A DNA stretch of 64,000 nucleotides from a virus: the UHGV virus genome UHGV-0038496; one strand, 5' to 3'. A program made the position numbers and the translations under genes. Numbering within the stretch: position 1 is the first letter of the stretch; every line of letters begins with the position of its first letter. The notes beneath the pieces are model-generated. The model had not been told where the DNA came from and searched no databases. It saw nothing but the letters and a program-made list of their open reading frames with translations. Below are positions 1 to 64,000 of the stretch, one piece after another.

Positions 1-157
1 AACCTGCAACCCGCTCGTAGAAACGTTGCATTGCACGGCACTGAATTGAATGAAGGAGCACTTCTTCCGCTGTATTGTCGATGAGTTCGCCCACTTCACG
101 GGCATCCAGTTCAACCTCTACAGCACGTTCAATGTGCTCTGTGCCTTTAACTTTCAT
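1..157 (-). CDS. hypothetical protein, partial (C-terminus lies beyond the window start)
   Basis: Minus-strand ORF starting at ATG about 155-157 (MKVKGTEHIERAVEV...) and running off the window edge; ATGA-type overlap with the 154..375 ORF. Confidence 0.35.
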   Translation of the reverse strand, partial: MKVKGTEHIERAVEVELDAREVGELIDNTAEEVLLHSIQCRAMQRFYERVAG

Positions 158-375
158 TCCTCTATCTCCTCGAATACAGCGTGAGTGTAAGTACCCACCA
201 CTTCCCACGTACCGTCAAGCTGTGGAGTTGTGTACCATGACTCACCATCATCGTCTATGACCATCAAATTACTAGCTATTTGAGGAGACTTCTGGAGTAC
301 GTAAGTACCACCTTCTGTAAACCAAAATGCTTTAGGGTTGACGAATTTAGCTTTTACTAAGATATAGTCTTCCAT
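154..375 (-). CDS. hypothetical small acidic protein
   Basis: 73-aa ORF in track; C-terminal DG.W.V.G...FEE pattern shared with the neighbouring 387..638 ORF. Confidence 0.4.
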   Translation of the reverse strand: MEDYILVKAKFVNPKAFWFTEGGTYVLQKSPQIASNLMVIDDDGESWYTTPQLDGTWEVVGTYTHAVFEEIEE

Positions 376-386
376 GGTAGTGCCCC

Positions 387-638
387 TTAAAGTTCTTCAA
401 ATTCTGCAATTAGTTCCAGACCTTCGACAGTCCACACACCGTCTTCCTGTTCGATTGCTGACCATTCAAACGGTACTCTTTCGTCTTTAACCAGGTAGAT
501 TCCTTCTTCACCTTCTTCCTCTGACAGGACGAGTACGTACTCATGGCCTTCAACAAATAAACCTTCCAGGTGTGGATAACCGTCATCTTCACCTGCTGCG
601 TAAACACATACTACTGGGATTACTTCACGTTCTGTCAT
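387..638 (-). CDS. hypothetical small acidic protein (weak paralogue of 154..375)
   Basis: 83-aa ORF in track; RBS-like AGGAGAG upstream of the ATG at 638. Confidence 0.45.
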   Translation of the reverse strand: MTEREVIPVVCVYAAGEDDGYPHLEGLFVEGHEYVLVLSEEEGEEGIYLVKDERVPFEWSAIEQEDGVWTVEGLELIAEFEEL

Positions 639-657
639 GGCTCACTCTCCTGATCGG

Positions 658-678
658 GGAGGGGAAGTATTCCCCTCC
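658..678 (-). other. GC-rich stem-loop without a U-tract, just upstream of an RBS
   Basis: 7-bp stem GGAGGGG/CCCCTCC with 7-nt loop between polymerase exon 2 stop and the RBS of the 387..638 gene. Confidence 0.35.
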
Positions 679-695
679 AGTATGTTATTGATTTA

Positions 696-1049
696 TCAAT
701 GGCATTCGCCCCACGAGTATCCCACCAGACCTTCACCTGAGATTTGGAAAGGTGCCTTCATGATGCGAGCTGCTTGGTGGAAGCACTTAACAACCATTTC
801 ACCAACCTTGCAATGAATCAACTGGCATTTGCCGTTTTCGTTTATGATTGGATCATACACGGTTTTACCGTTGCTGTCAACTACTTCTTCACCATTTTCA
901 TCTTTACGGGCTTTTTTGTATTTGTTGCCAGTAAAGATACGACCTTTTGCTTCCTCCTCTGCTTTGAATTTTTCCAGTTCTTCCAGAGTATCAAACTCAT
1001 AAACGGTCTTAAACATGCCGTTATCTGGAATTTCATACTGATATTCATC
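696..1049 (-). CDS. DNA polymerase, family A, exon 2 (C-terminal 117 aa)
   Basis: Reading frame opens after an in-frame stop at about 1125 and ends ...VGYSWGECH, like family A polymerase C-termini (T7 ...NWAICH, E. coli Pol I ...WDQAH, from memory); joining it to exon 1 gives LLVH|DEYQYEI, restoring motif C (HDE). The ORF track calls it as a separate GTG-initiated 118-aa ORF. Confidence 0.65.
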   Translation of the reverse strand, partial: DEYQYEIPDNGMFKTVYEFDTLEELEKFKAEEEAKGRIFTGNKYKKARKDENGEEVVDSNGKTVYDPIINENGKCQLIHCKVGEMVVKCFHQAARIMKAPFQISGEGLVGYSWGECH

Positions 1050-1971
1050 CACATGTTCAAGGAGTTCGTTACGCTCCCCCGCACCTTTACGTGCAAAGCC
1101 ACAAGATTTCTCCTGTGGGTCGGACTATCTCACGTTCCTAGATCAGCCACAGGAACCCTCCCATTTCGACCGCACTTGCTGGCCTACTCTACTCGCTTCT
1201 TCACATCAACCTGTGTTGACGCTATGCTTTCGATAGTCTCTGAACGCGACTACCAGGTGTAGTTTTTAGAGATGTGTTTCCACTGCCTTCTTTGCTTTAT
1301 GGCTCTGACTGTTCCATAAGGATACCCAAGATCCCTAATCTCGCACTGTCTCATACCACTTTGCAACAGTTCACAAATCTCTATCACCTCAGCTTCTGTT
1401 AGCACAGCGTTAGCGTTATACTCGCCTACTGGCCTAACTCTGAGGTCATTATCATAAGCGTGTTTGATATTTTTGCCTTGAGTTGTCCACTCCAGATTCC
1501 AGTATGCATTGTTGTACTTATTCCCATCTTTATGGTTCACATAGGTGAATTTTTCAGGATCAGGATTCGGTACAAAGCATTCAGCAACCAAGCGGTGAAC
1601 ACCTTTTGTACACTGCTTCCCATCAATGAACATGATTACGCAAAGGTAACCTCTACCGTTATCAAAACTGAACATTGTTGTGTGATCACGTTTAGATAAA
1701 GGTATTGTTCCGTCATCAAACACAGTGTATCCATGATAATCAAATGATCTAGCCATTTTAACTACACCTCTTTAGTCTTCGCTGCGGGTTGGCATATTGA
1801 GTTTTACCACATTTTGGCATAAAAGTCAACTTAGCGTTCCCGTCAATTAAAGAGGTTATTCGACATAGATTACTCTATGAAGCCACAATGATGTTTATGG
1901 TAATAGATGATTCTTCTGACACCTAGGTCATACCAAGTTTTATTATCTATTTTCAAGGTCATCAGGTTGCG
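1050..1971 (-). mobile_element. group I intron (about 0.92 kb) in the DNA polymerase gene, carrying an HNH ORF
   Basis: Conserved core elements read on the minus strand in canonical order: P-like AATTGACGGGAACGC (rc of 1834-1848), Q-like AACCCGCAGC (rc of 1781-1790), R-like GTTCAGAGACTATCG (rc of 1231-1245), S-like GAGATAGTCCGAC (rc of 1119-1131). Upstream exon ends in U (CAT), intron ends in G (GTG). Boundaries are predicted, not folded. Confidence 0.7.
1250..1756 (-). CDS. intron-encoded HNH homing endonuclease
   Basis: 168 aa with HNH_3-type motif VHRLVAECF...VNHKDGNKYNN..NLEW.T...N.KHA and a C-terminal HTH-like tail; RBS GAGGTG upstream; lies between the Q and R elements of the intron. 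Confidence 0.8.
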   Translation of the reverse strand: MARSFDYHGYTVFDDGTIPLSKRDHTTMFSFDNGRGYLCVIMFIDGKQCTKGVHRLVAECFVPNPDPEKFTYVNHKDGNKYNNAYWNLEWTTQGKNIKHAYDNDLRVRPVGEYNANAVLTEAEVIEICELLQSGMRQCEIRDLGYPYGTVRAIKQRRQWKHISKNYTW

Positions 1972-4329
1972 ATGAACCAATAAGCCTACCAGATCACACA
2001 ATGAAGCACCACCATTCTGCTGATATGCATTCAGCAAGGAGTGTTTAGAGCGTGTCCAGATGGCATGACCATCGAAAGCATAGATAAATTTCTTACCTGT
2101 CGCCTCCCAGAATTTCTCAAGTGCCTCTTTACGACCTTTCAGGCCGAAGTTGGTATCCCAGAATGCGTCAATTACTTGCTGACCAACCTCTGGCACAACG
2201 TCAAGCATATCCGCTACTTTATCCTTTTGAGCACCATACATCACGCCATAAGTGATTGGCTTACCATCACCACGGGAAACCTCTCTGCCCACAACTTTAG
2301 AGTAGGCTTTGGCGTTCAAAGCATGTGCGTCCCCTTCGCTTATGATCCTGTAATACGCCCCGTTGTCGAAATCGTAAGCACCCCATGCACCTATCAGCTG
2401 TTCAAGGTTGGAACCATCAACACCCAACTGATACTTACCTGGAGCAGGTTTCCAGAGACTACGCATCTCTTTACCCAGCACAACCTTTGGTGAAGGTTTA
2501 GGCTGGTTGGCACATATTTTATGTTTCTGTCGTCCGGTAGCAGTCAAACCGGAGCTTTCTGCTGGTAAGCGGTGATCGATCTGCAATCTCGGATGATTCA
2601 ACAATCCAGTATCAACCTTATCCTCTTTGATTGGGTCGAGTACTGACCTACGGTTACGCAATGACAGCCAGAACACAATGTCTTTTGCCATCTCTCCTTG
2701 CAATCTTGCCAGATTAGGACACAAATGCCCGAAGCTATCTTTCAGCTGTGGGGATGTTGGTAGCCCTCTGGCTTTACGCCGGAACTTGGCGAACACCTCC
2801 TGTTCAACCCTGGGGGAGTTCTTACGACTCATGAACTTCGCTTCTGAAATTTTGAATCGCGCATCCCTGTTCAGTTCACGAATGATCAGGGTACGATACT
2901 CGGATGTTTCCAGTTCATCCATGTACTCCCTTACTTTAGCATCAATTTCAGCATCCGGCAACTGTTTTTTGTGGTAGTCACGGGTTAAATCTTTCGTTCT
3001 CCACATTGTTGGTTGCCAGCCTACAGAGATCAGATAACGCTTGATATCCATCTGGTTATTCATTCTCATGGGCACCATGCAATCAGGCATTTTCTTATCC
3101 TGCAAATCCTTAATTGCCTGCTGCATCAAATCATCCGGCAGAGGTTTAGGTGCTTCCTCTGACCGTGCTGCCCTCAGAAAGTCTGCCTGTTTTTCAGGAT
3201 CAGTGCAACCTCTTTCCTCACACCATTTAACACCTGTAGCACTAACACTCCCATCTTTGTTGAAAGCCCGTTTAGGTGCAGGTTTGAAGTCAAAAGCTGC
3301 TTCATTAACCGGATACCCAAGTTTGTTCTTCAACCAGCTGTAGCCGTGTGAAGAGATACTACCATCTGTATTGAACGGTTTCTGTGGGAACTTAGGCTTC
3401 TGGGCCTCTGAAATTTCTTTCAGTGGCAGCTGTGGTTCCACACGATCAGCGATCTCTTTCATCATGTCATCGCATTTCTGACGTAAAGCTATCGCCCCAT
3501 CAATATCAAAGTAAACACCTTGTCTTGCTTGTAAGCCCATCAAGAAGTGCTGGAGCATACCACGACGCAGAGCATACTTCCAAGTGATTTGTTTGAATCC
3601 GCTGGGTTTCTCTTTGTCTGGATCATACATAAAGTTTTGCATGTCAGATTTGCCGTAGAATGTCCCTTTGGACTCGGCGATCAGTTCGTCCCAGAGCAAT
3701 TCCTGAATGATAACGTCTTCCCATACACGGTCTACGTATTTCCAGAGTGGAAGATTGCGCCAGTCATCAATCTTAACTTTCTGGTTGCCAAGTGCATAGC
3801 CCCAAGCCATCAACCCATGTGGACCTACAGCTTGACTTTTCTTAGTTACCGGATTGAATACCGCCTCTGGACAACCTTTCGGTAACGGGCGATCAGGCCA
3901 CAATATACGACTCATCGGCAAAGTATCAAACAGGTTAACCCTGTGACCGTTGATGGTCCCCATGCAATCTTTATCTTCGAACAGGTCGAAATGAATGCCT
4001 GATAATTTTTCAAATAGGATAAAATCGTAGTCAAAACAGTTGTGACCCACTAAAGCGGTTGGCGACCAATCAGAATGTCCTGTCAGCCACTCTTCCATAT
4101 ACCCAAAGTCAGCAACCCGCACCTGACAGTTTTTGTAAACTGTTTGTTTATTGAGAGCGAATTGTTTCGCTGTTTCTACATCTTCCTCGGAGTAATGAGT
4201 CCTGTCGTTTAGCGGCAGGAATAGTATGAAGTTGTTTTTATGATGTTGTTTGTACAATGTGCAATGATAGTAGAGGTCTTTTTCATCAAGCAACCCACTA
4301 CTTTCTGCGTCAAAAGCCCACAATGCCAT
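1972..4329 (-). CDS. DNA polymerase, family A (T7-like), exon 1 with 3'-5' exonuclease domain
   Basis: N-terminal exo motifs FDAESSGL and HNCFDYD; polymerase motif A VDGSNLEQLIGAW (T7 VDASGLELR); motif B R..GK.ITYGVMYG; the track ORF runs 34 codons into the intron to a stop at 1870 with no HDE motif; RBS AAGGAG before the ATG at 4329. Confidence 0.85.
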
Positions 4330-4345
4330 ATGTTCTCCTTATAAG

Positions 4346-4371
4346 GGGGAGTTGGCTGTACTGCTCTCCCC
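4346..4371 (-). other. GC-rich stem-loop without a U-tract, between primase-helicase and polymerase
   Basis: Stem GGGGAG/CTCCCC with 14-nt loop, immediately upstream of the polymerase RBS. Confidence 0.3.
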
Positions 4372-4386
4372 ACTCTCAGTTAAGCA

Positions 4387-6459
4387 TCAGAACGGACAAT
4401 CTTCATCCTCAGGGAACTCCTGTTGGATTACGCTTTGATCGTCCCCTCCATCATCCTCTTCTTCTCCTTCCGCGTCAACAGCTTTTGGTTGAGGTTTCAC
4501 ATCGGCGGTAACTTTACCTTCTGGAGTTTCCACAACAACATGCTCTTCATTGTCAAACATATCTTGCGGCCTCCAGACAATATCTCCATCTTTGTTCAGG
4601 AAGAAACCTGTCTCCTTATCCCACACCCAGTCGCTGGCATCGGAGAATTTACCAGTCTCAGGGTTCATAATCAGCACATCAGCTATGCCTAAGGTTTTAG
4701 CTGGCCTGTTTTTCAGGCTAACTAAACGAACACGCCCACGGGACCTGTCAGGCATCTCTTCTGCTTCTACCCCTATGACAACCCAACTGAGTTGCTCCAT
4801 CGATCCACTACCACGAAGGTTTTCTTTACGGACAGGATACCAGAACGGTAAAGCCCTGCCTTCTTTATCCTTCGGTGGGATAATCTCTGTGCGACGCAAG
4901 TGGGCAATCGCCAGGATGAACACATTAAATTGCTTACAGAACGCTGCAAGCTGTGTCATTGCAAGGTCTAACTCTTTGCGTTCATCTTTTACATTCAAAC
5001 CAGAGATAACCATCGACAGGTGATCCAGCACGATGTAACGACAATGATACAAGCACACCATCTGTTTCAGTTTTGTGATCAGGTCGTTTACAGGTATTGA
5101 ACCGAAGTGCCGGAATACCCTGATTTTGTCAGCATCAACCCAGGCTTTGTGGATATCAAAGTGCTCCTGCTCGGTTAGATACTTGCTTGGATCTTCCATG
5201 AAATTCTTGATATCGTATCCCAGCTGGTTAGCATACAGTGAGTTGATGGCTTCTTCTGGGTCTTCTTCCAGGTGAATCATACACAACCTGTCTTCTGGGT
5301 CGTAGTCATCAGCTTTAGCCACCGTAGGATCCATCAGGTATTTAGCTATCTGGTGCTCAATTTTCTTGGCTACCGTAGTCTTACCACCACCAGAAGGACC
5401 AGTCAGCATAACCAGTGTGCCTTTATGCAAACCTTTCAGCATTTTCTGTAGTTTAGGGAACTCTGCCCCAATATCAACCCCGTTGGTGGATTTTTTACGT
5501 AAATCTTCGATTGAGAAATCACTCAGGCCTGCTACAGCATCTGGCACGTATTTGATCGGGTTTTTGAACATATCGTGAATTTGATCATACTTTTTAGCCT
5601 GGAACAAATCACGGATATCTTTGTAACCCTCTGGATCATTTACTTCACTCGGATACTGCACATGGAAAACGTTGTCAGCCATCAGGAAAGCTGCAACATT
5701 GTGAGTGGCTTCAACACCTTTGGTGACATGTTTTAGCTTCTCAACATCGTTTGCAGCGTCGTTGTCGAAGGCCAGGACAATCTCATCAAAGCTACGAATG
5801 AACTTCTCGTTGTTGGCAAAAGCATCTACGGCATTCGCGCAACCACAGTTAAGCCCTACCACGTTGATTGTGGGAAAACCTTTAGCAGAACCACCATCCT
5901 GCACCGCTTTAATACCGTCAAGAACGCTTTGTGCCCACGCTTTAGCTTTTTTATTTGATGATGGATCTGTAGCTATTTTCCTCACCATCATCCATTCAGT
6001 CTGCCACGCAGCAATAACGTCGCCTTCACCTTCGCAGACAATGATTTTACGATGGTCCGAGCCTTCCCCAACCATTTTCTGACCAAAGAACTGGCTGTTG
6101 GCCTTAACAACAGAAACTACGGTAAAATGCCCCTTCTGCTCTTTTGGGATAGTCCAGTCACGTTTCTTGTAACCAGTCAGGTTGCCATACTTATCGTAAT
6201 ACGGAAAGTATGTAGCAACAATATCCACCCCGTTCTCTTCTGAAACTGCGGAACGGATCCCGAAGTATTTAGCAGCTTCTAAACCTATGTTTTGCTGCGG
6301 AACTTTCAGTATCTTTGTAGAAGCCAGAACACTTTCGACTGTTTCTTGCTCTTTCTCGTCTCTGTAATCTCTTCTCACACTCCCTCCGCTTCTCCATTTT
6401 GTTGCTTGTGGGTTAGGTTGACCAAACTTGGCATAAGCTGAACTAAAGAAATTACCCAT
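4387..6459 (-). CDS. DNA primase-helicase (T7 gp4-like; TOPRIM plus DnaB-like helicase)
   Basis: TOPRIM-like IIVCEGEGDVIAAW, Walker A MLTGPSGGGKTT, helicase motifs (VLDHLSMV, AIAHLRR); 690 aa. Confidence 0.85.
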   Translation of the reverse strand: MGNFFSSAYAKFGQPNPQATKWRSGGSVRRDYRDEKEQETVESVLASTKILKVPQQNIGLEAAKYFGIRSAVSEENGVDIVATYFPYYDKYGNLTGYKKRDWTIPKEQKGHFTVVSVVKANSQFFGQKMVGEGSDHRKIIVCEGEGDVIAAWQTEWMMVRKIATDPSSNKKAKAWAQSVLDGIKAVQDGGSAKGFPTINVVGLNCGCANAVDAFANNEKFIRSFDEIVLAFDNDAANDVEKLKHVTKGVEATHNVAAFLMADNVFHVQYPSEVNDPEGYKDIRDLFQAKKYDQIHDMFKNPIKYVPDAVAGLSDFSIEDLRKKSTNGVDIGAEFPKLQKMLKGLHKGTLVMLTGPSGGGKTTVAKKIEHQIAKYLMDPTVAKADDYDPEDRLCMIHLEEDPEEAINSLYANQLGYDIKNFMEDPSKYLTEQEHFDIHKAWVDADKIRVFRHFGSIPVNDLITKLKQMVCLYHCRYIVLDHLSMVISGLNVKDERKELDLAMTQLAAFCKQFNVFILAIAHLRRTEIIPPKDKEGRALPFWYPVRKENLRGSGSMEQLSWVVIGVEAEEMPDRSRGRVRLVSLKNRPAKTLGIADVLIMNPETGKFSDASDWVWDKETGFFLNKDGDIVWRPQDMFDNEEHVVVETPEGKVTADVKPQPKAVDAEGEEEDDGGDDQSVIQQEFPEDEDCPF

Positions 6460-7186
6460 TGAGTTTGCTCCTTACAACGGGTTCGTTGGCTTCAAATACT
6501 GCTAATGCCCAACCACGAGGTGTCAGGCTCCTGATCATTTTGGTACGAGGAGATTTTCCTCCCAGCTTGGTATGTTGGAAAGAATACCCATTTACATCAC
6601 AAATCTGCGGCACAGGTCGTTTCTCAGGGACAACAAAACCATTTCCGAACCATCCACAGGTTAGCTTCGGATAAGCATCCCTGGGCTTAATCAGGTCAGG
6701 GAACCACGGGTTCTGATCGTCTTCCGGCAGATAGCCACCATACTCATACGGATGGAACTTGTAGTCCGGTTTACGCCACATATTGGACATAACACCAACA
6801 GGGTTCTCCACATGCCACGGACAATTATACATGTTACCCAGCGTTTCTGCAATACGTGCATCTTTTACAGCATTGACCTGAATCAACGGATCTTTTTGTA
6901 GTTTTTTCTTGAAATGCGCTGCCCCAGATACCGCTAAGTGGGTACATGGTGGAAACGACAGGATGAAATCTGGTGCAGGATACATCCCCAGGGTTTCTTG
7001 TGGAAACCACGGGTCAATCCAGTAGTCGATGTACTGAATGTTAGGGTGTTCCTCTACTACCTCTGCATAGCTCCCGTGATCTGCCCCTTCTGCGTTGAAG
7101 CAGAAGCACAGATACCCTGCATCAGCCCAGGGTTTGACAGCAATATCAGAGCCATTGAATAATGCCCACACTACGCCTTGCTTCAT
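6452..7186 (-). CDS. hypothetical protein (about 244 aa)
   Basis: Track ORF 6452..7258 trimmed to the ATG at 7184-7186 (MKQGVVWALFNG...) because it has an RBS GGAGGG 9 nt upstream and the longer reading frame runs through a terminator hairpin. Confidence 0.5.
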   Translation of the reverse strand: MKQGVVWALFNGSDIAVKPWADAGYLCFCFNAEGADHGSYAEVVEEHPNIQYIDYWIDPWFPQETLGMYPAPDFILSFPPCTHLAVSGAAHFKKKLQKDPLIQVNAVKDARIAETLGNMYNCPWHVENPVGVMSNMWRKPDYKFHPYEYGGYLPEDDQNPWFPDLIKPRDAYPKLTCGWFGNGFVVPEKRPVPQICDVNGYSFQHTKLGGKSPRTKMIRSLTPRGWALAVFEANEPVVRSKLNG

Positions 7187-7212
7187 ACTATTTAGCCCTC
7201 CAAACACAAAAA

Positions 7213-7232
7213 CCCCGCCCTTTCGGGCAGGG
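7213..7232 (-). terminator. rho-independent terminator
   Basis: GC hairpin CCCCGCCC-TTTC-GGGCAGGG followed on the minus strand by TTTTTGTGTTTG; downstream of the 7239..7712 gene. Confidence 0.6.
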
Positions 7233-7238
7233 CTGTTA

Positions 7239-7712
7239 TTACTCGACGCGAATCCCAATTGTATACTCTGTTGAGACTAATGTCAAGTCTATGTTTAAAA
7301 TTTTATTCAGTTGTTCGAAATGTTCCTCTGTCAGATAAATCTTTTCAGAGGCTGTGCCAGTTAAATGATACTTCAGGAACCCAGGGTAATCGCTTATAGC
7401 GTAGCGTAGGCACCGCATTTCAGTTGGGTTGATGTAACCGTCATGCATCACCATCTGAGCTACGCCCAGTCCAGCATAGAAGCTCTGAGACTCTTTCAAG
7501 TAGTGCTCCCATACTGTTGTTTCTTTTTTAATCAATCCGAAGAACTTCTCTTCGACATAACGTTTGTTTTTAAGATATTTCAGAATCCTGTTACCAATCA
7601 CTGCAAGATCACGGAATTTAAGAGCAGCTTTTTGTAGCGTTTCCCGTGGTACTTCAATCAGGTCTTGTGCAGCAGGACCAATCTTCCAGAGATAGTCGCT
7701 TTCGTAAATCAT
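7239..7712 (-). CDS. hypothetical protein
   Basis: 157-aa ORF; overlaps neighbours in operon-like fashion. Confidence 0.5.
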   Translation of the reverse strand: MIYESDYLWKIGPAAQDLIEVPRETLQKAALKFRDLAVIGNRILKYLKNKRYVEEKFFGLIKKETTVWEHYLKESQSFYAGLGVAQMVMHDGYINPTEMRCLRYAISDYPGFLKYHLTGTASEKIYLTEEHFEQLNKILNIDLTLVSTEYTIGIRVE

Positions 7713-7990
7713 TTTTTAGCTACCCTCCTGCTTTGGTTTTTGATCCAGTCTGCTTCCAGTGTTTCCAGAACAAAATCGATATCAATATCTTCAAGTACTG
7801 GTGTCGGCGTAGGAACAATCTTAGCTTCATCTACGTTTTTAACCAGCGTGTAAATGATATTGCCCTGTGGTGTTATACACTGTCCTGTGATAACATAGCC
7901 TTCGTCAACGTATTTGCTTAAATCCTTTTCCATAGAATTAAGGCAGCTATCAATACACGGAACCCCGATAATCTTTACATCAGCAGCCAT
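7709..7990 (-). CDS. hypothetical protein
   Basis: 93-aa ORF; start/stop overlap with flanking genes. Confidence 0.45.
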   Translation of the reverse strand: MAADVKIIGVPCIDSCLNSMEKDLSKYVDEGYVITGQCITPQGNIIYTLVKNVDEAKIVPTPTPVLEDIDIDFVLETLEADWIKNQSRRVAKK

Positions 7991-8286
7991 CAGAAGCCTC
8001 CTGTTTCATCAGCAAACGAAGATAGCACATCCGCAGAGTGTAAGTGTTCTTTCAGAGCTTTGTGGGCTGCAAAGTTGATTTTATTACGTAAACCTTTAGG
8101 CAAAAGGAAGAACGGTAATTTGTTACCATCTTTGTAAACTTCAATCTCTACGATTTCGCGGAAGCCGTAGTAATCAATGTCTGATGCACGTTCATTGTAA
8201 TCTGGCAATTGGACTCGGCACAGGCATTCACATACATACTCTTCATGTGTGAAATCCAGATAGAAACTGTGTAATTTGTTAGCCAT
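7990..8286 (-). CDS. hypothetical protein (about 98 aa)
   Basis: Track ORF starts with GTG at 8313; likely start is ATG at 8284-8286 (MANKLHSF...) preceded by AAGGAGA. Confidence 0.45.
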   Translation of the reverse strand: MANKLHSFYLDFTHEEYVCECLCRVQLPDYNERASDIDYYGFREIVEIEVYKDGNKLPFFLLPKGLRNKINFAAHKALKEHLHSADVLSSFADETGGF

Positions 8287-8304
8287 GACTGTCTCCTTAG
8301 TAGT

Positions 8305-8322
8305 GGGGAGCACCTGCTCCCC
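8305..8322 (-). other. GC-rich stem-loop without a U-tract, upstream of an RBS
   Basis: GGGGAGC-ACCT-GCTCCCC hairpin between the 8353..8706 gene and the RBS of the 7990..8286 gene. Confidence 0.35.
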
Positions 8323-8352
8323 TTCATGCTTCTGATATTACCAAAGTTGGGA

Positions 8353-8706
8353 TTATATGTCAAGTTCTTCTACAACACGAAGAATCAATTCAAACGCAGT
8401 GCCGTCTGCGTCAACGCAATCCAAACCTTCGATAATGAAAGTTACAATGTCTTCCACACCCGTGTCTTCCCCGAAGTTAACAGTCAGGAATTGACCTACT
8501 TCGAAAACAGTATCAGAGAACACAAAAGCATGGTAAACATCATAATCTTCATTGTCTGCCACCAGCAGCAAATCGTGATTCTTATGACGTTGTGTGAAGT
8601 CGTGCACTGTTACATCTTGTGGTTCAGATGTATCAACATCAGCGACGTAATTAACAATATTAGCCAGCAGACTCATTATCGGCCTCCTTTTTAACCTTAG
8701 CTTCAA
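8353..8706 (-). CDS. hypothetical protein
   Basis: 117-aa acidic ORF; overlaps the helicase gene end. Confidence 0.45.
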   Translation of the reverse strand: MKLRLKRRPIMSLLANIVNYVADVDTSEPQDVTVHDFTQRHKNHDLLLVADNEDYDVYHAFVFSDTVFEVGQFLTVNFGEDTGVEDIVTFIIEGLDCVDADGTAFELILRVVEELDI

Positions 8707-10048
8707 GATCTTTTCTTACTTTTTCATCCAACCCAGGGAATGTATCGGCGTAAAACTGTATCACCCTTGGGTCTACGATAATATCACTTTCTCTAACAGG
8801 ACGCAAGAGGGTAATGCTCTGAATTTTCTTAGCACGGCTAAGAGCAACATAAGTCATTCCTGCCGCGAATGCACCTCTCTTACCTAAATCAAGGTTGTAA
8901 GCCTCCAGAGTAAGCCCCTGGCATTTATGGATTGTATAGGCATACCCAGATTTCAAAGGTAACTGTTCGAATGACCCTGTGGTTATTCTTTCAATCACTC
9001 TTTTCTTTTTACGGGTAGCCCAGTCAAATTTGATAGACGGTTTGTATTCGTAACTCTCCCATAACTTAGTAGGTACAGTAACAAGTGTACCATCATCCAG
9101 CTCAATGTCAACCTTATCTGTGTGAAATTCTAAAATTGTGCCACGGGATCCATTCACATAATGTGGAACTTTGTGTTTAGGATCAAGGTCGTTAGCAACA
9201 ATCATAACTTTCATGCCTACTTTCAGATACATAGTATCTTCCACTGGCAAGTGATTAGCAGGAAATCTGCCTTTCAAGACCCCCTTGTACATCTTTTCTT
9301 TGCCATTTACACGATCATAGAACTCCCTGTTTATCTCTTCCACCCTTTTGTTGGTTGAGCACAAAATAATGGCATCAGAAGGTTGACCACCATGATAGCA
9401 ACGGGAGTTTAGTTCCTTCACCACATCTTTGGTTCTGCGACCTTCTCGGACACAGTTTAACATTGTGGCAAACCTAATTGACTCCTGCCTGAATTGCTCC
9501 ACAAGGGCAACACATTTCAGGTTGAGGTCTTTCCAGGATTGTGTGTAGAAGCAAAGGTCAGTGTCCCAATATTTGTAGTAATCCTCTCTTTCTTGCATAG
9601 AGATAACAGGCTCTGCCTGGTAGAAATCCCCAAACATGATCACCTGTAAACCTCCGAAAGGTTCATTAGATTTACGAAGGTGTTGGAGTTTCTTATCCAT
9701 CTCCACAAACTTATCCGCACGAACCATAGACACTTCATCAATGACTAAGGTTCGTAGTGCTTTACTTTTGAGAGGTTTGGCTGTTTTAGAACGAATCTCT
9801 GTGAAATCTTCTGGGACAGTCACACCTGCTGACAGGTCAAAAGCCCTGTGTGCGGTAACACCGCCAGCGTTAAGTGCAGCTACCCCTGTTGGGGCAACAA
9901 CCATACAAGATTCGCCGAGTAAAGATTGTATGTCTTGCAAAAGATGAGTCTTACCAGTGCCACCTGGCCCACTGATATAGACATTTTCACCACATAACAC
10001 AGCGGCGAGAGCGGCATCCGTGCCAATCTCATAGGTTTGTTCTTCCAC
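8660..10048 (-). CDS. ATP-dependent DNA helicase, Dda/RecD/PIF1-like (SF1B)
   Basis: Walker A GPGGTGKTHLL, APTGVAA, and C-terminal AYTIHKCQGLT...ALSRA motifs typical of RecD/Dda helicases. Confidence 0.8.
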   Translation of the reverse strand: MEEQTYEIGTDAALAAVLCGENVYISGPGGTGKTHLLQDIQSLLGESCMVVAPTGVAALNAGGVTAHRAFDLSAGVTVPEDFTEIRSKTAKPLKSKALRTLVIDEVSMVRADKFVEMDKKLQHLRKSNEPFGGLQVIMFGDFYQAEPVISMQEREDYYKYWDTDLCFYTQSWKDLNLKCVALVEQFRQESIRFATMLNCVREGRRTKDVVKELNSRCYHGGQPSDAIILCSTNKRVEEINREFYDRVNGKEKMYKGVLKGRFPANHLPVEDTMYLKVGMKVMIVANDLDPKHKVPHYVNGSRGTILEFHTDKVDIELDDGTLVTVPTKLWESYEYKPSIKFDWATRKKKRVIERITTGSFEQLPLKSGYAYTIHKCQGLTLEAYNLDLGKRGAFAAGMTYVALSRAKKIQSITLLRPVRESDIIVDPRVIQFYADTFPGLDEKVRKDLEAKVKKEADNESAG

Positions 10049-10057
10049 TCTTCCTCC

Positions 10058-11341
10058 TTAGAAGAAGATCTCTTCTATTACGTTGCCATCACGGTCAACT
10101 ACATACTCATTCGGCATATCTTCCGTGCGTTTAACAGGAGCCGTGAGTATTTCGAAGCGGCAGCAACGGCATTTAGCAAAGTCGTAGTCATACGGCACAC
10201 TAACCACATCTGCTGGGTCAACAGCCACTTTAGTTAACACACCGTATCCTTTGGCATACTCAGCGCTTGCACAGTGCAGGCCGTGAGAGCAAGCCACCTT
10301 TGGGTTATCCTCTACAAAGTTACGAGGCATTGAGATAAAGCAGCCTTCGTATTGTGGGACTTTACCAGAATGGTAGTCTACACAGCTTCCGTCAGCCTTC
10401 TGAGTTACACCACGGAAACATTCTATACGACCATCAGGTAGAATGTCAATATCATTTGCCTGCATAAAGTTGTAGAGCATGTCTACAGACTTAGCAGACG
10501 GGTTACGAAGCAGACGGACCAGGAACTTGATGTAGCGTTCATCCAGAGTGCCTTCTGCCGCATCCTTTTCAATCCGTTTGGCGATAGTGGAAGTCAGGTG
10601 CACACCATAGTAGAAGAGTTCACCATCACGCATTACGAGGTGATTTTCCAGGTACACCACTTCAATACTTTCCTCTTCCTCTTTCTCCGCGTCCTTAATG
10701 AGCTGAATTGCACCATCGAAGTCGTTAGCACCAACTCTTGCAAACACTTCTTTGTAGAGTTCTTCGTTGTCCTCATCAGCTGTTACAGTGTAAGTCTCTT
10801 CACGAGTGATAATCTGGATCATGCTGCCGAAGATAACCACGACAGGTTCACCATCTGGCACTTTTGGCACCAGGTCATCAGCATTGTAAATCGCTTCATC
10901 ACTGGATGGTTCAACCTCTAAAGGTGAGGCATCACCGTAGTAAGTCGCTGCGTGTTCTGCTGGGGTGTAAACAAGGTTTTTAGGACTTGCATTTTCCCAG
11001 TGCAATACCCCTACTACATTGCCAGGGTATTTTACCACCCAACGCGGAACAGTCGCATAAGGGCCACGGTCGATGAGTGTGGAACCTTCCATGCAGTTTT
11101 CTTTGAACTTACGAGCCTCTCCACGAGAAGCAAACTCTGCATAGTAGTATTCCACTTCCAAAAATTCATTATCAATGTCGCAATTTTTCGGGGAATGTAC
11201 GTCTATCCACCATTCGCCATCGAGAAGATACGGTTTACCCACAGGAAAGCCACGGCTTTCATATTTTGCTTTTGCTACACGAGCATCGTTACGAGTTTTG
11301 TAAGTACGCACGTATACAGCTACGGTTGAACAGTCTGACAT
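10058..11341 (-). CDS. rIIB-like protein (tentative)
   Basis: 427-aa ORF immediately downstream of, and start/stop-overlapping with, the rIIA-like gene; assignment is by position only. Confidence 0.35.
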   Translation of the reverse strand: MSDCSTVAVYVRTYKTRNDARVAKAKYESRGFPVGKPYLLDGEWWIDVHSPKNCDIDNEFLEVEYYYAEFASRGEARKFKENCMEGSTLIDRGPYATVPRWVVKYPGNVVGVLHWENASPKNLVYTPAEHAATYYGDASPLEVEPSSDEAIYNADDLVPKVPDGEPVVVIFGSMIQIITREETYTVTADEDNEELYKEVFARVGANDFDGAIQLIKDAEKEEEESIEVVYLENHLVMRDGELFYYGVHLTSTIAKRIEKDAAEGTLDERYIKFLVRLLRNPSAKSVDMLYNFMQANDIDILPDGRIECFRGVTQKADGSCVDYHSGKVPQYEGCFISMPRNFVEDNPKVACSHGLHCASAEYAKGYGVLTKVAVDPADVVSVPYDYDFAKCRCCRFEILTAPVKRTEDMPNEYVVDRDGNVIEEIFF

Positions 11342-13353
11342 TATTCAGTCTCCTTCTTAGCTTTCATTAATTCAATATATTCAACAACTTCTGGTTTATC
11401 CCAGTAATCCCCCTGGATGCGTTTCAGCAACGGGTAGCGTTTGTATACACCATCCATGTAGCGACGAGCACATTTCACATGAAGGTTCACAAGATGATCT
11501 GCTCTGTCAGCCAGATCCCTATACTTCCACGAGTAGCATCCCATCCACATACGGACCTTATACTTGTTTTCTTTTACTTCTGGGTCAATGCACATTTTCA
11601 CACCGAGTTTTCCCAGTTGCATTTTATATTTTGTGTAACCTGTTGTGTTTGCAGCTTTCATCAAAAGCCAGTTCCAGGCATCCTGTTCCAGAACAGGTTT
11701 TGCATCAACCTCTGTGATAATTCTACAATCTTCTGTCACCCATGTCAAGCGACTTTCAGCAACCATGTAAACATCTTCATCCTGTGGGATACCAAAGGCT
11801 TCACGGAAGACCACCGGATCCTGTTGGTAGATGTTATTGTTTTCACCCAACCAACTGCGGCCTCTCTGGATATCACCATCATACGGGATGCAGTATTTTA
11901 TATCTTTAAAATCCTGCTTACTGATGCGTTCGCGGCAGAACCAACCGTGTTCATCCATCTTTTTGACATAATAGCCCGGTTGATACGTGCTCGCCTGGCA
12001 TTGGTCTTTTGGTGGCTTAGGTAGCTCAGACAGTAGATACAGCACGTCACTGTAGAACGGATCGTTCACATATTTAGCCAGCTCCTCTGACAGGTACGGG
12101 TCTTCCACATAGTAGACGTTGCGGCCTGTCTCATTAGCCAGATAGTTACATTTAATCCGGTTGAACTTACCGTTTGCGTCATTCAGTACCAGCTTACGGC
12201 CTGCTGAAAACTCTGAAGGGCCGTACATATCTCGTTTCAGAGAGTTAGCACCAATCCGAGTACCACCTACGAACACAGGCAACTCATTGATGACTGGGAC
12301 AGTACGACCTTGCATAATGGCTTTCCATTTAGCAGTCATGAACTTCCAGCCCACCAGACGCGAGAAGAAACCACCAGACTCTTTAATGATACGACGGGCT
12401 TCAACCCCAGAAGTGGCCTTATTCAGCAGCACTTCAATCTCTTCACCACGTTTACTGATACCTTCATCCACAAAGGCTTTCAGCTGTTCGAGGAACCCAC
12501 CATCATCATCACCCTCAATCGTCCATTCACGGCCAAGGTTGATATCGCAATCGCCAATCGGAATCTCTACCACCAGGCGCGGATAATCTACCAGAGATTC
12601 AAGATACTCTGAACGATAAGGTTGGTGACCCATCACAACACGGCTTTCCATAGAGCAAGTATTGCCGTGGTAGATGTACAGAGTCCATCCACCTTTTTTG
12701 TATGTGTAGTCAACGTTGCTTCTAAATTGCTCCAGCATCCGTGTGGTGATCGGATCCGACACCTCGAACGGAAACTTAGCATAGTTCAGGCATGAAGCTA
12801 TCGCATGGCGATACGCAGACACATCCCTTTTGCTCACAGGGAACCGGATTGTGATGCCGTTATGCTGCGTAGAAGGCTCGCTACGCGTCTTAGTGACTTT
12901 CGGTATACCTTTGTCCATAAAGACAAGATATTCGCTTCTTGTGCCGTTATAGACGCTTATAACGTTAAAGGCTTCTACCTTGCTCAGAGGTGCTTTTGAG
13001 CCAATGCCTTTGGCACCTACCAGCTCATTACTCTGGCGCTTAGTGGAGTCGCCCAACGTCATAAAAATTGTGCGTACAGTCTCTTCAGACATGCCGAGGC
13101 CTTCATCCTGCACAGAGAAGTAAGGCTCAAGGTCGGTTGGTGTATGGATCTTGATAGGCACATCTTTACGACCTGCTTCAACATGAGCATCCACAGCATT
13201 GAAGATAGGCTCACGACAGGAAGCGAGTAAAGGATCTTTGTAAATACCTTTGATAATCAGGCCAAACGTCTCCGCATTCAGCGCGATTGTCCCTGTGGTA
13301 ACTTCACTCTTACCGAGAATGTTTGCTTCTTTATGGTCACTTTTAATAATCAT
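11341..13353 (-). CDS. rIIA-like protein with N-terminal GHKL-type ATPase fold
   Basis: N-terminal MIIKSD..., then GHKL boxes NAVDAH, DEGLGM, GAKGIGSKA; 670 aa, similar in size to T4 rIIA (about 725 aa, from memory). Confidence 0.55.
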   Translation of the reverse strand: MIIKSDHKEANILGKSEVTTGTIALNAETFGLIIKGIYKDPLLASCREPIFNAVDAHVEAGRKDVPIKIHTPTDLEPYFSVQDEGLGMSEETVRTIFMTLGDSTKRQSNELVGAKGIGSKAPLSKVEAFNVISVYNGTRSEYLVFMDKGIPKVTKTRSEPSTQHNGITIRFPVSKRDVSAYRHAIASCLNYAKFPFEVSDPITTRMLEQFRSNVDYTYKKGGWTLYIYHGNTCSMESRVVMGHQPYRSEYLESLVDYPRLVVEIPIGDCDINLGREWTIEGDDDGGFLEQLKAFVDEGISKRGEEIEVLLNKATSGVEARRIIKESGGFFSRLVGWKFMTAKWKAIMQGRTVPVINELPVFVGGTRIGANSLKRDMYGPSEFSAGRKLVLNDANGKFNRIKCNYLANETGRNVYYVEDPYLSEELAKYVNDPFYSDVLYLLSELPKPPKDQCQASTYQPGYYVKKMDEHGWFCRERISKQDFKDIKYCIPYDGDIQRGRSWLGENNNIYQQDPVVFREAFGIPQDEDVYMVAESRLTWVTEDCRIITEVDAKPVLEQDAWNWLLMKAANTTGYTKYKMQLGKLGVKMCIDPEVKENKYKVRMWMGCYSWKYRDLADRADHLVNLHVKCARRYMDGVYKRYPLLKRIQGDYWDKPEVVEYIELMKAKKETE

Positions 13354-13375
13354 TGGTCAGGCCCCATAGCAGTTA

Positions 13376-13394
13376 GCCCCTCGGTAAGAGGGGC
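13376..13394 (-). other. GC-rich stem-loop without a U-tract
   Basis: GCCCCTC-GGTAA-GAGGGGC hairpin between the 13407..13775 gene and the rIIA-like start. Confidence 0.3.
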
Positions 13395-13406
13395 AAGTGT
13401 TGTGGA

Positions 13407-13775
13407 TTAATTGTCGTGGAGGAGTTCATCTTCCACTTCCCTGTAAATCTCCACGCATTCATCTTGATAGAAGAATGTCTTATCCTTAAGTTGCAGACCG
13501 AAGAGTTCAGCACTATCTTTGTGGCAAGCTCTCACCATCTCTGCAATGTCATAACGTAGCAGATCGTCATTTTCAAAGAAACCTGCTTTATCCTTAACGT
13601 AGATGAAGAAATACTCACTATCAGAACAAGTTAACATCAACTCATCCCAGATTTCATCACCTTCACGATCCTGAACTGTGATAACCCGTGTTGATCTGCA
13701 ATGATACTCTTCCTCTGGATGGTCTGTCAATACCACCAGGAAATTACCACGGCGTTTCTTACCTAATGCAGCCAT
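13407..13775 (-). CDS. hypothetical protein
   Basis: 122-aa ORF. Confidence 0.45.
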   Translation of the reverse strand: MAALGKKRRGNFLVVLTDHPEEEYHCRSTRVITVQDREGDEIWDELMLTCSDSEYFFIYVKDKAGFFENDDLLRYDIAEMVRACHKDSAELFGLQLKDKTFFYQDECVEIYREVEDELLHDN

Positions 13776-13785
13776 TGTGCACTCC

Positions 13786-14979
13786 TTAAGCCTTAGCTAA
13801 CAAGTCACGGAACTCTTCCCCAAACTGTTTGACGATAGTCATCAGGTTAGGGTATGCTTTAATCAGTTTAGCCATGATTTTCTCACGACCATGCTCTTTG
13901 TTCACCAGAATAGCATTGCCAAGTGCATTCGGGCTAATCATCGCTTTGAACACAGAGAATACGAAGTCTCTGTTGTCATTCTGGAAGTTGCTCCATAAAT
14001 ATTCCAGGAAGTTCGCAGCACTGCTAACCACTTCGTCATCATCGACTTCAATGTTAGCCATCATGTTGCGTAAGCCAATACAACCTTCTGAACCCAGAAT
14101 CCAGATGAGGTCTGGAGATTTCTGGCCTTTGAACTCTTTGACTGCCCCAGCAAAGATATCCCCAATCTCTGGCAGATTGCGTTTCTTCGTGTGGTAAGTC
14201 ATAATCTCCAGCATCATCGTGTGACCAATCGTCCCCTGTAACAGGACACGGGCTTCAGCTTCTGAAACCAGACGGCGATCAAGGTCCCACAGAATATCCG
14301 AAGCAGTTACCCATGAACGAGGTGTGGCGAATGCAGGACAGTTGCAGTCTGCCATTGCTTCGTAGTTCTCAATAGATGACGGCTGGCGTTTCAAATAACC
14401 GATCACAGAAGAATGCACACCTTGTGGGAATGCATAGTCTTCCAGGAAGACGTTGGCATCTGGGATAACTTCTACAATAGTTAAACGGTTTGCCAGAGGT
14501 GCTTCCAATACAGACAGCACTGCACCATCACCAGAACGGTTACCTGCACCTACAAACACCGCACCTTTCGGGAATTTGTAGCAACCGCATTTGTGGTCCA
14601 ACATGATCTGCATGGCTACTTTCTGGAGAAAATTATCTGCATGGTTCATTTCATCCAGCAGAATAATACCTTCCCAGTCTGGATCAGTAGGCCAGAAGCT
14701 CGGTGTGGCAAACACAGTGCGAGTTGTGCCATCTTCCTCTGTTACCGGAACAGGCAGGCCAGACAGGTCTGTTGGGTCTTTATCTGACAAACGAACATCG
14801 ATCAAGTTATCTTCCCGTTCTCCAAATAGTTTATCGGCAGTTTGCTTGATGACCTGGCTCTTACCAACACCAGGAGAACCCAGTATAAATAAAGATTTGC
14901 CGTGACGCTGGGCAAACTTGATCATAGCAGGCAACTCACGAACTGTAATCTGCCCACTTTCGAAAATGTTTCTTGACAT
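13786..14979 (-). CDS. AAA+ ATPase (MoxR/AAA_5-like)
   Basis: Walker A GSPGVGKSQ, Walker B ILLDEMNHA; 397 aa. Confidence 0.75.
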   Translation of the reverse strand: MSRNIFESGQITVRELPAMIKFAQRHGKSLFILGSPGVGKSQVIKQTADKLFGEREDNLIDVRLSDKDPTDLSGLPVPVTEEDGTTRTVFATPSFWPTDPDWEGIILLDEMNHADNFLQKVAMQIMLDHKCGCYKFPKGAVFVGAGNRSGDGAVLSVLEAPLANRLTIVEVIPDANVFLEDYAFPQGVHSSVIGYLKRQPSSIENYEAMADCNCPAFATPRSWVTASDILWDLDRRLVSEAEARVLLQGTIGHTMMLEIMTYHTKKRNLPEIGDIFAGAVKEFKGQKSPDLIWILGSEGCIGLRNMMANIEVDDDEVVSSAANFLEYLWSNFQNDNRDFVFSVFKAMISPNALGNAILVNKEHGREKIMAKLIKAYPNLMTIVKQFGEEFRDLLAKA

Positions 14980-15230
14980 TAGTAAAGCTCCTCTCTTGCT
15001 TCGTAAGTATGTTCAAAGTTTTCAAGTTCTGTCATTACATCGAAGACAGGGATGCCATACGCTATGTCGAAATTATAAGCCATTCTACCAGCTACAACTT
15101 CTTGTGGGTCAATTGCCCGATTAGCGTAGAAGTATGCAGGGGTGCACCTACGTGATCCACCCCTCATGCCGCTATGATAATACTTTTCGTAGTCCCTGTC
15201 AAAGTCTAATTCTCTATATTGGTTTGACAT
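14979..15230 (-). CDS. hypothetical protein
   Basis: 83-aa ORF; ATGA-type overlap with the ATPase gene. Confidence 0.4.
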   Translation of the reverse strand: MSNQYRELDFDRDYEKYYHSGMRGGSRRCTPAYFYANRAIDPQEVVAGRMAYNFDIAYGIPVFDVMTELENFEHTYEAREELY

Positions 15231-15245
15231 AGATCAACCTCCGTG

Positions 15246-15620
15246 TTAGAAAGTAGTTTTCACCCACAGATTGTGCCTGTCTGCCCAGTCATAAAGCTCA
15301 GACATGGCATAATCAAAATCTTCCATAGGTGTGATCAAAATATCAATTTCCTCATTGATATAAGCGTGGACCTCTTTACTAAACTCTTCCGGTGGGAGAA
15401 TTGCCAGGAAGTGCTCAACCACATCGTCAAGATCCCAGTCATATTCTGGGCAATCTGCGTTTAATTGCCGTGGGTAGAGTTCAGCTATTTTTCGGGCTAT
15501 CCGTTTGGCGAACTTGTGGACATTATTGCCAGTCCACTCCTGGATTGTACCATCTTCAAGTGGGAGTCCTTCCCACCAGTCAGACAGATCCAGCGTCTTA
15601 TTCCACCGTGCCATAGTCAT
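15246..15620 (-). CDS. hypothetical protein
   Basis: 124-aa ORF in an overlapping small-gene array. Confidence 0.45.
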   Translation of the reverse strand: MTMARWNKTLDLSDWWEGLPLEDGTIQEWTGNNVHKFAKRIARKIAELYPRQLNADCPEYDWDLDDVVEHFLAILPPEEFSKEVHAYINEEIDILITPMEDFDYAMSELYDWADRHNLWVKTTF

Positions 15621-15883
15621 TCTCCCACATCTACCGTTGTAGAGATGACCAGATTTTTAGGGCCAATATCCAGCTCTGCCAGAGGTTTAGAATCACCACC
15701 TGCATACAAAGCCTGGCACACTGTAGGCATCATATCTTCCGGGATATACTCTAACAGGTTAAGTGAGATGTAACCTTTATCTTCTTTCACGAAGTGGATG
15801 ATCATCAGATCGCCAGCTTCAAAGAGGCTACCATCAACTTTAACGTCTTCTGCATTCAGATAAACATTTACGATTGTTTTCAT
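15617..15883 (-). CDS. hypothetical protein
   Basis: 88-aa ORF with 4-nt overlaps on both sides. Confidence 0.45.
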   Translation of the reverse strand: MKTIVNVYLNAEDVKVDGSLFEAGDLMIIHFVKEDKGYISLNLLEYIPEDMMPTVCQALYAGGDSKPLAELDIGPKNLVISTTVDVGE

Positions 15884-16158
15884 TCTTCGATCTCCACTTC
15901 AAATTCTGCTACACATTCAGCTGGGTCGATAAAATCTTCTGCTTCGCAGATAGGTTGACCATACCCATACTTCAATAAATCTTCTACACCTTTTTTCTGT
16001 AGGTGAGCAATCTTCTTATCCAGATCTTCTGGCAAACACCCCATCAGGAAAGCTAAATCCTTCTCTGGGATACATACAGCCAGACACTCTCCAGCTGTCA
16101 TAAGAATTATTTCATCCAGAACCACAGGTTCCATATTACGCAGGACGACTATTTTCAT
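15880..16158 (-). CDS. hypothetical protein
   Basis: 92-aa ORF with 4-nt overlaps. Confidence 0.45.
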   Translation of the reverse strand: MKIVVLRNMEPVVLDEIILMTAGECLAVCIPEKDLAFLMGCLPEDLDKKIAHLQKKGVEDLLKYGYGQPICEAEDFIDPAECVAEFEVEIEE

Positions 16159-16433
16159 TCTCCAACCCCCAGAGCATATGCAGGAGCTTCTTCAAATGCC
16201 AGAACCAGACGATGATTGTGGCGTGGGTCCAGGAAGATTTTAGTTACCCGTAAGCACACAGTGTAACCGTCCATTGCTGCCACAACGTAGTCACCAGGAT
16301 ACGGCAGTTTATCACCAGGGTTAACGAATGCATGGCCCATAGCCAGTTCGTCATCTGTTGTGTGGTGCATTGCAAACCATACAGCATCTGCCTGTGCATC
16401 TTCACCTACGTGGAAAATCTGAGGTTTTTTCAT
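16155..16433 (-). CDS. hypothetical protein
   Basis: 92-aa ORF with overlaps. Confidence 0.45.
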   Translation of the reverse strand: MKKPQIFHVGEDAQADAVWFAMHHTTDDELAMGHAFVNPGDKLPYPGDYVVAAMDGYTVCLRVTKIFLDPRHNHRLVLAFEEAPAYALGVGE

Positions 16434-17326
16434 TAGAAGTCTCCTTCGTATTTAATCTTAGCTTCTTCATCCCACTTCAACATAGGACGAAGTAATTCTA
16501 ACTCATTACCCAGCAGGTTGTCAACCCATAATTGATCTTTTATTCCCATCGCTTCCATAACTTCAAGAGATTCAGGTGAGAATTTACCATCCTCCCCTTT
16601 GAATGACTCCAAAGTATCCGAGCTAACACGGGCATATTCCATACGGCTATCACGCTTCCGGTACTGGAACATCAGGAATTCCCCTGTTGTGTGATACTTG
16701 TTGATCAGCATAACAGGTTCCCCACCCAGAGCTGTGTATTCCCGTGACTTAATCTGCAACGGGGCGAAGTCACTTACACTCTGGTTACCAGTCATCCTGC
16801 TAGTTATTTTCCCATCGTAGCAGAAAACGTATGGCAAGTCAAGCAGGTCAATAGAAATATCTGAAGAGTAACATACACTCCTGCCGTTCAAACTATAATA
16901 AACATACACCATAAAAGGCTGCATGTCAAATGCTTTTGCAAGCATTTTGAAGAAACCTCTCTCTCCACCGATAATGCCGTTCATAAAATAAGGATGCTCT
17001 GCTATAGAGGCAAAGCCTTGTTGGAAACGGAACATGACACACCCAGCACGCTGCCACGATACAGCCTTATTGATCTCCATGCTGAAGCTACCCATAAAAT
17101 TATGGCCTGGCATATCTTCTTTAGTGAACATCCAGTGGAAATCATCAAACCCTGCACTATTGATCGTAGTGTTGATTGAGTTTGCTATTAAGTTGTAGAA
17201 CGGGTGGCAAGCTGTGAACAGTCTGCGACGATACAGGATACTCTCATACAAAGAAGAAAGTATTGTTCCCACATCTGTTGGGGCTTGACTCATAGGGTCA
17301 AATGGTGTAATATGATGCTCAAACAT
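16433..17326 (-). CDS. hypothetical protein (about 297 aa)
   Basis: Track ORF trimmed to ATG at 17324-17326 (MFEHHITPFD...) with RBS GAGAGGAA 7 nt upstream; the longer version would overlap the divergent promoter region. Confidence 0.5.
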   Translation of the reverse strand: MFEHHITPFDPMSQAPTDVGTILSSLYESILYRRRLFTACHPFYNLIANSINTTINSAGFDDFHWMFTKEDMPGHNFMGSFSMEINKAVSWQRAGCVMFRFQQGFASIAEHPYFMNGIIGGERGFFKMLAKAFDMQPFMVYVYYSLNGRSVCYSSDISIDLLDLPYVFCYDGKITSRMTGNQSVSDFAPLQIKSREYTALGGEPVMLINKYHTTGEFLMFQYRKRDSRMEYARVSSDTLESFKGEDGKFSPESLEVMEAMGIKDQLWVDNLLGNELELLRPMLKWDEEAKIKYEGDF

Positions 17327-17400
17327 GGAAAGGTTCCTCTCTTGTTCTGTTATTGGCGAAGAATAGATCAAGATGAACCAAAAGTCAACAACATTTTTAG

Positions 17401-17429
17401 TTGACAAGGGTAAAATTTCATGTTAATGT
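17401..17429 (+). promoter_or_regulatory. sigma70-like promoter (TTGACA, 17-nt spacer, TAATGT)
   Basis: -35 TTGACA at 17401-17406, -10 TAATGT at 17424-17429, about 35 nt upstream of the ATG at 17464. Confidence 0.45.
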
Positions 17430-17463
17430 TCGCCCTAAATACACACAAGCAAGGACATTTGCT

Positions 17464-18498
17464 ATGGCTAAAACAAACATTCAGTATCTGGAGGGCTGCT
17501 ATCAACCGTGGGAGTTGGAGAAGCTGAATAAAAAGTATAAACGTAAACAGGGTAATGCTAAGAAAAGGGGCATCATGTTTACGTTAACGTGGGAGGAATG
17601 GCTCTTTTTTGGGAAAAAATTATTAGGTGATGGGGTTTGTGACTACTCACTTATCCCATTCGACATGCATACAGATGAAAACGGGATAGGTAACCCGTTC
17701 TATCCTTCTCTCGAACGCATAGATTGTGAAGGTGCATACGCATTACACAATTGTTGTGTAGTGGGCACTCGTTGTAACGAGTTAAAAGACTCACTGGTTG
17801 ATCGTGCCAATGCGGTTCTCGTTAAGGATCGCCATGATCGTAAGATTGTCAAAAACATGATTCTCCATATGTCTGATGAACGAATGGAGGCCCTGAAAGA
17901 AGAATACTCTTTCGAAAACTTCATGCGCCAGTATGGCTCTGAAGAAGACAAAGCTGAACTCGGCCTGTTGGGTGGTGAAGAACTTTTGCAACAAATTGAA
18001 GCTAAGGAGGAAGAACCTATGACACCTGCACAGGAATTACGTGAGTTCATGGACAAACGTGCTGAAAAACATGTCAGGGACATTGCGAAAGAGCCTGTGG
18101 CTGAAGAAACGGCTGAAGTTGAAGAAGTACAAGCCGAAGTTGTTGAGGACCGTACAGACGCTCCTGAAGAGCCTAAACCGCTACCTCAGGCATTACCACC
18201 AGATGTGGCTGTTGCTCAGGCTTATGCTTTCTACTGCCAGGTCTTCTACGACATAGGTATGAAAGTGGATCTGACATTCGGACAGTTCAAACAAGTGTAC
18301 CAGAAAAAATGTTGTGCACTGACTGGTGAACGCCTGGGTGACGGACTTAAATCTATCCTGGTGGCTGATCGTGATAAAGGTTTTGTCAAAGGTAACTTCA
18401 TGGTAGTTACACCTGTGATGGAAAAAGCGATGACTGACCTCATGAAAACGACTAACATGACGATGGCAGAGCTTGCAAACATCTTCAAAAAGGTGTAA
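17464..18498 (+). CDS. hypothetical protein with two Cys-containing domains separated by an acidic linker
   Basis: Start moved to the ATG at 17464 (MAKTNIQYLEG...), which has an AAGGA RBS and sits downstream of the promoter; N- and C-terminal segments share a F.LT...KK..G.C pattern around an EEPVAEETAEVEEVQAEVVED linker. Confidence 0.5.
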   Translation: MAKTNIQYLEGCYQPWELEKLNKKYKRKQGNAKKRGIMFTLTWEEWLFFGKKLLGDGVCDYSLIPFDMHTDENGIGNPFYPSLERIDCEGAYALHNCCVVGTRCNELKDSLVDRANAVLVKDRHDRKIVKNMILHMSDERMEALKEEYSFENFMRQYGSEEDKAELGLLGGEELLQQIEAKEEEPMTPAQELREFMDKRAEKHVRDIAKEPVAEETAEVEEVQAEVVEDRTDAPEEPKPLPQALPPDVAVAQAYAFYCQVFYDIGMKVDLTFGQFKQVYQKKCCALTGERLGDGLKSILVADRDKGFVKGNFMVVTPVMEKAMTDLMKTTNMTMAELANIFKKV

Positions 18499-18517
18499 GA
18501 TAGTAGAAAATAACAAC

Positions 18518-18537
18518 GAGGGGGCTTTTGCCCCCTT
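18518..18537 (+). terminator. weak intrinsic terminator or attenuator
   Basis: GGGGGC-TTTT-GCCCCC hairpin followed by TTTGG; located between the 17464..18498 gene and the RBS GGAGGA of the next gene. Confidence 0.3.
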
Positions 18538-18549
18538 TGGAGGATCGTA

Positions 18550-20004
18550 GTGGACGCAAGAAGTTCAGAACTGATTTTAGCACAGAAACCAGAAGCTCTA
18601 CGTATGCTCCAGGGTGCTCGCATGTGGCTCATGGAAAGACTGAGCTTCTACGGTGTGCTCCTGTCAGGCTTACAATTTGTTGAGAACCACACATGGTGTG
18701 ACACTATTGCCACAGACCATAAGCGGATTTACTACAATCCAGAGTTCATCGTGGGTGTTTGTCAGGAACGCCGTGCTATCATTCTGCCTAAGTGCGATGA
18801 TAAAATGAAAGAACAGCTGGATGCTTTCTATGCACCTAAAACGCTTAAAGAGGTTGCTTTTCTCCTGTGTCATGAGATAGGTCACATCATTGCTGATCAC
18901 ATCAGCCGTGGTAAAGCCTTCTCTGATCACAACCTGTTTAACCAGGCTGCTGACCACGTTATTAATACGGGGCTGATGGAAGATTTAGCTGAACCGCCAT
19001 GTGCAATGTTCCCACACGGCATTCGCACACAGCTGAAAAAAGGCCAGCCGTTTGCATTCCTTGAGTATTGCTATTGTGATAAGAAATACCACGGGTGGAT
19101 AACTGAAAAAGTTTATGCAGACCTGGAAAAACAACAACAGCAGCAACAAGGTAAAGGACAAAGTGCCAGTGGTGGTGGTCTACGAGCCACAGATACTCAC
19201 ATGGGTGACGGACAAGGCCAGTCTGACAACCTCAGTGAAGCTATGGGCTACGAAAAAGGCAACCAGCCACCAATGACTCAGGCAGAGAGAGATGCAGCAA
19301 TGCAGGACTCTGGGGACATGATGGAAGCTGCTATGCAGGCGGCAGGTGGTGAAGGTCCGGCACAGGTGCGTGAGTGGATCAAAAATCGCAATAAGCCTAT
19401 TATCAACTATCTGGATGTGATTCGCCAGCGTATGTTGTCACACCGGAAAGCTGATATGACTTATCGCCGTCCGGCACGTCGCTCTGGTGCTTTAACTCAC
19501 ACATTACGTAACAAAGGGGCTATCAACAATCGCCAGTCTGTTATTCTCCCAGGTCGCAACCAGGAGAAAACGATTGACATAGTGGTTGCATTCGACGTAT
19601 CAGGCTCTATCTCTCAACGAACTCTGAAACGTATCACTTCAGAAATCGGTGGGTTGTGCAGCCTGTATAAAGAGTTCAAAGTTACAATGTTCTGTTGGTC
19701 AACAGAAGTTGGTGATGTTCAGGTATACACTCACCAGAATATTGCACAGATGCCTGACTACCAGATTAAGTCTACGTTCGGTACTCGCGCAGGCTGTGTG
19801 TTTGAATATCTGGATAAACATCTGTCTGATGTTCAGGATGTGATTATCTTTACTGACCTGTATCTTGAATCAGATTTTGAAAAAGAGGTTGACAGGAACA
19901 ACTGGGATAAGTATAATACGCTCTGGATCAGGACAGAAGGTGGTAACAAGAACTATACGCCATCTTTTGGCAGAACTATTGATTTGATTGAAAACGCTAA
20001 ATAG
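18550..20004 (+). CDS. putative zinc metallopeptidase-like plus von Willebrand factor A domain protein
   Basis: GTG start with RBS GGAGGA; HExxH motif LCHEIGHIIADH in the N-terminal half; vWA MIDAS-like VAFDVSGSIS in the C-terminal half; Q/G-rich low-complexity linker. Confidence 0.65.
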   Translation: MDARSSELILAQKPEALRMLQGARMWLMERLSFYGVLLSGLQFVENHTWCDTIATDHKRIYYNPEFIVGVCQERRAIILPKCDDKMKEQLDAFYAPKTLKEVAFLLCHEIGHIIADHISRGKAFSDHNLFNQAADHVINTGLMEDLAEPPCAMFPHGIRTQLKKGQPFAFLEYCYCDKKYHGWITEKVYADLEKQQQQQQGKGQSASGGGLRATDTHMGDGQGQSDNLSEAMGYEKGNQPPMTQAERDAAMQDSGDMMEAAMQAAGGEGPAQVREWIKNRNKPIINYLDVIRQRMLSHRKADMTYRRPARRSGALTHTLRNKGAINNRQSVILPGRNQEKTIDIVVAFDVSGSISQRTLKRITSEIGGLCSLYKEFKVTMFCWSTEVGDVQVYTHQNIAQMPDYQIKSTFGTRAGCVFEYLDKHLSDVQDVIIFTDLYLESDFEKEVDRNNWDKYNTLWIRTEGGNKNYTPSFGRTIDLIENAK

Positions 20005-20015
20005 GAGACACAGTT

Positions 20016-20267
20016 ATGGCAACATCTGTATCTTTAAGAGAGCTTGAACCTGTGGTCAAACCTCTCAGAAATTTTAAACCGGGCACGGTTGTAGAAATCC
20101 TGGTGGCAGCTGAAGCACGCAATGTGTTAATCATGGAGGATAACTCTTATGACGGTGGCATCTACACTGTAGACCTGGAAGACTTCTCTTTACAAATTAT
20201 GGACGGTGATTTATCTGCAACAGAAGTTAATGCAGAAATCGTCCTTTGCGGATACGCTCGTCATTAA
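20016..20267 (+). CDS. hypothetical protein
   Basis: 83-aa ORF following the previous gene by 11 nt. Confidence 0.45.
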   Translation: MATSVSLRELEPVVKPLRNFKPGTVVEILVAAEARNVLIMEDNSYDGGIYTVDLEDFSLQIMDGDLSATEVNAEIVLCGYARH

Positions 20268-20282
20268 CAGGGGGACCCAGCC

Positions 20283-20717
20283 ATGCTGACTAAACGCCAA
20301 TGCCAATCTTCGGGCGAAAAACAATGGAAGAAGGAGTGGTTTGGGGTAGAAGTATGCCAGCTTCGGCTGGGTACTTACCTTGACTACGTTTACTACCGTA
20401 ATAACTATGAGATTGTTCAGTACGAGGCCTTTTACACTAAACATCTGATAGAGATTAGCCGTAAGATTCAGGGGCCTGTGGGGACTAAAGAAGACTGGAA
20501 AGTCATCGTGCCGATGGATATGATCTCTGATCCGGCTCACCCAACAGATGATGAAAATATGATGGTCGAATTGATGTTAGGTCTTGACGACCTTGAAATT
20601 GCGATCTATCATATGTGTGTTGAGGCAGCTGCTGCTGACTTTGAAGAGAAGCTCGACGAGCAGGAATTACAAAGTCTTTTAACAGAAAAACTTAAAGAAT
20701 ATTTTACGGGGGATTGA
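20283..20717 (+). CDS. hypothetical protein
   Basis: 144-aa ORF. Confidence 0.45.
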   Translation: MLTKRQCQSSGEKQWKKEWFGVEVCQLRLGTYLDYVYYRNNYEIVQYEAFYTKHLIEISRKIQGPVGTKEDWKVIVPMDMISDPAHPTDDENMMVELMLGLDDLEIAIYHMCVEAAAADFEEKLDEQELQSLLTEKLKEYFTGD

Positions 20718-20718
20718 T

Positions 20719-20955
20719 ATGTTTGCTCGCAAGCCAGAAATGGATAAAGATGTGTTGGGTCACCTGATGCGTTGCCGTCTGGTATGGCAAGAAGCTCGTC
20801 AAGACCGTAAAGTCGTTGTAGTCAGTAACAGTGACGATCCATTCAAGAACTATCGTGAGATGATGGATCTGTACATCCGTCGTGGCCTTGTCAAAGTGGT
20901 TAAACTGGATGACCTGACTGAAGAAGACCTGGAAGGTACGGTGGTAGAACTATGA
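20719..20955 (+). CDS. hypothetical protein
   Basis: 78-aa ORF, 1-nt gap from the upstream gene. Confidence 0.45.
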   Translation: MFARKPEMDKDVLGHLMRCRLVWQEARQDRKVVVVSNSDDPFKNYREMMDLYIRRGLVKVVKLDDLTEEDLEGTVVEL

Positions 20956-21545
20956 GCAACGTAGAATTTTTTACTAACAATCTCCAGAGGGACCTGGATA
21001 CTTTTCTCGAATCTGAGTGGAATGACTACTGGGATAATTATTTTGCCAGTTCTCGCTTCAATGCCTTCAAGATGATATTCGAAAAGTATATCTTCCCAGT
21101 ACCACGGTACTACAGGGAAGAAACTTACACTACTAAGTGTAAAGTGATGATAAGGGCTTTGAAGAACAATGATCATCCCAGTGTAAGTGATCTTCGCAAC
21201 ATGGTCCACGATGTTGATGGTGAAATGCACGTCAGAATCTGGAGAAAACGCGAGAAGCACAAGAAAGAGCTACTACAGTTCGGAGTTGACCTCCTGACTA
21301 ACCGTAATGCTTGTGGCAATAACGGTGGCCCTTGCGTGATGGAAAAACGTGCACCAAAACTGTTGGATCGCTTACTGCGGGATCCGATGGGGATGGATAT
21401 GCTGCGTTTGAGCCTGTTCAAATACATCAAAAAGTGTGTGGATGGTGAGGGATGGGCAATGTCTGCCAAACACTACGGTGAGGATGATGACCCAAACGAA
21501 GGTATCAACCTTCTGCTTCAATTGTTGGAGGGTAATGATGAGTGA
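20952..21545 (+). CDS. hypothetical protein
   Basis: 197-aa ORF with ATGA overlap with the upstream gene. Confidence 0.45.
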   Translation: MSNVEFFTNNLQRDLDTFLESEWNDYWDNYFASSRFNAFKMIFEKYIFPVPRYYREETYTTKCKVMIRALKNNDHPSVSDLRNMVHDVDGEMHVRIWRKREKHKKELLQFGVDLLTNRNACGNNGGPCVMEKRAPKLLDRLLRDPMGMDMLRLSLFKYIKKCVDGEGWAMSAKHYGEDDDPNEGINLLLQLLEGNDE

Positions 21546-21981
21546 TCCATACAGCAAAGAGCAACTGAAAGCAGACTTCGGTAAAATCTTGATGGAAGAT
21601 GCTGACTGGTACTTCCACAAACAAGGTTGGTACGCCAAGTCAACAGCCGCGACAGGTAGTGTCGGTGTCAACATCGTGTGGAAGCTGATGGAAAACTTTG
21701 ATCAGACAGGGAACATTATCGCCCATATTAGTGAGAATCAGGTCCACATGAGCCGTGTGAGAATCCTGGAAGGCTTGCTGGAGTCTGGGGATAACAACAT
21801 CCAACACGCTAAAGCAGCTTTACAGGATGCCTACACAGAGATAATTATAGCGACCTTAAACCAACGCAGACGCTACGAGAAGGCTTTTATCCACCACTCG
21901 GCAGAGTATTTACTGTATGGCAGGATGGATGGTTATGGTCCACTTCTGGCGCTAAGAGATAAAAACTGCACCAGAGAATGA
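21538..21981 (+). CDS. hypothetical protein
   Basis: Track ORF 21436..21981 trimmed to ATG at 21538 (MSDPYSKEQ...) preceded by GGAGGG; the longer form would overlap about 100 nt of the upstream gene. Confidence 0.45.
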   Translation: MSDPYSKEQLKADFGKILMEDADWYFHKQGWYAKSTAATGSVGVNIVWKLMENFDQTGNIIAHISENQVHMSRVRILEGLLESGDNNIQHAKAALQDAYTEIIIATLNQRRRYEKAFIHHSAEYLLYGRMDGYGPLLALRDKNCTRE

Positions 21982-22148
21982 TGGAATCACCTTGTGGGCC
22001 AGGGGTTGTGGAATTGGTGCTGGCAGAATTTATCAGGCCGTACGTGGAAGAACAACCTCTTCACACAATGCCACCTGGACAATACGGTAAAGGTGAGTAT
22101 ATCAACGAACCAAGTAAACTGATTGATCTGATTTTGCAGTTTGACTAA
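21978..22148 (+). CDS. hypothetical small protein (56 aa)
   Basis: ORF below the track cutoff, read by hand (MMESPCGPGV...LILQFD); ATG overlaps the upstream stop. Confidence 0.3.
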   Translation: MMESPCGPGVVELVLAEFIRPYVEEQPLHTMPPGQYGKGEYINEPSKLIDLILQFD

Positions 22149-22168
22149 AAAAAGAAAGTAAAAATCCC

Positions 22169-22197
22169 TTGACATGGAATGATGGTTGTGTTAAGAT
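22169..22197 (+). promoter_or_regulatory. sigma70-like promoter (TTGACA, 17-nt spacer, TAAGAT)
   Basis: -35 TTGACA 22169-22174, -10 TAAGAT 22192-22197; the track ORF 22179..22403 starts inside this promoter, so its true start is taken as 22251. Confidence 0.5.
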
Positions 22198-22250
22198 GCT
22201 TCCATCAAATGAAGAGAAGCACAGTTCAACAGATAAATAAGGAGTCAGCC

Positions 22251-22403
22251 ATGAAATACAATATCGACAATTTAGCTTGTTTCAAAGAAGATTTTGCAGA
22301 TTCTATGGATCAGGCTTGTCCGGGTGAAATTCCTGTACAAGGTGCAGACAAAGATGAAGTAAAAGAGTTCTGCATTGATAATCTTGGCGCATTCGATAAA
22401 TAG
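22251..22403 (+). CDS. hypothetical small protein (50 aa)
   Basis: ATG at 22251 (MKYNIDNLACF...) with a strong RBS AAGGAG 7 nt upstream, downstream of the promoter. Confidence 0.5.
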   Translation: MKYNIDNLACFKEDFADSMDQACPGEIPVQGADKDEVKEFCIDNLGAFDK

Positions 22404-22414
22404 GGGGGTGGGTT

Positions 22415-22558
22415 ATGAAAATAAGACTCGAAGTTTTAGCACTGGTTGCAATGGGTTTGATAGTTCTGGGTGTTCATGCTATGGATGTTGATTGGGGCGC
22501 AGTAGCTGAGAGCATGGCTCAGGCACATCCGATGGGCCTGATGCAAATGAACTTCTAA
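22415..22558 (+). CDS. hypothetical small hydrophobic protein (47 aa)
   Basis: Hand-read ORF MKIRLEVLALVAMGLIVLGVHA... with G-rich RBS; followed directly by a terminator. Confidence 0.35.
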   Translation: MKIRLEVLALVAMGLIVLGVHAMDVDWGAVAESMAQAHPMGLMQMNF

Positions 22559-22566
22559 CTGTATAG

Positions 22567-22592
22567 GCCCCGCTTCGGCGGGGCTTATTTTT
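22567..22592 (+). terminator. rho-independent terminator
   Basis: GCCCCGC-TTCG-GCGGGGC hairpin followed by TTATTTTTGTCTTTT. Confidence 0.7.
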
Positions 22593-22629
22593 GTCTTTTC
22601 CACACAACTGATTGAGTGAAAGAAAACTG

Positions 22630-22658
22630 TTGACATGCCCCGTGCGTTGTGGTATAAA
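22630..22658 (+). promoter_or_regulatory. sigma70-like promoter (TTGACA, 17-nt spacer, TATAAA)
   Basis: -35 TTGACA 22630-22635, -10 TATAAA 22653-22658, upstream of the ATG at 22690. Confidence 0.55.
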
Positions 22659-22689
22659 TACTCCATCAACAGAACGAAGGACCACTACG

Positions 22690-22965
22690 ATGACTAAAGA
22701 ACAGTTACGCTACCTTGAATACGGCCTGTCGATGGTGCAGGAAGGTCTGTCTGCTGCATACCGCATGAATATGCAAGCCAAAGCTAACGATGCCCGTATC
22801 AACCAGATCCTGGATATGGACTTTGCCGAGTTCACAGTTCATGCCAAAGAGATCCCACAGCTGATAAAAGAAAATGAAGAACTGGATCGCAAGATTCATT
22901 GCATCATTGAAGCTGCGGAAAACACACATGCTTTTGCATACAAATTTTTGAAAAATAAGGAGTAG
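22690..22965 (+). CDS. hypothetical protein (91 aa)
   Basis: Start moved to ATG at 22690 (MTKEQLRYLEYG...) with RBS GAAGGA, downstream of the promoter. Confidence 0.5.
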   Translation: MTKEQLRYLEYGLSMVQEGLSAAYRMNMQAKANDARINQILDMDFAEFTVHAKEIPQLIKENEELDRKIHCIIEAAENTHAFAYKFLKNKE

Positions 22966-22968
22966 GCT

Positions 22969-23460
22969 ATGGATTCTGGCTACGATGACGGTAGTGGGGA
23001 TATTTTTGATTACAGCAGTTTAACCACTTCTCTGCCGTTTGAAACACGTAATGGCACGAAGATTGCTGCATTTGACTTCGATAATACGTTCAATGCAGAG
23101 CCTTTCATCTTCGCCTCATTTGTTGGCGCGTTGCAGAAGGCTGGTTGGTATTGCTGCTTTGTCACATTCCGGTTCCCTGAACAGGACAGCTGTGACATTC
23201 GAATGTGGGCTGAAAAGCTGGGTATGGATATCTTCTACACTTCTGGTGTACAGAAAGCAGCTTACATGGCTACGATGGGCATCTTCCCAGATATCTGGGT
23301 TGATGATAACCCAGCAGGTATCCCAGCTAAAAACCAACTGGAGTTCGCCAGGGATGAAGTGATGTATAAACGTAAAGCTAAACAGAATAACTGGCCTCTT
23401 GTTATAGAGGACTACCCAGAACCTGAAGCTGAACCAGAGGAGTACTTACATGAAAAATAA
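22969..23460 (+). CDS. putative HAD-superfamily phosphatase / nucleotidase-like protein
   Basis: Motif I-like AAFDFDNTF (DxDxT) near the N-terminus; 163 aa. Confidence 0.4.
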   Translation: MDSGYDDGSGDIFDYSSLTTSLPFETRNGTKIAAFDFDNTFNAEPFIFASFVGALQKAGWYCCFVTFRFPEQDSCDIRMWAEKLGMDIFYTSGVQKAAYMATMGIFPDIWVDDNPAGIPAKNQLEFARDEVMYKRKAKQNNWPLVIEDYPEPEAEPEEYLHEK

Positions 23461-23635
23461 AATCAGACAACTCTACCACTTCGTGATGTGGAGAGGTTTA
23501 CGTGCATGGGCTAAAGCTCATCGTCGCTTCTTCGGTTACGGTGATGCTTATATCCATCTACATCTGGCTGCTATTCAGCACCACGATGAATACATCGAAG
23601 CAATCGTTCTTGGGGACAGAGACTTCTTACATTGA
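23450..23635 (+). CDS. hypothetical protein
   Basis: 61-aa ORF overlapping the upstream gene end. Confidence 0.35.
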   Translation: MKNKIRQLYHFVMWRGLRAWAKAHRRFFGYGDAYIHLHLAAIQHHDEYIEAIVLGDRDFLH

Positions 23636-23646
23636 TAAAAATTTTG

Positions 23647-23674
23647 TTGACAGGGACGTTAAATTGTGTATAAT
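23647..23674 (+). promoter_or_regulatory. sigma70-like promoter (TTGACA, 16-nt spacer, TATAAT)
   Basis: -35 TTGACA 23647-23652; consensus -10 TATAAT 23669-23674 preceded by TG; about 35 nt upstream of the RBS GAGGAG and the ATG at 23708. Confidence 0.6.
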
Positions 23675-23707
23675 ACACCACATCAAAGAGAGATGAGGAG
23701 TGCAGAA

Positions 23708-23893
23708 ATGAGTAAACGTTATCCTTCAGACAATCCTTATGTTATCGCACTTGGTGCACTGTGTGTTATGCTTGTACTTGTTGCAGTGATTGTGGCAGAC
23801 TATCTGGACATTCAGCAGCAGATCGAGTGCATGAAGCTGTTAAAAGCTAAAGTTGCAGCATTCCAGGCAGATATTTTCAACATTACACACTGA
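23708..23893 (+). CDS. small membrane protein (one predicted transmembrane helix)
   Basis: MSKRYPSDNPYVIALGALCVMLVLVAVIVADYL...; hydrophobic helix; RBS GAGGAG. Confidence 0.5.
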   Translation: MSKRYPSDNPYVIALGALCVMLVLVAVIVADYLDIQQQIECMKLLKAKVAAFQADIFNITH

Positions 23894-23901
23894 GGCCGGA
23901 T

Positions 23902-24042
23902 ATGGACTTGTATTTCATGGTAGACTTAGCTCTGCAAGGTTTTCTTCCAGGTGTCTTCCTGGATGCTCCACCACTCTGGTTGGCCTTCTGGTTGATGATT
24001 GTGGTAGTGATTAACGGTATTCTGGATGCATGTAAAAAGTGA
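23902..24042 (+). CDS. small membrane protein (46 aa)
   Basis: Hand-read ORF MDLYFMVDLALQGFLPGVFLDAPPLWLAFWLMIVVVINGILDACKK; RBS GAGG. Confidence 0.4.
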   Translation: MDLYFMVDLALQGFLPGVFLDAPPLWLAFWLMIVVVINGILDACKK

Positions 24043-24051
24043 GGTGCCAAA

Positions 24052-24249
24052 ATGTCTCTGTATGATATTATTATGTTTATCTTTTGGTTAATTTTTATTG
24101 TTCTGCAAGCTGTAGCGGGTGTACGAGTAGCGGAAATGAAAGGCTACGAGAAGTGGTGGCAGAAACTGCTGGCATTCTTGTTTGCTCCGTACGCAATCAT
24201 CATGATTGTTTTGTTCCTAAAAGATAAAAAACATCCTTCTGAAGAATAA
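24052..24249 (+). CDS. small membrane protein (two predicted transmembrane helices)
   Basis: MSLYDIIMFIFWLIFIVLQAVAGV...LLAFLFAPYAIIMIVLFL...; RBS GAGGTG. Confidence 0.5.
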   Translation: MSLYDIIMFIFWLIFIVLQAVAGVRVAEMKGYEKWWQKLLAFLFAPYAIIMIVLFLKDKKHPSEE

Positions 24250-24282
24250 TCCTTCCTCTTAATCATCTCCTCAAACAAAAAA

Positions 24283-24301
24283 GGGGGCCATCAAGGCCCC
24301 C
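24283..24301. terminator. bidirectional rho-independent terminator at the convergence of plus-strand early genes and the minus-strand structural cluster
   Basis: Hairpin GGGGGCC-ATCAA-GGCCCCC flanked by an A-run on the plus strand (a U-run for the minus-strand transcript) and by AAATTGTTT on the plus side. Confidence 0.7.
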
Positions 24302-24327
24302 AAATTGTTTCCTCTGTTATTATGCTA

Positions 24328-27300
24328 TTACGCTTCCTTGAAGTTAAATCCCGCACGACAAGCTGTCTGAGAGATTCCTTGTACAGAAACAGAAAGCGAT
24401 ATGTAGGTTTTACCGTTTTCCATATCGTTCCAGTTGAGTTCATAACCGCACCAACCAGATTCACTCAGTGCAACCGTAGGAGAAGAATAACCGAATTTGG
24501 CTAATCTTGACGGGTCGCCTGTGTAAATCGTTAGCTGGCCTGACGGTACACCTTTAAGTTCTGGGATATACATACCACCAAAAACTCTCATCGGGTAACT
24601 TACCAGTGTCTGGTAGCTACACGGTTGAGCAGAGAATGTCTCCATATTGCTTGTACCGTAAGGTTGCGGATAAGCCCCGTCAGTCGGGTTACCTACCCAC
24701 GCCCTGTATTGCGGGTGAATCTCTTTAACCGTAATCGTGGTCGTCTTCGTGAAGACTGTTCCGTTAGTATCAGTACAGGAGTATGTGATAACAGCTGTAC
24801 CTACACCCACGAATTTAACCTGACCTGTATCAGTGGTGATCGTGACGGCATCCGGGTTATTCGTTGACCAGGACTCTGAAGCAGCAACTGCGCCATCAGG
24901 TTGCATAGTCGGTTTACGCATAACACCGCTACCACCTTTGATACCAATTCCGTTGAACGGGTTAGGCAGATCGCTCAAGCCTGTAATAACAGTACCGGAA
25001 CCACATTTCCAGTTATAGAGTTTACTAAAGGTATATGAACCTTCGCCGTAAGAAACTTTAGCTGTAATTGTGATAACCGCTGAACCGTTTTTCAGAGCGT
25101 TGATAGCGAATTTACGGTCAGTGAGTTTGGTAGCAACAAAGACTGTTGGATCACTTGAAGTAACCTCAAAGCTCAGACTTGCTGCACCACCAGGTAAGAA
25201 GTTGTCCGTAACGTAGAAGCCTGACTGCGTACCTGACTGGCTATAAGGATAAGTACCACGTTCCTGATAGGCATTCGTTGGAGAATAGAAGCCTTTCAGC
25301 AAGAACTCATAGGTCACGCTTGAACCAGCGGCCCATGTGTGGTTATTGTTCATTAAAGCCCAGCTGTCAGAGTTACTGAATCCATAAATGGAGACACTAC
25401 CTGATTTCGCAGTTACCCTCGGAGATATTTCCAAAGCACCTTTGGTGTAAGGGCCTGCCATATTATCTCTTAAAGTACTGGTTTCATCAGAAGCCTCAAC
25501 CATGGCGGTAAGTTTTGTACCAGCGGATTCTTTACCTGTTTCATCCGTCCAGCGAATTTCAACTGGAACACACCATGCACCAAGTTCAGCGTTCCCGTTA
25601 GGTATTGTACCATCAGTTGGAGTATGGTAAGTGTATGCAAGATCTTTTCTTACCACGAACTCAGCGAGGTTGCTGTAAGCAGAGTTTGCAGCAATTATTG
25701 CACCGTCCAGAGCTTTTTGCGGGTAAATCAGTATATATTCATCCGCAATCCAACTGGTGTTGGGCATACCCCACCATTTCTTATCGCTGTCTGGAGACAG
25801 TTCGCATCCTGTTCTAACATCCATATACTGAATCCGTTTCGTATATTCGATATTAGAATAAGTTTGTGCAACTCTAGGACCCAAAGCCCCCGAAGTTTTG
25901 TCATAAACCATCATAGATAGTGTGACAGGATCCGGGCGTGATATACCGAAGCATTCTACCAGTTTTTCTTTCGGTAATGCACAACAGTTGTCATTAGACG
26001 CATTGGTTGTGGTGTAAACCAATTTGTTATTACTGTCCCATACCTGCAACTGAATGTTGCCAGGTGTCCAGCTTGTGTACTTGGACATGTCGTCGAAGTA
26101 CAGGAACAAATCCCCATCTGCGTTCGTATTTGCATACGTGTTAGCTGAGGTTTTATTCCAACATGGTAAGGTGAACCAACGAGGAATCTGTTTCTGAATA
26201 AGATTACCGCCTATTGCCTGACAAATTTCTCTAGAGAGAACTTCACGGGCAAGAGGTTTGTAACCCCATTCGATCATTGACCCATTGTAACCTTCCACTT
26301 TGTAGGCATCTGAACCTTCCTGGAACAGGATACGAGTCACAGCTGAGTTATAAGAGTTTACAGGTTTAACTGCAAACTGAGAGTAAACCCTCATCCTCAT
26401 ATTCTGCCATTCTCTACCACCGATCTCCCATTGGTTGTCATAGCAACGCATCAGAGAGGTCCAGCAGATCGGAGCCATACGCAAGCCATCGCCGAATCCT
26501 TTTGTCTGGTCATTGAATATTTTCCAGAGGAAAATGTTTACTGACCACATGGCTCTGTGGAAGTTGAACCAGTTGACAGAACGAGCAGCGTTTTGAAGAG
26601 AAGTACCATCAAGATTAGGCCACACAGCATTAACCAGCATATCTTCTGTACCTGCATCCAGAACTACCCCTCTGATTCTCGGAACACGATTTGCACGGTC
26701 TGCTTCGCACCAATTCTTGATTAGCTGGAGTTGTCTACCATAAACCTCGGACTGATCGGTTTTCTCCAACATCACCTGTTTAACATGAACAATAGGATCA
26801 CCATAGTTACCGTTAATAGCCTCTGGTAGCATAGTCTGACCAAAGTCAAAACGGATACCACTCAAAGTGTTTCCACTGTCGGTTGCCCAATCAGCTACGG
26901 AGCTGAAGTCAAACTCAAACAGCCACCAGCCTGCACCTAACAGAATACGTCTGCATTTTGAGGTGTCTGTGCTGGTGATTTTCCGAACTTCCCTATACCC
27001 CTCGCTATTAATATTATAATAGCAATCAATGATGTAAGGTGATGTACCTGAAGCATTACCTGTAGGCACATTTTTACCGATCTGATCACAACTAACAACC
27101 AGTTTTACTTGCTGGAATCCTGAGGACATTGGTACTGACATAGCGGTAGCAGCCAGATCACCACGCGGATCGTGAACTTTCTCAATACAGATGAAACCAT
27201 CCAGAACACTTGAACCAGATGGTGTTACATTCTGCGGAATAAAGTTGCAGGTCTGGTTCATTTGAGTCCATGAACCTATCTCTTTATCCATCAGGTTGCA

Positions 27301-30159
27301 ACGGGCATCGCTGTAAAGCTCACCAGGCCCCCAGTAATACTGAGCATAGCAGTTAAAGAACCATCTTGTTCCATCATATTTGTTTTTATCCACCTGGACT
27401 TCGTTGGCCTGTTTCAGCAAGAATGTATGAGTCTCCGTGAAGATAGCAGGCAGTGTCTGGCATTGGCGAGGCACATAGCCTTGTCCGTTGTTGAACCATT
27501 GGTTACAGCAATAATCACGCAAATAATCGTAACTGCAATATTTGCTGTTAGCATCTTCACTATCGAACAGCGCCAGGTTAGTACCACCAGCACACATGAT
27601 ATATTCATTAACAAATTTATCACTGCGTACAGTTTTTGAATCGACTGTGAACCATTTGGCTTCTGGATCTGTATCCTTAACACGGGTATCTTTAATACAG
27701 ACGTAACACAGGTTAGTAACACCCAGTTTTTTCTGCATATCACGTTTCATACCAAGCATGAATTTGGTGGCACTGGCACCAGGTGTAACAGTGTAATACC
27801 AGTCAGCATCGTGTGCACCAACAACACGAGGATCCTCTTTGAACGCAGCAATGCTGTATGCTACGTTGTTAGCAGGATTAGCAGGTGTTACTTTCGCCTG
27901 AATATCCCCATAGCTGTTCTTAACAATCTCTACAGTGATATCCCCACCGCGTGGTGTACGGATAATCTTACGTGAAGTATCGGCAGAACCACCACCCAGG
28001 GTTAACCCGATATTCTGGTGAGTACCGTCATAGTATTCAATCGTTGATTCCCAACGTAAACCGAAGAAACCAGCATCGTAGCTGACGACTTTCAATGTGC
28101 GTGCACCTCCAGCAGGTTTTTGAGGCGTAGGCCACGGGTTAGCATGGTCGTGAACGTTCAGAGAAGTCCCATTCTGTTCATTGACCTGGTACATTTTACC
28201 ACCAGCACCGTTAGGGTTGTATTCCCACAATGCCTGATTAGCACCTATGTATTTGTACATCTCAGGGCGTTGGTCGTAAATTTCCTGAGTCACATCGTAG
28301 GTCACAGAACCTGCATCTTTTCTGTGCAATCTGATTTTGAATGCATCAGCGTTTTCAGTTGCAGGCTGTGCAGTATCCAGACCTAAGTAAGTCGTGCTAC
28401 CCAAAGATAAGGAACGGTTCAAACCTGTAGTGTACCATGCACTATCAGCTGGGATCATAGGTATGATCGTGTTCCAGTTAATGTTTCTGGTAAGATGTGT
28501 GTGAGTACCAGTTTTATCATGATAGGTGATTTTTACATGGTACAGACCACGACGATCAATGTTTTTGTTCTGTTGGGTAATAAGACAATCCCATAAACCG
28601 AATTCCGAATGGTTAGCATAAGCTGTATACAAAGGATCAGAAACAACTGTCTGTGCAGCATTGGTGATCTCAACTTTGTCGATAAACCACGTTGCACCCC
28701 TAGGCAGAGGTTTAACTCTCAGTTGAACTGTATCCCCAACATAGATGTTGTTAACAGGGTGTTCAGACCCCCATCCGTTGACTCTACTAACTTCTTCAAC
28801 CTCAAAACTGGATACCGGAACGTTCTTAATCCAGTTTGGGTCTACCTGTGTGAAACCTTGAGAACTAAGTTGACCACCGAACAGGTTATTGCAGCCTGCG
28901 AAGTTACCACGAGGAACACCAGACCACCAAAGTTTACCGTTCACCACGGTCAGTGTGCCCATGTAACCTTCACGGTTAATACCTTGGAAGTAAACATTCT
29001 CTGCCCAACTGACAGGTGTACGTTGCTCAACATATGCAGCTGTAGCAATCGCCTGTTTGTGTTGGAACTGTGCACGGGGGTTGGCTTCAGCAGAAGACCA
29101 GCCAACATCGTTACACAGGTTACGAGAGAAGCCTCTGTACTGTTTTGAACCATTATTGAAGAAGATACCATTGGTAGCGTGACCTCTTGCAATAATCACT
29201 TCGTGAGTGTAGGTAATGTTCAATGAACGCCAGGTTTTATCTCCCCAGGAATTCTGTCCATAAAATACGTATACAGGTAAGCCAGAACCGTCTGTGTGAA
29301 TACGTTCTGTAGCAACTATGGCCCCATTCGGACCACACATAAACCATTTGTAGGTTTCACTATTACCAAGCAGATTTGCCCATGTACCGTGCTCTGGTGG
29401 ATAAACCAGGGTAAGCTGACTGTTATTACGCAAGAAATCGTAACCAGCAACCCAATAGCCGTCTGGGCCACCATAGATCACAGAGTTATCATGAACTTCC
29501 AGATTCAATGCAGGGTTTTTCCACTGGCCTGTTACAGGATCCTGAGAAGTTTCGGCAATTTTAACAGGGTTAGCATGTTGGTTTTTATCCACATGCAAAG
29601 AACCGTAGGTGTTATTACCTGAACCATAGATATCCCAGATACCTTCACCTTCAGGTGCACCAATCACCCAGCAAGTGTTGTTCATACCGCCACAGACTTC
29701 GATTAGGCGCTCAGGATGCGTATCAAGCCCCAGAGTGGTCGTAATTTGTGAAGGTAATGCAGTCCACTTAGTTACACAAACATCGTTACCACCAGCCGCT
29801 GTGGAGCCGATAAGACCAGCTGTACAACCGATGTAAAAGAATTTATGATCGAAACTTTCAATCACAAAAGAACGGTCTGCTCTCCAGACATGGTTGATGT
29901 TACGGATCGACTCGTTCGGATAAATACATTCATTGCGGTTGCCTGTTCCGCATTCGCCATATTTGTTAGCGCCTGTCAGAACCAGTAAACCATCCGCATA
30001 AAGAATTGCCAGACTATTTACATATGCTACTGAGTTGCTTGTGCCATCACTTTTATCTATTGGATAGGACAGAACAGCAAGTTCCTTGATCCCATCCTTC
30101 GAGTCCAGATGGAAATTAGCAAGTTTTAACAGAGGAATTGGAAACATTGTGTTCTCCAT
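24328..30159 (-). CDS. very large tail fibre / adhesin-like structural protein (1943 aa)
   Basis: N-terminal region with RCC1-like repeats (LVLTGANKYGECGTG, YGSGNNTYGSL); C-terminal Ig-like segments (AVITITAKVSYGEG..., VTITTDTGQVKFVGVGTAVITYS...); RBS GGAGAA. Confidence 0.6.
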   Translation of the reverse strand: MENTMFPIPLLKLANFHLDSKDGIKELAVLSYPIDKSDGTSNSVAYVNSLAILYADGLLVLTGANKYGECGTGNRNECIYPNESIRNINHVWRADRSFVIESFDHKFFYIGCTAGLIGSTAAGGNDVCVTKWTALPSQITTTLGLDTHPERLIEVCGGMNNTCWVIGAPEGEGIWDIYGSGNNTYGSLHVDKNQHANPVKIAETSQDPVTGQWKNPALNLEVHDNSVIYGGPDGYWVAGYDFLRNNSQLTLVYPPEHGTWANLLGNSETYKWFMCGPNGAIVATERIHTDGSGLPVYVFYGQNSWGDKTWRSLNITYTHEVIIARGHATNGIFFNNGSKQYRGFSRNLCNDVGWSSAEANPRAQFQHKQAIATAAYVEQRTPVSWAENVYFQGINREGYMGTLTVVNGKLWWSGVPRGNFAGCNNLFGGQLSSQGFTQVDPNWIKNVPVSSFEVEEVSRVNGWGSEHPVNNIYVGDTVQLRVKPLPRGATWFIDKVEITNAAQTVVSDPLYTAYANHSEFGLWDCLITQQNKNIDRRGLYHVKITYHDKTGTHTHLTRNINWNTIIPMIPADSAWYTTGLNRSLSLGSTTYLGLDTAQPATENADAFKIRLHRKDAGSVTYDVTQEIYDQRPEMYKYIGANQALWEYNPNGAGGKMYQVNEQNGTSLNVHDHANPWPTPQKPAGGARTLKVVSYDAGFFGLRWESTIEYYDGTHQNIGLTLGGGSADTSRKIIRTPRGGDITVEIVKNSYGDIQAKVTPANPANNVAYSIAAFKEDPRVVGAHDADWYYTVTPGASATKFMLGMKRDMQKKLGVTNLCYVCIKDTRVKDTDPEAKWFTVDSKTVRSDKFVNEYIMCAGGTNLALFDSEDANSKYCSYDYLRDYCCNQWFNNGQGYVPRQCQTLPAIFTETHTFLLKQANEVQVDKNKYDGTRWFFNCYAQYYWGPGELYSDARCNLMDKEIGSWTQMNQTCNFIPQNVTPSGSSVLDGFICIEKVHDPRGDLAATAMSVPMSSGFQQVKLVVSCDQIGKNVPTGNASGTSPYIIDCYYNINSEGYREVRKITSTDTSKCRRILLGAGWWLFEFDFSSVADWATDSGNTLSGIRFDFGQTMLPEAINGNYGDPIVHVKQVMLEKTDQSEVYGRQLQLIKNWCEADRANRVPRIRGVVLDAGTEDMLVNAVWPNLDGTSLQNAARSVNWFNFHRAMWSVNIFLWKIFNDQTKGFGDGLRMAPICWTSLMRCYDNQWEIGGREWQNMRMRVYSQFAVKPVNSYNSAVTRILFQEGSDAYKVEGYNGSMIEWGYKPLAREVLSREICQAIGGNLIQKQIPRWFTLPCWNKTSANTYANTNADGDLFLYFDDMSKYTSWTPGNIQLQVWDSNNKLVYTTTNASNDNCCALPKEKLVECFGISRPDPVTLSMMVYDKTSGALGPRVAQTYSNIEYTKRIQYMDVRTGCELSPDSDKKWWGMPNTSWIADEYILIYPQKALDGAIIAANSAYSNLAEFVVRKDLAYTYHTPTDGTIPNGNAELGAWCVPVEIRWTDETGKESAGTKLTAMVEASDETSTLRDNMAGPYTKGALEISPRVTAKSGSVSIYGFSNSDSWALMNNNHTWAAGSSVTYEFLLKGFYSPTNAYQERGTYPYSQSGTQSGFYVTDNFLPGGAASLSFEVTSSDPTVFVATKLTDRKFAINALKNGSAVITITAKVSYGEGSYTFSKLYNWKCGSGTVITGLSDLPNPFNGIGIKGGSGVMRKPTMQPDGAVAASESWSTNNPDAVTITTDTGQVKFVGVGTAVITYSCTDTNGTVFTKTTTITVKEIHPQYRAWVGNPTDGAYPQPYGTSNMETFSAQPCSYQTLVSYPMRVFGGMYIPELKGVPSGQLTIYTGDPSRLAKFGYSSPTVALSESGWCGYELNWNDMENGKTYISLSVSVQGISQTACRAGFNFKEA

Positions 30160-30166
30160 ATAGTAA

Positions 30167-30188
30167 AGCCTCTCCCGCAGGAGAGGCT
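30167..30188 (-). other. GC-rich stem-loop between two tail genes
   Basis: 9-bp stem AGCCTCTCC/GGAGAGGCT with 4-nt loop, followed by TTACTATAT and the RBS of the 1943-aa gene; no strong U-tract. Confidence 0.35.
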
Positions 30189-30194
30189 AATTAA

Positions 30195-31949
30195 TTAACG
30201 TTGTGCAATAATAACGTCCACAATATCACCGAAACCTGGGTAGGTAAGTTGACAAAGTGTTACGCTACTGGCTTTGTTGTTAACTACAGGAGTTGCAGAC
30301 AGGATTGCATACTTATCACTGAATGTGACCTGATGCCCTGTAGCATCCTGACGGAAATAAATTACCACTGAGAACGGGTTAGGTTTATCTTCTTCCGAAG
30401 CTGCTGTAACACCAGGCCACGTTGCTACGTTCAGGTTGCCAGTAACTTCGACAACATACATGCTGGCATTGCCTGATGGGGTCCATGTTCCGGTAGCTCC
30501 AGCGATATCCTCAGATTCGAATTCTAGTTTGGTTGTGCGGATCTTCTCAATTGTGGTGCTACCACCAACGCTAAGGTTACCGTTGATACTAACGTTACCT
30601 GAGGCGTTCATGATCCCGCAGTTGAGAGTTTTACCCGTATAATCCGGCATCCAACCTGTTAATGTACCAGAGATTTGGAGGTTATGGATGTAGGTTGTTC
30701 CTGAACCTGCTGCGTTCAGGCTTACATCCCCATTAACTTGCAAATTGCGATTCACATTGCAATCGGTGAAGTTACCAGTATTGATGGTGGCAGTCGTACC
30801 ATTCAAGGTTGTAATTGCAGCTTTATTTGCAACAATACCGTTACCTTCAAAAGTAGCCTGCTGGTTAGATTTGAATGTGTCAGCAGACAAATCTTTAACC
30901 TTCGCATTACCCTGAATAACCACGGATCCACCAACCTGCAAGTCACCGTTGACACGGGCATCATTGGTTGTTTCCAGGTAGTTCGGGTAAATATCCAAAC
31001 CATCAACAGAGTGAACAATACCTTCAACTTTACCAAGTACTTTCAGGTCTTTGACCTGGGTTACACCGTCAACCGTCAGGGTGGGTTCCTGAACATCTTT
31101 TTGAGAATTACCACGAATATAAACGTAGTCAAAGTAGTTGTTACCACGACCATCAAAGTGAACAGTGTTGTTATCACTTACCGGAGCACCATTGTGGATC
31201 ACATCAGAGGTCAACAGGTGAGTCTCGATGTTGTAAGGATCCAGCATTGTAGAGGTCCAGTTAGTGTGGTTCTTGTCTGTCCAGTTAAAATTAATAGCGG
31301 AATCTCTACCTGTCAAGGTCAGCTCTTTGAAACGCCCAGCAAAGTCAGAAGCATTCAAGGGGCCACGTAAGGTCAAAGTACCGTTAATGACGGTATTGGT
31401 TAATTCTGATAAGCCACGAACAACCAGAGAACCAATTGTGACCTCCATACCAGCCATGGCTTCAAAAATGCTGTCTACATAGTCAACAACAAATGTGGTG
31501 TTGGCAATGGACAGAGATTTATCATTCATCGGCGGTGTCGGAACACGCGGATCACCCTGGAAGAGTGGGCTACTCAGTTTAGCATAAAATTCAGCAAGCA
31601 CGTTGGCATCGGTGTACAATCTCCACGCTGTGGATTTGGACGGATCGGATGGCAAACGTACTGGCGTAGATTTAGATGCTCCAGGAGCATACCACCATGT
31701 GATTTTTCCATCTGCTTTGTATTCGTAAATCTGGTTAAATACTGTGGTGGAAGAACCATATACCCACGGGATTGGTGGAGTTTTAAAATACAGGTTATCA
31801 AGTAATGCTTTGCGGATGGTAGGGATGGTTGTACCATCCTCTACCACAACTTCATCCACAGCAGTACCATTGACAACCAGATGGAGGCGCTCAGAGTCAA
31901 TTATGACCTGATCCACGGCCTCTTCAAAGTTTGTCATGTCTTGAGCCAC
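30195..31949 (-). CDS. tail fibre / tailspike-like protein (584 aa)
   Basis: Repetitive N/T/G/S-rich beta-type sequence; position within the fibre cluster. Confidence 0.45.
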   Translation of the reverse strand: MAQDMTNFEEAVDQVIIDSERLHLVVNGTAVDEVVVEDGTTIPTIRKALLDNLYFKTPPIPWVYGSSTTVFNQIYEYKADGKITWWYAPGASKSTPVRLPSDPSKSTAWRLYTDANVLAEFYAKLSSPLFQGDPRVPTPPMNDKSLSIANTTFVVDYVDSIFEAMAGMEVTIGSLVVRGLSELTNTVINGTLTLRGPLNASDFAGRFKELTLTGRDSAINFNWTDKNHTNWTSTMLDPYNIETHLLTSDVIHNGAPVSDNNTVHFDGRGNNYFDYVYIRGNSQKDVQEPTLTVDGVTQVKDLKVLGKVEGIVHSVDGLDIYPNYLETTNDARVNGDLQVGGSVVIQGNAKVKDLSADTFKSNQQATFEGNGIVANKAAITTLNGTTATINTGNFTDCNVNRNLQVNGDVSLNAAGSGTTYIHNLQISGTLTGWMPDYTGKTLNCGIMNASGNVSINGNLSVGGSTTIEKIRTTKLEFESEDIAGATGTWTPSGNASMYVVEVTGNLNVATWPGVTAASEEDKPNPFSVVIYFRQDATGHQVTFSDKYAILSATPVVNNKASSVTLCQLTYPGFGDIVDVIIAQR

Positions 31950-31958
31950 GTTATCTCC

Positions 31959-32273
31959 TTAAGCCTTCGGTTCTTCGTCTTTTTGATGATCAGGATGTTG
32001 GCATCCCCAACGAAGTGCAATAAACTTACTGATTAATTGTGGGCAAGCAACTGAAGGAGCATAGATCCATGCATACCATTCCGGCAGGGTATCGGTGTAC
32101 CCCATGTGCAGGAAGACGATAGTCATGGCAAGCATACCAATGTTGGACCACAACTTAGCCTGAGATACCTTATTGGGATCGTCCGGTGCTGCGACCAGCA
32201 TCCACAAAAAGGATTTGATTTTCTTGAACATCACCCCTTCTTTACAATGTCTGTACTGTGATCCATTGACCAT
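31959..32273 (-). CDS. hypothetical membrane protein
   Basis: 104-aa ORF with hydrophobic segments (FLWMLVAAP..., MLAMTIVFLHM); true start may be the internal MFKKIK. Confidence 0.4.
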   Translation of the reverse strand: MVNGSQYRHCKEGVMFKKIKSFLWMLVAAPDDPNKVSQAKLWSNIGMLAMTIVFLHMGYTDTLPEWYAWIYAPSVACPQLISKFIALRWGCQHPDHQKDEEPKA

Positions 32274-33306
32274 TTACCAGTTTCTGGAGTGGAGCGGCCC
32301 AATAGCCAGCACCACGCAATTGTTTCTTGTTACCATTCTGCCAACCACGCATTACGTAGCCAGCTCTTACACGGTTATCACCTGTACCGTCTATCAGCAT
32401 ACCTCCACAACGAACATCGGAGATAGCTGGTTGCGGTAGCGCTAATGTTAAGTTGCCGTTACCATCTGCTGTGGCACCGTTTACTGACCTGCAAACATGT
32501 CTTCCACCTACGACGTGATAATTACCACGGGTTGTGTGACTATCGCAGTTAAAACTGTTGGTATGAAGGTTACCACAAGAGGTCTGGCTTGATACAGAAG
32601 CTGTACTCCAGATACTAACAGTGTTACCGTTCATAGAACCAGCACGTAAGTTATCAGCAGCGATAATGTCACCTACTACGGACAATCTACCACGGTTTGG
32701 AGAGATAGCACACAGTTTCATCAGTGTGAACAGGCTACCACCTACAGGGTGGAATCTGTAGCGGAACCCTTCTGTACCTGTGTAGTAGGATGCTTCAAGG
32801 TCTGCTGTACCGTAGTTGTCGGACATACGAAAATCGAAATAGGTTTTATCCCCACCTTTATACCCAGGGGTATCTGCAATCGTGGAACAGTAAATCGCAC
32901 AAGTATCTGTATTGGCAGATGTGAAATTAATCCTTGTAACCCCTAAAGTCATGTTACCTTTCAAGGTATCCCCTGTCAGGTGAACATAACGGTCATCCAT
33001 CTCCGCTATTGTCAGGCAACCAAGATTTTCCCTTGCAGCAGCTTTGTCCGGTATCTCTGCCAGGTTGTTAGCAACTCGTAAAAAACGGTCATCCCACCCT
33101 GGGATGGCCTCTTCGTTCATGTATTTCAGCCAGTTACCAATCATGTTGAACTCAAAATTCATATGCTCAACAGCAATTTTCTGACTGAAGTCCCAACCCG
33201 CTAACCTCCGTTCATCATTGGGCTGGACCTTATTCAATTCTCGTGTGGTGTCAAGCAGTGCATCCTGATATGCCCACACCTCAAGTGGATAAGTCGGTTT
33301 TGGCAT
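32242..33306 (-). CDS. tail fibre protein, paralogue A (354 aa)
   Basis: N-terminus MPKPTYPLEVWA... and C-terminus ...RGAGYWAAPLQKLVNGQWITVQTL nearly identical to the 34345..35385 product; central region divergent. Confidence 0.65.
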   Translation of the reverse strand: MPKPTYPLEVWAYQDALLDTTRELNKVQPNDERRLAGWDFSQKIAVEHMNFEFNMIGNWLKYMNEEAIPGWDDRFLRVANNLAEIPDKAAARENLGCLTIAEMDDRYVHLTGDTLKGNMTLGVTRINFTSANTDTCAIYCSTIADTPGYKGGDKTYFDFRMSDNYGTADLEASYYTGTEGFRYRFHPVGGSLFTLMKLCAISPNRGRLSVVGDIIAADNLRAGSMNGNTVSIWSTASVSSQTSCGNLHTNSFNCDSHTTRGNYHVVGGRHVCRSVNGATADGNGNLTLALPQPAISDVRCGGMLIDGTGDNRVRAGYVMRGWQNGNKKQLRGAGYWAAPLQKLVNGQWITVQTL

Positions 33307-33335
33307 GTTTTCTCCTGACTAAAATTCTTGACATT

Positions 33336-33364
33336 ATTTTAGCACTAAACTCCTCAAAATGCAA
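33336..33364 (-). promoter_or_regulatory. sigma70-like promoter (TTGCAT, 17-nt spacer, TGC-TAAAAT)
   Basis: Read on the minus strand: TTGCAT, 17 nt, TAAAAT preceded by TGC; followed by RBS AGGAGAAAAC and the ATG at 33306. Confidence 0.45.
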
Positions 33365-33386
33365 CCAGAGGCTTCCTTGCCGTTGG

Positions 33387-33701
33387 TTATTTCTCCTTGT
33401 TACTCAGGAGAATCTGGATAATTTGTTGAATGTCGCTCCGCAATCCATTAACGTCACTTTTGACCTCTTTCCTTAACTCGTCAAGGTTATCTTGAATATC
33501 TTTAAGACGCTGGTTCAACACCGCGTCAAGTCTATCTTTTGTAACCATATTGCTTTTCACCAAAATAAGGTCCTTCTCTAAATCATCCAATCTTTTAGAG
33601 ACGGCTTTCCACTTTACGTGCCACTGACCAAAAATCCAGACACCTATCGGGACAATAACGCTCATGATTATCTCAAAAAGCGTACCAAAGTCCAGTTCCA
33701 C
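33387..33701 (-). CDS. hypothetical membrane-anchored coiled-coil protein
   Basis: N-terminal hydrophobic helix IIMSVIVPIGVWIFG then heptad-like charged sequence. Confidence 0.4.
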   Translation of the reverse strand: MELDFGTLFEIIMSVIVPIGVWIFGQWHVKWKAVSKRLDDLEKDLILVKSNMVTKDRLDAVLNQRLKDIQDNLDELRKEVKSDVNGLRSDIQQIIQILLSNKEK

Positions 33702-33710
33702 ATTACCTCC

Positions 33711-34328
33711 TTAGAAGGCTGGGCGATCAGGGATATGTATGTTAGGGGCTTTGTTTATATCAATCTCCAGTAGGTGAATCCTGTAAAGTTTCAGTTCCTT
33801 AACAAACTGCTCCTGTTCAGGAGATAGTATATAATCCAAGTCCAGCATGTCGCTGAAAGCTCCAAGCCTTGCTGTAGCCCATTGCAATTCTTCTTCAATG
33901 ATCTGCTGTGCAGCATCGATGTAAGGTTTGTTATCAACAACAAATTTCTCACCATCCCAGCGGTAGGCATTGATCATGTTCTCAATGTCTTCCGGGAACT
34001 CCTCTCGTTTACCGTGCAGGACTTGAAGACCATCACTGGGGAAAATACCTGCGGGATCTGTGGTTACAATTTTCAGTAAACCATCGGATTCTATAACTGC
34101 GAACAGGTATTCTACTCCAGATTCCTGGGCAATTTGCTGTAATTCTCGTGTCTGGGCGTACCAGTCACCGTGCTCATTGCGAAGGAAGTAAGCAGAATAA
34201 CGAGCGTAATCTTCAATCTCCTGCTCTGTTAATTCCAAGGTTTGTGGCTGATCTTCATCGAGAGCCAACACCATCGGGCGAGGCTCTTGCGGATCATACA
34301 GCTCAAAACCTGTAGCCATTTTGATCAT
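33711..34328 (-). CDS. putative tail fibre assembly / chaperone protein
   Basis: 205-aa acidic protein immediately downstream of a fibre gene; assignment by position and composition only. Confidence 0.3.
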   Translation of the reverse strand: MIKMATGFELYDPQEPRPMVLALDEDQPQTLELTEQEIEDYARYSAYFLRNEHGDWYAQTRELQQIAQESGVEYLFAVIESDGLLKIVTTDPAGIFPSDGLQVLHGKREEFPEDIENMINAYRWDGEKFVVDNKPYIDAAQQIIEEELQWATARLGAFSDMLDLDYILSPEQEQFVKELKLYRIHLLEIDINKAPNIHIPDRPAF

Positions 34329-34344
34329 AATATGTAACCCTCAA

Positions 34345-35385
34345 TTATAGTGTCTGAACGGTAATCCACTGTCCGTTAACAAGTTTCTGTAGCGGAGCTG
34401 CCCAGTAACCTGCACCACGGAGTTCTTTTTTGTTACCGTTAGCCCATCCTCTCATAACATAACCCGGACGTACCCTATTATTAGAAACCCCATCGATCAA
34501 CATACCGCCGCAGCGAATATCCTGAACGCCTGAAGCTGGGATACTGATAGTCAAGTTACCATTACCATCCGCGTTCACACCGTTGACTGAACGAACTACA
34601 TGGCGACCACCAACCACACAATACTGGCTACGGACTGTCATGTTATCGACGTTGGAACCACCGTTAGCATAGAAGCTACCTGTGGTCAACTGGCTCGATA
34701 CGCTGACGTTACCGAAGGAAGCTGTACCAGTAATGGTGACTGTGTTGGAACGCACGTTGTCCTGTGCTTCAATGTTACCAATGACTTTGAGAAGTGCACG
34801 GTTAACAGAGATAGCATTCAGATGCATCAGTGTAAACTCTGGGTTGATATCCGGTTGTGTAGGTTGGAATCTCCAACGGAAAGCATCAACTATGGAAGTA
34901 CCACCATCGTCGAATGAACCAACGTTATCCATCAAGCAGAAGTCTAACAAGGTTTTATCTGGACTGATTGTGGTTTCTATCCACGCCGCATCTGTTTCCG
35001 CTGCCGCAAAGTTAATGCGTTGCAATCCCAGAGGACCTGTCATTGTGTCACCAGTGATCTTGACGTAACGTGCGTCAGTCTCAGCTTTAGTAACAATGCC
35101 GAGGTTTTTACGGGCAATCTCTACATTCAAAAGATCGCTCAAGTTGTTGTCCTTAATAAGATAACGTCCTTCCATAGACGGGATCTGATCTTCGGAAATG
35201 TATTTGGCCCAGGTAGCCAGCATGTTGATGAGGTAGTTCAACTCTTCACATGATGGTTTCTGCCCTTTATCCCAACCTTTTCTCCAGAGATCGTCAATAG
35301 GACGCATCTTATTCTGTTTATGGGAGTTGGGGAGGATTTGATCCTCCGCAGCCCATATCTCTAAAGGAAAACTAGGTTTAGCCAT
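34345..35385 (-). CDS. tail fibre protein, paralogue B (346 aa)
   Basis: Shares N-terminal (MAKPSFPLEIWA...) and C-terminal (...RGAGYWAAPLQKLVNGQWITVQTL) blocks with the 32242..33306 product. Confidence 0.65.
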   Translation of the reverse strand: MAKPSFPLEIWAAEDQILPNSHKQNKMRPIDDLWRKGWDKGQKPSCEELNYLINMLATWAKYISEDQIPSMEGRYLIKDNNLSDLLNVEIARKNLGIVTKAETDARYVKITGDTMTGPLGLQRINFAAAETDAAWIETTISPDKTLLDFCLMDNVGSFDDGGTSIVDAFRWRFQPTQPDINPEFTLMHLNAISVNRALLKVIGNIEAQDNVRSNTVTITGTASFGNVSVSSQLTTGSFYANGGSNVDNMTVRSQYCVVGGRHVVRSVNGVNADGNGNLTISIPASGVQDIRCGGMLIDGVSNNRVRPGYVMRGWANGNKKELRGAGYWAAPLQKLVNGQWITVQTL

Positions 35386-35398
35386 TTATTTCTCCTGA

Positions 35399-37477
35399 TT
35401 ATGAAAGGTCTGGTGGTGTCACATCTTCTGTGTAGCTTTTAAGGGCTGTCTGCCCCATGTGAACAACAGTTGACTCTTTCGCACTGAATGTGATACTATC
35501 ATTCATAAGTTGAGGATAAGCCCATACGTACTGCTGTACTTCTGGGTAATGATACTCAGTGGTGCAGATATTACCACAGATCATTCTCCACAAAAATTCC
35601 TGATAGTTCTTCTCTGGGTCATAGCCATACACCGGAGCTAAATCTTTACCTGGTACAAACCCTGCGAGGTAGTGGATTTCGTTCCTGTTCCACCCCAAGG
35701 TTTTACGAGGATGTTCGATAGCTTCGAATGAACGTTCTATTTTCCCATTCATAACCCAATCATAGCATTCTGAACAGAAGAAGTCAAGTACTCCTGACTC
35801 TTTCTTGTACTCATCCGGCAGGTTAAGTTTTTCCATCACTGTACCAACAATGGTGGGATAGAAAACAAGGACTGTAACCTGAGCGCCAGGGAATGCTGCT
35901 TTAATTCCGGCAGAGATTGTTGCAATTCTCTGACCGAATTTTTTACGACAGAATGCGATGTACCTGTCATAAACACCACCAGTTAATGGTTTGTCAATGG
36001 TGCCCATGTCAAGTGCATACTCTCCTGTTTCCCTGTAGAACAGCTCTTTTGTGGTGTAGTCGTAAATACAAGGCTTGCGAGAGTCTGTATTGTACCACCA
36101 CCACGGTTCGCCAATCTGCATAATAACAGGAAGGTTTTTACTTTTCAAGATCTGAGCGAAGTTTTTAAAGACGCTCAGCAGGAATGTCATACCCCCTTCG
36201 ATACAAGGCGATAACAGGTAGCTGCAAGGTGTATACCCTGTCTTAGCGTAGCTATCGTCCCATTCGCGTTGAGTCCATTCCAGAGGACAGGCATCACTAT
36301 AAAGCTCCATGCTGACAGAGAACATTGCATCAGTGAATCCGTAACGAGTCAAATTGTAAGCAAAGTCATCATGCCATGCTTTGGCAGCTTTGTTCAGAGT
36401 ACCTGATCTGTCGATTTCCCATTTGTGAGTTGAGCTTCCCCATGAGTAATTATAATAGTGACTCATACCGCAATAGTGGTTGATTCTACCACGGTAGCCA
36501 AGTTTCTGGAGGTTGTAAAGAACACGCGCTGGGGAAACATTCCACATATCATCGTATGCAGTGCAAGCCCTTAAATCGTGACCTTCTACAGTCAGATCAT
36601 TAAGCTGCATGTATTTCCAGCCAGTGTCCGGCTCCAGCATATCAATGCGAAGTTCACAGTCAACATTAGTTGTGCGAACGTCTGTGCTGTTGGCAACATA
36701 ATCCTTAGGCATTAACGGGATCAGGATCTTGCGAACCTGACGAGGGTCAACTGCCACCAAGTAATTATTTTTGTCAACACCCAGACAATCCTCAAAATTG
36801 AGGTGAATATCTGCTGTGGTTTTATCAGCAGAAATGTTAGAAGCATAGTCCGACATACGGACGTAAACTATTGTACCATCAACAAGAGTGATAGTAATTG
36901 TGGCCTGACCTGGGGTTGTAAAGTCAAGAGCGTTGGTGAACTTGACCCTGAACCACAGCTTGGTATTACGCATCTCATAATGATCATCATATCCTACACC
37001 AAAATGGTCGTATGTGTCAACTGTTTCCCAGATTGCTCCAGACATACCCCCCATCGTACGTGAAGTCATTGTGACAATCACTGTGGAGTTGTCTGACTTG
37101 ATCGATGTACTCTCAGTCGGCTGGCAATTTGTTACCCAGTAGCGTGGGTGGAACATTCGTTCTTCTCGTGTTCCCCATTCAAGTCTGCTCAAATCTTCTC
37201 GTGAAATGATCGTGCATTTTGCTTGTTTGGTCCCAATTACCGTCCCCTGTGAGGGGGTATGGAACTGCATATAGAAGCTACGAGGCAGTCTGTTAGGTTT
37301 TTTATCCACAATATTAACAGGGATATCCACAAAAGCAGAATCCACTGGGATGATCGCCTTGCCTTCGACGTGAGTGTAATCACGCCCAGGCACAGCGGTA
37401 TCTGCCAGGGTGTTATACATAAATTCTGCCTGGAGTGTGGTGTAATCCCTGTAAGTTCTGAATACAGCGGTTGCCAT
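35399..37477 (-). CDS. large tail-associated protein (692 aa), possibly enzymatic
   Basis: Location between baseplate and fibre genes; Trp/Tyr-rich central region (GEPWWWY); no family assigned. Confidence 0.4.
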   Translation of the reverse strand: MATAVFRTYRDYTTLQAEFMYNTLADTAVPGRDYTHVEGKAIIPVDSAFVDIPVNIVDKKPNRLPRSFYMQFHTPSQGTVIGTKQAKCTIISREDLSRLEWGTREERMFHPRYWVTNCQPTESTSIKSDNSTVIVTMTSRTMGGMSGAIWETVDTYDHFGVGYDDHYEMRNTKLWFRVKFTNALDFTTPGQATITITLVDGTIVYVRMSDYASNISADKTTADIHLNFEDCLGVDKNNYLVAVDPRQVRKILIPLMPKDYVANSTDVRTTNVDCELRIDMLEPDTGWKYMQLNDLTVEGHDLRACTAYDDMWNVSPARVLYNLQKLGYRGRINHYCGMSHYYNYSWGSSTHKWEIDRSGTLNKAAKAWHDDFAYNLTRYGFTDAMFSVSMELYSDACPLEWTQREWDDSYAKTGYTPCSYLLSPCIEGGMTFLLSVFKNFAQILKSKNLPVIMQIGEPWWWYNTDSRKPCIYDYTTKELFYRETGEYALDMGTIDKPLTGGVYDRYIAFCRKKFGQRIATISAGIKAAFPGAQVTVLVFYPTIVGTVMEKLNLPDEYKKESGVLDFFCSECYDWVMNGKIERSFEAIEHPRKTLGWNRNEIHYLAGFVPGKDLAPVYGYDPEKNYQEFLWRMICGNICTTEYHYPEVQQYVWAYPQLMNDSITFSAKESTVVHMGQTALKSYTEDVTPPDLS

Positions 37478-38166
37478 TAAGCCTCCGTAACGATAGTTGC
37501 GTCAACAACAATATTTTCACACCAAACAGTGGTGGAACCCCAATCAGGCCGTTCATCCGGTACATAAACCAGAGTAGCAATACCGTCTACCCCGAACTGC
37601 TCATCGTCCCAGACTGATCCAAATCCAGCAGCTGTATCATCTCCAGCAAAACCAAATGCCCTGCCCTGTGATTCTGTCAATCTCAGGTGAGTTGGCAGCG
37701 GCATCATATCAAGGATCTGATCAACTGCCTGACTAATGTCGAAGCAAGTTTTCCTGACGTTAATGTCGAATCGGAAGTTGTCCCCAGCCCATGTATCGAA
37801 ATTGTTTCTGCCCAGCAGCTGTTGTAGCGTAGAGATCACATCCTCACGCGTACCACCACGGGACAAAGATGCCTGTTGAATAATAAGTGTAGCACGATAG
37901 TCTGCATCTTGCAAGCCATTTCTTTTTATGCCAAACTGCTTACCAATCTCATCAAAATATTTACCGCTGGCATTGTTAAGTAGACGGCCTTCTGCAAGAG
38001 CAACTAACATCTCATCAACAGTCTGCAACCTTTTAAGGTAGATAGACAGGAACGTTGTCAGGTCTTCTTTCTCTCTCAGAAAATCGCCGGGGAGGTAATC
38101 CAGACCTCCCTCAACGAAATCTGGCAGAGTGTGAATGTGGTTAACATCTATTTTCTTCTCTGCCAT
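37477..38166 (-). CDS. putative baseplate protein (P2 gpI-like position)
   Basis: 229-aa ORF directly downstream of the baseplate J-like gene; assignment by gene order. Confidence 0.3.
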   Translation of the reverse strand: MAEKKIDVNHIHTLPDFVEGGLDYLPGDFLREKEDLTTFLSIYLKRLQTVDEMLVALAEGRLLNNASGKYFDEIGKQFGIKRNGLQDADYRATLIIQQASLSRGGTREDVISTLQQLLGRNNFDTWAGDNFRFDINVRKTCFDISQAVDQILDMMPLPTHLRLTESQGRAFGFAGDDTAAGFGSVWDDEQFGVDGIATLVYVPDERPDWGSTTVWCENIVVDATIVTEA

Positions 38167-38175
38167 AACTCCACC

Positions 38176-39666
38176 TTAAATGATTTGCTGGAATGTGATG
38201 TTGTTTTCATCAAGGTCAAACACCTCTGACATTGCAGCTGTAATGTCAGTAGCTGTATAAGCCTCATCTGAAGCACCAATCGGTTTCACATGGATGCTCA
38301 ATTTGTTAAAACGACCGATACTAACAGCAGCAGAAGCAGCACCTACAAGCTGAATGTTGTAAAGCGTATCTGCAATATCGAGGCCGTTAACAACTGCCAT
38401 CATGGCATCTATGATTGATTCTTTTTCGGTAGCAGAAAGTGCCACACCGGAATACGTTACCTTAACGTCCAGACGGTAAGTATTTGCTTTGGAGTAGTAA
38501 ATTCTTTCCACCTGACCATCTGAGGTGTTGATATCGTAGAACAGGTTACCGTAAGTCCTGTTCGTACAAGCAACCGTATCATACAGAGCCTGACAAATAT
38601 CAGCAGTGGAGCCACCAAACACAACCACCTGGAACTTATAAGGCGGGATGCCTAAGTTGTTAGTCTTATCTGTGTTGTTGGTGAATACCCTGACTTTACT
38701 TACCCCAGCCACATTGTGAATCGCACTCAGGATCGCAGGACGAGTAGCTTTAGCAGTTACCGTGTTGGTGCTTGTAGCTCTCAGGCGATACTCAGCGTCT
38801 GTCTCTACGTTTGTACCTTCGTTGAACATCTCTCTGTTGGTGAGGGAGATGAAACCACTAGGTGTCGGAGAGATCGTGGTAACAGTGTTTGCTTCACGGG
38901 ACATTTCACCTGCTTCAGAAGCGATGACTTCCAGCACGACTGTACGTTCACCAACAATCGGAGAAATACGGAAGTCAACTTTACTGTTCAGGCCTACACG
39001 TTCAAGAGTGGCATCATAGCCAATCCACAACGTACCTGTGGACATATCCACTTGAATCAAATCTTCGTTCAAAAGCGTGGAGTTGTCAACAATAAATTGC
39101 TTGATCTCACCATAGAAACTAACAAGGTCTGTGGAATCCAGTGCCTTATCAGTAAGAATCATGGTTTTGGTAAAAATAGTGCCATCAACCTGATTGGTCA
39201 TCTGGAATATGTATTTACCAATTCTGAGATCCGGTGCTGTTATCTTGTGAGCAATTATGTTGCCTGCTACCTGTGCATTACTTGCGAGTTTGAAGTTACC
39301 ACTGTCAATGCTATAAGTTTCTGTGTCGTAAATCATATTATAAGGGACAGTACTGTTGATTGTCAACTGGCACTGACCAGAAGCCTTAGTACGCCCTCTA
39401 CGATAAACACCTTGTCTCCCCAGTAATTCATCAAGGTAGATGCCTTCTGCCCCGTACAGCGTCTGGGAGGCGTATACAGCAGCCATCATGAGGATTAACT
39501 GGTATTCACGTTCGTTAAAGATTGTGGTGAGCTTGTCAGCAACCGAGTTGCTCTGGACGTTGAAATTATCCCCGAACGCCCTGATCAAGCTCTGCTTAGT
39601 TTCAACGATCAAATCGTTAAGTGTGGGCAATATAAACCCAGCATCTGTTAAACCATATTTAGCCAT
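38176..39666 (-). CDS. putative baseplate J-like protein
   Basis: Track ORF trimmed to ATG at 39664-39666 (MAKYGLTDAG...) with RBS GAGAGGAAAT, downstream of a terminator-promoter pair; size and position match baseplate wedge proteins. Confidence 0.4.
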   Translation of the reverse strand: MAKYGLTDAGFILPTLNDLIVETKQSLIRAFGDNFNVQSNSVADKLTTIFNEREYQLILMMAAVYASQTLYGAEGIYLDELLGRQGVYRRGRTKASGQCQLTINSTVPYNMIYDTETYSIDSGNFKLASNAQVAGNIIAHKITAPDLRIGKYIFQMTNQVDGTIFTKTMILTDKALDSTDLVSFYGEIKQFIVDNSTLLNEDLIQVDMSTGTLWIGYDATLERVGLNSKVDFRISPIVGERTVVLEVIASEAGEMSREANTVTTISPTPSGFISLTNREMFNEGTNVETDAEYRLRATSTNTVTAKATRPAILSAIHNVAGVSKVRVFTNNTDKTNNLGIPPYKFQVVVFGGSTADICQALYDTVACTNRTYGNLFYDINTSDGQVERIYYSKANTYRLDVKVTYSGVALSATEKESIIDAMMAVVNGLDIADTLYNIQLVGAASAAVSIGRFNKLSIHVKPIGASDEAYTATDITAAMSEVFDLDENNITFQQII

Positions 39667-39700
39667 ATTTCCTCTCAGTTGGGAGAAACCCTTGTGACCT

Positions 39701-39729
39701 ATTTTACCAAAAAACAGCAAAATAGTCAA
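39701..39729 (-). promoter_or_regulatory. sigma70-like promoter (TTGACT, 17-nt spacer, TGG-TAAAAT)
   Basis: Read on the minus strand: TTGACT (rc of 39724-39729), 17 nt, TGG then TAAAAT (rc of 39701-39706). Confidence 0.5.
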
Positions 39730-39745
39730 TTACAGATACAAAAAA

Positions 39746-39761
39746 CCCCGCCGAAGCGGGG
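39746..39761 (-). terminator. rho-independent terminator
   Basis: CCCCGC-CGAA-GCGGGG hairpin followed on the minus strand by TTTTTTGTATCTG; downstream of the 39787..40233 gene. Confidence 0.7.
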
Positions 39762-39786
39762 TAATGTATCAGGAGAAACTTGAATT

Positions 39787-40233
39787 TTATTCTTCCTTGT
39801 TACGCAGTTTTTCAACCACCTGTGTAAGCTCTGCAAGGCTTTTCTCAAGTTCTTGCAAACTTGACACTTGTTGTTCCAGCTCAGCAATCCTGTTCTGTGC
39901 TTCAATCAGTTTAGCTTCCTGCTCTGCAATCAGTAATTGTTCTGTGCTTGGCTCTACAAGCTCTGGTTCTTCCATTTCCAGAGATAGAGGCATAATTGCA
40001 GCTTCCATTGCTTCATCAAAATAATCCACCAAAGCCCATTCTTCCAGCTCAAAATCGAAAATTGCCATCTGGCCTTCAGGAATTACATCCGGCGGGGCAA
40101 TTGTTGTGCACAGTGCAGGCAATCCGGTGTGAGGTGGAATTTGGATATCCACTTCGTTCACGAAGGCAAATGTGTCATTTGTCACATTGTAAACGTGAAC
40201 AACTTGCATTTCATCTGACATTTCAAAAGCCAT
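39787..40233 (-). CDS. putative tail fibre assembly protein
   Basis: Start moved to ATG at 40231-40233 (MAFEMSDEMQ...) with RBS GAGGG; N-terminal domain then C-terminal coiled coil; sits directly after the 1635-aa fibre gene. Confidence 0.4.
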   Translation of the reverse strand: MAFEMSDEMQVVHVYNVTNDTFAFVNEVDIQIPPHTGLPALCTTIAPPDVIPEGQMAIFDFELEEWALVDYFDEAMEAAIMPLSLEMEEPELVEPSTEQLLIAEQEAKLIEAQNRIAELEQQVSSLQELEKSLAELTQVVEKLRNKEE

Positions 40234-40280
40234 AGTTTTAACCCTCATGATTGAAGCGTTTGTTAATCTCTGCAACAGCA

Positions 40281-40311
40281 GAGAGGATTAACGTTTTCAT
40301 GCAATCCTCTC
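40281..40311 (-). other. intergenic stem-loop (9-bp stem, 13-nt loop)
   Basis: GAGAGGATT...AATCCTCTC inverted repeat immediately after the fibre stop codon; no U-tract on the coding strand. Confidence 0.35.
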
Positions 40312-40318
40312 TTTTCTG

Positions 40319-43300
40319 TTACGCTAAACGCACAATATAGTTAAATGCAACGTTCTTAACGGTGTTTTCCGTATTACCCGCAGCATTAACCGTGATTGTG
40401 TGGCTGTGTGCACCAATACCAACTGTATGACTGTGTGAGCCGATACCTACGGAGTGGGTGTGAGTACCATTCCCGTCGATAGATCCACTCAGTGAGTGTG
40501 TGTGGGCACCATCCCAAGAAGTTTTAGCCGCCCTCGACACAGCTGTTTTACCAGTAAACGAGCTACTGGTAAGTTTCCACAAAGTCTGTGAACCCTCAGT
40601 AGTGTAACCATCCTGGAAAGTACTAGCACCTGCACCATCCTGGACCTGACAACCGGAACGAGCGTGTTGGTGAGAACCACCAGAACCAACGCTACCCTTG
40701 AGACTGTGACCGTGCCAGCCACTTTCGCCAGTAGTTTTACTACCATAGTTGAAACCAGAAGTGGTTTTAGTACCAAGATCCACACTGTTGGAACTTGCAC
40801 CGTGGGTGTGTGATTTGATACCGTCAGCTTCGGTTGACAGAACATCACGACCAGTGGCTGGTTTACCTTTAATGGTCTGACCACGCATGTCAGGGAGAAC
40901 CCCGCTCGGATACGCAGCAGCCAGTTTAGGATAAGCAGCTTTGTCGAATCCCTGACCAGCCATGATAGCATAACCAGAAGGTGCTGTGTCAGTAGGCCAC
41001 GGTAGCGGAACACCAACCGGAACTCCTGTTTCAGCAAGGTTAACACCATCCATAGTCAGGAACTGGTTTGCTGTAACAATATTACCAGTAATGTTACCGT
41101 TTACTGAGAAATATTTATGCAAGTTATCTTCAGCTGTACCACAGTGGAATACCCAATCGGAAACACCCTGCTCGATATCGGTAGTATCTAAGATTTGGAA
41201 TTCCAAAACGTTCTTACGAGTACTTCCGTTACCCCAATAGTACAATCTGCCGTTATTAGCAGGTAAATTGGAGTTGTTGCTAGGATTGTCAGAACCACCA
41301 ACATGAATGAGCAACTCTTTATCTGTTTCGTCAACATTACGATTCGAGCGTAACTGGATAGCTTTACCAGAATCGTGCCGCCAAACTTCCCACATGTAAG
41401 TTGACCCAGTTCTATCCATGTTACCAACACGGGTATATCTGTCACCAAAACGTGTGATGTACTCCTGTACGCAGCCTTTCGGATTGTTTGCATTGTTCTG
41501 GTAAACAATCAGAGTACCAGCGTACGGTGCTGGGTAATGCCTTTCAGTTGTACAGTCAGCATCTTTTGGTTGGTGGTAAATACCCTCACGAGTACCATCG
41601 TAAGTGTTCAGGTCTGTAGCGTCAAGGCCTACACCTTTATGAGTTAAGATCCTGTTCCATGGTCTGTGATAACCAGCTTCAATGGATCTTGTATACATCT
41701 GGTCAAGGCGACCAGCCATCTGGAAAGCATAGTTTCCAGAGAATGATACAGATATACCACCAACAACCATTGAACCTTCAGGCCCGTTGGTGCTGCCAGC
41801 CATCACTTTGCACGGATTGTTAGCCCCGAACTGGTTGTTCCAGTCACCACTTGTATGGCATACAAAACCACTAGGTGAGTGGAGAGTACCGTCAGCATTA
41901 AAGTTCCAGAATTTATGAGCAGAACCTGTCATATCCCGGACAATAACCTGACCACCAGAACCTGCTGCACGGAATTCAGCCTGACCTAAGTTACCGCATT
42001 TAGAGGTGAACGTACAGTTGATTAAATCTTCTGTACCCTCGGATCTTGTCAGGAAGCCTGCGTTAGATTCAAGAGCTTTACGGGTTGTCTGGCTACCTGG
42101 GCAGATGTATTTCAGACCATTGAACCAGAGTTCTGTTTCACCCATCTCTGTTTTGTTCTGCAAGAACCATTTTTCTCTGGAACCACGATACATCCATTGG
42201 TTACAGTAGAAACCGCTTACACCACCTGTAAAGTCGAAGAGTGCACGCGTGTTGGTTATGCCGTCACCCAATAATGCCTCTTTAAGGCTGGTGATACCTG
42301 CTTTGTATACAACCCCATCGTTATTTTCCGTAGGAGTACCGGATACAAAGTCGTTAGCATAAGTACGAACATCTGTTACTACAGAACTTGCATAAACATA
42401 GACAGGGAACGCTTTTTCATGGACATAGATGGCAGCATATTGCTGATTGCCACGAGTAGGAACAAGCAACCCCAAAATGGACGCTTCATTCTGGTAAAAG
42501 TTGATAATACCGTAGGCAGAATCACCTCTGTCTGTCCAACCACCAGTGCGATACCAACATCTCAGGGTGGAACAGTTCATAGGTTCACTACCCATCGCAG
42601 ATCTGGTATGAATGAGGAGGTCTGTACCAATTGTACCGTTTACCGAAGGTGTGTTGATAATAACAGGATAATATTTATCCTCTTCCGCACCATCAGGTTT
42701 CTGAATTACGAAAGGTGTCGTGTTTACAGCAGAACCACCTGTACCAGTGCTGCTACCACCGCCTTCACCACCGGAGATACCTATGCGTTCTAACCATGCT
42801 TTAACTTCGGTATCAGATACACAGCCTGTACCACCTTTTTCTACTGGGAGTACACCTGTGATCTTATCATCGGTTAAACCAACAGAATCCATTTTACCTA
42901 AAGCACGACCACCGAGGTTAGTCCATGCAGTGGCTGGATCTTTGGCACCAGTACCACCATTGGCAATAGGAAGTGGGATAGTACCTAGACCTTTAGAAGA
43001 ATAACATCCCCAAGCGTCACCACCAGTATTTACGTACAAATACGCAGTACCTGCTTTATTACAAAGCTGAGTCTCACCACCAGTTGTCTGAGTCAGACGA
43101 TCAACCGAAAGGTTGACACGAGCATCAGCAACGGTTCTCGCACCTGTACCGCCTTGGGAGATACTCAAAGGTTGCCAGTTACCAATTTTAGGGTTAAATG
43201 CCCCCCACTGACCGTCAGCATCAACCTGTAAGTAGCAGCCGTTAGCTTGAACGTCAGTAGAACAAACGATAGTCCTTGTATCGGTGGAACGGATGAAGCG

Positions 43301-45226
43301 GGTTAACTTCAAGCTAGTTTTCAAACCGTCGAGACTGTTTGCACCTGTACCACCTTTAGCCACAGGCAGCACACCAGTGATCTTGCCATCTGTCAACGCA
43401 ATGCTATCAAGTTTACCCAGAGCTTTACCACCCAAGTTAGCCCATGCGGTGTTCGCATCTCTTGCACCAGTACCACCCTGACCGATTGCCAGCGGGATGT
43501 AAGAGCTGTTGGCAATATCATAAGCACCCCAGAGTTTACCCTCTGTAATGATCAGTTTGGCAGTGTTTGTTGGGTTGTTGACGGCAGTTTCAGAACCTGC
43601 CTGTACAAGTCTGTTAACCTGTAAAGTATTACGGGTTGTATTCAGATCACGTACAGTAAAGGTGTTACAAGCAACAGTATACGGAACTTCAAAGTTACCG
43701 TCCTCGTTGAAACCCAGGTATCTGTGAATCTGGTTACCTTCTGGACCTTTTTTCAGGTGCAGGGTTAACCATGTTTTATTATCGTTACGGACTTCTGAGT
43801 AAATACGGAAACCGTGTTCTTCTGTCGTACCGTTAGCTTTGTATTTAGTACCATTCAGAATACCTGAAGGACCAACGTTGTTACTTACAGCTCTCAGATA
43901 CAGATTGCTAAAACTGGGTGAATTACCTGCACCAATCCCTATCCACTCACGGAAGCCGTTCGTGTTCACAGGTCTTGACCAGGTTACCCATTGCTGCCAG
44001 GTTTTTTCACCTGCATTATACCAGCGAGAATAATAGGTATCTTCGGTGTTGAACGGATGATATTCCTGACGGCAACCATCTCCCCCGTTCACGTTGTTCT
44101 GCAATACAATCAGTACACCTGCCTGTTGGCAAGGATAACCGTTAGCAGCAGTAGCAAGAGCTGACACTGGTTGATAGTAAACACCAGCTTCATTACCTTT
44201 CAGGTTATTGATATTGAAATTAGCTTCCAGTGCAGTATGGGATCTGTGGAATACCGCAAAGTTACGACGGAACGAAGCAGCATCACGAACACCTGTACCA
44301 CCCTGTTCTACACCCAGAGGTTGCCAGTTATTAGCAGTAGGGTTGTAATACCCCCAACGACCAGAAGTATCCAGTTGCAGGTACGGGACATTACCAATGT
44401 CTTCACCAGAGAAAATAGCCGTACGAGACGGATTAGTCTGGTCAAAACGGTTGAATTCAGATTTTAATGCATGTCTGTGGCATACCGCTTTGTGAGTTTC
44501 TTTGGAAACACGGATGGTGTAGATCGCACCAGTTTTGCCACCCTGCATAATAGCTTCGTACACGTTGGAAGTGGAGGTTTCCGCAACTTTCGATACGAAA
44601 CCATTTAAAGTGCCTTCACCTCTTGCAACATCAGGGAACTGAACAGTTGCTTTTTCATCCATTACGATGTGGCCTGCATAGCCTTCGAGGTAGTTAGCAT
44701 TTGATACAACAGTTACCCTTTCGAAGCTCAGGCCGTTCAGCACACGTACAGCTTCAAAAGCAGCATCAATAGCTTCATCCATAGTATCCTGAATGGTTCT
44801 ACCATCTTCAGTCAATACCAGGGAAGCACCGATTGTGGAACCTAACTCGTCACGTAAAGACGGGTCAGTGTAAACCGACCATGCACCATCAGTTACGCCA
44901 CCATCTTCGTAGGGACTTGACAATGAAGGTACAGTATGCGGGTATCCACCTGTCCAGCGTAAGTATAAATCTTCTTCCTCGTAGTAGCAGAAGTCCATCG
45001 GACCATTCAGGGTGCCACCGTCATGGAAGTTGACAACGTGGGAGAGAGTCGGATCACCTGCCATCAGATCTTTCACTGAAGTTCTGCGGGTGAGGTCTGG
45101 TTGCTGAACGATCAGATAGTCTTCTTCTTTGTTGACTTCTGTGGTTACAGGCAAAGACTCAATCCTGACAAGTTTCACATCTGCCATTGTTTCTCCTGTT
45201 AGGAGGGCCGAAGCCCTCCAGATCAA
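40319..45226 (-). CDS. giant tail fibre protein (1635 aa) with internal repeats and C-terminal His-X-His array
   Basis: Repeated modules around GGTG (QGGTGARD..., ANGGTGAKD..., GVLPV.KGGTG); C-terminal HTHSLSG...[23 protein letters not shown]...[11 protein letters not shown]. Confidence 0.7.
42826..43500 (-). repeat. tandemly duplicated coding modules within the giant fibre gene
   Basis: Two roughly 60-codon blocks (about 42826-43010 and 43306-43500) encode near-identical peptides (...[25 protein letters not shown]...); also seen as mirrored plus-strand shadow ORFs in the track. Confidence 0.5.
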
Positions 45227-47829
45227 ATATACAAGTTGCGATATTGAGCGTAAAGGCCCAGACCTCTCAGTATTTCACCGGAGTGGAAACCTACAGGATC
45301 TGAGTTAGCCCAACAGCCGTTAAGGATATTAGTGCCATTGACAAAATAATGTCTCTGTAAGTCATTCATGCAGGCTTCAACTACTGGGTCAATCTGTGCC
45401 CATGTGTAACCTGCCAAACCTGCATAACAACAACCAGCTAACCATTCAGCGGTGATCCATTGTCTGTCACCTCTGTCCTGATTGGAATAGCCACCTGTCG
45501 TACTGAAATCTGTGGGTAATCTGCCACCATTCGCTGACTGGAATCTGTTCAGGAAAGCAATCCATTTCTGGCAATACTGTTCCAGACGTTCATCCACAGG
45601 TTTTTTATTTTTCTTCAATTCGTAAAGTGCTCTGCAACCAGCAAGGAATGCTCTGCTTTGCATTTTAGAATTGTCCAGCATCATGAACCCACCAATCAGG
45701 CTACCTTTCTGCCAGTTGTAAGCTGTGTAGACAGGACCTTCTGTGCGAAATACGACTGAATATTGCTGCTGAGCATCATACAGGAATTTAACACAGTTAG
45801 TAAGCTCTGCAAGATCTGTAGGTTCTTCACCCATACAGAATACCGCAGGGTACTGTTCGCCAGCTACCGGATAGGCAGGTCTTTCTTCCAGCAAATAATT
45901 GTCTGGATCAGCAACCTTACCTGTAGGCCATGCCCCTGGTGCATAGTTCAGGCTGTCAAATTTGTAATCTGCGACATAGCAATCACCAAGTTTAGCAGTT
46001 GCTGCCACACGGGATGCGAGATGCATTGAGAATCTTACGATGTAAACATCACCTACAAAGTTAAAGAACTCTGGTAAATTGTTTACACAATATAGATTGA
46101 AAATGCCATCGCCAATCTTAGTAGTTGCCAGCTTAATGGTGATCTGAGTCACCTCTTTCAGGTTGGCAAAGAACGGTTTCACTTCATCAGCAGTGTGATT
46201 AGGCTGCGTAGTTTCAAGCAGAAAATCACCAATTGACAAGTTTTCAGTGACCCAGTTTGCACCTGTGCCATGTAGATCAGTATACCATAACCAGCCATCT
46301 TTATCAAGGAAATTAATCCTGACAATATCTGCTGTGCATTGATAAGTAATGGAACGCAGTGCTCTCGTGCCATTAAAATCAAAAACAACCTGACCGCTTG
46401 AGATATTCAACGAAGCGTAGTTATCGCTGTGGCCTAGCAAGGTACTGGAGTAGCCCATGCTCAGAACAGCACCACCACTGGCTGTTAATCTTTCTTCTTT
46501 TGGCAGAAGATAGGATTCACCGAACTCTGGAGATACCCTTACGAAGTCGCGGATCTCAAAAGTGTTGGTCTGCATACCTGTTCCACCGAACGGAACACCA
46601 ACACGGTACTCTATGTTTTTACCATAACCATCATCAATGGTGAAATATGGCTGGAACAGAACATTATCACCACCGAATTCGATTACTATGGCAGAATCCC
46701 TGTTCACTTTATACGTAAGACCGCGTTGAACAACTTCACAAGGTTTACGTGCCCCCATACCAATGTTGATATAACCTTCGGCATCACGGGTGAGTGTAGG
46801 TCTGTTACCTGTGATTGTCACATTACCATCTGCAAAAGGCGCTCTAATCTCCGTGGTGCGTCTGCAAATCATATCATAGGCATTTGGGTTACAGTACGCT
46901 AATAGCTCGCTGTGGGCCTTCTTATAGGCCTCAAAATACTTGCTTTCGTAAGTGATCGAATAAAGTGCATAGCAAGCATCACACCACATTGCCAGTGCGT
47001 CAACAGGTTCTGGCTGATCAGGTGCTGTCACGTTGCATGGAGAAGTGATCACCGGATCATAGCGTTTGATCTCTTTACCGCCCTGTGCAACAGGTAGACG
47101 TACTGCATAGTTTAATTTGTGTGTGCCGTTAACCGAAGTGCTGGCTAACTGAACAGTACCGTACTCAGAAGCAGCATGTCCTGTATCAGCGATAGTGCCG
47201 TTGGCCCAGTAACGATTACCATCCCAGGCTATGTACCAATCAACAGGGTATTTCGTACCAGATGCATACCAGTTCGGAGCAGCATCTGTACCTGCATACA
47301 CATCAGAATTCATAGAATTACGACCTAAAGCACCATCGTAGGCCATAACTGCAACATCAAGATACTCACCCCAGGTAGGTGAGCCAGAGGGAATTTTAGC
47401 TCTCCCTTTGCTGAAAGAGATGTTCACCCCTTTAAAACCACCATGTTGTGGAATACCGTCATCTGTTAATGGGTAGTGGGAAATACGATTGCATTTTCCT
47501 TCTACTGCAAAGTTACCTGTTAAATGTTTATCATAAGCATCCCAGCAGGCTTTTGCTCTGGCTAACCAGAACTCATCCTCTGTTGCTCTGTATACCTCTA
47601 CGTAACCCAGGATCAACACAGCCTGAGCCTCTGGAGTCGTCCAGTCATTGTTGATAGTGGAACCCTTCCAACCGCTGGCGATCAGATGTTCAGGATCAAC
47701 AAGAAAGTTCTGACTATTCGGGCTAACTGTAAGGCCAGTGTTTTTATCGAGGCACGTCCTGTGCCCCTCTATCATCTGGTATACGTTATCAATGCCGTGT
47801 TGAATACGCATATTACCTAGCTCCTGCAA
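45223..47829 (-). CDS. large tail / baseplate-associated protein (868 aa)
   Basis: Position in the structural operon, overlapping the giant fibre gene start; no family assigned. Confidence 0.4.
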
Positions 47830-48481
47830 TGATTAGTGAGCCGTACCACGTTAATCCGTTATCATACGTCTCAAGTTTAAAAATGTCTGTAGCACCCTGG
47901 GTAAAGGTAAGAATAGGTTTTCTACCAAATGCCCAACGGATGTTATCAGGCCAGTAAATTTTACTGCCACCTGCGGTCTGTGTGACTACAACCGTAACAG
48001 AACGTGCTGTACCTTCAACACCTTCTGTCTCATTGTCAAAGACTAATGTGGTGTCAGTAGTCAGGCGAACAATGAAAGTATCTGCAACTTTAAGGTCAAG
48101 TTCCAGTGTACCACCAATGGCACCATAGTCAATTATGCCACCAGAAGCAGTTACCGGAAGTTCACCGAAGACTGCCCATGCACCAGCTCTCACACCACCA
48201 GCTCCTTCCAACGTGGAGTCCGGCAGGATTACTTTCGGATACTCGCCGTTCCAGGTGTAGTAGCGGTTAGTCTCAGTATCATAGGCAAGGTCTTTTTTGC
48301 TATCTAAATGACCACCTTCGTTAAAATAGACAATCTTCGCAATGCCGATATCATTCAGCATATCATTAATTTTGGCCTTACGTGTGCCATCTGACTGGTT
48401 GACAACTAAGAAGTCATCTGTCAATACTGTAGACACATCATCAAGGTCTGGGATAGGAATTGTAGGATAAGCTACAGCCAT
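47813..48481 (-). CDS. hypothetical tail / baseplate protein
   Basis: 222-aa ORF in the structural operon. Confidence 0.4.
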   Translation of the reverse strand: MAVAYPTIPIPDLDDVSTVLTDDFLVVNQSDGTRKAKINDMLNDIGIAKIVYFNEGGHLDSKKDLAYDTETNRYYTWNGEYPKVILPDSTLEGAGGVRAGAWAVFGELPVTASGGIIDYGAIGGTLELDLKVADTFIVRLTTDTTLVFDNETEGVEGTARSVTVVVTQTAGGSKIYWPDNIRWAFGRKPILTFTQGATDIFKLETYDNGLTWYGSLIIAGAR

Positions 48482-48491
48482 AAGATCTCCA

Positions 48492-49256
48492 TTAGTTCAC
48501 ATCAATACCACGGTCAGATTGGTTAGCGATAGCTTCGCCATCTGTTGTCGAAATAACACCAGAAAATTCACGTTCATCAACAACAGTTTTGAAATTGTTT
48601 CTGTTGATCGTTTGATCAGCATCCGTAAGCAGCAGGTCTTTGTTCTGTGCAAGCAGAGAACCAACTGGGATTGGGTTTTCCATTTCAGGACCAGACCATT
48701 CGCTCCACCATGTAGCATCACCAGTACGCGGTAGACGGAAGTTGATCAGATAGTAAAGTTTGTTAGCCCACTTGATCCAACCATCGTCATCACACAGGGA
48801 TGTAGAGCCAGCTTCTGGTTGTGGGTATTCAAACTGGTCGAAGCCTATGAATGCAATCCTGACGATCTCATTCTCTTTGGTAACCACCTCAAAGAATGCC
48901 TGATAGGTACGGGATCTGCGATCCATTGTGGATTCGAAGTTAATAATGTTCAAAACATCCGGTTCTTCACGGGCAATGGAACGAATCTTGTTATCAAGAA
49001 TGGTTTTCATTACCTTTTTGCCAATGTAATCGAGATATGGGAAACCGAACGTCTCGTCCCAATACCACGACCCTTTCCATGTGTTGAACCTCATCCAAAG
49101 CCTTTGTCGTAGGCTTATCTGGTTTGACTCTATCACCTGAAGACCAGAACGTATGTCCAGGTCCCCCGTAACAGGGTCCATTAAGAAATCTGAATACAGT
49201 GTTGACATTTCTTCTCCTGTTAACCGGGTGTAGAAGTGCGACCGCCATGAGGACAA
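48492..49256 (-). CDS. hypothetical tail / baseplate protein
   Basis: 254-aa ORF in the structural operon. Confidence 0.4.
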   Translation of the reverse strand: MSSWRSHFYTRLTGEEMSTLYSDFLMDPVTGDLDIRSGLQVIESNQISLRQRLWMRFNTWKGSWYWDETFGFPYLDYIGKKVMKTILDNKIRSIAREEPDVLNIINFESTMDRRSRTYQAFFEVVTKENEIVRIAFIGFDQFEYPQPEAGSTSLCDDDGWIKWANKLYYLINFRLPRTGDATWWSEWSGPEMENPIPVGSLLAQNKDLLLTDADQTINRNNFKTVVDEREFSGVISTTDGEAIANQSDRGIDVN

Positions 49257-49903
49257 GCATAAGTGTGGGCTTTGTATTCCTGATAGAAACTATCAAGGTC
49301 AACGCCGTTGGCAGTGATCATTCTCCCTTCAGGAGTGACCTTTGCCCCATTCATCACGATGTTACCATCTGTCTTAGCAGTCAGGCTTGCTGCCCCGTTG
49401 TTGAAGCTAAACTCACCAGATTGATCCACAACCAAAGTACCAGCCGGAGTCTGCAATGTAAAGTCTCCGTTCGGTGTCATTGTGAAATGCACTTGGTCAT
49501 TATACAGCTCAACGTTCTCCGGGTCAATAGGCATTGCATTACCATCTGAATGGACAGAAGTAATCGCCCATCCAGGGAACAGGCCATGAGTTTGCATATC
49601 GTCGTTGTTGTTCTCATTACGTTCAGAGAACTGCAAACCAACGATATCCCCAGGCTTGATTGGTAACGTCAGCCTTGCCTTACCACCATTGGCAGATACC
49701 ATTTGAAGCGGAACATCGTAAATCAGTGGAAAGCGATCCACATCGTCATCTTCAAAATATGTCTCAGCCAGAGGCTGGACAGAAGCAGAAGGAATGGAGT
49801 AGTCCACAGAGACAACTCTTGCTCTCACAGAAGTGTGAAAGCCTCGCATCGTCTCCTCGATGAAACTACGAAACGCTGCATCTTTTCTGGCAAGTGTTCC
49901 CAT
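49220..49903 (-). CDS. putative baseplate spike / assembly protein V-like
   Basis: 227 aa with a beta-rich repetitive C-terminal half, in the position of P2 gpV / Mu gp45-type spikes. Confidence 0.4.
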   Translation of the reverse strand: MGTLARKDAAFRSFIEETMRGFHTSVRARVVSVDYSIPSASVQPLAETYFEDDDVDRFPLIYDVPLQMVSANGGKARLTLPIKPGDIVGLQFSERNENNNDDMQTHGLFPGWAITSVHSDGNAMPIDPENVELYNDQVHFTMTPNGDFTLQTPAGTLVVDQSGEFSFNNGAASLTAKTDGNIVMNGAKVTPEGRMITANGVDLDSFYQEYKAHTYACPHGGRTSTPG

Positions 49904-50568
49904 TATTCCTCCTGACTGTCATCAACTAGTAGAGAATCTCTGTAAGAAATTGCGTCAGATAGGTCTTTAAACTGCCTTCTTCTCTTCCCCGGAACTTGAA
50001 CTCTCCACCTGCCACGTTCTTTAGCAAAACGGATATATTTTTCTCCAGACAGATTATCAGACCTTGCTCTTACCTTAATCTTAGGTGCTATACCTGAGGC
50101 AATATCCTCCTCCGCTCGTTCCCTGGCCTCCACAGCTTCTTCAAAAGTATCAAAACTTCCAAGGCTATATTTATGGTTACCATGCACTACCGCTGCTTTC
50201 CACTTGTGCTTAGTATTGCAATAGTGGACACCCGCGACACCTGAAGTGTTATTAATATTTAAATTTTTTCTTTTAATACAAGAGGTGTTCACAGCAGGTG
50301 TGACCAGCTCTAAATTCTCAATGCGGTCATCCCCCCGAATGCCGTTTATGTGGTTAATAACCAACCCTTCTGGGATAGGGCCATTGAACATTTCCCAGAC
50401 AACCCTATGTCTGTAGAAACGTTCATGACCTACACCAACATGCCAGTACCCGTGCCCCGAATCGCACCCAACTTTTGCCCCTGTGTAATGCCCGTTGCGG
50501 CTGGTTTTCCAGAACAACTCCCCATCTACATATAGAAAATGCTCATGAAAATTAATCATCGCTTCCAT
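49903..50568 (-). CDS. free-standing HNH homing endonuclease with AP2-type DNA-binding domain
   Basis: HNH_3 motif LVINHINGIRGDDRIENLELVTPAVN; AP2-like SGVAGVHYCNTKHKWKAAVVHGNHKYSLGSFDTFEEAVEARERA; likely start is the second ATG at 50559 (RBS GAGGA); overlaps both neighbours. Confidence 0.75.
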   Translation of the reverse strand: MEAMINFHEHFLYVDGELFWKTSRNGHYTGAKVGCDSGHGYWHVGVGHERFYRHRVVWEMFNGPIPEGLVINHINGIRGDDRIENLELVTPAVNTSCIKRKNLNINNTSGVAGVHYCNTKHKWKAAVVHGNHKYSLGSFDTFEEAVEARERAEEDIASGIAPKIKVRARSDNLSGEKYIRFAKERGRWRVQVPGKRRRQFKDLSDAISYRDSLLVDDSQEE

Positions 50569-51601
50569 CCTCTATAACACCAGCGTAACACTCCCCAAGG
50601 CCCAATTCTGTAATCCAATCACCTCCTTCAACTTGCCCTTTGTGGTGAACTGTAATCACTTTGTAGAAGCCTGTGTACCGTCTACTTTTCAGGTAGATTG
50701 TTGATTCAGGGATAATTGCACCATTCAGCACCGTGGTCACCGTCAGGCCAACATCCTCTTTTGGATTTTTCTTTTTCTTTTTCTTACCAGTTACACCAGC
50801 TTGTTCATCTGTGATCGGGCTTTTACCTTCTTTGCCACCACCTTTGGCAGCAGCTTTTGCTTTACGTTTTTTAGCAGGTTCTGGGTTCTTAGGTGTGGGA
50901 GAACCGTGCATACCAGTCTCTGCACTGATCTCGTAGACTGAATCTTTAAACCGTTTACCAGTCTTAGTCCAGTAGACTGCGCCATCCTGAACGCTGAAAT
51001 TAGAGTTGGTAAGACGTGCAAACTTCCTAAGGTTCTCAGCCGTGTTGCCGGAGAAAGCCATAGAATATTGCAAAGTCTGATTCCCGAACTTAACCACACG
51101 TCCACGGGGCAGGTTCATATCGTTCAAAAGATCATTCAACACCGTATCCATCGGAGTACCTTTGGCATACGATCTTGTTGTCTGGCATTTGATAATGTTC
51201 TCTGTACCATCACCGAAGATCAGTTTAGTCTTACGGGTTGGACCATCCCACGTATCTTCCACAAACTCAACTGTGCCGGAGAAGATAACCTGGTTATCGT
51301 TATCATAGCCTGCTTCAAGCAGAACAGCAACGGCATCTGCTTGATGGGCATCAAGATAGTTCACTGTATCATCTGACAAGTTGTAGACAATCACATAGCC
51401 TTTGTTTGGCTCTTTGGAATTATCTTTCTGCAAATCAAACTCGATGTTGGCGAATCCGGTATCGGAGCTGATCTCATAGACACCGGAATCTGATTCACTA
51501 CGCTTTTGAACTGCTTTCGGGATATCCACCTTCGTTTTCCCTTTAGCGACCACACATCTACCGAAGAGTAATCGCCAGGTTCTGTGTCTGTACTCAGCCA
51601 T
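50552..51601 (-). CDS. putative baseplate hub / tail protein with poly-Lys tract
   Basis: 349 aa; position after tape measure and two small tail genes; internal KKRKAKAAAKGGGKEGK...GKKKKKKNPKED. Confidence 0.4.
   Translation of the reverse strand: MAEYRHRTWRLLFGRCVVAKGKTKVDIPKAVQKRSESDSGVYEISSDTGFANIEFDLQKDNSKEPNKGYVIVYNLSDDTVNYLDAHQADAVAVLLEAGYDNDNQVIFSGTVEFVEDTWDGPTRKTKLIFGDGTENIIKCQTTRSYAKGTPMDTVLNDLLNDMNLPRGRVVKFGNQTLQYSMAFSGNTAENLRKFARLTNSNFSVQDGAVYWTKTGKRFKDSVYEISAETGMHGSPTPKNPEPAKKRKAKAAAKGGGKEGKSPITDEQAGVTGKKKKKKNPKEDVGLTVTTVLNGAIIPESTIYLKSRRYTGFYKVITVHHKGQVEGGDWITELGLGECYAGVIEDGSDD
50755..50780 (-). repeat. homopolymer-rich simple repeat (CTTTTT)n encoding a poly-lysine tract
   Basis: Plus strand tttttctttttctttttctt inside the hub-like gene. 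Confidence 0.6.
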
Positions 51602-51604
51602 AAA

Positions 51605-51982
51605 TTACTCCATGTAGATTTCATCGTAGAGGCTTGCAGGTGTACCGTACACCAGTTGCAGCTCAGAACGTGCACCCATATTATAGCGACCACAGCGGCC
51701 CCAGAAAAGCTGATCCTTAAAACTCAGGACTATCAGCTTACCTTTTGGTAAGTCATCCCTGTAATGTAGGCCATCGAGAATGTCCTGGCAGGCGCAAACT
51801 TTTCGGCATACCAGAGGATCATCCCCTAATGCACCGAGAGATAACCACCAGGATTCATCCCTCTCATTCCATTGCAGTCGCATTTCGTAGGTTTCATTAT
51901 CAAGCACAACACGCATAGTTTGGTCTGCATATCCATCAATGTCCCACGTAAACGTGATGACACATACTTCTTTGATTTCCAT
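51605..51982 (-). CDS. hypothetical tail protein
   Basis: 125-aa ORF in the structural operon. Confidence 0.4.
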   Translation of the reverse strand: MEIKEVCVITFTWDIDGYADQTMRVVLDNETYEMRLQWNERDESWWLSLGALGDDPLVCRKVCACQDILDGLHYRDDLPKGKLIVLSFKDQLFWGRCGRYNMGARSELQLVYGTPASLYDEIYME

Positions 51983-51990
51983 ACGCCACC

Positions 51991-52875
51991 TTATTTGTTG
52001 TCATGCATGTAGTTATTTTGCTCAGAAGGAACGATTGTAGAGTTACCACCATATTCCTGACGATAGGCTTCCTGAACAGTCATACCAGAGTTTTTTAGCT
52101 GGATGTTTTTCTGTCCGTCCCACTTCTGTTTAGCATTGGTGTATGTCGTATCTGCATACGGACTGGCATTAGCAGAGTTACCAACGTTACTGTCCTTCGT
52201 GCAATCGTTAACCGCACCTTTCTGTTTTGATTTATCAACCTTTTTAGGATTTGTGTAGACAGTAGCATTGACCATCTTGTTGAGGACGAAAGTTCTGAAC
52301 TCTGTCAGCTCAACATCGAACACCAAAGCAGCACCTTCACCTGTGCTTTTCTTCGCACTACATTTGGTAACTATGTAGTTTTCAAGGATAGCTTCCTCGG
52401 TTACCAACGTAACCAATTGTCTTCTCTTGATAACTTCACCCATTGCCTGTAATGCAGCTTCAGGCCTTGCAGAGTCTGCTGGTCTTTGTGGGTCAGTGTT
52501 TCTGTCAATGTAGTTTTGTTCGTACACTATGTGTGGTGAAGTATTCACCCTACCTGTGAAGGAGAATACTGCATCCTTGATCACTGCGTGATCCGAAATC
52601 GTAACACGGTCTTCGACCGCAAACTGTGTTTTATCAACACTTCTGTCGAAAGTATAATTCTCAATCTGGTCAAATATGATAGCGATATCGTTGGTGAAGT
52701 TTTTACCCTTCAACTCAATGTTACGACCACCATAATTCAAGCCGCTGATGAACAAAGTAAACTGTACGTCCTCTGTCTCTTTCTCAGCTTCTTCTGCCTT
52801 CTCTGACCTGACCAGCTGAGGTTTATATAGGTCTTTTTCATCGACCACTTTTTCTACACCGGGTGTATATGGCAT
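51991..52875 (-). CDS. hypothetical tail protein
   Basis: 294-aa ORF; RBS GGAGAGG; first gene after the terminator-promoter pair downstream of the tape measure gene. Confidence 0.45.
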   Translation of the reverse strand: MPYTPGVEKVVDEKDLYKPQLVRSEKAEEAEKETEDVQFTLFISGLNYGGRNIELKGKNFTNDIAIIFDQIENYTFDRSVDKTQFAVEDRVTISDHAVIKDAVFSFTGRVNTSPHIVYEQNYIDRNTDPQRPADSARPEAALQAMGEVIKRRQLVTLVTEEAILENYIVTKCSAKKSTGEGAALVFDVELTEFRTFVLNKMVNATVYTNPKKVDKSKQKGAVNDCTKDSNVGNSANASPYADTTYTNAKQKWDGQKNIQLKNSGMTVQEAYRQEYGGNSTIVPSEQNNYMHDNK

Positions 52876-52909
52876 AACCTCTCCAGTTGCTAGTAGTCAC
52901 CATTTCATA

Positions 52910-52938
52910 ATTATACCATAGAAATGGGGTTTTTACAA
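52910..52938 (-). promoter_or_regulatory. sigma70-like promoter with extended -10 (TTGTAA, 17-nt spacer, TGG-TATAAT)
   Basis: Read on the minus strand: TTGTAA (rc of 52933-52938), 17 nt, TGGTATAAT (TATAAT = rc of 52910-52915). Confidence 0.55.
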
Positions 52939-52954
52939 GTTACATAAAAGAAAA

Positions 52955-52971
52955 GGGGCCGCGAAGGCCCC
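52955..52971 (-). terminator. rho-independent terminator after the tape measure gene
   Basis: GGGGCC-GCGAA-GGCCCC hairpin followed on the minus strand by TTTTCTTTTATG. Confidence 0.7.
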
Positions 52972-52979
52972 TTGAAAGG

Positions 52980-54088
52980 TTAGTTAGTAGGACTTGCAAA
53001 CAGGTTAATATCTTTCCAATTTTCCCATTCAAATCTTGCATCCAGCATTTCTTCGAACTGAGCAGCGTCAAACTCGATTGTAATTTTACCCTCACCAACT
53101 TCCAGAGGAATTGGAGGAATTTCGAAGGATGGTAACGGATCCAAAGGTGTACTTGGAGTTGGATTAGCTCTGTAGGTAATCGGGTTAAGCATACGGTAAT
53201 CCAGGCCAAGGAAAGATGAAATGCCGTTAACACCATCGACAAGCCACTGCGGATGTTTGGTCACGTCAGTTTCCTGGTGGTAGTTTTGCATCCAATCATC
53301 CAACATACCAGCACCTTCGTACCCCATGTAGCCCAGAGCTAATGGTCCTTTCCATTTCCACAGTCCACCAAGTAACCGTGCAAACAATCCTTTCTTAGCC
53401 ATGGCTGCTGCACCACCCGCAGCTGCACCACCTGCGGCGGCACCACCGAGAGCACCTGCAACACCTCCGGCAGCTTTAATCATACCCAGGGTTGCGGCAA
53501 CAGCTTTGACGATTCTCAGCAATTTCCATACGGCGTTAACAACAACTAAGATGGAGAAAGCATAGCCTACCCATTTAGCTTTGCTGAATGTTTCATCAAC
53601 AGTGTCACTTGTATCTTTGACTTCTTTTTTCAGCAGACCAAAGTGGTCTTTGACTTGCAACCACCAGATACGGATACTGACAATCGTGTTGTTCAATTCA
53701 CCAACAATGTCGTTCAGACCCTGGATAAATCCAGATACAAACTCACCAGCCTGCATGATCATTGGGGTGAATGTTTCTCCTGTGCGGATCAGGGTGTAAT
53801 AAAACTCGGTGAGTTCATCTGACCATGTGGTGAACAGTTTTTGTTTAGTCAATTCGATGAAAGTTTTCAAACGGTTTTCAGCCAGAACGTTAGATTTCTG
53901 CATACGTTCATAACCAGCAGCTGACGCTTCGTTCATGTACTTAGCAACGTATTTCATCATTTTGGCTGTTTTGACCTGGCCTTTCTGCATCATGTCCATG
54001 AATTGTTCCATAGACAGCTCAGACAGGTTGAAAGCCTCTTTTGTTGCTTTAATGAACGGCTCGTAAGCACCTGGCATTGCTTCAGCTA
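52980..54088 (-). CDS. tail tape measure protein, exon 2
   Basis: Track ORF is TTG-initiated with an in-frame stop just upstream at 54108-54110; contains a Gly/Ala-rich hydrophobic segment (GGVAGALGGAAAGGAAAGGAAAMAKKG) typical of tape measure proteins; predicted 3' splice site after G at 54089. Confidence 0.6.
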
Positions 54089-54917
54089 CCAATGTCCAGA
54101 CAGTTCGCTACGCTGTCCCGGTGTGCTAAGACACCCGCCACACATTTCTGTGTGGAGCAGACTATATCTTCTCTGGATAACCAGAGCCAACCATTTCAGA
54201 GGCGCTTGCCTCTTACACCGCTACACTCATCACGGTTAGTCGTTGAGCACATAACTTATAAATCTTTCAGCAGTTTAGACCATGCTTTCTTAGTCTTGAT
54301 TCGAACAATTGCTGATCTGCAAGCACCAAATTCTTCCATCAAATCTGTTGTATTCTCAAACCGCCTGTTATAAATTTCGATAACCTCTTCTGCTGTGAGC
54401 TTATGATTGGCATTTGACTCACCAGAGGCATCATTCAGGCCATTTGCAAAAGCATGTTTCTGATTGCCAGATCGAGTAACATACTCCAGATTATCTTTAT
54501 GGTTGTTTGCTTTATTACCGTCCTTATGGTTAACTTCCATCCCAGGTTGTGGAGGTTCACCAAGGAAAGTAAGGGCAACTATTCTGTGAACAAGATACAA
54601 CACACATTTGCCGTTTACCCGAAAGTAAACGCGTTTGTAACCATTGTGTATTGTCTGCTCAGTCAACTGCTTCCGTGTGTTTCTTCTTGTAGAGAATATT
54701 GCACCGTCCTCTCTACAGAAGTACCCATCGTGACCAGGAACTGGTCGGATTTCTAAGTTACTTCGCTGCGGATTATCCATTGTTACATCCTCCAAACTTT
54801 TTACCATACCCCGAGTAGTTACTTCGGGCCATAAACATGTTACCACATTTATTTGGTATTTGGAAGGCTTTAGGAGCTTCCCGCAATTAGGTTGGTTTTA
54901 TAACAGCTAGTATGTCA
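54089..54917 (-). mobile_element. group I intron (about 0.83 kb) in the tape measure gene, carrying an HNH ORF
   Basis: Read on the minus strand: P-like AATTGCGGGAAGC (rc of 54876-54888), Q AATCCGCAGC (rc of 54765-54774), R-like TCAACGACTAA (rc of 54236-54246), S AAGATATAGTCT (rc of 54159-54170). Candidate P1: exon AACAGU pairs with intron GCUGUU, with U-G at the splice site. Intron 3' end GGACAUUGG is homologous to the polymerase intron 3' end GAACAUGUG. Boundaries predicted only. Confidence 0.65.
54256..54780 (-). CDS. intron-encoded HNH homing endonuclease (paralogue of the 1250..1756 product)
   Basis: HNH_3 motif VHRIVALTF...VNHKDGNKANNHKDNLEYVT...NQKHA; shared LTAEEVIEI block; start taken as ATG at 54778-54780 with RBS GGAGGA (track ORF extends upstream to 54846). 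Confidence 0.8.
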   Translation of the reverse strand: MDNPQRSNLEIRPVPGHDGYFCREDGAIFSTRRNTRKQLTEQTIHNGYKRVYFRVNGKCVLYLVHRIVALTFLGEPPQPGMEVNHKDGNKANNHKDNLEYVTRSGNQKHAFANGLNDASGESNANHKLTAEEVIEIYNRRFENTTDLMEEFGACRSAIVRIKTKKAWSKLLKDL

Positions 54918-56142
54918 ACTGTTGTTTTAGTTCCTCAGACATTACCTGTCCTTTACCAAGCATTTGCTGTATCGCCATAATACCACGCTGATATTTTACT
55001 TCATCAGCACCATATGACGCAGCATATTGCGAATAAGCAGAGAACAGATCACGGACTTCCTGCCCTGTCATTTGGTTTTTGGCGTTTACTGCCATTTGAG
55101 AGTAGCCTTGCAGACCTGATTTCAGGTCGAAGCCTAATCTCATAGCTTCACCTTGTACGAATGCAACTTCCGAGTTAGCTTTCGTAGGATCACCCATAAC
55201 GTTGGTAAGAGCAGCACTCGCACCTTCCATCATGTGACCGGATTTGTTAACACTGACAATTGCAGAGAATGCGGTGTACGCTTTAGTCAAATCCATGACT
55301 GTTGTTCTTAATTTATTAAAAGCGGTGCTCAGAGTCATGGTTCCAGCAGCAGCATTAGCAAACCCCTTCTGCATTGCAGCGATCTGGGCGTTGAAAGTTG
55401 ACTTACCTATCAACCCTTTTGCATATTGCTGTTCAACCTGACGGTAGCCACCTAACATATCCCTAAAATTAGCCCCATAACGAGCTGTCAGACGCGTTGA
55501 CATGTTGGTAAGGTGTGTTAGCCTATCCATACCCACATTATTGCGTTTGGGCGTTCCTGAGCTGCCATTTTGCTTGTGCCATCTGTTCATTGCAGCAGTC
55601 TGGGCACGAACAAGTGCTGGGTTGGAAGCTACACCACCCATGTTGGGGTTACCTGGGATATATCTGAAGGTATTTGCTCTGGACAGAGCACGGGGTGAGA
55701 CTGGTTTGTTGGAGAAGTAGGAACTACCTAAGCCACCACTTTTCTTAGCCAGTTTGGATTGTTCCTGATAGAATTTACGCATTCTCACCAATTCAGGATC
55801 TTTGGCAGTCATCTGACCGACAACCTGTTTCCTTCTGGCGTTCTCACGTTTTTCTATCGCAGATCGTACAGCAGCTTCACGTTTAGCCTGGGATACAGCT
55901 TCCTGATGCATACGGCGTTGCTGTTGCAACTGTTTATTCTGTACCCTCTGAACAATCTGACCAGTCTTCTCCATCGATGCTTGCCAGGCTTTCAGAGGAT
56001 TCCCCTTTCCCAAAGAATCGCCCAGCTTTGTAAACTCCCTGCCTAATCCTTTAATTCTTTCAATAGCTTTTTTATAGCTATTGTTATCGATCTCAAATGT
56101 AATTCGGTTTGTGGTTGTGGCAACCACTTTGTTACCAGCCAT
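54918..56142 (-). CDS. tail tape measure protein, exon 1
   Basis: Long alpha-helical, Q/A/K-rich N-terminal region; RBS AGGAGAG before ATG at 56142; the track ORF continues three codons into the intron to a TAG at 54907. Confidence 0.6.
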
Positions 56143-56167
56143 ATTCTCTCCTGGTTAGTAATAAAAA

Positions 56168-56196
56168 AGGGCCGGATCCTTTCGGAACCAGCCCTT
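56168..56196 (-). terminator. rho-independent terminator (probably partial) upstream of the tape measure gene
   Basis: Long hairpin AGGGCTGGTTCC-GAAA-GGATCCGGCCCT followed on the minus strand by TTTTTTATT; no promoter between it and the tape measure start. Confidence 0.6.
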
Positions 56197-56200
56197 TGCT

Positions 56201-56446
56201 TTAACGTCTACGTTTCGCTTTTGCCTGGGCTATCCTGGCTTCTTGCTCTCTCTCAAACTCTTTGTTTTGAACACCGTCAAGGAACTCTTCTATGTCAAGA
56301 TACTCACACAACATCAAGAAGTAGTCCATGTCGGCGCTGTTGAGAGATTCATAGTTCTCACCACGAAACCCTTTCAACACTTTACACCACAGGAAATCGA
56401 ACCAGCTAAGTGAGCTATGCTTCCTTGCCCACTCGCTGGCCTGCAA
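56201..56446 (-). CDS. hypothetical protein (tail assembly region)
   Basis: 81-aa ORF between the chaperone-like gene and tape measure. Confidence 0.4.
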   Translation of the reverse strand: MQASEWARKHSSLSWFDFLWCKVLKGFRGENYESLNSADMDYFLMLCEYLDIEEFLDGVQNKEFEREQEARIAQAKAKRRR

Positions 56447-56457
56447 TACGACTTTGC

Positions 56458-56922
56458 TTATTCCTGAGTTTCCTGGTCCAGACTGTTGATCTGATGCGCC
56501 ATTTGCAATCCCTGCAACATCGCCATCAGGCCGTCTAAACCTTCTTGCGTGAAAAAAGATCCGTAGTTAACCTCCAGCACTTTACCAGCCAGTTTGAGCA
56601 TTGCAAACAGGTTGCCAGCGAAGAGTGCATCTATGTCTACTTTATCCACGCCATCAACGACAACATCTGCGAACAGGATATCGAACAGTTCGTCAATCGA
56701 TTTATCGTCAAGTTGTTCGAATAAGTACACCAGTGCGGTTGGTAACACTTCTGCGAGGTTTTTACCACCGTTCAACAATTCACCACCAATGGCTCCCATC
56801 GGCACTGCAATAATCCTGCCAATTTTAGGAAGGTTATGCATTGCCTGGCGTGGTCCCCAGTGATTTATAATGAAGTTGTGTCCGACTAAATCTATTTCTG
56901 TAGTAGGTCTGAAGTTTGGCAT
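56458..56922 (-). CDS. putative tail assembly chaperone
   Basis: 154-aa ORF in the position typical of tail chaperones, upstream of tape measure; RBS AAGGG. Confidence 0.35.
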   Translation of the reverse strand: MPNFRPTTEIDLVGHNFIINHWGPRQAMHNLPKIGRIIAVPMGAIGGELLNGGKNLAEVLPTALVYLFEQLDDKSIDELFDILFADVVVDGVDKVDIDALFAGNLFAMLKLAGKVLEVNYGSFFTQEGLDGLMAMLQGLQMAHQINSLDQETQE

Positions 56923-56969
56923 TTCTCGTTACCCTTAAAGTTAGTTGTCATGCGTTATCGCATAGATTT

Positions 56970-56998
56970 ATTATAGCATTGTACTCACTTTTTGTCAA
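56970..56998 (-). promoter_or_regulatory. consensus sigma70 promoter (TTGACA, 17-nt spacer, TGC-TATAAT) followed by a short inverted repeat
   Basis: Read on the minus strand: TTGACA (rc of 56993-56998), 17 nt, TATAAT (rc of 56970-56975) preceded by TGC; the hairpin ATGCG-ATAA-CGCAT lies at about +5 to +20. Confidence 0.6.
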
Positions 56999-57008
56999 TG
57001 CAAACAGA

Positions 57009-57026
57009 AAGCCTCCGAAGAGGCTT
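57009..57026 (-). terminator. rho-independent terminator overlapping the nuclease stop codon
   Basis: AAGCCTC-CGAA-GAGGCTT hairpin followed on the minus strand by TTTCTGTTTG. Confidence 0.55.
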
Positions 57027-58563
57027 ATAACCACTTAGCTCTCCATACCCATTTAATCTTACCACTATCCCACAACCGGATAGCCCCAACCAAATCTTCT
57101 ATCTCCCGCTCTGTACGAGGATCAATAGACTTATCTGGGTTGAAGTCTACATCAGATCTGCCAATCTCCTCCAGACGTTTAGGAATCAATCGACGTTGCC
57201 AGTGTGGTTTCGGACGCAAACCATTAGCAGGGTGGAATACTCTGTAGTCAGGTTTGCCATACGTTTCAGCAACAAATCCCAACACTTCATAAACCCCACC
57301 AGCGAAGTAGTCATTCATACTGAATGAACTAACCTCTTCTGGATTATTCTCCCTGATAAACGTTTTAAACAGTCTAGATGCCCCACCACGAACAGAACAG
57401 CTTGATGCAAATCTTGATAACTCCCATGTTGCCTTAGTCGTACCGTTAGCTCTGGCCTGACCTCTCGTAGTTTTACCGTAGCCGAAGCTCATGATTGCTA
57501 CAATTTCACCTTCTTTCGTTTTCAGAGCCAGATTGATAGGGTTAGGAGAATGGCCCTGCGGGTGGTAAGCGTCGTAAAACTCTTTGCACTCTATTGATTT
57601 TAGATGCACAACTTCACACTCCCTGGCATTTACTTTACGCTCACCATTACACCCCAAAGCATGAGCCAGCAACTGGCTGAACACTTTCTGGTTGTTATCC
57701 CAATCATAGTCCGTGATCTGGATCAGGCGAATACCTTTCTCTTTACAGGCTAACCACTTGTTGTAATGGTAGTCTTTAGACTTATGATTATCACCATGCC
57801 AGAAGACACCGTTAACTTCAATCGCCACACGTTTTGATGGGACAAAGATATCTAACTCTTTGCCATCATCCAAGATAGTGCGGTTAGACTGCTCCGCGTC
57901 TGGACAGATAGATTTTACAAAGTCAAAGACAGATCCTTCCACTTTAGAAGTCAATTTTGCACAATGCCTGCACCCATGACCTCTGTGAATGTGTTCTTTC
58001 ACAGGCTGTTGGAACTCTGATCCACATTTTGTGCATTCAATATTGAGAATGCCTTTCTTCCTTTCATCATAAAACATACTTTTGTAAACGTATTTATCTT
58101 TGTGGACCTCTTTAGCTTGTTCCACAACTTCTTCAAAAGAGTTTCTGCTTTTTCTACCACGAGTCATGTTAGCACAACGAGGGCAGCCCTGTCCTCTCAA
58201 ATGTTTGCTAGGTTTTTGTGAGAACACGCCGTGGTCAGGGCAAATAATGTTCACATTTGTCACTCTATCTTTATACACAACCTCAGAGTAATCGTAACGA
58301 TCACCATGTTTTTCTTTGGCCTTTTCGATAAATTCTTCCCTGTTTCCACGTTTACGCTCAAGGTAACATTCTTTGCACCCCTCCCCTTTTCTGTGAGCAT
58401 TCGCTTCTACCGAAAACACGCCATGTTTTTTGCAAATAATGTTAACTTTTTCTCTGCTACCTTTGTACTCAGTTTGACTGTAATCATACATTTCTTCAAA
58501 CTCAGGGTTTTCTTTGAAGACGGCTGTTAGCCATTCTTCTTTTGTATAACCTTTTCCAGCCAT
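57025..58563 (-). CDS. putative homing-type endonuclease: three tandem zinc-ribbon-like repeats plus Vsr-like PD-(D/E)xK nuclease domain
   Basis: Three roughly 45-aa repeats (Y.YS...Y......NIICP.HGVF......H..G.GC..C); nuclease-like block DIFVPSKRVAIEVNGVFWHGDNH resembling the FVDGCFWHGH core of Vsr (from memory); start set at ATG 58561-58563 (MAGKGYTKEEW...) with RBS AGGAG. Confidence 0.65.
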   Translation of the reverse strand: MAGKGYTKEEWLTAVFKENPEFEEMYDYSQTEYKGSREKVNIICKKHGVFSVEANAHRKGEGCKECYLERKRGNREEFIEKAKEKHGDRYDYSEVVYKDRVTNVNIICPDHGVFSQKPSKHLRGQGCPRCANMTRGRKSRNSFEEVVEQAKEVHKDKYVYKSMFYDERKKGILNIECTKCGSEFQQPVKEHIHRGHGCRHCAKLTSKVEGSVFDFVKSICPDAEQSNRTILDDGKELDIFVPSKRVAIEVNGVFWHGDNHKSKDYHYNKWLACKEKGIRLIQITDYDWDNNQKVFSQLLAHALGCNGERKVNARECEVVHLKSIECKEFYDAYHPQGHSPNPINLALKTKEGEIVAIMSFGYGKTTRGQARANGTTKATWELSRFASSCSVRGGASRLFKTFIRENNPEEVSSFSMNDYFAGGVYEVLGFVAETYGKPDYRVFHPANGLRPKPHWQRRLIPKRLEEIGRSDVDFNPDKSIDPRTEREIEDLVGAIRLWDSGKIKWVWRAKWL

Positions 58564-58596
58564 CGAAAAACTCCTAGTAGTTTTAAACACAGGGGA

Positions 58597-58626
58597 ACTA
58601 TACCACAAAACATTAGCTTTTGTCAA
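58597..58626 (-). promoter_or_regulatory. sigma70-like promoter with extended -10 (TTGACA, 18-nt spacer, TGG-TATAGT)
   Basis: Read on the minus strand: TTGACA (rc of 58621-58626), 18 nt, GTGGTATAGT (TATAGT = rc of 58597-58602); about 30 nt upstream of the nuclease RBS. Confidence 0.55.
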
Positions 58627-58642
58627 ACCCTATAAACAAGAA

Positions 58643-58662
58643 AGGCCACCCGAAGGTGGCCT
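58643..58662 (-). terminator. rho-independent terminator after the tail tube gene
   Basis: AGGCCACC-CGAA-GGTGGCCT hairpin followed on the minus strand by TTTCTTGTTTATAG. Confidence 0.7.
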
Positions 58663-58668
58663 GTAACA

Positions 58669-59142
58669 TTAAATGATACCAGTTAAACCTGCAAGTCCCA
58701 TCATTGCAGATTCAATGTTATCTTTGTTCAACCAGCAATCCAGTACGCCGATTTCCCAGTCCAGTTGTGCAACTTCTGTACCGTAGGTCAGGTCAGGTTG
58801 CTTCTGGATCCAACCGATTGTGGAAATACCAGGACCCTGGCTACCTTCCAGCAGAACAGGGAAGAATACAAGCCCTGTGATAGATGCTTGTTTCTGCCAG
58901 TCTGACAGGTAGGCGTTCCATGCTGCTGTGTTCTGGAGAGATACAGTCATTACACCAGATTGGTTACGGGATAATGCTGCACTCATTTCACCATCCACGC
59001 CTACATGCGGGTAGATGTTATCTTCGTTACGAGAGACAACGATTTTGGTGTCTGCCGCAAAACCTGATACACGCTGACCCATCAAATAAAGTTTTACTTT
59101 TTTCGGGTCATATGCATAGGGTGTTAAAATATCTGTGACCAT
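58669..59142 (-). CDS. putative tail tube protein
   Basis: 157-aa ORF immediately downstream of the sheath gene, with RBS AGGAGGG; gene order sheath-tube typical of contractile tails. Confidence 0.55.
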   Translation of the reverse strand: MVTDILTPYAYDPKKVKLYLMGQRVSGFAADTKIVVSRNEDNIYPHVGVDGEMSAALSRNQSGVMTVSLQNTAAWNAYLSDWQKQASITGLVFFPVLLEGSQGPGISTIGWIQKQPDLTYGTEVAQLDWEIGVLDCWLNKDNIESAMMGLAGLTGII

Positions 59143-59153
59143 TTACCCTCCTG

Positions 59154-60539
59154 TTACGCAGTCATTGCCTGGGCATTCGTGCTGGTTGTACCAGTTTTAT
59201 CCAGCAATACATTGATGCGGATTTTCACGAAGTGCAGAGCATTGTTGTAAACCATTTCTACTTTAACACCTTCCAGGGTACGAGCAGCCAGCTGGTTAGC
59301 AGGGATGGTAGCACGTTTTGGAACAGTGATAATCGGATCGTAGAATACGCTGTTTTCTTCATCATACCCAGTCAGGATAGCACCGTTACGGATACCAACG
59401 TTGATCGGGTCGTTCATCAGAACAGATTTAATAACAGGCAGGTCGTCATCAGACATTTTCATGCTCATGCCCATGTTGGATCTGCGATGCATGTAGCCAA
59501 ACATAGATTCTTCGGAACGGAATTTGATCCAGTGGGAGAATCTGATTACGTCAGCATATTGGCCTGAAGCGCATTTACCTTCCCAGAAGCAACCAACACC
59601 GTTGATCATTCTGTAGAAGTTCAGGTTGTTGTCCCACAATGCCATTCTCTGACCGACACCCATGTTCGGAGGAGTGATACCTGGCATTTTTTTCAGGTGT
59701 AAGCTGTCACCATAAGACGGGTCATTGGATGCCATTGCACCGATGATACCACCTTCTGGGAAGTCCATGTTAGCACGAGGATCCCACATACCTAAAGTAT
59801 CAAGCTGGAGCTGTTTGAGAGCATAACCAATACCACTTTCTACACCCATTGCATCTTGATCAGCAGTGGAGTAAACGTGAAGTTTGTAGTTAGCTTGTGC
59901 CCATTTTGCAAGAGCTGTGATAGCAGTAACGCTGTGGTCTTCGGAGCACAGGAAATACCAGTTACTGTTTTCATCATTAATGTCATCAACGACTGTCTGA
60001 GGAGTTTCACTGGATTTATTTTCAATTTTGAAATCGCCAGCACCGTAGCCAACGGTAGCACCTTTGATGGTAACTTTACCGGAGTTAGCTTTAGCAGTTA
60101 CACTGGCACCTGACAAGATTTCATCACCAGTAATAGCTGTAGCCAAAGCCTCAGCGATTGTGGAAGCAGCAGTACCACCACCAACTGGAATGACTATGGC
60201 GCGATCATAATTAGGGATTGCTACGTTTACGATAACTTGGGATTCAGCTGGGAATACGCCACCAACAAAGTCAACAACAGTTTCTGTTGCAGCCTGACGA
60301 CCGATGACGATGTATTGCGGCGGGAACTCACCACCGAAAGCGTTAGAAGCGAAGGTGTGAGCAGCACTGCCTGGTGCAAAACCATCGTCAACTAACTGAT
60401 CGAGTTCAGCGTAAACGCGAGCGCGTTCAGTAAAATTATTGTGGATGGCAATAAACAAGGGAGTTTCGAAGCCTACTGTGTCAATCGGCTGTGTACCCAG
60501 GTTTACTTGCACATCGACAACTTTATCATTGTAAGGCAT
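59154..60539 (-). CDS. putative tail sheath protein
   Basis: About 461 aa (track ORF is GTG-initiated at 60566; ATG at 60537-60539 has RBS AAGAGGAAA); size, composition and position upstream of the tube gene. Confidence 0.6.
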   Translation of the reverse strand: MPYNDKVVDVQVNLGTQPIDTVGFETPLFIAIHNNFTERARVYAELDQLVDDGFAPGSAAHTFASNAFGGEFPPQYIVIGRQAATETVVDFVGGVFPAESQVIVNVAIPNYDRAIVIPVGGGTAASTIAEALATAITGDEILSGASVTAKANSGKVTIKGATVGYGAGDFKIENKSSETPQTVVDDINDENSNWYFLCSEDHSVTAITALAKWAQANYKLHVYSTADQDAMGVESGIGYALKQLQLDTLGMWDPRANMDFPEGGIIGAMASNDPSYGDSLHLKKMPGITPPNMGVGQRMALWDNNLNFYRMINGVGCFWEGKCASGQYADVIRFSHWIKFRSEESMFGYMHRRSNMGMSMKMSDDDLPVIKSVLMNDPINVGIRNGAILTGYDEENSVFYDPIITVPKRATIPANQLAARTLEGVKVEMVYNNALHFVKIRINVLLDKTGTTSTNAQAMTA

Positions 60540-60611
60540 TTGTTTCCTCTTCAATATCTTGTGCACAGGATATTAACAAGCAGCATAATCATTACGCTGC
60601 ATGGAGAACGA

Positions 60612-61160
60612 TTACTGACCAGGGTCGATAACCGCTTGACTGTCATCAGCAGGGTGGAGAACATGAAGCTCAGCTTCGATGCCCTGAAGATCTTCGAACG
60701 CTGCCATGTCAGTCTCAATAAACCTGACGTTAAACGTCATCATTACTGTGGCTCTTACCTCATATGCTTGCTTATTCATCGGGACTCGCAGAGGTGAGAT
60801 TGTAGAGGCCGAAGAATAGGCGTACATAGAACCACCAGGAAAGAATTTATCGTAAAACATCGGAAGGTTTATTGCTTGCAATAATCTGGACAATGCTGCA
60901 TATGCTTTACCACGGTAGGCAGTTAACATATAGGTAACTGTGTAATTGTGGGTAACGTAAGCAACACCCTCTTCGGTCTGGAACTCGTTATCTTCCCAGA
61001 TGTGAGGTTGGATACCCATCGTTTCAAGAAGGATAAACTCACCATCTGGTTTTGGAATGATCTCCTGATCACCCATGATGACACGTCTGCCTGTGGCAAC
61101 TCTTGCCATCTTAGCGACAATTTCCTCCAGATCATTAAAAACTTTTTCAAACTCTTCCAT
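60612..61160 (-). CDS. hypothetical neck / tail completion protein
   Basis: 182-aa ORF upstream of the sheath gene. Confidence 0.35.
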   Translation of the reverse strand: MEEFEKVFNDLEEIVAKMARVATGRRVIMGDQEIIPKPDGEFILLETMGIQPHIWEDNEFQTEEGVAYVTHNYTVTYMLTAYRGKAYAALSRLLQAINLPMFYDKFFPGGSMYAYSSASTISPLRVPMNKQAYEVRATVMMTFNVRFIETDMAAFEDLQGIEAELHVLHPADDSQAVIDPGQ

Positions 61161-61597
61161 CAGATTGTGTCTCCTTCGTTATTTGTGGGTTCTTCCACAA
61201 CATAGGAGCGGTATCTTTCCACACCTGACGTATGATACTGATCGCATTTCAGAACAGTGAACCATGTTAATTCACCATGCAGGTTAGGCAACTGAATCTG
61301 ATCTGCAAGCTGGTATTCCCCTTCATTTGGGCTACGCAGACGTACAGAGGAATAAACCGTATACGCTTCGTATTGTCTACCACCTTCGGGGTTAATTTGC
61401 GAGGAGTAGTCTTTAGCCGCACGGCCTGTTAAAGGCTGCATAACGCATTCTAAAACATCGAACTCTTCTATCTCAAGCTCAACACCTTTGTTAGCAAAAG
61501 GGCTGTTATCGATGCGTTTAAGCGTTCTGTGACGACCTTTGAAAGTCTTCCTAGGAATTAATTTATTTTTACCAATCAATCTGTAGCCTACAGCCAT
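61160..61597 (-). CDS. hypothetical neck / tail protein
   Basis: 145-aa ORF with start/stop overlap. Confidence 0.35.
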   Translation of the reverse strand: MAVGYRLIGKNKLIPRKTFKGRHRTLKRIDNSPFANKGVELEIEEFDVLECVMQPLTGRAAKDYSSQINPEGGRQYEAYTVYSSVRLRSPNEGEYQLADQIQLPNLHGELTWFTVLKCDQYHTSGVERYRSYVVEEPTNNEGDTI

Positions 61598-61607
61598 TCA
61601 ACCTCCA

Positions 61608-62075
61608 TTAGTCTTTTAATTGTCCGATCTTGAAGGTTGCCGACTCAAGCAACACATCGTAATGACGCATAGCTTCGTTAAAGCCTTTTTCTTGCGCCCA
61701 TTGTTCGCTTACCGTTGGATTGCTGAACATTCCCGCCTCGATAACGAACTTGATGGCCTCGGCCCCGCCTTTACCGATTTGCTTCAGGACAGTATCTGGA
61801 CTTGCCCCGCGCGATAAAGCACGAAGCAGTCGTTCCATCTGCTTGGGGAGTTCCGCATTGTAAAATACGAAAGCTGTTTCCATGAAATTACGAACCGGAA
61901 GACCATTCCAGCCAAAGTTATGAATTGCAGCCAGTGTTGCCATATTCAGGCCGGAGTAATGTTCTTCGTCGTAAAATCCATAGGAGATAGTTTTACTTTC
62001 CAGCTTAATGAGTTCCCTGTGGAACCTTTCAAGCTGCTTAAAATTGGTTTTAGAAGTGCATTTTATTCTAAGCAC
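61608..62075 (-). CDS. hypothetical head-tail joining protein
   Basis: 155-aa ORF (GTG start in track) directly downstream of a promoter. Confidence 0.35.
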   Translation of the reverse strand: MLRIKCTSKTNFKQLERFHRELIKLESKTISYGFYDEEHYSGLNMATLAAIHNFGWNGLPVRNFMETAFVFYNAELPKQMERLLRALSRGASPDTVLKQIGKGGAEAIKFVIEAGMFSNPTVSEQWAQEKGFNEAMRHYDVLLESATFKIGQLKD

Positions 62076-62093
62076 TTTGCCCCCAATAGATAA

Positions 62094-62122
62094 ATTATAC
62101 CACAGGCTGCAACAATTTTCAA
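62094..62122 (-). promoter_or_regulatory. sigma70-like promoter with extended -10 (TTGAAA, 17-nt spacer, TGG-TATAAT)
   Basis: Read on the minus strand: TTGAAA (rc of 62117-62122), 17 nt, TGGTATAAT (TATAAT = rc of 62094-62099). Confidence 0.5.
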
Positions 62123-62137
62123 TACTAATTTAGCAAA

Positions 62138-62800
62138 TTACCTGCGAGATGGGTATCTTTTTGGTTGTCCAGGTGAACCACTCATAGGTGTGATACCAGA
62201 AACATCAAAGCCACAAACACTGTTACTATGACGTTTAACTCTCTGGAACTCATCTTCACGAACACCACCGATGATAACCAGTCTACCACAGGAATCCAGT
62301 TCAGAGTCAACATAGTCTGGGTTAGCAACCAACCAGTCAAGGAAGTCTCTCCAGCCCTGCCATGTGGTCTGGCCTATGCGAACTTCAACACTTTCATCAC
62401 CGATTTTTTCCATACGGGAACTAATGCTGGACTCACCGCTCGCAACTTCCTGGACCATCAGCCAGCGAACAGCTTGTACCATTGCATCGTATTTGACATT
62501 CGGCAATCTTTCTGGATGATTTTCCAGATCATGTCTCATTACTGCCATTTCAACAAACAAGGCCAGAGTTTCAGGTGGTAACACCTCTTTTGATACATTG
62601 CCCAGCAGGATACGAATAAATGCTGACAACGAATCTTCTCGACCGAACTCAGGATCAATATCATCATCTGGTACAGTTGGCAATTCCGGCTCCGGTTCTG
62701 TTGGTTCTTCAGGTTCAACTGGATCTACTGGTGCTTCGCCTTCACCAGTGCCAGGATCTTGAGAAGTAGGGACTACCTCTTCTTCTTCATACCACGCCAT
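62138..62800 (-). CDS. hypothetical head / neck protein with acidic Pro/Glu-rich N-terminus
   Basis: Start set at ATG 62798-62800 (MAWYEEEEVV...) with RBS GAAGGAGA; track ORF starts at an upstream GTG. Confidence 0.4.
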   Translation of the reverse strand: MAWYEEEEVVPTSQDPGTGEGEAPVDPVEPEEPTEPEPELPTVPDDDIDPEFGREDSLSAFIRILLGNVSKEVLPPETLALFVEMAVMRHDLENHPERLPNVKYDAMVQAVRWLMVQEVASGESSISSRMEKIGDESVEVRIGQTTWQGWRDFLDWLVANPDYVDSELDSCGRLVIIGGVREDEFQRVKRHSNSVCGFDVSGITPMSGSPGQPKRYPSRR

Positions 62801-62833
62801 TCTGTCTCCTTCAAGGATTATGGACACTTAATT

Positions 62834-62862
62834 ATTATACCATGATGACTACAAATTAGCAA
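62834..62862 (-). promoter_or_regulatory. sigma70-like promoter with extended -10 (TTGCTA, 17-nt spacer, TGG-TATAAT)
   Basis: Read on the minus strand: TTGCTA (rc of 62857-62862), 17 nt, CATGGTATAAT (TATAAT = rc of 62834-62839); the -35 overlaps the last codons of the HNH gene. Confidence 0.5.
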
Positions 62863-63548
62863 TGTAGCCATTCAAGAGGCTCAGTAAGCTCCATTTTGTT
62901 ATGTTTTTCAAGATTCATTGCTGCTGGGATAAGCTGCCAGTTCATATGCCAGTGTAAACCACCTTTAGACAGTGGAATCATATGGTCTACGTGCCACTCT
63001 ATCCCAGTTTCTTCCTTACGGATTTCTGCAAGCTCAAACATCTCTTGCAGTACAAAATCATCAAAATCTGAATACCATTTTGGTATAGCGTGCCGTTTTA
63101 TCTCATTTCTGCGAATAGTTGCATTAAGAAACAAATGTTTATTTCGACGATAAGATGCTGCCCTGCGAGCTTTCATCTTCTCTGGGTTAGCCTTCTCCCT
63201 ACGCCTCCTGTTCTCACAGATTCTATCCTTGTTTTTAGCATAGCGTTGTTTATCGTACTCTCTTGCCTTTTCAACATCAGCAGCACGTTTCGCTTTGACC
63301 TTCTCTTTTATCTCTTCACCTTTCCTGGCATAATACTTTTTAGCACGTTGCTTGTGCTCTTCCAACAACTTCTCCCTATTATCAGCATAGTTCTGTCTGT
63401 CTTTCTCGCGGCTGCATTCCAAACATGCTCCGTTAACTGTTAATCTTTCACAAATGTGACCATGTTTGCAAGGCTTACCAGTAAAATAGCGCACCATTCC
63501 ACGTTCTTTAGCAATACTTCTTTGAATGATGTGTAAGTAAAGTTCCAT
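62856..63548 (-). CDS. free-standing HNH endonuclease with N-terminal Cys-rich zinc ribbon and basic coiled region
   Basis: Classic HNH core EWHVDHMIPLSKGGLHWHMNWQLIPAAMNLEKHNK; N-terminal CKHGHICERLTVNGACLEC; K/R-rich linker; RBS GGGGGTG. Confidence 0.75.
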   Translation of the reverse strand: MELYLHIIQRSIAKERGMVRYFTGKPCKHGHICERLTVNGACLECSREKDRQNYADNREKLLEEHKQRAKKYYARKGEEIKEKVKAKRAADVEKAREYDKQRYAKNKDRICENRRRREKANPEKMKARRAASYRRNKHLFLNATIRRNEIKRHAIPKWYSDFDDFVLQEMFELAEIRKEETGIEWHVDHMIPLSKGGLHWHMNWQLIPAAMNLEKHNKMELTEPLEWLHC

Positions 63549-63602
63549 AACACCCCCTATCTCATTTCAAAGAAAGTATAACACAACTGAATATAAAAAT
63601 AA

Positions 63603-63630
63603 AGCCCCAGACCCGAAAAGGTGTGGGGCT
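63603..63630 (-). terminator. rho-independent terminator
   Basis: AGCCCCA...TGGGGCT hairpin followed on the minus strand by TTTATTTTTATAT; downstream of the partial gene at 63653..64000. Confidence 0.6.
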
Positions 63631-63652
63631 AGTAGTGGTGTAATTTTTAATT

Positions 63653-64000
63653 TTACGCTCTAAGAGCTGCTTCGAAATCTTTCATCATGTTGGCGAAAGT
63701 TTTATTTCGAGCTAAGCTCACACCGTATTGTTTAGCGAATGCTTCAAGAGCCACTTTAGAGCCACTCTTGTCTGCTTCGTCTTCTAAAGCAGCAGCTTGC
63801 TGTAGGATGGCATCGACGCTATCGGGAGCAGCTTCTTCCATACTCATTGTCATTATAGCTGGCTCCGCATCCTGTGATTCAGCAGGCGCTGGAGTTTCAG
63901 TTTCACCACTGTCTTCTACAGGCGGTTCAGGTTCTTTCGGTTGTTCCGGTTCTGGCTCAGGATCAGGCTCTGGCGCTGCTGTAGAGATCAGACCTAAATT
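63653..64000 (-). CDS. hypothetical structural protein, partial (N-terminus beyond the window end)
   Basis: Continuous minus-strand reading frame from the window edge through a Pro/Glu-rich segment (PEPDPEPEPEQPKEPEPP) into the 66-aa track ORF ending ...FEAALRA. Confidence 0.45.
   Translation of the reverse strand, partial: NLGLISTAAPEPDPEPEPEQPKEPEPPVEDSGETETPAPAESQDAEPAIMTMSMEEAAPDSVDAILQQAAALEDEADKSGSKVALEAFAKQYGVSLARNKTFANMMKDFEAALRA

Follow-up and report, generated by a model that had tools for sequence, protein, structure and literature searches.

GC-rich hairpins between genes of a distant relative of phage rV5: conserved mRNA elements, one of them a probable translational operator for DNA polymerase

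The GC-rich hairpins found between genes of this phage, a distant relative of rV5 (Vequintavirinae), are real, conserved features of its mRNAs and not products of chance. They form a mixed set: most are ordinary intra-operon hairpins, one (S3) is promoter-proximal and one (S2) is a putative operator. The reading that we prefer, and hold at about even chances, is that they are sense-strand mRNA elements selected for pairing and belonging to three functional types (A, B and C). A sequence-only reading of the window (the whole stretch of 64,000 nucleotides analysed here) had treated six such hairpins as a single class, a view that has to be given up, as S2 is a specific, deeply conserved single-copy motif at the polymerase start and S3 a promoter-proximal 5' hairpin. 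Inverted repeats are present at all six sites, and we add two hairpins that had been missed, S7 and S8. The earlier coordinates were correct, but it had been left unstated that, most genes of the window being on the minus strand, the hairpins are to be read on that strand (the RNA is the reverse complement).

658..678, minus strand: S1, hairpin GGAGGGGAA-uac-UUCCCCUCC, -15.1 kcal/mol
4346..4371, minus strand: S2, bipartite hairpin with imperfect stem, GGGGAG-a-GC-aguaca-GC-caa-CUCCCC
8305..8322, minus strand: S3, hairpin GGGGAGC-aggu-GCUCCCC, -13.7 kcal/mol
13376..13394, minus strand: S4, hairpin GCCCCUC-uuacc-GAGGGGC, -13.5 kcal/mol
30167..30188, minus strand: S5, hairpin AGCCUCUCC-ugcg-GGAGAGGCU, -17.8 kcal/mol, intergenic z -4.67
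40312-40280, minus strand: S6, hairpin with 11-bp stem and 11-nt loop, -12.9 kcal/mol
40312-40302 / 40290-40280, minus strand: S6, the 11-bp stem, enclosing a 3-bp stem with tetraloop
40321-40316 / 40278-40273, minus strand: S6, outer helix UAACAG/CUGUUG
40273..40321, minus strand: S6, composite helix of ~20 bp (6+11+3), intergenic z -4.13
45202..45219, minus strand: S7, hairpin GGAGGGC-uucg-GCCCUCC
18519..18536, plus strand: S8, hairpin AGGGGGC-uuuu-GCCCCCU

Strong hairpins are commoner than in shuffled controls: the window holds 21 sense-strand hairpins with dG <= -12 kcal/mol, against 9.0 +/- 3.4 in dinucleotide shuffles, with z-scores for the folds of whole intergenic regions that are modest (-1.5 to -4.7) and individually weak at S1-S4. 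Thirteen of the 21 begin no more than 45 nt past a stop codon, a zone that makes up 5.1% of the window. Pairing is retained in relatives through compensatory and G·U changes, the G·U variants being kept at S2 in L054/L056/L065, S3 in L002/L005/L006, S4 in L002, S6 in L009 and S7 in L008 (in place of A-U). Since a sense-strand G·U pair is an A·C mismatch on the opposite strand, this points to a function at the RNA level on the sense strand. All six original hairpins lie between a stop codon and the next start, as had been claimed; the immediate proximity to a Shine-Dalgarno (SD) sequence holds for S1-S5, where the SD is 6-10 nt 3' of the stem, and fails for S6, ~30 nt from the likely SD. The distance from hairpin to SD is steadier than that from stop to hairpin (6 nt versus 17-26 at S1, 7-10 versus 17-30 at S3, 2-3 versus 4-22 at S8); genome compaction and a short spacer may alone account for this.

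S1 begins 17 nt past the stop (698-696) of a DNA polymerase C-terminal fragment and ends 6 nt before the SD AGGAGA (651-646) of an 83-aa ORF with its start at 638. In four close relatives both arms change together (A-U to G-C, paired deletion) and so maintain a perfect 7-9 bp stem, and the 6-nt spacing is constant; rV5-like phages have no GC-rich counterpart of it. S4 is flanked by a 122-aa ORF (stop 13407) and rIIA (start 13353), and in relatives its loop and stem top vary, with a basal G·U in one. S5, between a tail-fibre gene and the gene for a 1943-aa Ig-like protein, has three proximal U (UUUACUAUAU) and is followed by UUACUAUAU-GGAGAA (SD 30157-30152) and an AUG at 30147. After S6 the next start is probably the ATG at 40233, with SD GAGGG; four close relatives keep this hairpin and show no informative covariation in it. 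S7 begins 3 nt past the stop at 45223 and leads into UAAC-AGGAGA (45197-45192) and an AUG at 45187, and S8 into UU-GGAGGA and a GTG at 18550.

S2, the remaining type (C), probably controls translation of the DNA polymerase gene (1870-4329, minus strand) as an operator, its structure and conservation giving it the appearance of a protein-binding site. Its parts are the following.

4371-4366 / 4351-4346, minus strand: lower stem GGGGAG/CUCCCC
4364-4363 / 4356-4355, minus strand: upper stem GC/GC
4362-4357, minus strand: hexaloop AGUACA
4354-4352, minus strand: 3' bulge CAA
4327..4345, minus strand: 3' part of the module, with spacer CUUAUA (4345-4340), SD AGGAGA (4339-4334) and AUG (4329-4327)

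Spacer, SD and AUG belong to the conserved module. A covariance model (R1) matches the window at 4326-4375 with 46.7 bits, finds one match per locus and has one significant match in each of two complete genomes; a search of S2 against Rfam gave no match. Of the cells in the S2 alignment 86% pair, and 26-52% do so when the partners are slid; 8 of the 10 pairs show double changes. RNAalifold, run on an unfitted alignment, is in independent agreement, returning the identical fold, in which 7 of 8 pairs have compensatory changes. The hexaloop consensus is NNUAYA, with invariant loop U, A and A positions. At least five related lineages have the motif 5-8 nt 5' of the polymerase SD; it is found at the polymerase start in the window's own lineage, Vequintavirus, Mydovirus, Seunavirus and several untyped IMG/VR lineages; it is missing from CR8-like (Certrevirus), ICP1-like and some IMG/VR relatives. 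It keeps company with the SD even where an insertion lies nearby, a small ORF in KB57 and an HNH gene in L048. The weak start codons AUU, AUA and UUG used by several related lineages also favour an operator. S2 would most likely bind a protein, possibly the polymerase itself, which would block 30S binding and so limit polymerase synthesis.

The polymerase encoded here is family-A-like, and we know of no RNA operator for such polymerases. The T4 gp43 operator consists of a hairpin and a sequence overlapping the ribosome-binding site, with a conserved -UAAC- loop (PMC3014915). Like the gene 43 operator of T4/RB69, S2 is a hairpin directly 5' of the SD of a phage DNA polymerase, combines a conserved loop sequence with a stem that varies among relatives and occurs in one copy per genome. 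It differs in architecture: its stem is bipartite, its loop has 6 nt (NNUAYA) and a bulge lies on the 3' side, where the gene 43 operator has a 5-bp stem and an 8-nt loop. The T4/RB69 polymerase is of family B, so that any operator function of S2 would be convergent with that of gene 43, a case of DNA polymerase autoregulation.

S3 lies 7 nt 5' of the SD AGGAGA (8297-8292; start 8286) and just after a promoter.

8335..8363, minus strand: sigma-70-type promoter, TTGACA (8363-8358)-N17-TAATAT (8340-8335), with extended -10 TG

Three lineages have kept this promoter at one fixed spacing, the window-like contigs with TTGACA-17-TAAAGT and TG, the rV5-like phages with TTGACC/T-17-TAAGAT. Close relatives have C-G, U·G or U-A as the apical pair of S3, rV5-like phages G-C. 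As the -10 element ends 12 nt before S3, the transcript is predicted to begin ~5 nt 5' of the hairpin, which would make S3 (type B) the 5'-terminal stem-loop of a promoter-initiated transcript, of the mRNA-protecting type. Stem-loops in this position are known to guard mRNA against 5'-end-dependent decay. S3 resembles ompA-type stabilising leaders in its hairpin ~5 nt from the predicted 5' end, followed by a ribosome-binding site; it differs from them in that the start site is a predicted one and that transcripts reading through from upstream contain the hairpin as well, at an internal position.

The claim that no U-run follows the hairpins stands, every one of them failing a sense-strand scan for at least 5 T in 8 nt, with three proximal U at S5. 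The further claim that they are unlikely to be intrinsic terminators is right for canonical terminators; a leaky-terminator origin or role may still apply, given orthologues with anything from no U-tract to a full one. Sense-strand U-tract terminators do occur in the window, eight in all, and most have a sigma-70 promoter after them.

7211-34
22567-84, plus strand
24283-301
39745-62, between co-directional genes
52953-73, between co-directional genes
56166-97
57009-26, between co-directional genes
58643-62, between co-directional genes

Each of those between co-directional genes is followed by a TTGACA..TATAAT-type promoter, whereas the U-less hairpins have no promoter behind them and lead straight into an SD. 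In other respects the hairpins look like intrinsic terminators, with a GC-rich 7-11-bp stem and a 3-5-nt loop, often cUUCGg, just past a stop codon, and orthologous junctions in relatives bear real intrinsic terminators. At these junctions the tails range from none to a full U-tract, and it is the hairpin, rather than the tail, that is conserved; in two related phages with complete genomes, about half of the strong hairpins past stop codons are U-less (22/43 and 17/35).

It is thus possible, if rather unlikely, that the hairpins are leaky intrinsic terminators (attenuators), in which a hairpin with a short or degenerate U-stretch would free some polymerases and step down transcription along the operon, any effect on stability being secondary. 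At the junctions of S4, S5, S6, S7 and S8 the orthologous hairpins of Murica carry U-rich tails and a terminator annotation: CCCCGC-uucg-GCGGGG-AUUUUCUAUUU at S4, AACCGCUCC-ugac-GGGGCGGUU-UUCUUAUCU at S5, a canonical terminator instead at S6, GGGGGC-uguuu-GCCCCC-UUUCAGGAG at S7 and the rV5-like AGGGGCC-aau-GGCCCCU-UCUGGAG at S8. Canonical terminators are also found at the S7 junction in L013 and the S8 junction in L032, a more distant contig. With such tails in orthologues, and UUU abutting the stem in S5 and S8, partial termination could even be the main function, and there are documented cases of operon stoichiometry being set by internal terminators (PMC9045158). Against this, the 8 nt past the stem contain 1-3 T at S1, S3, S4 and S7, with none adjoining the stem, the S3 tail in rV5-like phages is ACAAAAAC, and close relatives have conserved the very lack of a U-tract; the S5 counterpart in L013 (GCCUCCC-uacg-GGGAGGC-UAUACUCG) likewise is without one. 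The U-tract is an established requirement for hairpin-driven termination in E. coli. The same need holds where it has been tested (PMC3993855).

It is improbable that the hairpins are translational switches, in which the purine arm would stand in for an SD and the pyrimidine arm for an anti-SD, so that an upstream ribosome melting the 5' arm would free a CCUCC-like arm to pair with the SD, giving coupling or anti-coupling. GGAG/GAGG occurs in a stem arm of 7/8 U-less hairpins versus 1/9 window terminators (Fisher p = 0.003, post hoc), but wider samples do not bear the association out, with p = 0.08-0.29 for related loci and p = 0.6 for two complete genomes. The SD spacing is tight and conserved, and without the 5' arm the 3' arm can pair with the SD at S1, S2, S3 and S7; these alternative helices are, however, weak (-3.6 to -7.8 kcal/mol), the arm order is reversed in S4 and S5, and S1-S3 and S8 lie 15-30 nt from the stop codon, so that a terminating ribosome would not open them.

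RNase III processing had been proposed, and intercistronic positions would suit it, but division of the polycistronic RNA into single messages by this enzyme, as in T7, we consider very unlikely. E. coli RNase III needs roughly two helical turns of double-stranded RNA, far more than the 6-11 bp stems of S1-S5, S7 and S8 provide, and the whole-intergenic folds show no extended flanking helices. The possible exception is 40273-40321, where S6 with its outer helix (~20 bp, with an asymmetric internal loop) comes into the substrate size range, although it shows no covariation and rV5-like phages have an ordinary terminator in its place. Equally doubtful are terminators of antisense transcription that would shield the operons against transcripts converging on them: S1 on the plus strand and S8 on the minus strand are picked out by the scan as terminator-like because their antisense tails are T-rich, and S6 on the plus strand is followed by UUUCUGUU, but S2, S4, S5 and S7 have no such tail, the G·U variants are stable on the sense strand only, and neither antisense genes nor strong antisense promoters are directed into the sites.

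For the hairpins other than S2 and S3, mRNA-stability or insulation elements, or leaky attenuators, are the most likely roles, and transcript stabilisation or insulation is the most plausible candidate role for most of the set. Under the preferred reading S1, S4, S5, S7, S8 and probably S6 (type A) would act after transcription: lacking a U-tract, they would mostly be read through by RNA polymerase, with low-level termination likely at S5 and S8, where three U are proximal. The REP element in malE-malF is an intercistronic stabiliser, and REP has a consensus. S1 and S4-S8 resemble REP and processing-and-stabilisation stem-loops in being stable, U-less, intercistronic on the sense RNA and selected for pairing; they differ from REP in having no repeated sequence family, the stems differing from site to site, and from stabiliser hairpins in general in standing 2-10 nt from the next SD. 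A GC stem of 7-11 bp (-13 to -18 kcal/mol) between cistrons could block 3'-to-5' exonucleases for the upstream cistron, and could leave the downstream cistron with a 5' edge that is structured and insulated, beside its SD. Intergenic stem-loops are described as setting operon stoichiometry, and stabilising ones are proposed as a means of unequal expression within an operon (PMC8219983, PMC4423207). Segments of one long phage transcript could thereby differ in lifetime.

Genes in the window lie nearly all on the minus strand, the exception being a plus-strand block at ~17.4-24.2 kb, and the hairpins must therefore be read as the reverse complement. All six inverted repeats reported by the sequence-only reading (S1-S6) were found at the coordinates given there, each of them, on the minus strand, between a stop codon and the next start. 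Their placement immediately upstream of a ribosome-binding site (SD) holds for S1-S5 (SD within 6-10 nt) but not for S6, whose likely start (ATG 40233, SD GAGGG) is farther off. A systematic perfect-stem scan of the window added two hairpins of the same kind, S7 and S8. The eight are as follows.

S1: 658-678, minus strand, hairpin between genes
S2: 4346-4371, minus strand, hairpin before the DNA polymerase gene
S3: 8305-8322, minus strand, promoter-proximal hairpin
S4: 13376-13394, minus strand, hairpin between genes
S5: 30167-30188, minus strand, hairpin between genes
S6: 40273-40321, minus strand, composite helix
S7: 45219-45202, minus strand, hairpin added by the scan
S8: 18519-18536, plus strand, hairpin added by the scan

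All eight are GC-rich hairpins just downstream of a gene, as terminators are, with stems of 6-11 bp, mainly G-C, and energies of -12.9 to -17.8 kcal/mol. The expectation that they fold better than shuffled sequence was borne out to a modest degree for single intergenic regions (z-scores of -1.5 to -4.7); shuffling whole intergenic regions is a weak test here, because the G-run/C-run composition survives it, and positional enrichment and conservation are more informative. Over the window, 21 sense-strand hairpins reach -12 kcal/mol or lower, against 9.0 +/- 3.4 in dinucleotide shuffles, and 13 of these 21 begin no more than 45 nt after a stop codon, a zone that makes up 5.1% of the window.

Two populations of post-stop hairpins are present in the window, one with a coding-strand U-tract and one without. 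The U-tract terminators are the following.

7211-7234, coding strand, U-tract terminator
22567-22584, plus strand (coding), U-tract terminator
24283-24301, coding strand, U-tract terminator
39745-39762, coding strand, U-tract terminator
52953-52973, coding strand, U-tract terminator
56166-56197, coding strand, U-tract terminator
57009-57026, coding strand, U-tract terminator
58643-58662, coding strand, U-tract terminator

These terminators have 5-7 T in 8, and those between co-directional genes (52953, 57009, 58643 and 39745) are each followed by a TTGACA..TATAAT-type promoter and are predicted to be transcription-unit boundaries. In S1-S8, by contrast, only 1-4 T are found among the next 8 nt and the stem runs straight into the SD; a terminator's U-tract, ~7-9 nt long and directly adjoining the stem on its 3' side, is missing from all eight. 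In agreement with the sequence-only reading, which had described hairpins without a following U-run, none of the eight was flagged as terminator-like on the sense strand (scan threshold of at least 5 T in 8 nt). S1 and S8 were flagged on the antisense strand only, because the sequence 5' of them is A-rich. Such U-less post-stop hairpins are widespread in the subfamily: with no more than 3 T in the next 8 nt, they make up about half of the strong post-stop hairpins of two complete related genomes (22 of 43 in LNA4, 17 of 35 in A135).

Several features of the surrounding sequence may be recorded here. The extra-stable cUUCGg tetraloop occurs in many hairpins, of both populations (58643-58662, 57009-57026, 45202-45219 and 39745-39762 on the minus strand, 22567-22584 on the plus strand), and likewise in the rV5-like orthologues. 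The hairpin at 24283-24301 is a bidirectional terminator (GGGGGCC-N5-GGCCCCC with flanking A- and T-runs) between the convergent plus-strand block and the gene for a 1943-aa Ig-like protein. At 7286-7258 (minus strand), an 11/12 promoter match closely precedes the canonical terminator hairpin 7234-7211, which its transcript would reach ~17 nt later, an unusual promoter-then-terminator order. Within 1-20000, the promoter pattern TTGACA-N16-18-TAnnnT with an exact -35 is matched ten times on the minus strand and twice on the plus strand. Several of these matches fall inside ORFs, among them 13730-13701, 11748-11720, 10449-10420 and 880-852, a distribution suggestive of numerous internal sigma-70 promoters across the early/replication region. 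Finally, an unusually long intergenic region (163 nt; 54093-54255, minus strand) after gene 54256-54846 has a predicted structured segment that includes AGAGGC-aagc-GCCUCU.

To follow the hairpins through evolution, syntenic intergenic regions were extracted from relatives by means of protein anchors. By megablast, the window matches rV5-like phages (Vequintavirus) only in the DNA polymerase region (~78% nucleotide identity), other parts reaching ~66% in a more sensitive search. Four IMG/VR contigs from one metagenome belong to the same lineage (93-99% protein identity); further contigs are two rV5-like ones (62-71%) and a more distant one (42-54%). In close relatives, with flanking proteins 90-99% identical, the hairpins persist as their sequences diverge. 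The S1 stem occurs as GGAGGGGAA/UUCCCCUCC, GGAGGGGG/CCCCCUCC, GGAGGGGA/UCCCCUCC, GGAGGGA/UCCCUCC and GGAGGGG/CCCCUCC, with perfect pairing in all; the apical pair of S3 is C-G, U·G or U-A in close relatives and G-C in rV5-like phages; and G·U variants are present in S4, S6 and S7. Read on the opposite strand, these wobble pairs become A·C mismatches, and the selected object is therefore the sense RNA. The spacing from hairpin to SD is also steadier than that from stop codon to hairpin (6 nt versus 17-26 for S1, 7-10 versus 17-30 for S3, 2-3 versus 4-22 for S8). Counterparts of S2, S3, S5, S7 and S8 are present in rV5/Murica.

The main rival explanation is that S4-S8 are leaky terminators. At the equivalent junctions of the related phage Murica, the hairpins are richer in U (AUUUUCUAUUU, UUUUCUUAUCU, UUUUUGUUUG, UUUCAGGAG and UUCUGGAG) and carry the annotation "terminator", and the more distant contig has canonical terminators at the S7 and S8 junctions, its S5 being U-less. 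The U-tail is thus variable across orthologous junctions, and it is therefore the hairpin that is the conserved part. No published transcript maps for Vequintavirinae were found in the literature. From the structural and evolutionary observations, we infer that most hairpins would be read through by RNA polymerase and would exert their effect in the mRNA, by blocking exonucleases and/or by giving the next translation start an insulating, structured 5' edge; at stems followed by three U, a low level of termination would be expected as well. S3 would play the same part at a primary 5' end, and S2 would be a protein-binding operator that limits translation of the DNA polymerase.

Mimicry of the SD or anti-SD by the stem arms was considered and rejected. 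Within the window, GGAG or GAGG is found in an arm of 7 of 8 U-less hairpins versus 1 of 9 terminators (p = 0.003), and the 3' arm, once released from the stem, is able to form a weak helix with the true SD. The association was reproduced neither in the related loci nor in the two complete genomes (p = 0.6), and we treat the signal as lineage-specific composition or chance. RNase III processing, a role put forward by the sequence-only reading, is not upheld in its T7 form for S1-S5, S7 and S8: with stems of only 6-11 bp and no extending helices, they fall short of the ~20 bp or more of near-continuous double-stranded RNA, often with an internal loop, of its substrates, such stems being too short for the E. 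coli enzyme. S6 alone reaches ~20 bp (6+11+3), by way of an outer UAACAG/CUGUUG helix and an internal loop, and would be the one possible candidate for such processing; no covariation supports that helix, and the rV5-like counterpart is a plain terminator.

As U-less stable stem-loops between cistrons of one transcription unit, lying on the sense RNA and having no promoter between hairpin and next gene (S3 excepted), the hairpins resemble intercistronic stabilisers of the REP or SRPS type. REP elements form a repeated family with a consensus, whereas the window stems differ from site to site. A single motif common to all hairpins was sought and rejected: a covariance model of S2 (R1) matches none of the other window hairpins, and the loops of those others are not conserved. 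The hairpins are not one class of element, S2 and S3 being distinct. The intercistronic U-less hairpins are here a known, ordinary kind of element. Repeated cassettes of hairpin plus RBS between small ORFs do occur in relatives, in LNA4 at 136-143 kb (L088 36-43 kb), in A135 at 79.7-81 kb (L090 29.7-31 kb) and in contig L032 at 17.6-18.3 kb; the LNA4 cassette is GCCGGGGA-nnn-UCCCCGGC-N8-AAAGGUAAA, in about six copies, and another, GAUGGCC..GGCCAUC-AAUAAAG, is shared by A135 and the distant contig. Unlike the window hairpins, the LNA4, A135 and L032 cassettes are sequence families.

S3 is set apart by its promoter. A sigma-70-type promoter on the minus strand, TTGACA (8363-8358)-N17-TAATAT (8340-8335) with an extended -10 TG, matches 10 of 12 consensus positions and ends 12 nt before the hairpin. 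The spacing of promoter and hairpin is constant in three lineages (TTGACA-17-TAAAGT with TG in close relatives, TTGACC/T-17-TAAGAT in rV5-like phages). The predicted transcript start falls ~5 nt before the stem, and S3 would thus be a 5'-terminal stem-loop followed by the SD and the start codon. Promoters before every U-less hairpin were also considered. S3 is alone in having one that is both convincing and conserved; in the window, the 9/12 match before S7 and the 8/12 matches before S6 and S8 are at chance level.

S2 is found where the primase/helicase gene gives way to the DNA polymerase gene. Its bipartite stem carries a hexaloop and, on the 3' side, a bulge of 1-3 nt; a spacer of 5-8 nt leads to the polymerase SD, a stem-to-SD distance kept in 18 distinct sequences from the window lineage and several related lineages. 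The same architecture is found in Vequintavirus (Murica), Mydovirus (KB57), the Seunavirus-type phage LNA4 (with which SalR7, L055 and L064 were placed by sequence similarity), Raoultella phage Ro1 (L057) and several other IMG/VR lineages; the motif was not found in CR8-like (Certrevirus), ICP1-like and some other relatives. Lower stems vary (GGGGAG/CUCCCC, GGGAGG/CCUCCC, GGUGGGC/GCCCACC, GGACGGGC/GCCCGUUCC and GCUGC/GCAGC among the examples), as do upper stems (GAC/GUC, GUC/GAC, GGC/GCC, GGU/ACC, CCGU/ACGG), while the loop is constantly NNUAYA (AGUACA, GGUACA, GAUACA, GUUACA, AGUAUA), with invariant U, A and A positions. Pairing holds in 86% of the cells of the model-fitted alignment, versus 26-52% with partners slid, and 8 of 10 pairs have changed on both sides, with a covariation score of 0.56 versus 0.21 in shuffles (0 of 500). 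RNAalifold on an unfitted MAFFT alignment gave the same fold, with 7 of 8 pairs compensatory. A conserved loop on a covarying stem is the signature of recognition by a protein. Pairing of the loop in a loop-loop or pseudoknot contact was rejected: the self-complementarity of GUAC is lost in the GAUACA and GUUACA variants, and no complementary segment downstream was seen by inspection in the window, Murica and KB57.

Model R1, built from 14 sequences, gave one match per locus across 711 kb, always at the polymerase start, apart from a weak match in L032 (E = 0.015). In the two complete genomes (291 kb), there was one significant match each, the next best having E of at least 0.24. The L032 match (1501-1549, plus strand; 22 bits, loop GGUACA) is far from the polymerase gene of that contig, and may be due to chance or be a second site. 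Rfam returned no gathering-level match in the whole window, and only noise at E <= 10 around S2 in the window and KB57.

The motif tracks the polymerase SD and not the gene before it. KB57 has an additional ORF between the primase/helicase gene and the motif. In L048, the motif with its SD is parted from the polymerase gene by an inserted HNH homing-endonuclease ORF (L048 942-1500, IMGVR_UViG_3300045988_059428), which fits exactly between the two; the polymerase gene there uses a different RBS, and its original translation start seems to have been captured by the endonuclease. In the window, the polymerase gene is itself split (696-4329, minus strand) into an N-terminal 819-aa ORF (1870-4329), an HNH endonuclease ORF (1250-1756) and a C-terminal fragment (696 to ~1230), a layout common to rV5-like records titled 'DNA polymerase (x2) | HNH endonuclease'. 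In several related lineages (including KB57, L035 1195-1203; L057; LNA4, L037; L056; L063; and L065), the polymerase start codon is AUU (KB57, Ro1), AUA (LNA4) or UUG, 5-6 nt after a strong AGGAGGA. No upstream in-frame AUG, GUG or UUG was found for these ORFs, nor any alternative in-frame start that keeps the conserved DxE exonuclease motif; the GenBank start of the KB57 CDS, 66 nt downstream, would lose it.

In function, S2 would come closest to the gene 43 operator of T4/RB69, in which a hairpin with a conserved loop is joined by sequence overlapping the RBS (PMC3014915). Like that operator, S2 adjoins the polymerase SD from upstream and occupies a single site per genome. Its loop and stem architecture differ from the T4/RB69 operator with its -UAAC- loop, and the downstream polymerase matches DNA_pol_A and PHROG DNA polymerase I, whereas the T4/RB69 enzyme is of family B. 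As the polymerase is family-A-like, the likeness is one of analogy and not of homology; at most, S2 works like the gp43-type system without being a member of it. S2 is a conserved RNA motif that has not been described before, and its proposed function is of a known kind. One might speculate further, although we consider it on balance doubtful, that S2 (4326-4375, minus strand) is the first example of a new cis-regulatory RNA family, through which a phage DNA polymerase of family-A type would regulate its own translation. Such an autogenous operator, conserved in the window lineage, in at least three named Vequintavirinae genera and in several untyped IMG/VR lineages, would have evolved separately from that of T4 gp43, and some lineages would pair it with deliberately weak start codons (AUU, AUA, UUG).

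U-less GC hairpins between genes are thus common in this phage subfamily, and annotation pipelines sometimes call them terminators though the feature needed for termination is missing; to take them as such would mis-draw the operon map. The predicted S3 module of promoter and 5' hairpin offers a small case, open to direct test, of a natural leader that would stabilise its mRNA. S2 is the part worth following up, given its strong covariation, its conserved loop and bulge nucleotides, its link to the polymerase start in several lineages and its absence from Rfam. If S2 is a repressor binding site, it would offer a compact RNA-protein pair for study, and translational autoregulation of the replicative polymerase would have evolved twice, in unrelated phage polymerase families.

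Follow-up and report, generated by a model that had tools for sequence, protein, structure and literature searches.

The window analyzed here is a 64,000-nt stretch of a metagenome-assembled contig, and the feature lies on its minus strand, to which all coordinates below refer. The ORF list contains three minus-strand ORFs at this locus, at 4329..1870 (819 aa), 1756..1250 and 1052..696 (118 aa, called from a GTG), where an earlier sequence-only reading had noted them. As that reading had also observed, the 819-aa ORF stops soon after the peptide LLVH (33 further codons, RNLMTLKIDNKTWYDLGVRRIIYYHKHHCGFIE, then the stop), and the downstream frame has the C-terminus …VGYSWGECH.

These ORFs are best understood as parts of a family-A, T7-like DNA polymerase gene in which a group I intron appears to separate the His of motif C from its Asp-Glu. 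Exon 1 (1897..4329; 811 codons), assigned from the ORF list, alignment to T7 gp5 and contiguous homologues, encodes the exonuclease region and motifs A and B and ends …RRIIYYH. Exon 2 (696..1049; 117 codons plus stop), assigned from contiguous homologues, opens with GAU GAA, the Asp-Glu of motif C, and ends …GYSWGECH before the stop. Between them lies the intron (1050..1896; 847 nt), which starts AAACAUCAUUGUGG…, ends …GAACAUGUG with a terminal G1050, and is delimited by empty-site alleles, a sub-threshold Rfam match, above-threshold homologues and covariation. Its P6 loop holds the gene for a 168-aa, I-HmuI-like HNH homing endonuclease (1250..1756). Reading from exon 1 into the intron adds eight codons, KHHCGFIE, before a UAA (1870..1896), and translation of unspliced RNA is thus predicted to yield a truncated 819-aa product without the motif-C carboxylates.

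Splice boundaries and the restored polymerase

The position of the splice junction (arrow in the sequences below) is given by intron-less alleles, which are uninterrupted through …GLLVHRNL(V/M)TLKID…GVRRIIYYHDE(Y/F)QYEI… and have the empty-site DNA consensus TATTACCAT↓GAYGAR. Phage DrSchubert is intron-less at TATTACCAT↓GACGAATAT, and six intron-bearing relatives are interrupted at exactly that point. The window's own lineage also includes an intron-minus allele, 92% identical, in P0003 (locus L016), with the protein …RRIIYYHDEFQYEI… and the empty-site DNA TTATTACCAT↓GATGAATTTCAG, also given as …AATAATTTATTACCAT↓GATGAATTTCAGTATG…. The 5' splice site accordingly follows U1897 (CAU 1899-1897, …IIYYH↓) and the 3' splice site follows G1050. 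Conceptual splicing restores the frame and produces a 928-aa protein (…GVRRIIYYH↓DEYQYEI…) that is collinear with the intron-less alleles of DrSchubert and P0003; the predicted ligated RNA junction is …UAUUACCAU↓GAUGAAUAU… and the junction-spanning peptide IIYYHDEYQYEIPDNGMFK.

The sequence-only reading had the core of this right, namely a motif C split by a group I intron carrying an HNH gene, with an exon ending in U, an intron ending in G at G1050, an exon 2 beginning D-E and an insertion site that follows homing logic, but it misplaced the 5' boundary. It put the splice after the CAU at 1974-1972 (LLVH), whereas the true CAU lies 75 nt (25 codons) downstream; the LLVH histidine is not that of motif C, the real motif being IIYYH↓DE 25 codons on, and the 25 codons assigned to the intron (RNLMTLKIDNKTWYDLGVRRIIYYH) are exon, being conserved and contiguous in intron-less homologues. 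Because the 5' splice site follows U1897 and not 1972, the intron measures 847 nt (1896..1050) instead of 922 nt, and the protein 928 aa instead of 903 aa.

The longer version, in which the intron spans 922 nt (1971 to 1050) and GLLVH↓DEYQ is joined into a 903-aa polymerase, has some appeal in that its CAU also ends in U and in that LLVH plus DE yields a VHDE-like string. It would, however, remove 25 codons that every intron-less allele conserves without interruption, and the LLVH↓DE junction was rejected on the 20-25 aa gap that it leaves in the alignment to intron-less DrSchubert. Moreover, no guide sequence pairs with …GGUUCAU, the Rfam alignment begins at the corrected 5' site and places P1 at 1906-1883, and all of the other same-site introns (10/10) begin directly after YYH, AYH or DYH. 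It also conflicts with a GenBank-annotated join: EmilHeitz, when spliced at YYH↓DE, matches QXV77979.1 exactly. The comparative data effectively refute the 922-nt version, to which we assign a negligible probability. The correction has consequences for annotation, as a 75-nt error in the splice site would remove 25 conserved residues from the protein. Most GenBank records carry two separate "DNA polymerase" CDSs with no join. In this phage, as in many relatives, the polymerase is called as two fragments plus an HNH gene, where a single 928-aa enzyme would be the correct call.

Motif A (GVDGSNLEQ) and motif B (GKPITYGVMYGA) lie in exon 1, while motif C is present only after the corrected splice. 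A phmmer search with the spliced protein retrieved T7 gp5 structures (6n7w and 2ajq, E≈1e-12), and the alignment to T7 gp5 that the sequence-only reading had proposed extends, for the corrected protein, through motifs A, B and C, pairing GVDGSNLE with GIDASGLE, RGDGKPITYGVMYGA with RDNAKTFIYGFLYGA, and RRIIYYHDEYQ with AYMAWVHDEIQ. The Pfam DNA_pol_A model scored 24.7 bits, below its cut-off of 34.3, so it is the T7 gp5 alignment that places this divergent polymerase in family A; relatives carry the annotation "DNA polymerase family A".

RNA fold and group I membership

The P-, Q-, R- and S-type core elements announced by the sequence-only reading are present (AAUUGACGGGAA, AACCCGCAGC, GUUCAGAGACUA and GAGAUAGUCCG), and a complete group I fold can be drawn around them. 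P1 (1883..1900) pairs exon CCAU (1900-1897) and intron AA with the guide UUGUGG (1888-1883); its splice-site wobble pair, U1897·G, is invariant (11/11 sequences), and all homologues end …UG, as does the window's intron at G1050. A P10 between the loop CAUC (1893-1890) and GAUG of exon 2 is possible, but relatives show it weakly or not at all. The 5' core (1783..1879) comprises P2 (1879-1875/1868-1864), the 5' strand of P3 (1855-1850) and P4 with a bulged A (1845-1839/1788-1783), between whose strands the P5 arm is located. The extended P6 arm (1246..1782) holds the endonuclease gene and consists of P6 (GCG/CGC, 1782-1780/1248-1246), P6a (ACUA/UAGU, 1776-1773/1252-1249) and P6b (AGGUGUAGUU/AACUACACCU, 1769-1760/1264-1255), the last of which is predicted to sequester the Shine-Dalgarno GAGGUG of the endonuclease gene. 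The 3' core (1050..1245), 84% identical to Vequintavirus intron cores, contains P7 (1238-1234/1127-1123), a P7.1 hairpin (1220-1205), a GUA linker (1187-1185), P7.2 (1184-1181/1171-1168), the 3' strand of P3 (1162-1157), P8 (1156-1151/1139-1134), P9 (1118-1111/1106-1099), P9.1 (1094-1091/1084-1081) and P9.2 (1078-1074/1064-1060). Unconstrained minimum-energy folds recover the long-range P6 stem as well as P1, P2, P6b, P7.2, P9, P9.1 and P9.2.

Covariation was assessed over 11 same-site introns and 51 pairs (555 cells), with the pseudoknot included and with P5 and P7.1, whose lengths are too variable, outside the test. Pairing is retained in 99.5% of the 555 cells, with compensatory changes in 26/51 pairs, a result reached by 0/500 shuffles; slid controls pair in 36-43%. 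The P3/P7 pseudoknot and the core helices of P3-P4-P6 and P7-P3-P8 are all backed by covariation, compensatory changes being found in 5/5 P2 pairs and three P3 pairs. The automatic alignment left four P4 pairs unscored, its register being displaced by the bulged A; by manual count P4 also shows compensatory change, with CGGG/CCCG in some introns and CUGG/UCAG in others. That the corrected join restores both the frame and a T7-type motif C, together with such strong covariation of the fold, is more than chance.

At the gathering threshold, Rfam gave no match in the whole window, and the intron is visible only in permissive E-value mode. The Infernal check put forward in the sequence-only reading thus had a divided outcome: the window's intron scored 24.9 bits against Intron_gpI (RF00028; E=9e-4 on 1.7 kb), short of the gathering score of 50, but ORF-less same-site introns exceed it (phage navn, 64.7 bits; locus L021, 56.9 bits), and the shortfall is probably due to the 538-nt P6 insert. 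In subgroup IA2, P7.1 and P7.2 lie between P7 and P3' and are joined by G-U-A (PMC3428280). The window has this architecture: P7.2 (GGCC/GGUC) has two covarying pairs, the P7.1 hairpin appears in the minimum-energy fold with a compensatory change from U-A to C-G relative to L021, and GUAG at the linker is invariant in the alignment, indicating that the intron probably belongs to IA2. The R-like element GCGAAGACUAAAGAGGU that precedes the ORF was also considered as P7/P3', which would have placed the ORF in P8; it is missing from the ORF-less homologues, and the covarying GGGAGG at 1162-1157 serves as P3'. This upstream GCGAAGACUAAAGAGGU element is part of P6/P6a/P6b.

The intact fold also bears on whether the gene is merely split, with separate 819-aa and ~117-aa polypeptides flanking the endonuclease gene and no splicing, as is reportedly the case for NrdA/mobE of Aeromonas phage Aeh1. 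The downstream frame can start at GTG 1052, and HNH inserts without splicing are noted in the CB7 paper (PMC7344957). However, this GTG has no evident ribosome-binding site, and two polypeptides would leave the catalytic Asp-Glu on a different fragment from the motif-C strand. The insert, moreover, is bounded by the U·G pair and the terminal G, retains in the window a full group I core that covaries across relatives, and has a same-site homologue in CB7 that splices. We regard an unspliced split gene as very improbable.

The endonuclease and intron mobility

The HNH endonuclease ORF that the sequence-only reading placed inside the intron is borne out by Pfam HNH_3 (25.8 bits, cut-off 24.8), by phrog_59 (E=2e-41) and by the structure of I-HmuI (PDB 1U3E, E=3.5e-8), in which VNHKDGNKYNNAYWNLEW aligns with VDHKDGNKDNNLSTNLRW and the HNH residues are conserved. 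Overall, the explanation in which we place high confidence is that of a motif-C group I intron that is spliced to give the 928-aa polymerase and would be mobile by means of this endonuclease. Transcription of the polymerase gene would run through the intron, and the transcript would fold into P1–P9.2 as indicated by the comparative analysis. By analogy with the family, self-splicing would be GTP-dependent: free guanosine would attack after U1897, held in P1 by the U·G pair, and the 3'-OH of exon 1 would then attack after the terminal G1050, so that the ligated exons form an mRNA for the 928-aa polymerase with motif C restored. If splicing failed, translation would stop eight codons into the intron and leave a polymerase without its catalytic Asp-Glu. 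The 168-aa protein, like I-HmuI, I-BasI and I-PfoP3I, would act on polymerase alleles of co-infecting relatives that lack the intron, nicking them close to the insertion site; repair of the nicked allele would copy the intron in, completing homing.

An intron in decay, either a relic that splices poorly or one with a dead endonuclease in a defective or misassembled genome, would be in keeping with the origin of the sequence in a metagenome assembly and with the ORF-less derivatives of close relatives (L021, navn and 18-1-2), which show that the endonuclease gene is sometimes lost. Against this, the window shows full pairing in all tested helices, its endonuclease ORF is intact and keeps the HNH residues conserved with I-HmuI, identical 819-aa and 168-aa products are encoded on several independent ~140-kb contigs, and L022 has the same intron at 98% identity. 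We therefore give decay a very small probability.

A functional, mobile intron also fits its distribution. Within the window's lineage the site is found empty (L016), occupied by an intron with the gene (the window and L022) and occupied by an intron without it (L021, whose exons are 94-95% identical to those of the window). The intron is 86.5% identical to that of phage FFH2, compared to 69% for exon 1 and 64% for exon 2 (nucleotides), and the endonuclease is 90-91% identical to its Vequintavirus homologues, compared to 72% for the polymerase (protein). The higher identity of the intron implies lateral spread between phage genera, and the three states together with an intron more conserved than its exons would fit a homing cycle. 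Judged from these identities, the intron has the appearance of a recent arrival from Vequintavirus. No clear gradient of exon co-conversion was found in comparison with Vequintavirus (73% and 68% beside the junction, 62-80% elsewhere).

The identical His-Asp-Glu site is occupied in at least five myovirus groups (the window's lineage, Vequintavirus/Avunavirus, Certrevirus, Plateaulakevirus and Pakpunavirus), where the same-site backbone occurs with at least three endonuclease configurations as well as in ORF-less forms. We lean slightly towards a joint reading in which a shared backbone has spread across phage groups, with a full homing cycle and a Vequintavirus import, and several selfish elements occur in the one lineage. 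If true, this would provide a natural system in which to study how selfish elements compete and exchange modules within a single essential gene. Alternative interruptions of the polymerase gene in this lineage are an intein-like insert at motif B, for which no Pfam or PDB match was found in these relatives, and another further upstream. Elsewhere in this phage, a second HNH intron is located in the tape-measure gene (predicted junction …CAA CAG U↓UA GCU GAA…, 54918↓54088); 50,697 phage records contain no close counterpart of it.

Relation to known polymerase introns

Group I introns with HNH genes have been known in phage polymerase genes since SPO1, in 1990. The introns of the Bacillus phages SPO1, SP82 and Bastille (I-HmuI, I-HmuII and I-BasI) likewise interrupt a family-A polymerase gene, and the window's endonuclease is a detectable homologue of I-HmuI. 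In contrast, these introns are inserted at site 674, in the fingers region, and not at 881 (PMC3428280); their hosts are Gram-positive, and they have no detectable nucleotide similarity to the window's intron.

The closest systems are in the Vequintavirus (rV5-like) coliphages, including EmilHeitz (bas49_0077 join) and FFH2 (gp078/gp079/gp080), which have the identical YYH↓DE insertion point, the same core within an intron of 86% nucleotide identity and the same gene for a 168-aa HNH protein in the P6 loop; they differ from the window in their more distant polymerases and exons (64-69%). The rV5 genome paper describes terminase introns only and leaves a polymerase intron unmentioned. The window's lineage is uncultured, and positions 20000-32000 of the window gave no megablast match.

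In E. coli Pol I, we take H881-D882-E883 to be motif C. In the numbering of that enzyme, the polymerase intron of ΦI/W31 maps to site 881 (Kong et al. 2012, PMC3428280), and its site is therefore apparently the same His-Asp boundary as in the window. This T7-like intron (I-TslI; Bonocora & Shub 2004) is also of subgroup IA2 with an HNH gene in P6a, a likeness by site number and description; its host gene is podoviral, unlike that of the window, and blastn gave no T7-like match.

Finally, intron 2 of the polymerase gene of Pectobacterium phage CB7/phiTE (Certrevirus), with the HNH gene CB7_50, occupies the same site (RRIIYYH↓DEYQLEV) and has a homologous 3' core. Its HNH protein differs from that of the window in being shorter (127 aa) and in having a start that overlaps P4' (MGNQQ…), and, unlike the window, CB7 bears a second intron further upstream in its polymerase gene. 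The CB7 polymerase introns splice in vivo, as determined by RT-PCR and Sanger sequencing (PMC7344957). With ΦI/W31 reported at the same site, joins annotated in the BASEL Vequintavirus phages and the CB7 homologue verified by RT-PCR, the intron described here is nothing new in principle, but it adds a further case of a homing intron that targets the most conserved codons of an essential replication gene.

Splice junction of the interrupted polymerase gene

The polymerase gene is spread over three ORFs on the minus strand: an upstream part of 819 aa (4329..1870), an inner HNH ORF of 168 aa (1756..1250), and a downstream ORF of 118 aa called from a GTG start (1052..696). The ORF list and translation bear out the description in the sequence-only reading. 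The 819-aa product has features of T7-like family-A polymerases, its frame reads …GGASLCDLVGLLVHRNLMTLKIDNKTWYDLGVRRIIYYHKHHCGFIE up to the stop, and it lacks the Asp-Glu of motif C, while the downstream frame starts V-DEYQYEI… and ends …GYSWGECH. That reading had joined the exons after LLVH, yielding a 903-aa protein. When this conceptual protein was aligned with the intron-less polymerase of the Vequintavirus DrSchubert (…CDLVGILMHHQMVKRGWYDEGVRRIIYYHDEYQLQVPD…), a gap was apparent immediately ahead of HDE. The DrSchubert DNA reads …ATCTATTACCAT|GACGAATATCAG… at the junction, and all interrupted relatives break at the equivalent point (…TATTACCAT|AAATAACATTGTGGC… and …TG|GATGA(A/G)TA…). The proposed 5' splice site was therefore off by 75 nt; exon 1 does end in U, but in a different one, U1897 (…AUC UAU UAC CAU). 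The proposed 3' site and the terminal intron G agree with the relatives, and exon 2 starts at 1049 (GAU GAA). The intron, originally given as 922 nt, runs from 1896 to 1050 (847 nt), and the spliced polymerase has 928 aa (811 + 117).

Three confirmations, which we regard as independent, support this junction. First, P0003 (1259 aa, same 90% cluster; Logan ERR7620024, locus L016) shares 92% identity with the 928-aa product and is uninterrupted across the junction (…GLLVHRNLVTLKIDGETWYDLGVRRIIYYHDEFQYEI…; DNA …TTTATTACCAT|GATGAATTTCAG…), which makes L016 an empty site within the window's own lineage. Second, when the polymerase of the Vequintavirus EmilHeitz is spliced at the equivalent junction, the resulting 925-aa protein matches GenBank QXV77979.1 exactly, a record annotated as a join of two pieces. 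Third, a phmmer search of solved structures with the 928-aa protein recovered T7 gp5 (E≈1e-12), with motif A (GVDGSNLE vs GIDASGLE), motif B (RGDGKPITYGVMYGA vs RDNAKTFIYGFLYGA), and motif C (RRIIYYHDEYQ vs AYMAWVHDEIQ) aligned. LLVH lies 25 residues N-terminal to motif C, within a stretch matched in the alignment to T7 …LWIIKTEEML….

The window belongs to a phage contig of ~140.7 kb assembled from a metagenome (ENA ERZ27287477); by gene order (primase/helicase followed by polymerase) and similarity, the contig falls near the Vequintavirinae (rV5-like phages). Megablast against 50,697 phage records gave no match for a 12-kb test stretch from another part of the window. The polymerase gene is directly adjoined by the primase/helicase gene (6459..4387, minus strand); a DNA methyltransferase gene (phrog_757) lies at 7258..6452 (minus strand). 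Free-standing HNH genes directly flank the polymerase, upstream or downstream, in several relatives (L001 680-1414, L003 200-934, L006 244-753, and L016 5304-5963); the window has none directly beside its polymerase gene. A G+C-rich hairpin (GGAGGGGA-AUAC-UUCCCCUCC, 658-678, minus strand) follows the polymerase stop codon after about 20 nt and may mark the end of the transcript or stabilize it; it has no U-run, and its weak Rfam match to Clostridiales-2 (17.5 bits) is at chance level. A sub-threshold match to the Hfq-binding RNA isrL at 63598-63676 (minus strand; 27.1 bits, gathering score 35; E=8e-4), in which 79 nt are stretched over a 345-position model, is probably due to chance.

Intron fold and endonuclease gene

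At the gathering threshold, Rfam gave no match anywhere in the window. An Infernal Intron_gpI scan, proposed with the sequence-only reading, placed the window intron below the 50-bit threshold even in permissive mode (1906-1588, 24.9 bits, E=9e-4 on 1.7 kb), although the match puts P1 at the corrected junction and aligns the P3-P4-P5 region well. This low score is presumably due to the 538 nt, containing the ORF, between P4' and P7, and two ORF-less introns at the same site do exceed the threshold: that of phage navn (276 nt, 64.7 bits) and that of L021 (56.9 bits), an IMG/VR contig whose 311-nt intron has the same ends and whose exons are 94-95% identical to those of the window. ORF-less forms were found at L021 2753-3063 (311 nt), L003 3355-3630 (276 nt), and L010 2364-2680 (317 nt), each with a short P6 hairpin in place of the endonuclease arm, and one of them, L021, belongs to the window's own lineage.

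Eleven same-site introns (window, FFH2, EmilHeitz, navn, W70, K54_rec5, CB7, phiTE, Aeromonas phage 2L372D, Avunavirus 18-1-2, and Pseudomonas phage SPA01) were aligned without the variable P6 arm and scored against a hand-derived structure comprising P1, P2, P3, P4 (two pairs), P7 as a pseudoknot, P7.2, P8, P9, P9.1, and P9.2. Standard pairs occupied 99.5% of 555 cells, and both sides had changed in 26 of 51 pairs. In none of 500 shuffles did the pairing, the number of pairs or of cells changed on both sides, or the covariation score come up to the observed value; for further pair types, the count was unremarkable (422/500 shuffles). As a control, shifting the 3' partners 1-3 columns cut pairing to 36-43%. 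The U·G pair at the splice site in P1 is the same in all eleven introns, and by manual count P4 covaries, with CGGG/CCCG in some introns and CUGG/UCAG in others. The hallmark of subgroup IA2 is P7.1 and P7.2 joined by G-U-A (PMC3428280), and all three elements are found in the window intron. Unconstrained minimum-energy folding of the full 867-nt precursor recovered P1, P2, the long-range P6b, P7.2, P9, P9.1, and P9.2. The RNA at 1896-1050 is a genuine group I intron, of a familiar kind, with a gene for a homing endonuclease, and the initial claim of such an intron splitting the polymerase was correct in substance, its 5' site, intron length, and protein length excepted.

The 168-aa product barely passed the Pfam HNH_3 cut-off (25.8 vs 24.8 bits). 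It also matched phrog_59 'HNH endonuclease' (E=2e-41) and the crystal-structure sequence of I-HmuI (PDB 1U3E, E=3.5e-8), where its catalytic block VNHKDGNKYNNAYWNLEW lines up with VDHKDGNKDNNLSTNLRW. By family, the 168-aa ORF encodes an HNH homing endonuclease of the type of I-HmuI, the enzyme that nicks DNA for the SPO1 polymerase intron. The gene is located in the extended P6 arm, where the P6b stem joins AGGUGUAGUU (1769-1760) to AACUACACCU (1264-1255). Because P6b pairs the Shine-Dalgarno GAGGUG with the final ORF codons, it would restrict endonuclease translation from the folded intron, in line with what has been described for the ΦI, W31, and Pf-WMP3 introns (PMC3428280).

In unspliced RNA, eight intron codons are followed by UAA at 1872-1870, and the 819-aa product is without the carboxylates of motif C; replication therefore requires splicing. 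The present analysis established the boundaries, fold, frame restoration, endonuclease family, and presence/absence polymorphism. Judging from the family, guanosine-initiated transesterification in two steps would excise the intron, the HNH enzyme would nick the intron-less allele, and repair-mediated homing would copy the intron.

Signs of mobility, related introns, and other interruptions

Compared with the Vequintavirus FFH2, the whole intron is 86.5% identical at the nucleotide level (5' core, 90.7%; endonuclease gene, 87.2%; 3' core, 81.5%), against 69% for exon 1 and 64% for exon 2; protein identity is 90-91% for the endonuclease and 72% for the polymerase. Since the insert is better conserved than the surrounding essential gene, it bears the signature of lateral movement, and no clear co-conversion gradient is left beside the intron in this comparison. 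The window's lineage includes an empty site (L016), the intron with its endonuclease gene (the window and L022, 98% identity), and the intron without it (L021), so that one lineage displays every state of the homing cycle. Introns with differing HNH genes, or with none, occupy this site in Certrevirus, Plateaulakevirus, Pakpunavirus, and Avunavirus phages and several IMG/VR contigs. Many MG0656xx records ('Campylobacter phage C7, A135, C12 …') are labelled as Campylobacter jejuni phages; over the polymerase, intron, and tape-measure gene they resemble the window about as closely as E. coli Vequintavirus genomes do, and the hosts named in their labels look questionable.

The same IA2 core signature (GAGUAGAGUAGG…UCGAAAUGG) also occurs in introns of other genes, at L012 as well as at L020, L030, L035, and other IMG/VR loci. 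In L012 (Erwinia phage AH06, 275 kb) the host gene is annotated as thymidylate synthase, and the downstream exons of L020, L030, and L035 (250-310-kb contigs; …PFN(I/V)A.YA.LT…) appear thymidylate-synthase-like by eye.

Besides the main finding, we consider the homing-cycle states, two other interruptions in relatives' polymerases, and an HNH intron in the tape-measure gene to be of most interest. Close polymerase relatives (same 90% cluster; P0003, P0004, and P0007) carry other interruptions in place of the motif-C intron. The P0003 gene (L016 1501-5280) carries, within motif B, an in-frame insert of 331 aa, GKPITYA[CLPKD…HITITGN]CLYGAQKDK. The insert is intein-like, in that its first residue is Cys, its C-terminal junction reads Asn-Cys, and it contains two LAGLIDADG-like motifs; it had no match in Pfam or PDB. 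The other interruption is a break after …SRQKHRVI, giving a 608-aa and then a 638-aa product, and exon lengths suggest that it falls at about the relative position where CB7 and K54_rec5 have an annotated upstream polymerase intron.

The tail tape-measure gene is split by a second HNH-bearing group I intron (54089-54917, minus strand; Intron_gpI 24.8 bits, likewise sub-threshold). The flanking exon ORFs (56142..54907 and 54092..52980, minus strand) match positions 1-431 and 430-795 of the 800 in phrog_5255, and the inner ORF matches HNH_3 (50 bits). Comparison with the uninterrupted EduardKellenberger gene set the boundaries: exon 1 ends at U54918, P1 is ACAGUU/AGCUGU, and the 829-nt intron ends …CAUUGG, giving a spliced sequence of …EELKQQ|LAEAMPGAYEP. 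Tape-measure homologues are single-piece in all matches listed, including 118 records at 90-95% protein identity, and the intron's 3' core had no match over at least 80% of its length among phage records.

Comparison with known introns

The polymerase join is already annotated in Vequintavirus genomes of the BASEL collection. H881-D882-E883 of E. coli Pol I is motif C, so the ΦI/W31 intron, also IA2 with an HNH gene in P6a, appears from its site number, 881, to lie at the same boundary as the window intron. In E. coli Pol I numbering, the polymerase introns of the T7-like phages ΦI and W31 are at site 881 and those of SPO1, SP82, Bastille, and Pf-WMP3 at site 674 (Kong et al. 2012, PMC3428280). 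In the rV5 genome paper, terminase introns are the only introns mentioned. Both HNH introns in the polymerase gene of Pectobacterium phage CB7 splice, as determined by RT-PCR and Sanger sequencing (Buttimer et al. 2020, PMC7344957), and by sequence the second of these occupies the site RRIIYYH|DEYQ and has a core in common with the window intron.

Follow-up and report, generated by a model that had tools for sequence, protein, structure and literature searches.

I-HmuI, the nuclease of the DNA polymerase intron of Bacillus phage SPO1 (pdb code 1u3e; relatives I-BasI and I-TwoI), is encoded by a group I intron that interrupts a phage DNA polymerase gene. A set of 23 homing endonucleases is found in the 143 kb of Pectobacterium phage CB7 (Certrevirus, Vequintavirinae), for which splicing of polymerase introns was demonstrated by RT-PCR; T4 has 15 such genes in 169 kb (about 8.9 per 100 kb) (PMC7344957). 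Free-standing nucleases located between essential genes and mobile without an intron are represented by the Seg and Mob proteins of T4 and by nucleases of ICP1 that are located at boundaries of recombination (PMC10055350), the 'EDxHD' Vsr-like family by I-Bth0305I (PMC3239194; 3r3p). In jumbo phages, Mom-type GNAT domains are fused to restriction endonuclease (REase) domains; the function of these proteins is predicted only (PMC7824862).

Here, we describe the nuclease genes of a metagenome-derived segment of an rV5-like myophage (Vequintavirinae). The whole stretch of DNA that was analysed, 64 kb in length, is named the window in the following. It is 100% identical to contig k141_617802 (ENA ERZ27287477) across the overlap; the genome size of the phage is about 140 kb. 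Escherichia phage MaxTheCat served as the main named reference, and four relatives (A, B, C, and D), which share 85–92% nucleotide identity with the window (backbone about 89–90%), constituted the close set; as all of them originate from one metagenome (IMG 3300045988), this sample is narrow. Our main conclusion, to which we assign a probability of roughly 80%, is that the window has independently acquired five mobile genes for nucleases of the homing-endonuclease type, N1 to N5 (Table 1). It is directly supported by gene identity, nuclease fold, the assignment of both introns to group I, exact junctions, polymorphism, and the excess identity of the introns.

Table 1. Coordinates of the nuclease genes, the inserts that carry them, and the interrupted host genes.
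Feature	Position	Strand	Assignment based on or context
DNA polymerase exon 2 (DEYQYE... to stop)	696..1049	-	tblastn, MaxTheCat polymerase C-terminus
Group I intron, 847 nt, in polymerase motif C	1050..1896	-	Rfam RF00028
N1, I-HmuI-like HNH endonuclease, 168 aa, intron-encoded	1250..1756	-	Pfam, phrog, PDB
DNA polymerase (family A) exon 1	1897..4329	-	Pfam DNA_pol_A; ends ...IIYYH
N3 ORF, HNH_3 + AP2-like	49903..50568	-	Pfam
648-nt insert with N3	49929..50576	-	Junctions vs relatives; between baseplate hub and central spike
Tape-measure exon 2	52980..54088	-	tblastn, MaxTheCat tape measure (record 14036..15121)
Tape-measure group I intron, 829 nt	54089..54917	-	Rfam RF00028
N2, I-HmuI-like HNH endonuclease, intron-encoded	54256..54846	-	Pfam, PDB
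Tape-measure exon 1	54918..56142	-	Pfam TMP_3; MaxTheCat collinearity
Variable cassette with N4	57003..58619	-	Between tail tube gene and tail assembly chaperone gene
N4 ORF, 512 aa	57025..58563	-	Three treble-clef zinc fingers, Vsr/EDxHD-like nuclease, Mom-like GNAT
748-nt insert with N5	62845..63592	-	Four relatives have 7 nt there
N5 ORF, N-terminal zinc ribbon and C-terminal HNH	62856..63548	-	Family profile

A sequence-only reading of the window had counted five nucleases in 64 kb, and Pfam, phrog, and PDB matches located all of them at or within the positions it gave. The number is exactly five, and every gene lies on the minus strand: The other ORFs of at least 80 aa are syntenic MaxTheCat genes or lack a nuclease signature, and scans of the window for GIY-YIG, LAGLIDADG, and EDxHD motifs yielded no additional nuclease. 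By tblastn, none of N1 to N5 has a match in MaxTheCat, nor is there a same-site counterpart in this phage. Likewise, the proposed two nuclease classes were found, namely the ββα-Me HNH fold and the Vsr-like PD-(D/E)XK fold, and the assignment of two genes as intron-encoded HNH (N1, N2), two as free-standing HNH (N3, N5), and one as Vsr-like (N4) holds. The term 'unusually high', which had been applied to this load, is overstated: The density of 7.8 per 100 kb (6.3% of the window) compares with about 8.9 in T4 and 16 in CB7, and the choice of the reference set determines whether such a count is unusual.

Exon 1 of the polymerase gene has 74.8% amino acid identity to the MaxTheCat enzyme and breaks off after half of motif C. 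To place the junction, we used the intronless allele of relative A, in which the intron is precisely missing and YYH|DEYQ is restored in frame. The splice boundaries (...UAC CAU | intron ...GUG | GAU GAA) comprise a U ending the 5' exon and a G ending the intron. The N1 ORF is placed in the P6 loop. Including this ORF, the window copy of the intron scored 24.9 bits (E 8.5e-4) with RF00028, the gathering score of which is 50; the naturally ORF-less intron of relative B, which is 96–97% identical in the common parts, scored 56.9 bits (E 6e-14) and is thus above the gathering score. For N1, the matches were HNH_3 (PF13392) with 25.8 bits (cut-off 24.8), phrog_59 with E 1.9e-41, and I-HmuI (1u3e) with E 3.5e-8. 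Copies of N1 with 90–95% amino acid identity occur in 28 phage records, among them Vequintavirus Phage 203, where the position in the polymerase gene is the same. Of 119 polymerase-related records, only about 31 contain an N1-type HNH gene.

In the case of the tape-measure gene, exon 1 is collinear with residues 1–414 of the uninterrupted MaxTheCat protein, its TMP_3 match stops at residue 409 of 411, and the MaxTheCat segment matched by exon 2 directly adjoins the one matched by exon 1. The intron, scored with its 591-nt ORF inside, reached 24.8 bits (E 8.8e-4; gathering score 50) with RF00028. Its core contains the canonical AAUUGCGGGAA, AAUCCGCAGC, and GAAGAUAUAGUC elements, with conserved P3/P4, P6, and P7 sequences. 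Relative A lacks this intron, too, and the absence is precise: The splice product ...KQQ-L-AEA... is in frame, and the boundaries (CAG U | ...UUGG | UA GCU) have a U at the 5' site and a G at the end of the intron. The P8 hairpin reads CUCUGG/CCAGAG in the window and in relative C, CAUAAUC/GAUUAUG in B and D; this full replacement with preserved pairing indicates selection on RNA structure. N2, which shares 36.6% identity with N1, matched HNH_3 with 50 bits (cut-off 24.8) and 1u3e over nearly the full length with E 9e-13. Its start is likely the ATG at 54780, which falls within the conserved ribozyme core and gives a product of 174 aa.

Both the polymerase and the tape-measure gene are thus interrupted, as had been claimed, and both have in-frame intronless alleles in relative A. 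We infer that the introns splice in vivo: Removed as group I introns from the DNA polymerase and tape-measure mRNAs, they would leave both genes functional. NrdA of Aeromonas phage Aeh1, whose gene is split by mobE, illustrates a different outcome, in which the halves assemble after translation. That the polymerase and the tape measure are truly split in this way, with halves translated apart and assembled post-translationally in the absence of splicing, is very unlikely, although the downstream halves open with possible starts (GTG at 1052, TTG at 54092), the window copies of both introns are below the Rfam gathering score, and one HNH-containing 'intron' of CB7 did not splice (PMC7344957). 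The score of the ORF-less polymerase intron, which is over the threshold, argues against split genes, as do the canonical core elements, the U/G boundaries, and the exact in-frame joins of both introns, and the P8 swap that preserves pairing. Moreover, as the polymerase break lies within catalytic motif C (YH|DE), a polymerase made of two polypeptides is hard to reconcile with its position. Gene callers split both genes, and the ENA record lists the tape measure as separate products of 411 aa and 365 aa; in annotations, these genes should be joined across the group I introns, whose borders are listed in Table 1.

The distribution of the introns points to mobility. N1 occurs in two of the four close relatives (C, D) and its intron in three: The ORF is deleted in B, and the intron is absent from A. 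N2 occurs in three (B, C, D) with 96–97% amino acid identity. Both introns are 96–100% identical among carriers, compared with about 89% for the backbone, and when the window is compared with the carriers in bins of 500 nt, identity is highest in the intron segments (95–98% vs about 89%). At the nucleotide level, the polymerase intron and the HNH gene inside it share about 87% identity with Phage 203, the flanking exons about 68%, which indicates that the intron has moved laterally in recent times. On the other side, exon identity beside the intron is at backbone level in this latter comparison, and no clear co-conversion tract flanking the introns was found. Most probably, N1 and N2 introduce a nick or a break into the intron-less allele of a co-infecting relative, the repair of which would copy the intron into the recipient.

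The location of nuclease genes at boundaries of essential structural genes, also part of the sequence-only reading, was borne out at the hub/spike, tube/chaperone, and adaptor loci. N3, which matched HNH_3 with 71.1 bits (cut-off 24.8), AP2 below the cut-off of that profile, and 1u3e with E 0.014, was inserted into the terminal codons of the gene for the baseplate hub. This hub protein now has the end ...IEDGSDD (stop), and the end of N3 consists of the ancestral hub tail VDDSQEE (stop) and the ribosome-binding site of the spike gene. The N5 insert is situated between a hairpin resembling an intrinsic terminator and a promoter-like sequence of the adaptor gene that contains TATAAT. As a single sequence, N5 gave an HNH score of 17.2 bits, under the Pfam cut-off of 21.4; its family profile matched HNH domains of solved proteins in the PDB with E 2.2e-5, and 14 of 41 homologs matched PF01844 at E <= 0.01 (best value 7e-14). 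Residues D188, H189, N203, N212, and K215 are invariant.

Within the close set, only the window contains N3 and N5 (none of four relatives), and the N3 insert is missing from 20 more distant tube loci as well. Their position within the structural module and the presence of HNH proteins in some packaging machines (Kala et al. 2014, as cited in PMC7344957) would suit domesticated virion-assembly or DNA-packaging factors similar to HK97 gp74-type HNH proteins. We consider such a non-selfish role highly improbable: The two genes are lacking in A to D and at every other Vequintavirinae locus examined while the neighbours are otherwise collinear, neither adjoins the terminase gene, and the closest phage relatives of N3 reside at unrelated sites, for example beside dcm or the primase gene in Vequintavirus. 

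At the N4 site, two highly divergent allele types exist among the close relatives: B and C have the type of the window (91–93% amino acid identity), A and D possess proteins that are 33–45% identical. An N4-family gene occupies this site in five of five members of the clade consisting of the window and A to D; outside the clade, none of the rV5-like or more distant tube loci examined contains the cassette. The identity of N4 among carriers (about 90%) does not exceed that of the backbone and may thus reflect vertical inheritance. The family (phrog_559/3339) is multi-copy, with 2542 places in 939 phage records. The nuclease domain resembles the EDxHD family in its Vsr-like fold and its sequence homology to I-Bth0305I. 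E230, D259, N272, and H277 are conserved; in 44 of 47 sequences, D222 is matched by H287, an assignment that depends on the alignment. The architecture deviates from this family, as N4 is free-standing and shows no N-terminal NUMOD, no C-terminal nuclease, and no intron or intein. An hhalign comparison of the N4 family profile with Mu Mom gave E 1.3e-3 at a probability of only 18%. The Mom residues R111, S124, and Y159 correspond to R405 (47 of 47), S417 (40 of 47), and Y446 (47 of 47); the essential residues D149 and R151 are M437 and D439 in the N4 of the window and are not conserved.

These findings allow for the possibility, which we rate as somewhat unlikely, that N4 is a single-polypeptide conflict enzyme of the modification/restriction type and not a homing endonuclease. 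Its GNAT domain would acylate adenines of the phage's own DNA, the Vsr-like nuclease would attack unmodified DNA of the host or of competitor phages, and the divergent alleles at one locus would signal diversifying selection on specificity. The Mu Mom profile match and the three retained counterparts point in this direction, and so do the retention of a family gene at the site by the whole clade and an identity that is not above backbone level. In addition, such a role was predicted for the Mom + REase fusions of jumbo phages, five of which are found in PA5oct (PMC7824862), and among the structural matches to N4, a 'putative homing endonuclease' of PA5oct is a strong one (rank 6). However, D149 and R151 of Mom are not conserved in the window's copy, the hhalign probability is low, and I-Bth0305I, to which the nuclease domain is homologous, is a proven homing endonuclease (PMC3239194). 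A multi-copy family inserted between essential genes is also typical of homing endonuclease genes. Even the exchange of alleles has a precedent, as Sandegren et al. (2005, as cited in PMC3239194) reportedly described that one free-standing homing endonuclease gene was replaced by another at a single locus of T-even phages.

On balance, we favour N4 as a mobile gene of the homing-endonuclease type. A quite speculative intermediate is that N4-type proteins are self-marking selfish nucleases, i.e. a hybrid of homing endonuclease and restriction-modification system in one protein: The Mom-like domain would chemically mark the DNA of the carrier phage, and the nuclease would cut the unmarked DNA of co-infecting relatives beside the tube/chaperone locus. 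If true, this would account for the retention of one allele at the same site by every clade member despite the divergence of the two types (33–45% identity). A family that includes N4 and is widely annotated as 'homing endonuclease' contains a Mom-like GNAT domain, which links it to the predicted modification/restriction fusions, whose function is likewise a prediction.

Fixation and synteny of all five genes among relatives had been named as the observation that would contradict the proposed mobility; none of the five is fixed among A to D. Sporadic occurrence or allele polymorphism was found at all five sites, as is characteristic of homing endonuclease genes. In place of the window's elements, A to D contain other introns and intein-like insertions, and the nuclease load of C and D is similar to that of the window but made up of different elements. 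Polymorphic sites in the window and A to D are those of group I introns (two in the polymerase gene, one in the tape-measure gene), of intein-like insertions (polymerase, primase/helicase, and helicase), and of three free-standing nucleases. Since the window is a metagenomic contig, chimeric assembly might be suspected as the origin of the insertions. This is exceedingly improbable, because N1, N2, and N4 occur at identical junctions in independent assemblies of another project (IMG 3300045988), the N5 protein was recorded on several other long contigs, and the junctions are precise and in frame with intact translation signals.

N3, N4, and N5, which are intergenic or at gene ends, most likely cut genomes devoid of them at a site in the vicinity, and recombinational repair would then spread these genes in the manner of the T4 Seg and Mob genes. 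For all five enzymes, activity and target sites are presumed. By analogy with T4 and ICP1, marker exclusion and recombination between co-infecting relatives are plausible. The window and its four relatives, a compact natural population with about 90% identity, are readily suited for studying homing, the loss of introns, and marker exclusion in a coliphage-like lineage of the gut type.

Compared with known systems, N2 aligns with nearly the whole of I-HmuI, N1 with its N-terminal and HNH parts. N1 and I-HmuI share their setting, a group I intron within the DNA polymerase gene of a phage; the host gene here is a family A polymerase of a Gram-negative-type rV5-like myophage, N2 resides in a tape-measure gene, the identities are low, and nicking by N1 and N2 is putative. 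I-Bth0305I is intron-encoded, binds DNA by means of NUMODs, and has its nuclease at the C-terminus, whereas the free-standing N4 has three treble-clef zinc fingers instead and a nuclease in the middle of the protein; the last motif residue is Asp in I-Bth0305I and H287 in N4, which possesses the additional GNAT/Mom-like domain. The C-terminus of N4 appears to have a Mom-like GNAT fold (Mu Mom: PMC13219725; 8bv8) and, as in the jumbo-phage fusions (PMC7824862), is joined to a restriction-fold nuclease with counterparts of R111, S124, and Y159 kept; in contrast, the genome is not of jumbo size, and the counterparts of D149 and R151 are not kept. With the T4 Seg/Mob and ICP1 boundary nucleases, N3, N4, and N5 have in common the free-standing location between essential genes, intron-less mobility, and variable presence among close relatives. 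Those enzymes are of the GIY-YIG/T5orf172 types, the ones of the window HNH_3 + AP2, zinc-ribbon HNH, and Vsr-like; marker exclusion was demonstrated there and is presumed here. CB7, of the same subfamily as the phage of the window, possesses spliced polymerase introns with HNH genes, numerous free-standing HNH genes, and a helicase intein, and homing endonuclease ORFs make up about 7% of its genome vs 6.3% of the window (PMC7344957). It differs in having about twice the density (16 vs 7.8 per 100 kb), in that neither a tape-measure intron nor a Vsr-like member was reported, and in that most of its elements are common to its close relative PhiTE, whereas those of the window are all polymorphic. 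Traffic of selfish DNA is a familiar phenomenon in large lytic phages, and the five genes represent new members of this known kind.

Five genes on the minus strand of the window were identified as nucleases, the junctions of their insertions were located, and their distribution among relatives was found to be polymorphic. The window is a dense stretch of phage DNA, in which no tRNA genes were found. The gene order of its structural and replication modules is collinear with that of Escherichia phage MaxTheCat (Vequintavirus), and its proteins are mostly 45 to 90% identical to those of this phage (DNA polymerase 74.8%). Contig k141_617802 (140,706 bp) of ENA assembly ERZ27287477 is 100% identical to the window over the compared 4.1 kb; together with the MaxTheCat comparison, this match identifies the window as a metagenome-derived member of the Vequintavirinae. 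At the DNA level, it falls outside the genus Vequintavirus; a megablast of the first 25 kb versus isolate phages gave matches only around the polymerase intron. Close relatives were located in IMG/VR: four contigs (A, B, C, and D) from one metagenome (3300045988), which are 85-92% identical to the window over the whole length.

The nucleases (N1 to N5) are the window ORFs for which tblastn gave no match in MaxTheCat and which show nuclease signatures (see the table). The count of five made by the sequence-only reading was correct, and so was its assignment to two nuclease classes; a sixth nuclease was looked for in the window, and none was found. N1 and N2, which are 36.6% identical, both match I-HmuI (1u3e), an intron-encoded nickase of solved structure. 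For N5, the support is at the level of the family: The single sequence gave a weak Pfam HNH match and, in a PDB search, chance matches only; a profile built from 41 homologs hits the HNH domains of proteins with solved structures (E 2e-5), PF01844 is matched by 14 of the 41 with E <= 0.01, and the residues D-H...N...N do not vary in the family. An exact-sequence look-up of N3 gave no match, probably because the gene caller had chosen a different start. Note that simple HNH regular expressions matched none of the true HNH genes; a second pattern set matched four. An ORF adjoining a Dcm-like C5 cytosine methyltransferase gene was considered as a "Vsr-like" gene and rejected, since it matches nothing in Pfam and its homolog in MaxTheCat is conserved. 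The methyltransferase itself (PPC motif) is 79% identical to the Dcm-like gene of MaxTheCat; since it lies 50 kb away from the Vsr-like gene N4 and is conserved in relatives lacking N4, the two do not constitute a Dcm/Vsr pair.

Nuclease genes, insertions and further features. Positions are those of the window unless a contig (L number) is named; all five nuclease genes lie on the minus strand.
Feature	Position	Signature or setting	Relatives
N1	1250..1756	HNH_3; I-HmuI (1u3e) match, E 3.5e-8	A: intron absent; B: intron present, ORF deleted; C, D: present
N2	54256..54846	HNH_3; I-HmuI (1u3e) match, E 9e-13	A: intron absent; B, C, D: present
N3	49903..50568	HNH_3, strong (71 bits); AP2 domain sub-threshold	A, B, C, D: absent
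N4		Zinc fingers, Vsr/I-Bth0305I-like nuclease, Mom-like GNAT domain	B, C: same allele (91-93% aa); A, D: divergent allele (33-45% identical)
N5	62856..63548	HNH, family-level support	A, B, C, D: absent
Polymerase intron	1050..1896	Junction versus relative A
Tape-measure intron	54089..54917	Junction versus relative A
N3 insert	49929..50576 (648 nt)	Inside last 7 codons of baseplate-hub gene; hub/N3/spike junction region 49903..50620
N4 cassette	57003..58619 (1.6 kb)	Between tail tube and assembly chaperone genes
N5 insert	62845..63592 (748 nt)	Between terminator-like hairpin (T-run) and TATAAT-containing sequence upstream of adaptor gene; junction region 62800..63640
Dcm-like gene	6452..7258	C5 cytosine methyltransferase
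Rejected ORF	7239..7712	Adjoins Dcm-like gene
Two-ORF segment	22179..22629	~450 nt; ORFs of 74 and 47 aa	A, B: missing
Variable intergenic region	~23626..24245	Between divergent modules	A, B, C: 2.0-3.7 kb of additional genes
Intein-like insertions	L031:12020-12988, L030:12020-13006, L030:7951-8898, L034:3397-4362	~320 aa	In A, C, D
Second polymerase intron	L034:11735-12110	Group I, ORF-less, residue 605	In D
Extra ORF at N4 site	L004:10517-10906	129 aa, upstream of nuclease gene	In A

N1 and N2 reside in group I introns. A whole-window Rfam scan at gathering thresholds gave no matches because both introns contain ORFs; targeted E-value scans detected RF00028 in the polymerase and tape-measure regions (24.9 and 24.8 bits, E about 9e-4), and conserved core sequences were found in both. 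Relative A lacks either insertion exactly, which fixes the intron boundaries. Joining the polymerase exons (...UAC CAU + GAU GAA...) restores the catalytic motif YHDE, which the intron splits between YH and DE; joining those of the tape-measure gene (CAG U + UA GCU) gives ...KQQ-L-AEA..., as in the uninterrupted allele. In both cases, the final base of the 5' exon is U and that of the intron is G. The polymerase intron of relative B, in which the 585-nt HNH segment is swapped for 47 nt, is a natural ORF-less copy; it scores 56.9 bits (E 6e-14), which is above the gathering score of 50 bits. In agreement with the RF00028 matches, the exact in-frame absence in relative A and this ORF-less allele, two genes had been called intron-encoded from the sequence. 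A comparison of 54089..54255 with relatives B and D revealed two structural variants of the tape-measure intron, which also differ by a 27-nt peripheral insertion forming extra hairpins. Between the B/D and the window/C alleles, the P8 hairpin is fully replaced with pairing maintained (CAUAAUC/GAUUAUG versus CUCUGG/CCAGAG), which indicates selection on RNA structure. The likely start codon of N2 (54780, with GGAGG upstream) lies inside the conserved core sequence AUGGAUAAUCCGCAGC.

The free-standing genes N3, N4, and N5 are precise insertions, and their location at the hub/spike and tube/chaperone boundaries and upstream of the adaptor gene bears out the earlier remark that nucleases sit at structural gene boundaries. 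In the relatives, the hub gene, which overlaps the start of the spike gene, ends with ...AGVVDDSQEE*; in the window it ends with ...AGVIEDGSDD*, a new acidic tail for which the insert supplies the codons at its 5' end. As the C-terminus of N3 reads ...LLVDDSQEE*, N3 captured the ancestral hub tail and the ribosome-binding site of the spike gene. At the N5 site, 4/4 relatives have 7 nt. Just upstream of N5 lies a -10-like sequence, TGTGTTATACT, which is similar to the downstream TATAAT promoter-like sequence; the cassette looks as if it had brought or duplicated a promoter.

The comparison with relatives called for by the sequence-only reading was run, and the outcome that would have refuted it, all five genes being fixed and syntenic, did not occur among A-D. 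N2, N3, N4, and N5 are also missing from twenty tube loci of more distant Vequintavirinae. Conversely, A, C, and D contain elements that are not found in the window: in-frame intein-like insertions in the polymerase (residue 672; A and C), in the P-loop of the primase/helicase (C) and in that of the helicase (D), as well as a second polymerase intron in D (RF00028, 79.1 bits). A Pfam search of the in-frame insertions gave no match; their reading as inteins is based on sequence motifs (first residue Cys, final GN before Cys or Ser) and on matches to internal segments of the PhoH, RNR, and ThyA PHROG families, which are unrelated host proteins. Neither Pfam nor PHROG gave a match for the extra ORF that relative A has in its N4-site cassette. 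Two further variable regions were observed. One is a segment of two small ORFs without nuclease signature, the second of which appears membrane-associated. The other is an intergenic region with ~200 nt of sequence unique to the window; the additional genes of the relatives at this place include an 88-98-aa ORF, 47-49% identical to the N5 HNH domain, and coiled-coil or membrane proteins.

Signs of recent movement were seen in the introns. Among carrier genomes, intron segments are 96-100% identical, versus about 88-94% for adjacent exons and backbone, and when the window is compared with relative C in bins of 500 nt, similarity is highest in the introns. Within the first 25 kb, megablast matched most isolate phages at region 828..2757 only; compared across genera with Phage 203 (Vequintavirus), whose record annotates the HNH gene as a phage intron, the polymerase intron plus N1 is about 87% and the exons are about 68% identical at the nucleotide level. 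Of 119 phage records with a polymerase at 60-80% identity, about 31 have N1 at >=80% amino acid identity. For N4, no excess identity was found among carriers (about 90%). Co-conversion tracts or recombination breakpoints at the nuclease sites were sought in 500-nt identity bins, but apart from the introns no convincing signal emerged. Classical intron homing, driven by an HNH enzyme of the I-HmuI type, is the best-supported model for N1 and N2; splicing would leave the polymerase and tape-measure genes intact in function. The corresponding model for N3 and N5 is intron-less homing of the T4 Seg/Mob type. Cleavage, splicing, and marker exclusion we infer.

N4 may be a conflict enzyme, or a conflict/homing hybrid, rather than a plain homing endonuclease. 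The following observations led to this reading. Counterparts of Mom R111, S124, and Y159 are conserved in the N4 family (R405, S417, Y446); those of D149 and R151 are not conserved in the N4 of the window (roles of the Mom residues from PMC13219725). According to a prediction by Iyer and colleagues, fusions of Mom with restriction-fold nucleases in jumbo phages, five of which they noted in PA5oct, are modification plus restriction enzymes (PMC7824862). A PA5oct protein annotated as "putative homing endonuclease" matches N4 strongly at the level of structure. The multi-copy spread of the family (2542 places in 939 phage records), the insertion between essential genes and the divergent alleles at a single site fit either reading. 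Proteins of the N4 cluster are also encoded on at least eight Logan and ENA contigs longer than 100 kb. A literature search for DUF4379 gave nothing on that family. The Mom-like domain on a Vsr-like "homing endonuclease" family is the newest aspect of this work.

The observation made from the sequence alone is confirmed and its interpretation largely right; whether the load is "unusually high" depends on the reference. Together, the five ORFs account for 6.3% of the window; their density is 7.8 genes per 100 kb. This is high in comparison with MaxTheCat, where the syntenic region has no more than a polymerase intron without an ORF, and a single putative homing endonuclease is annotated in the whole 135-kb record. 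It is not high within the clade, as the same region of relatives C and D contains four or five elements, nor within the subfamily: the 142.8-kb genome of Pectobacterium phage CB7 (Certrevirus, Vequintavirinae) encodes 23 homing endonucleases, which take up about 7% of it; CB7 also has polymerase introns whose splicing was seen by RT-PCR, and an intein-containing helicase (PMC7344957). For T4, the number given is 15 (PMC7344957), and ICP1 and T4 have been named as dense carriers (PMC10055350). The practical value lies in corrected gene models and in a small natural population suitable for homing experiments. Homing endonuclease genes, group I introns, and inteins are well known in large lytic phages, and the window is a new polymorphic example.
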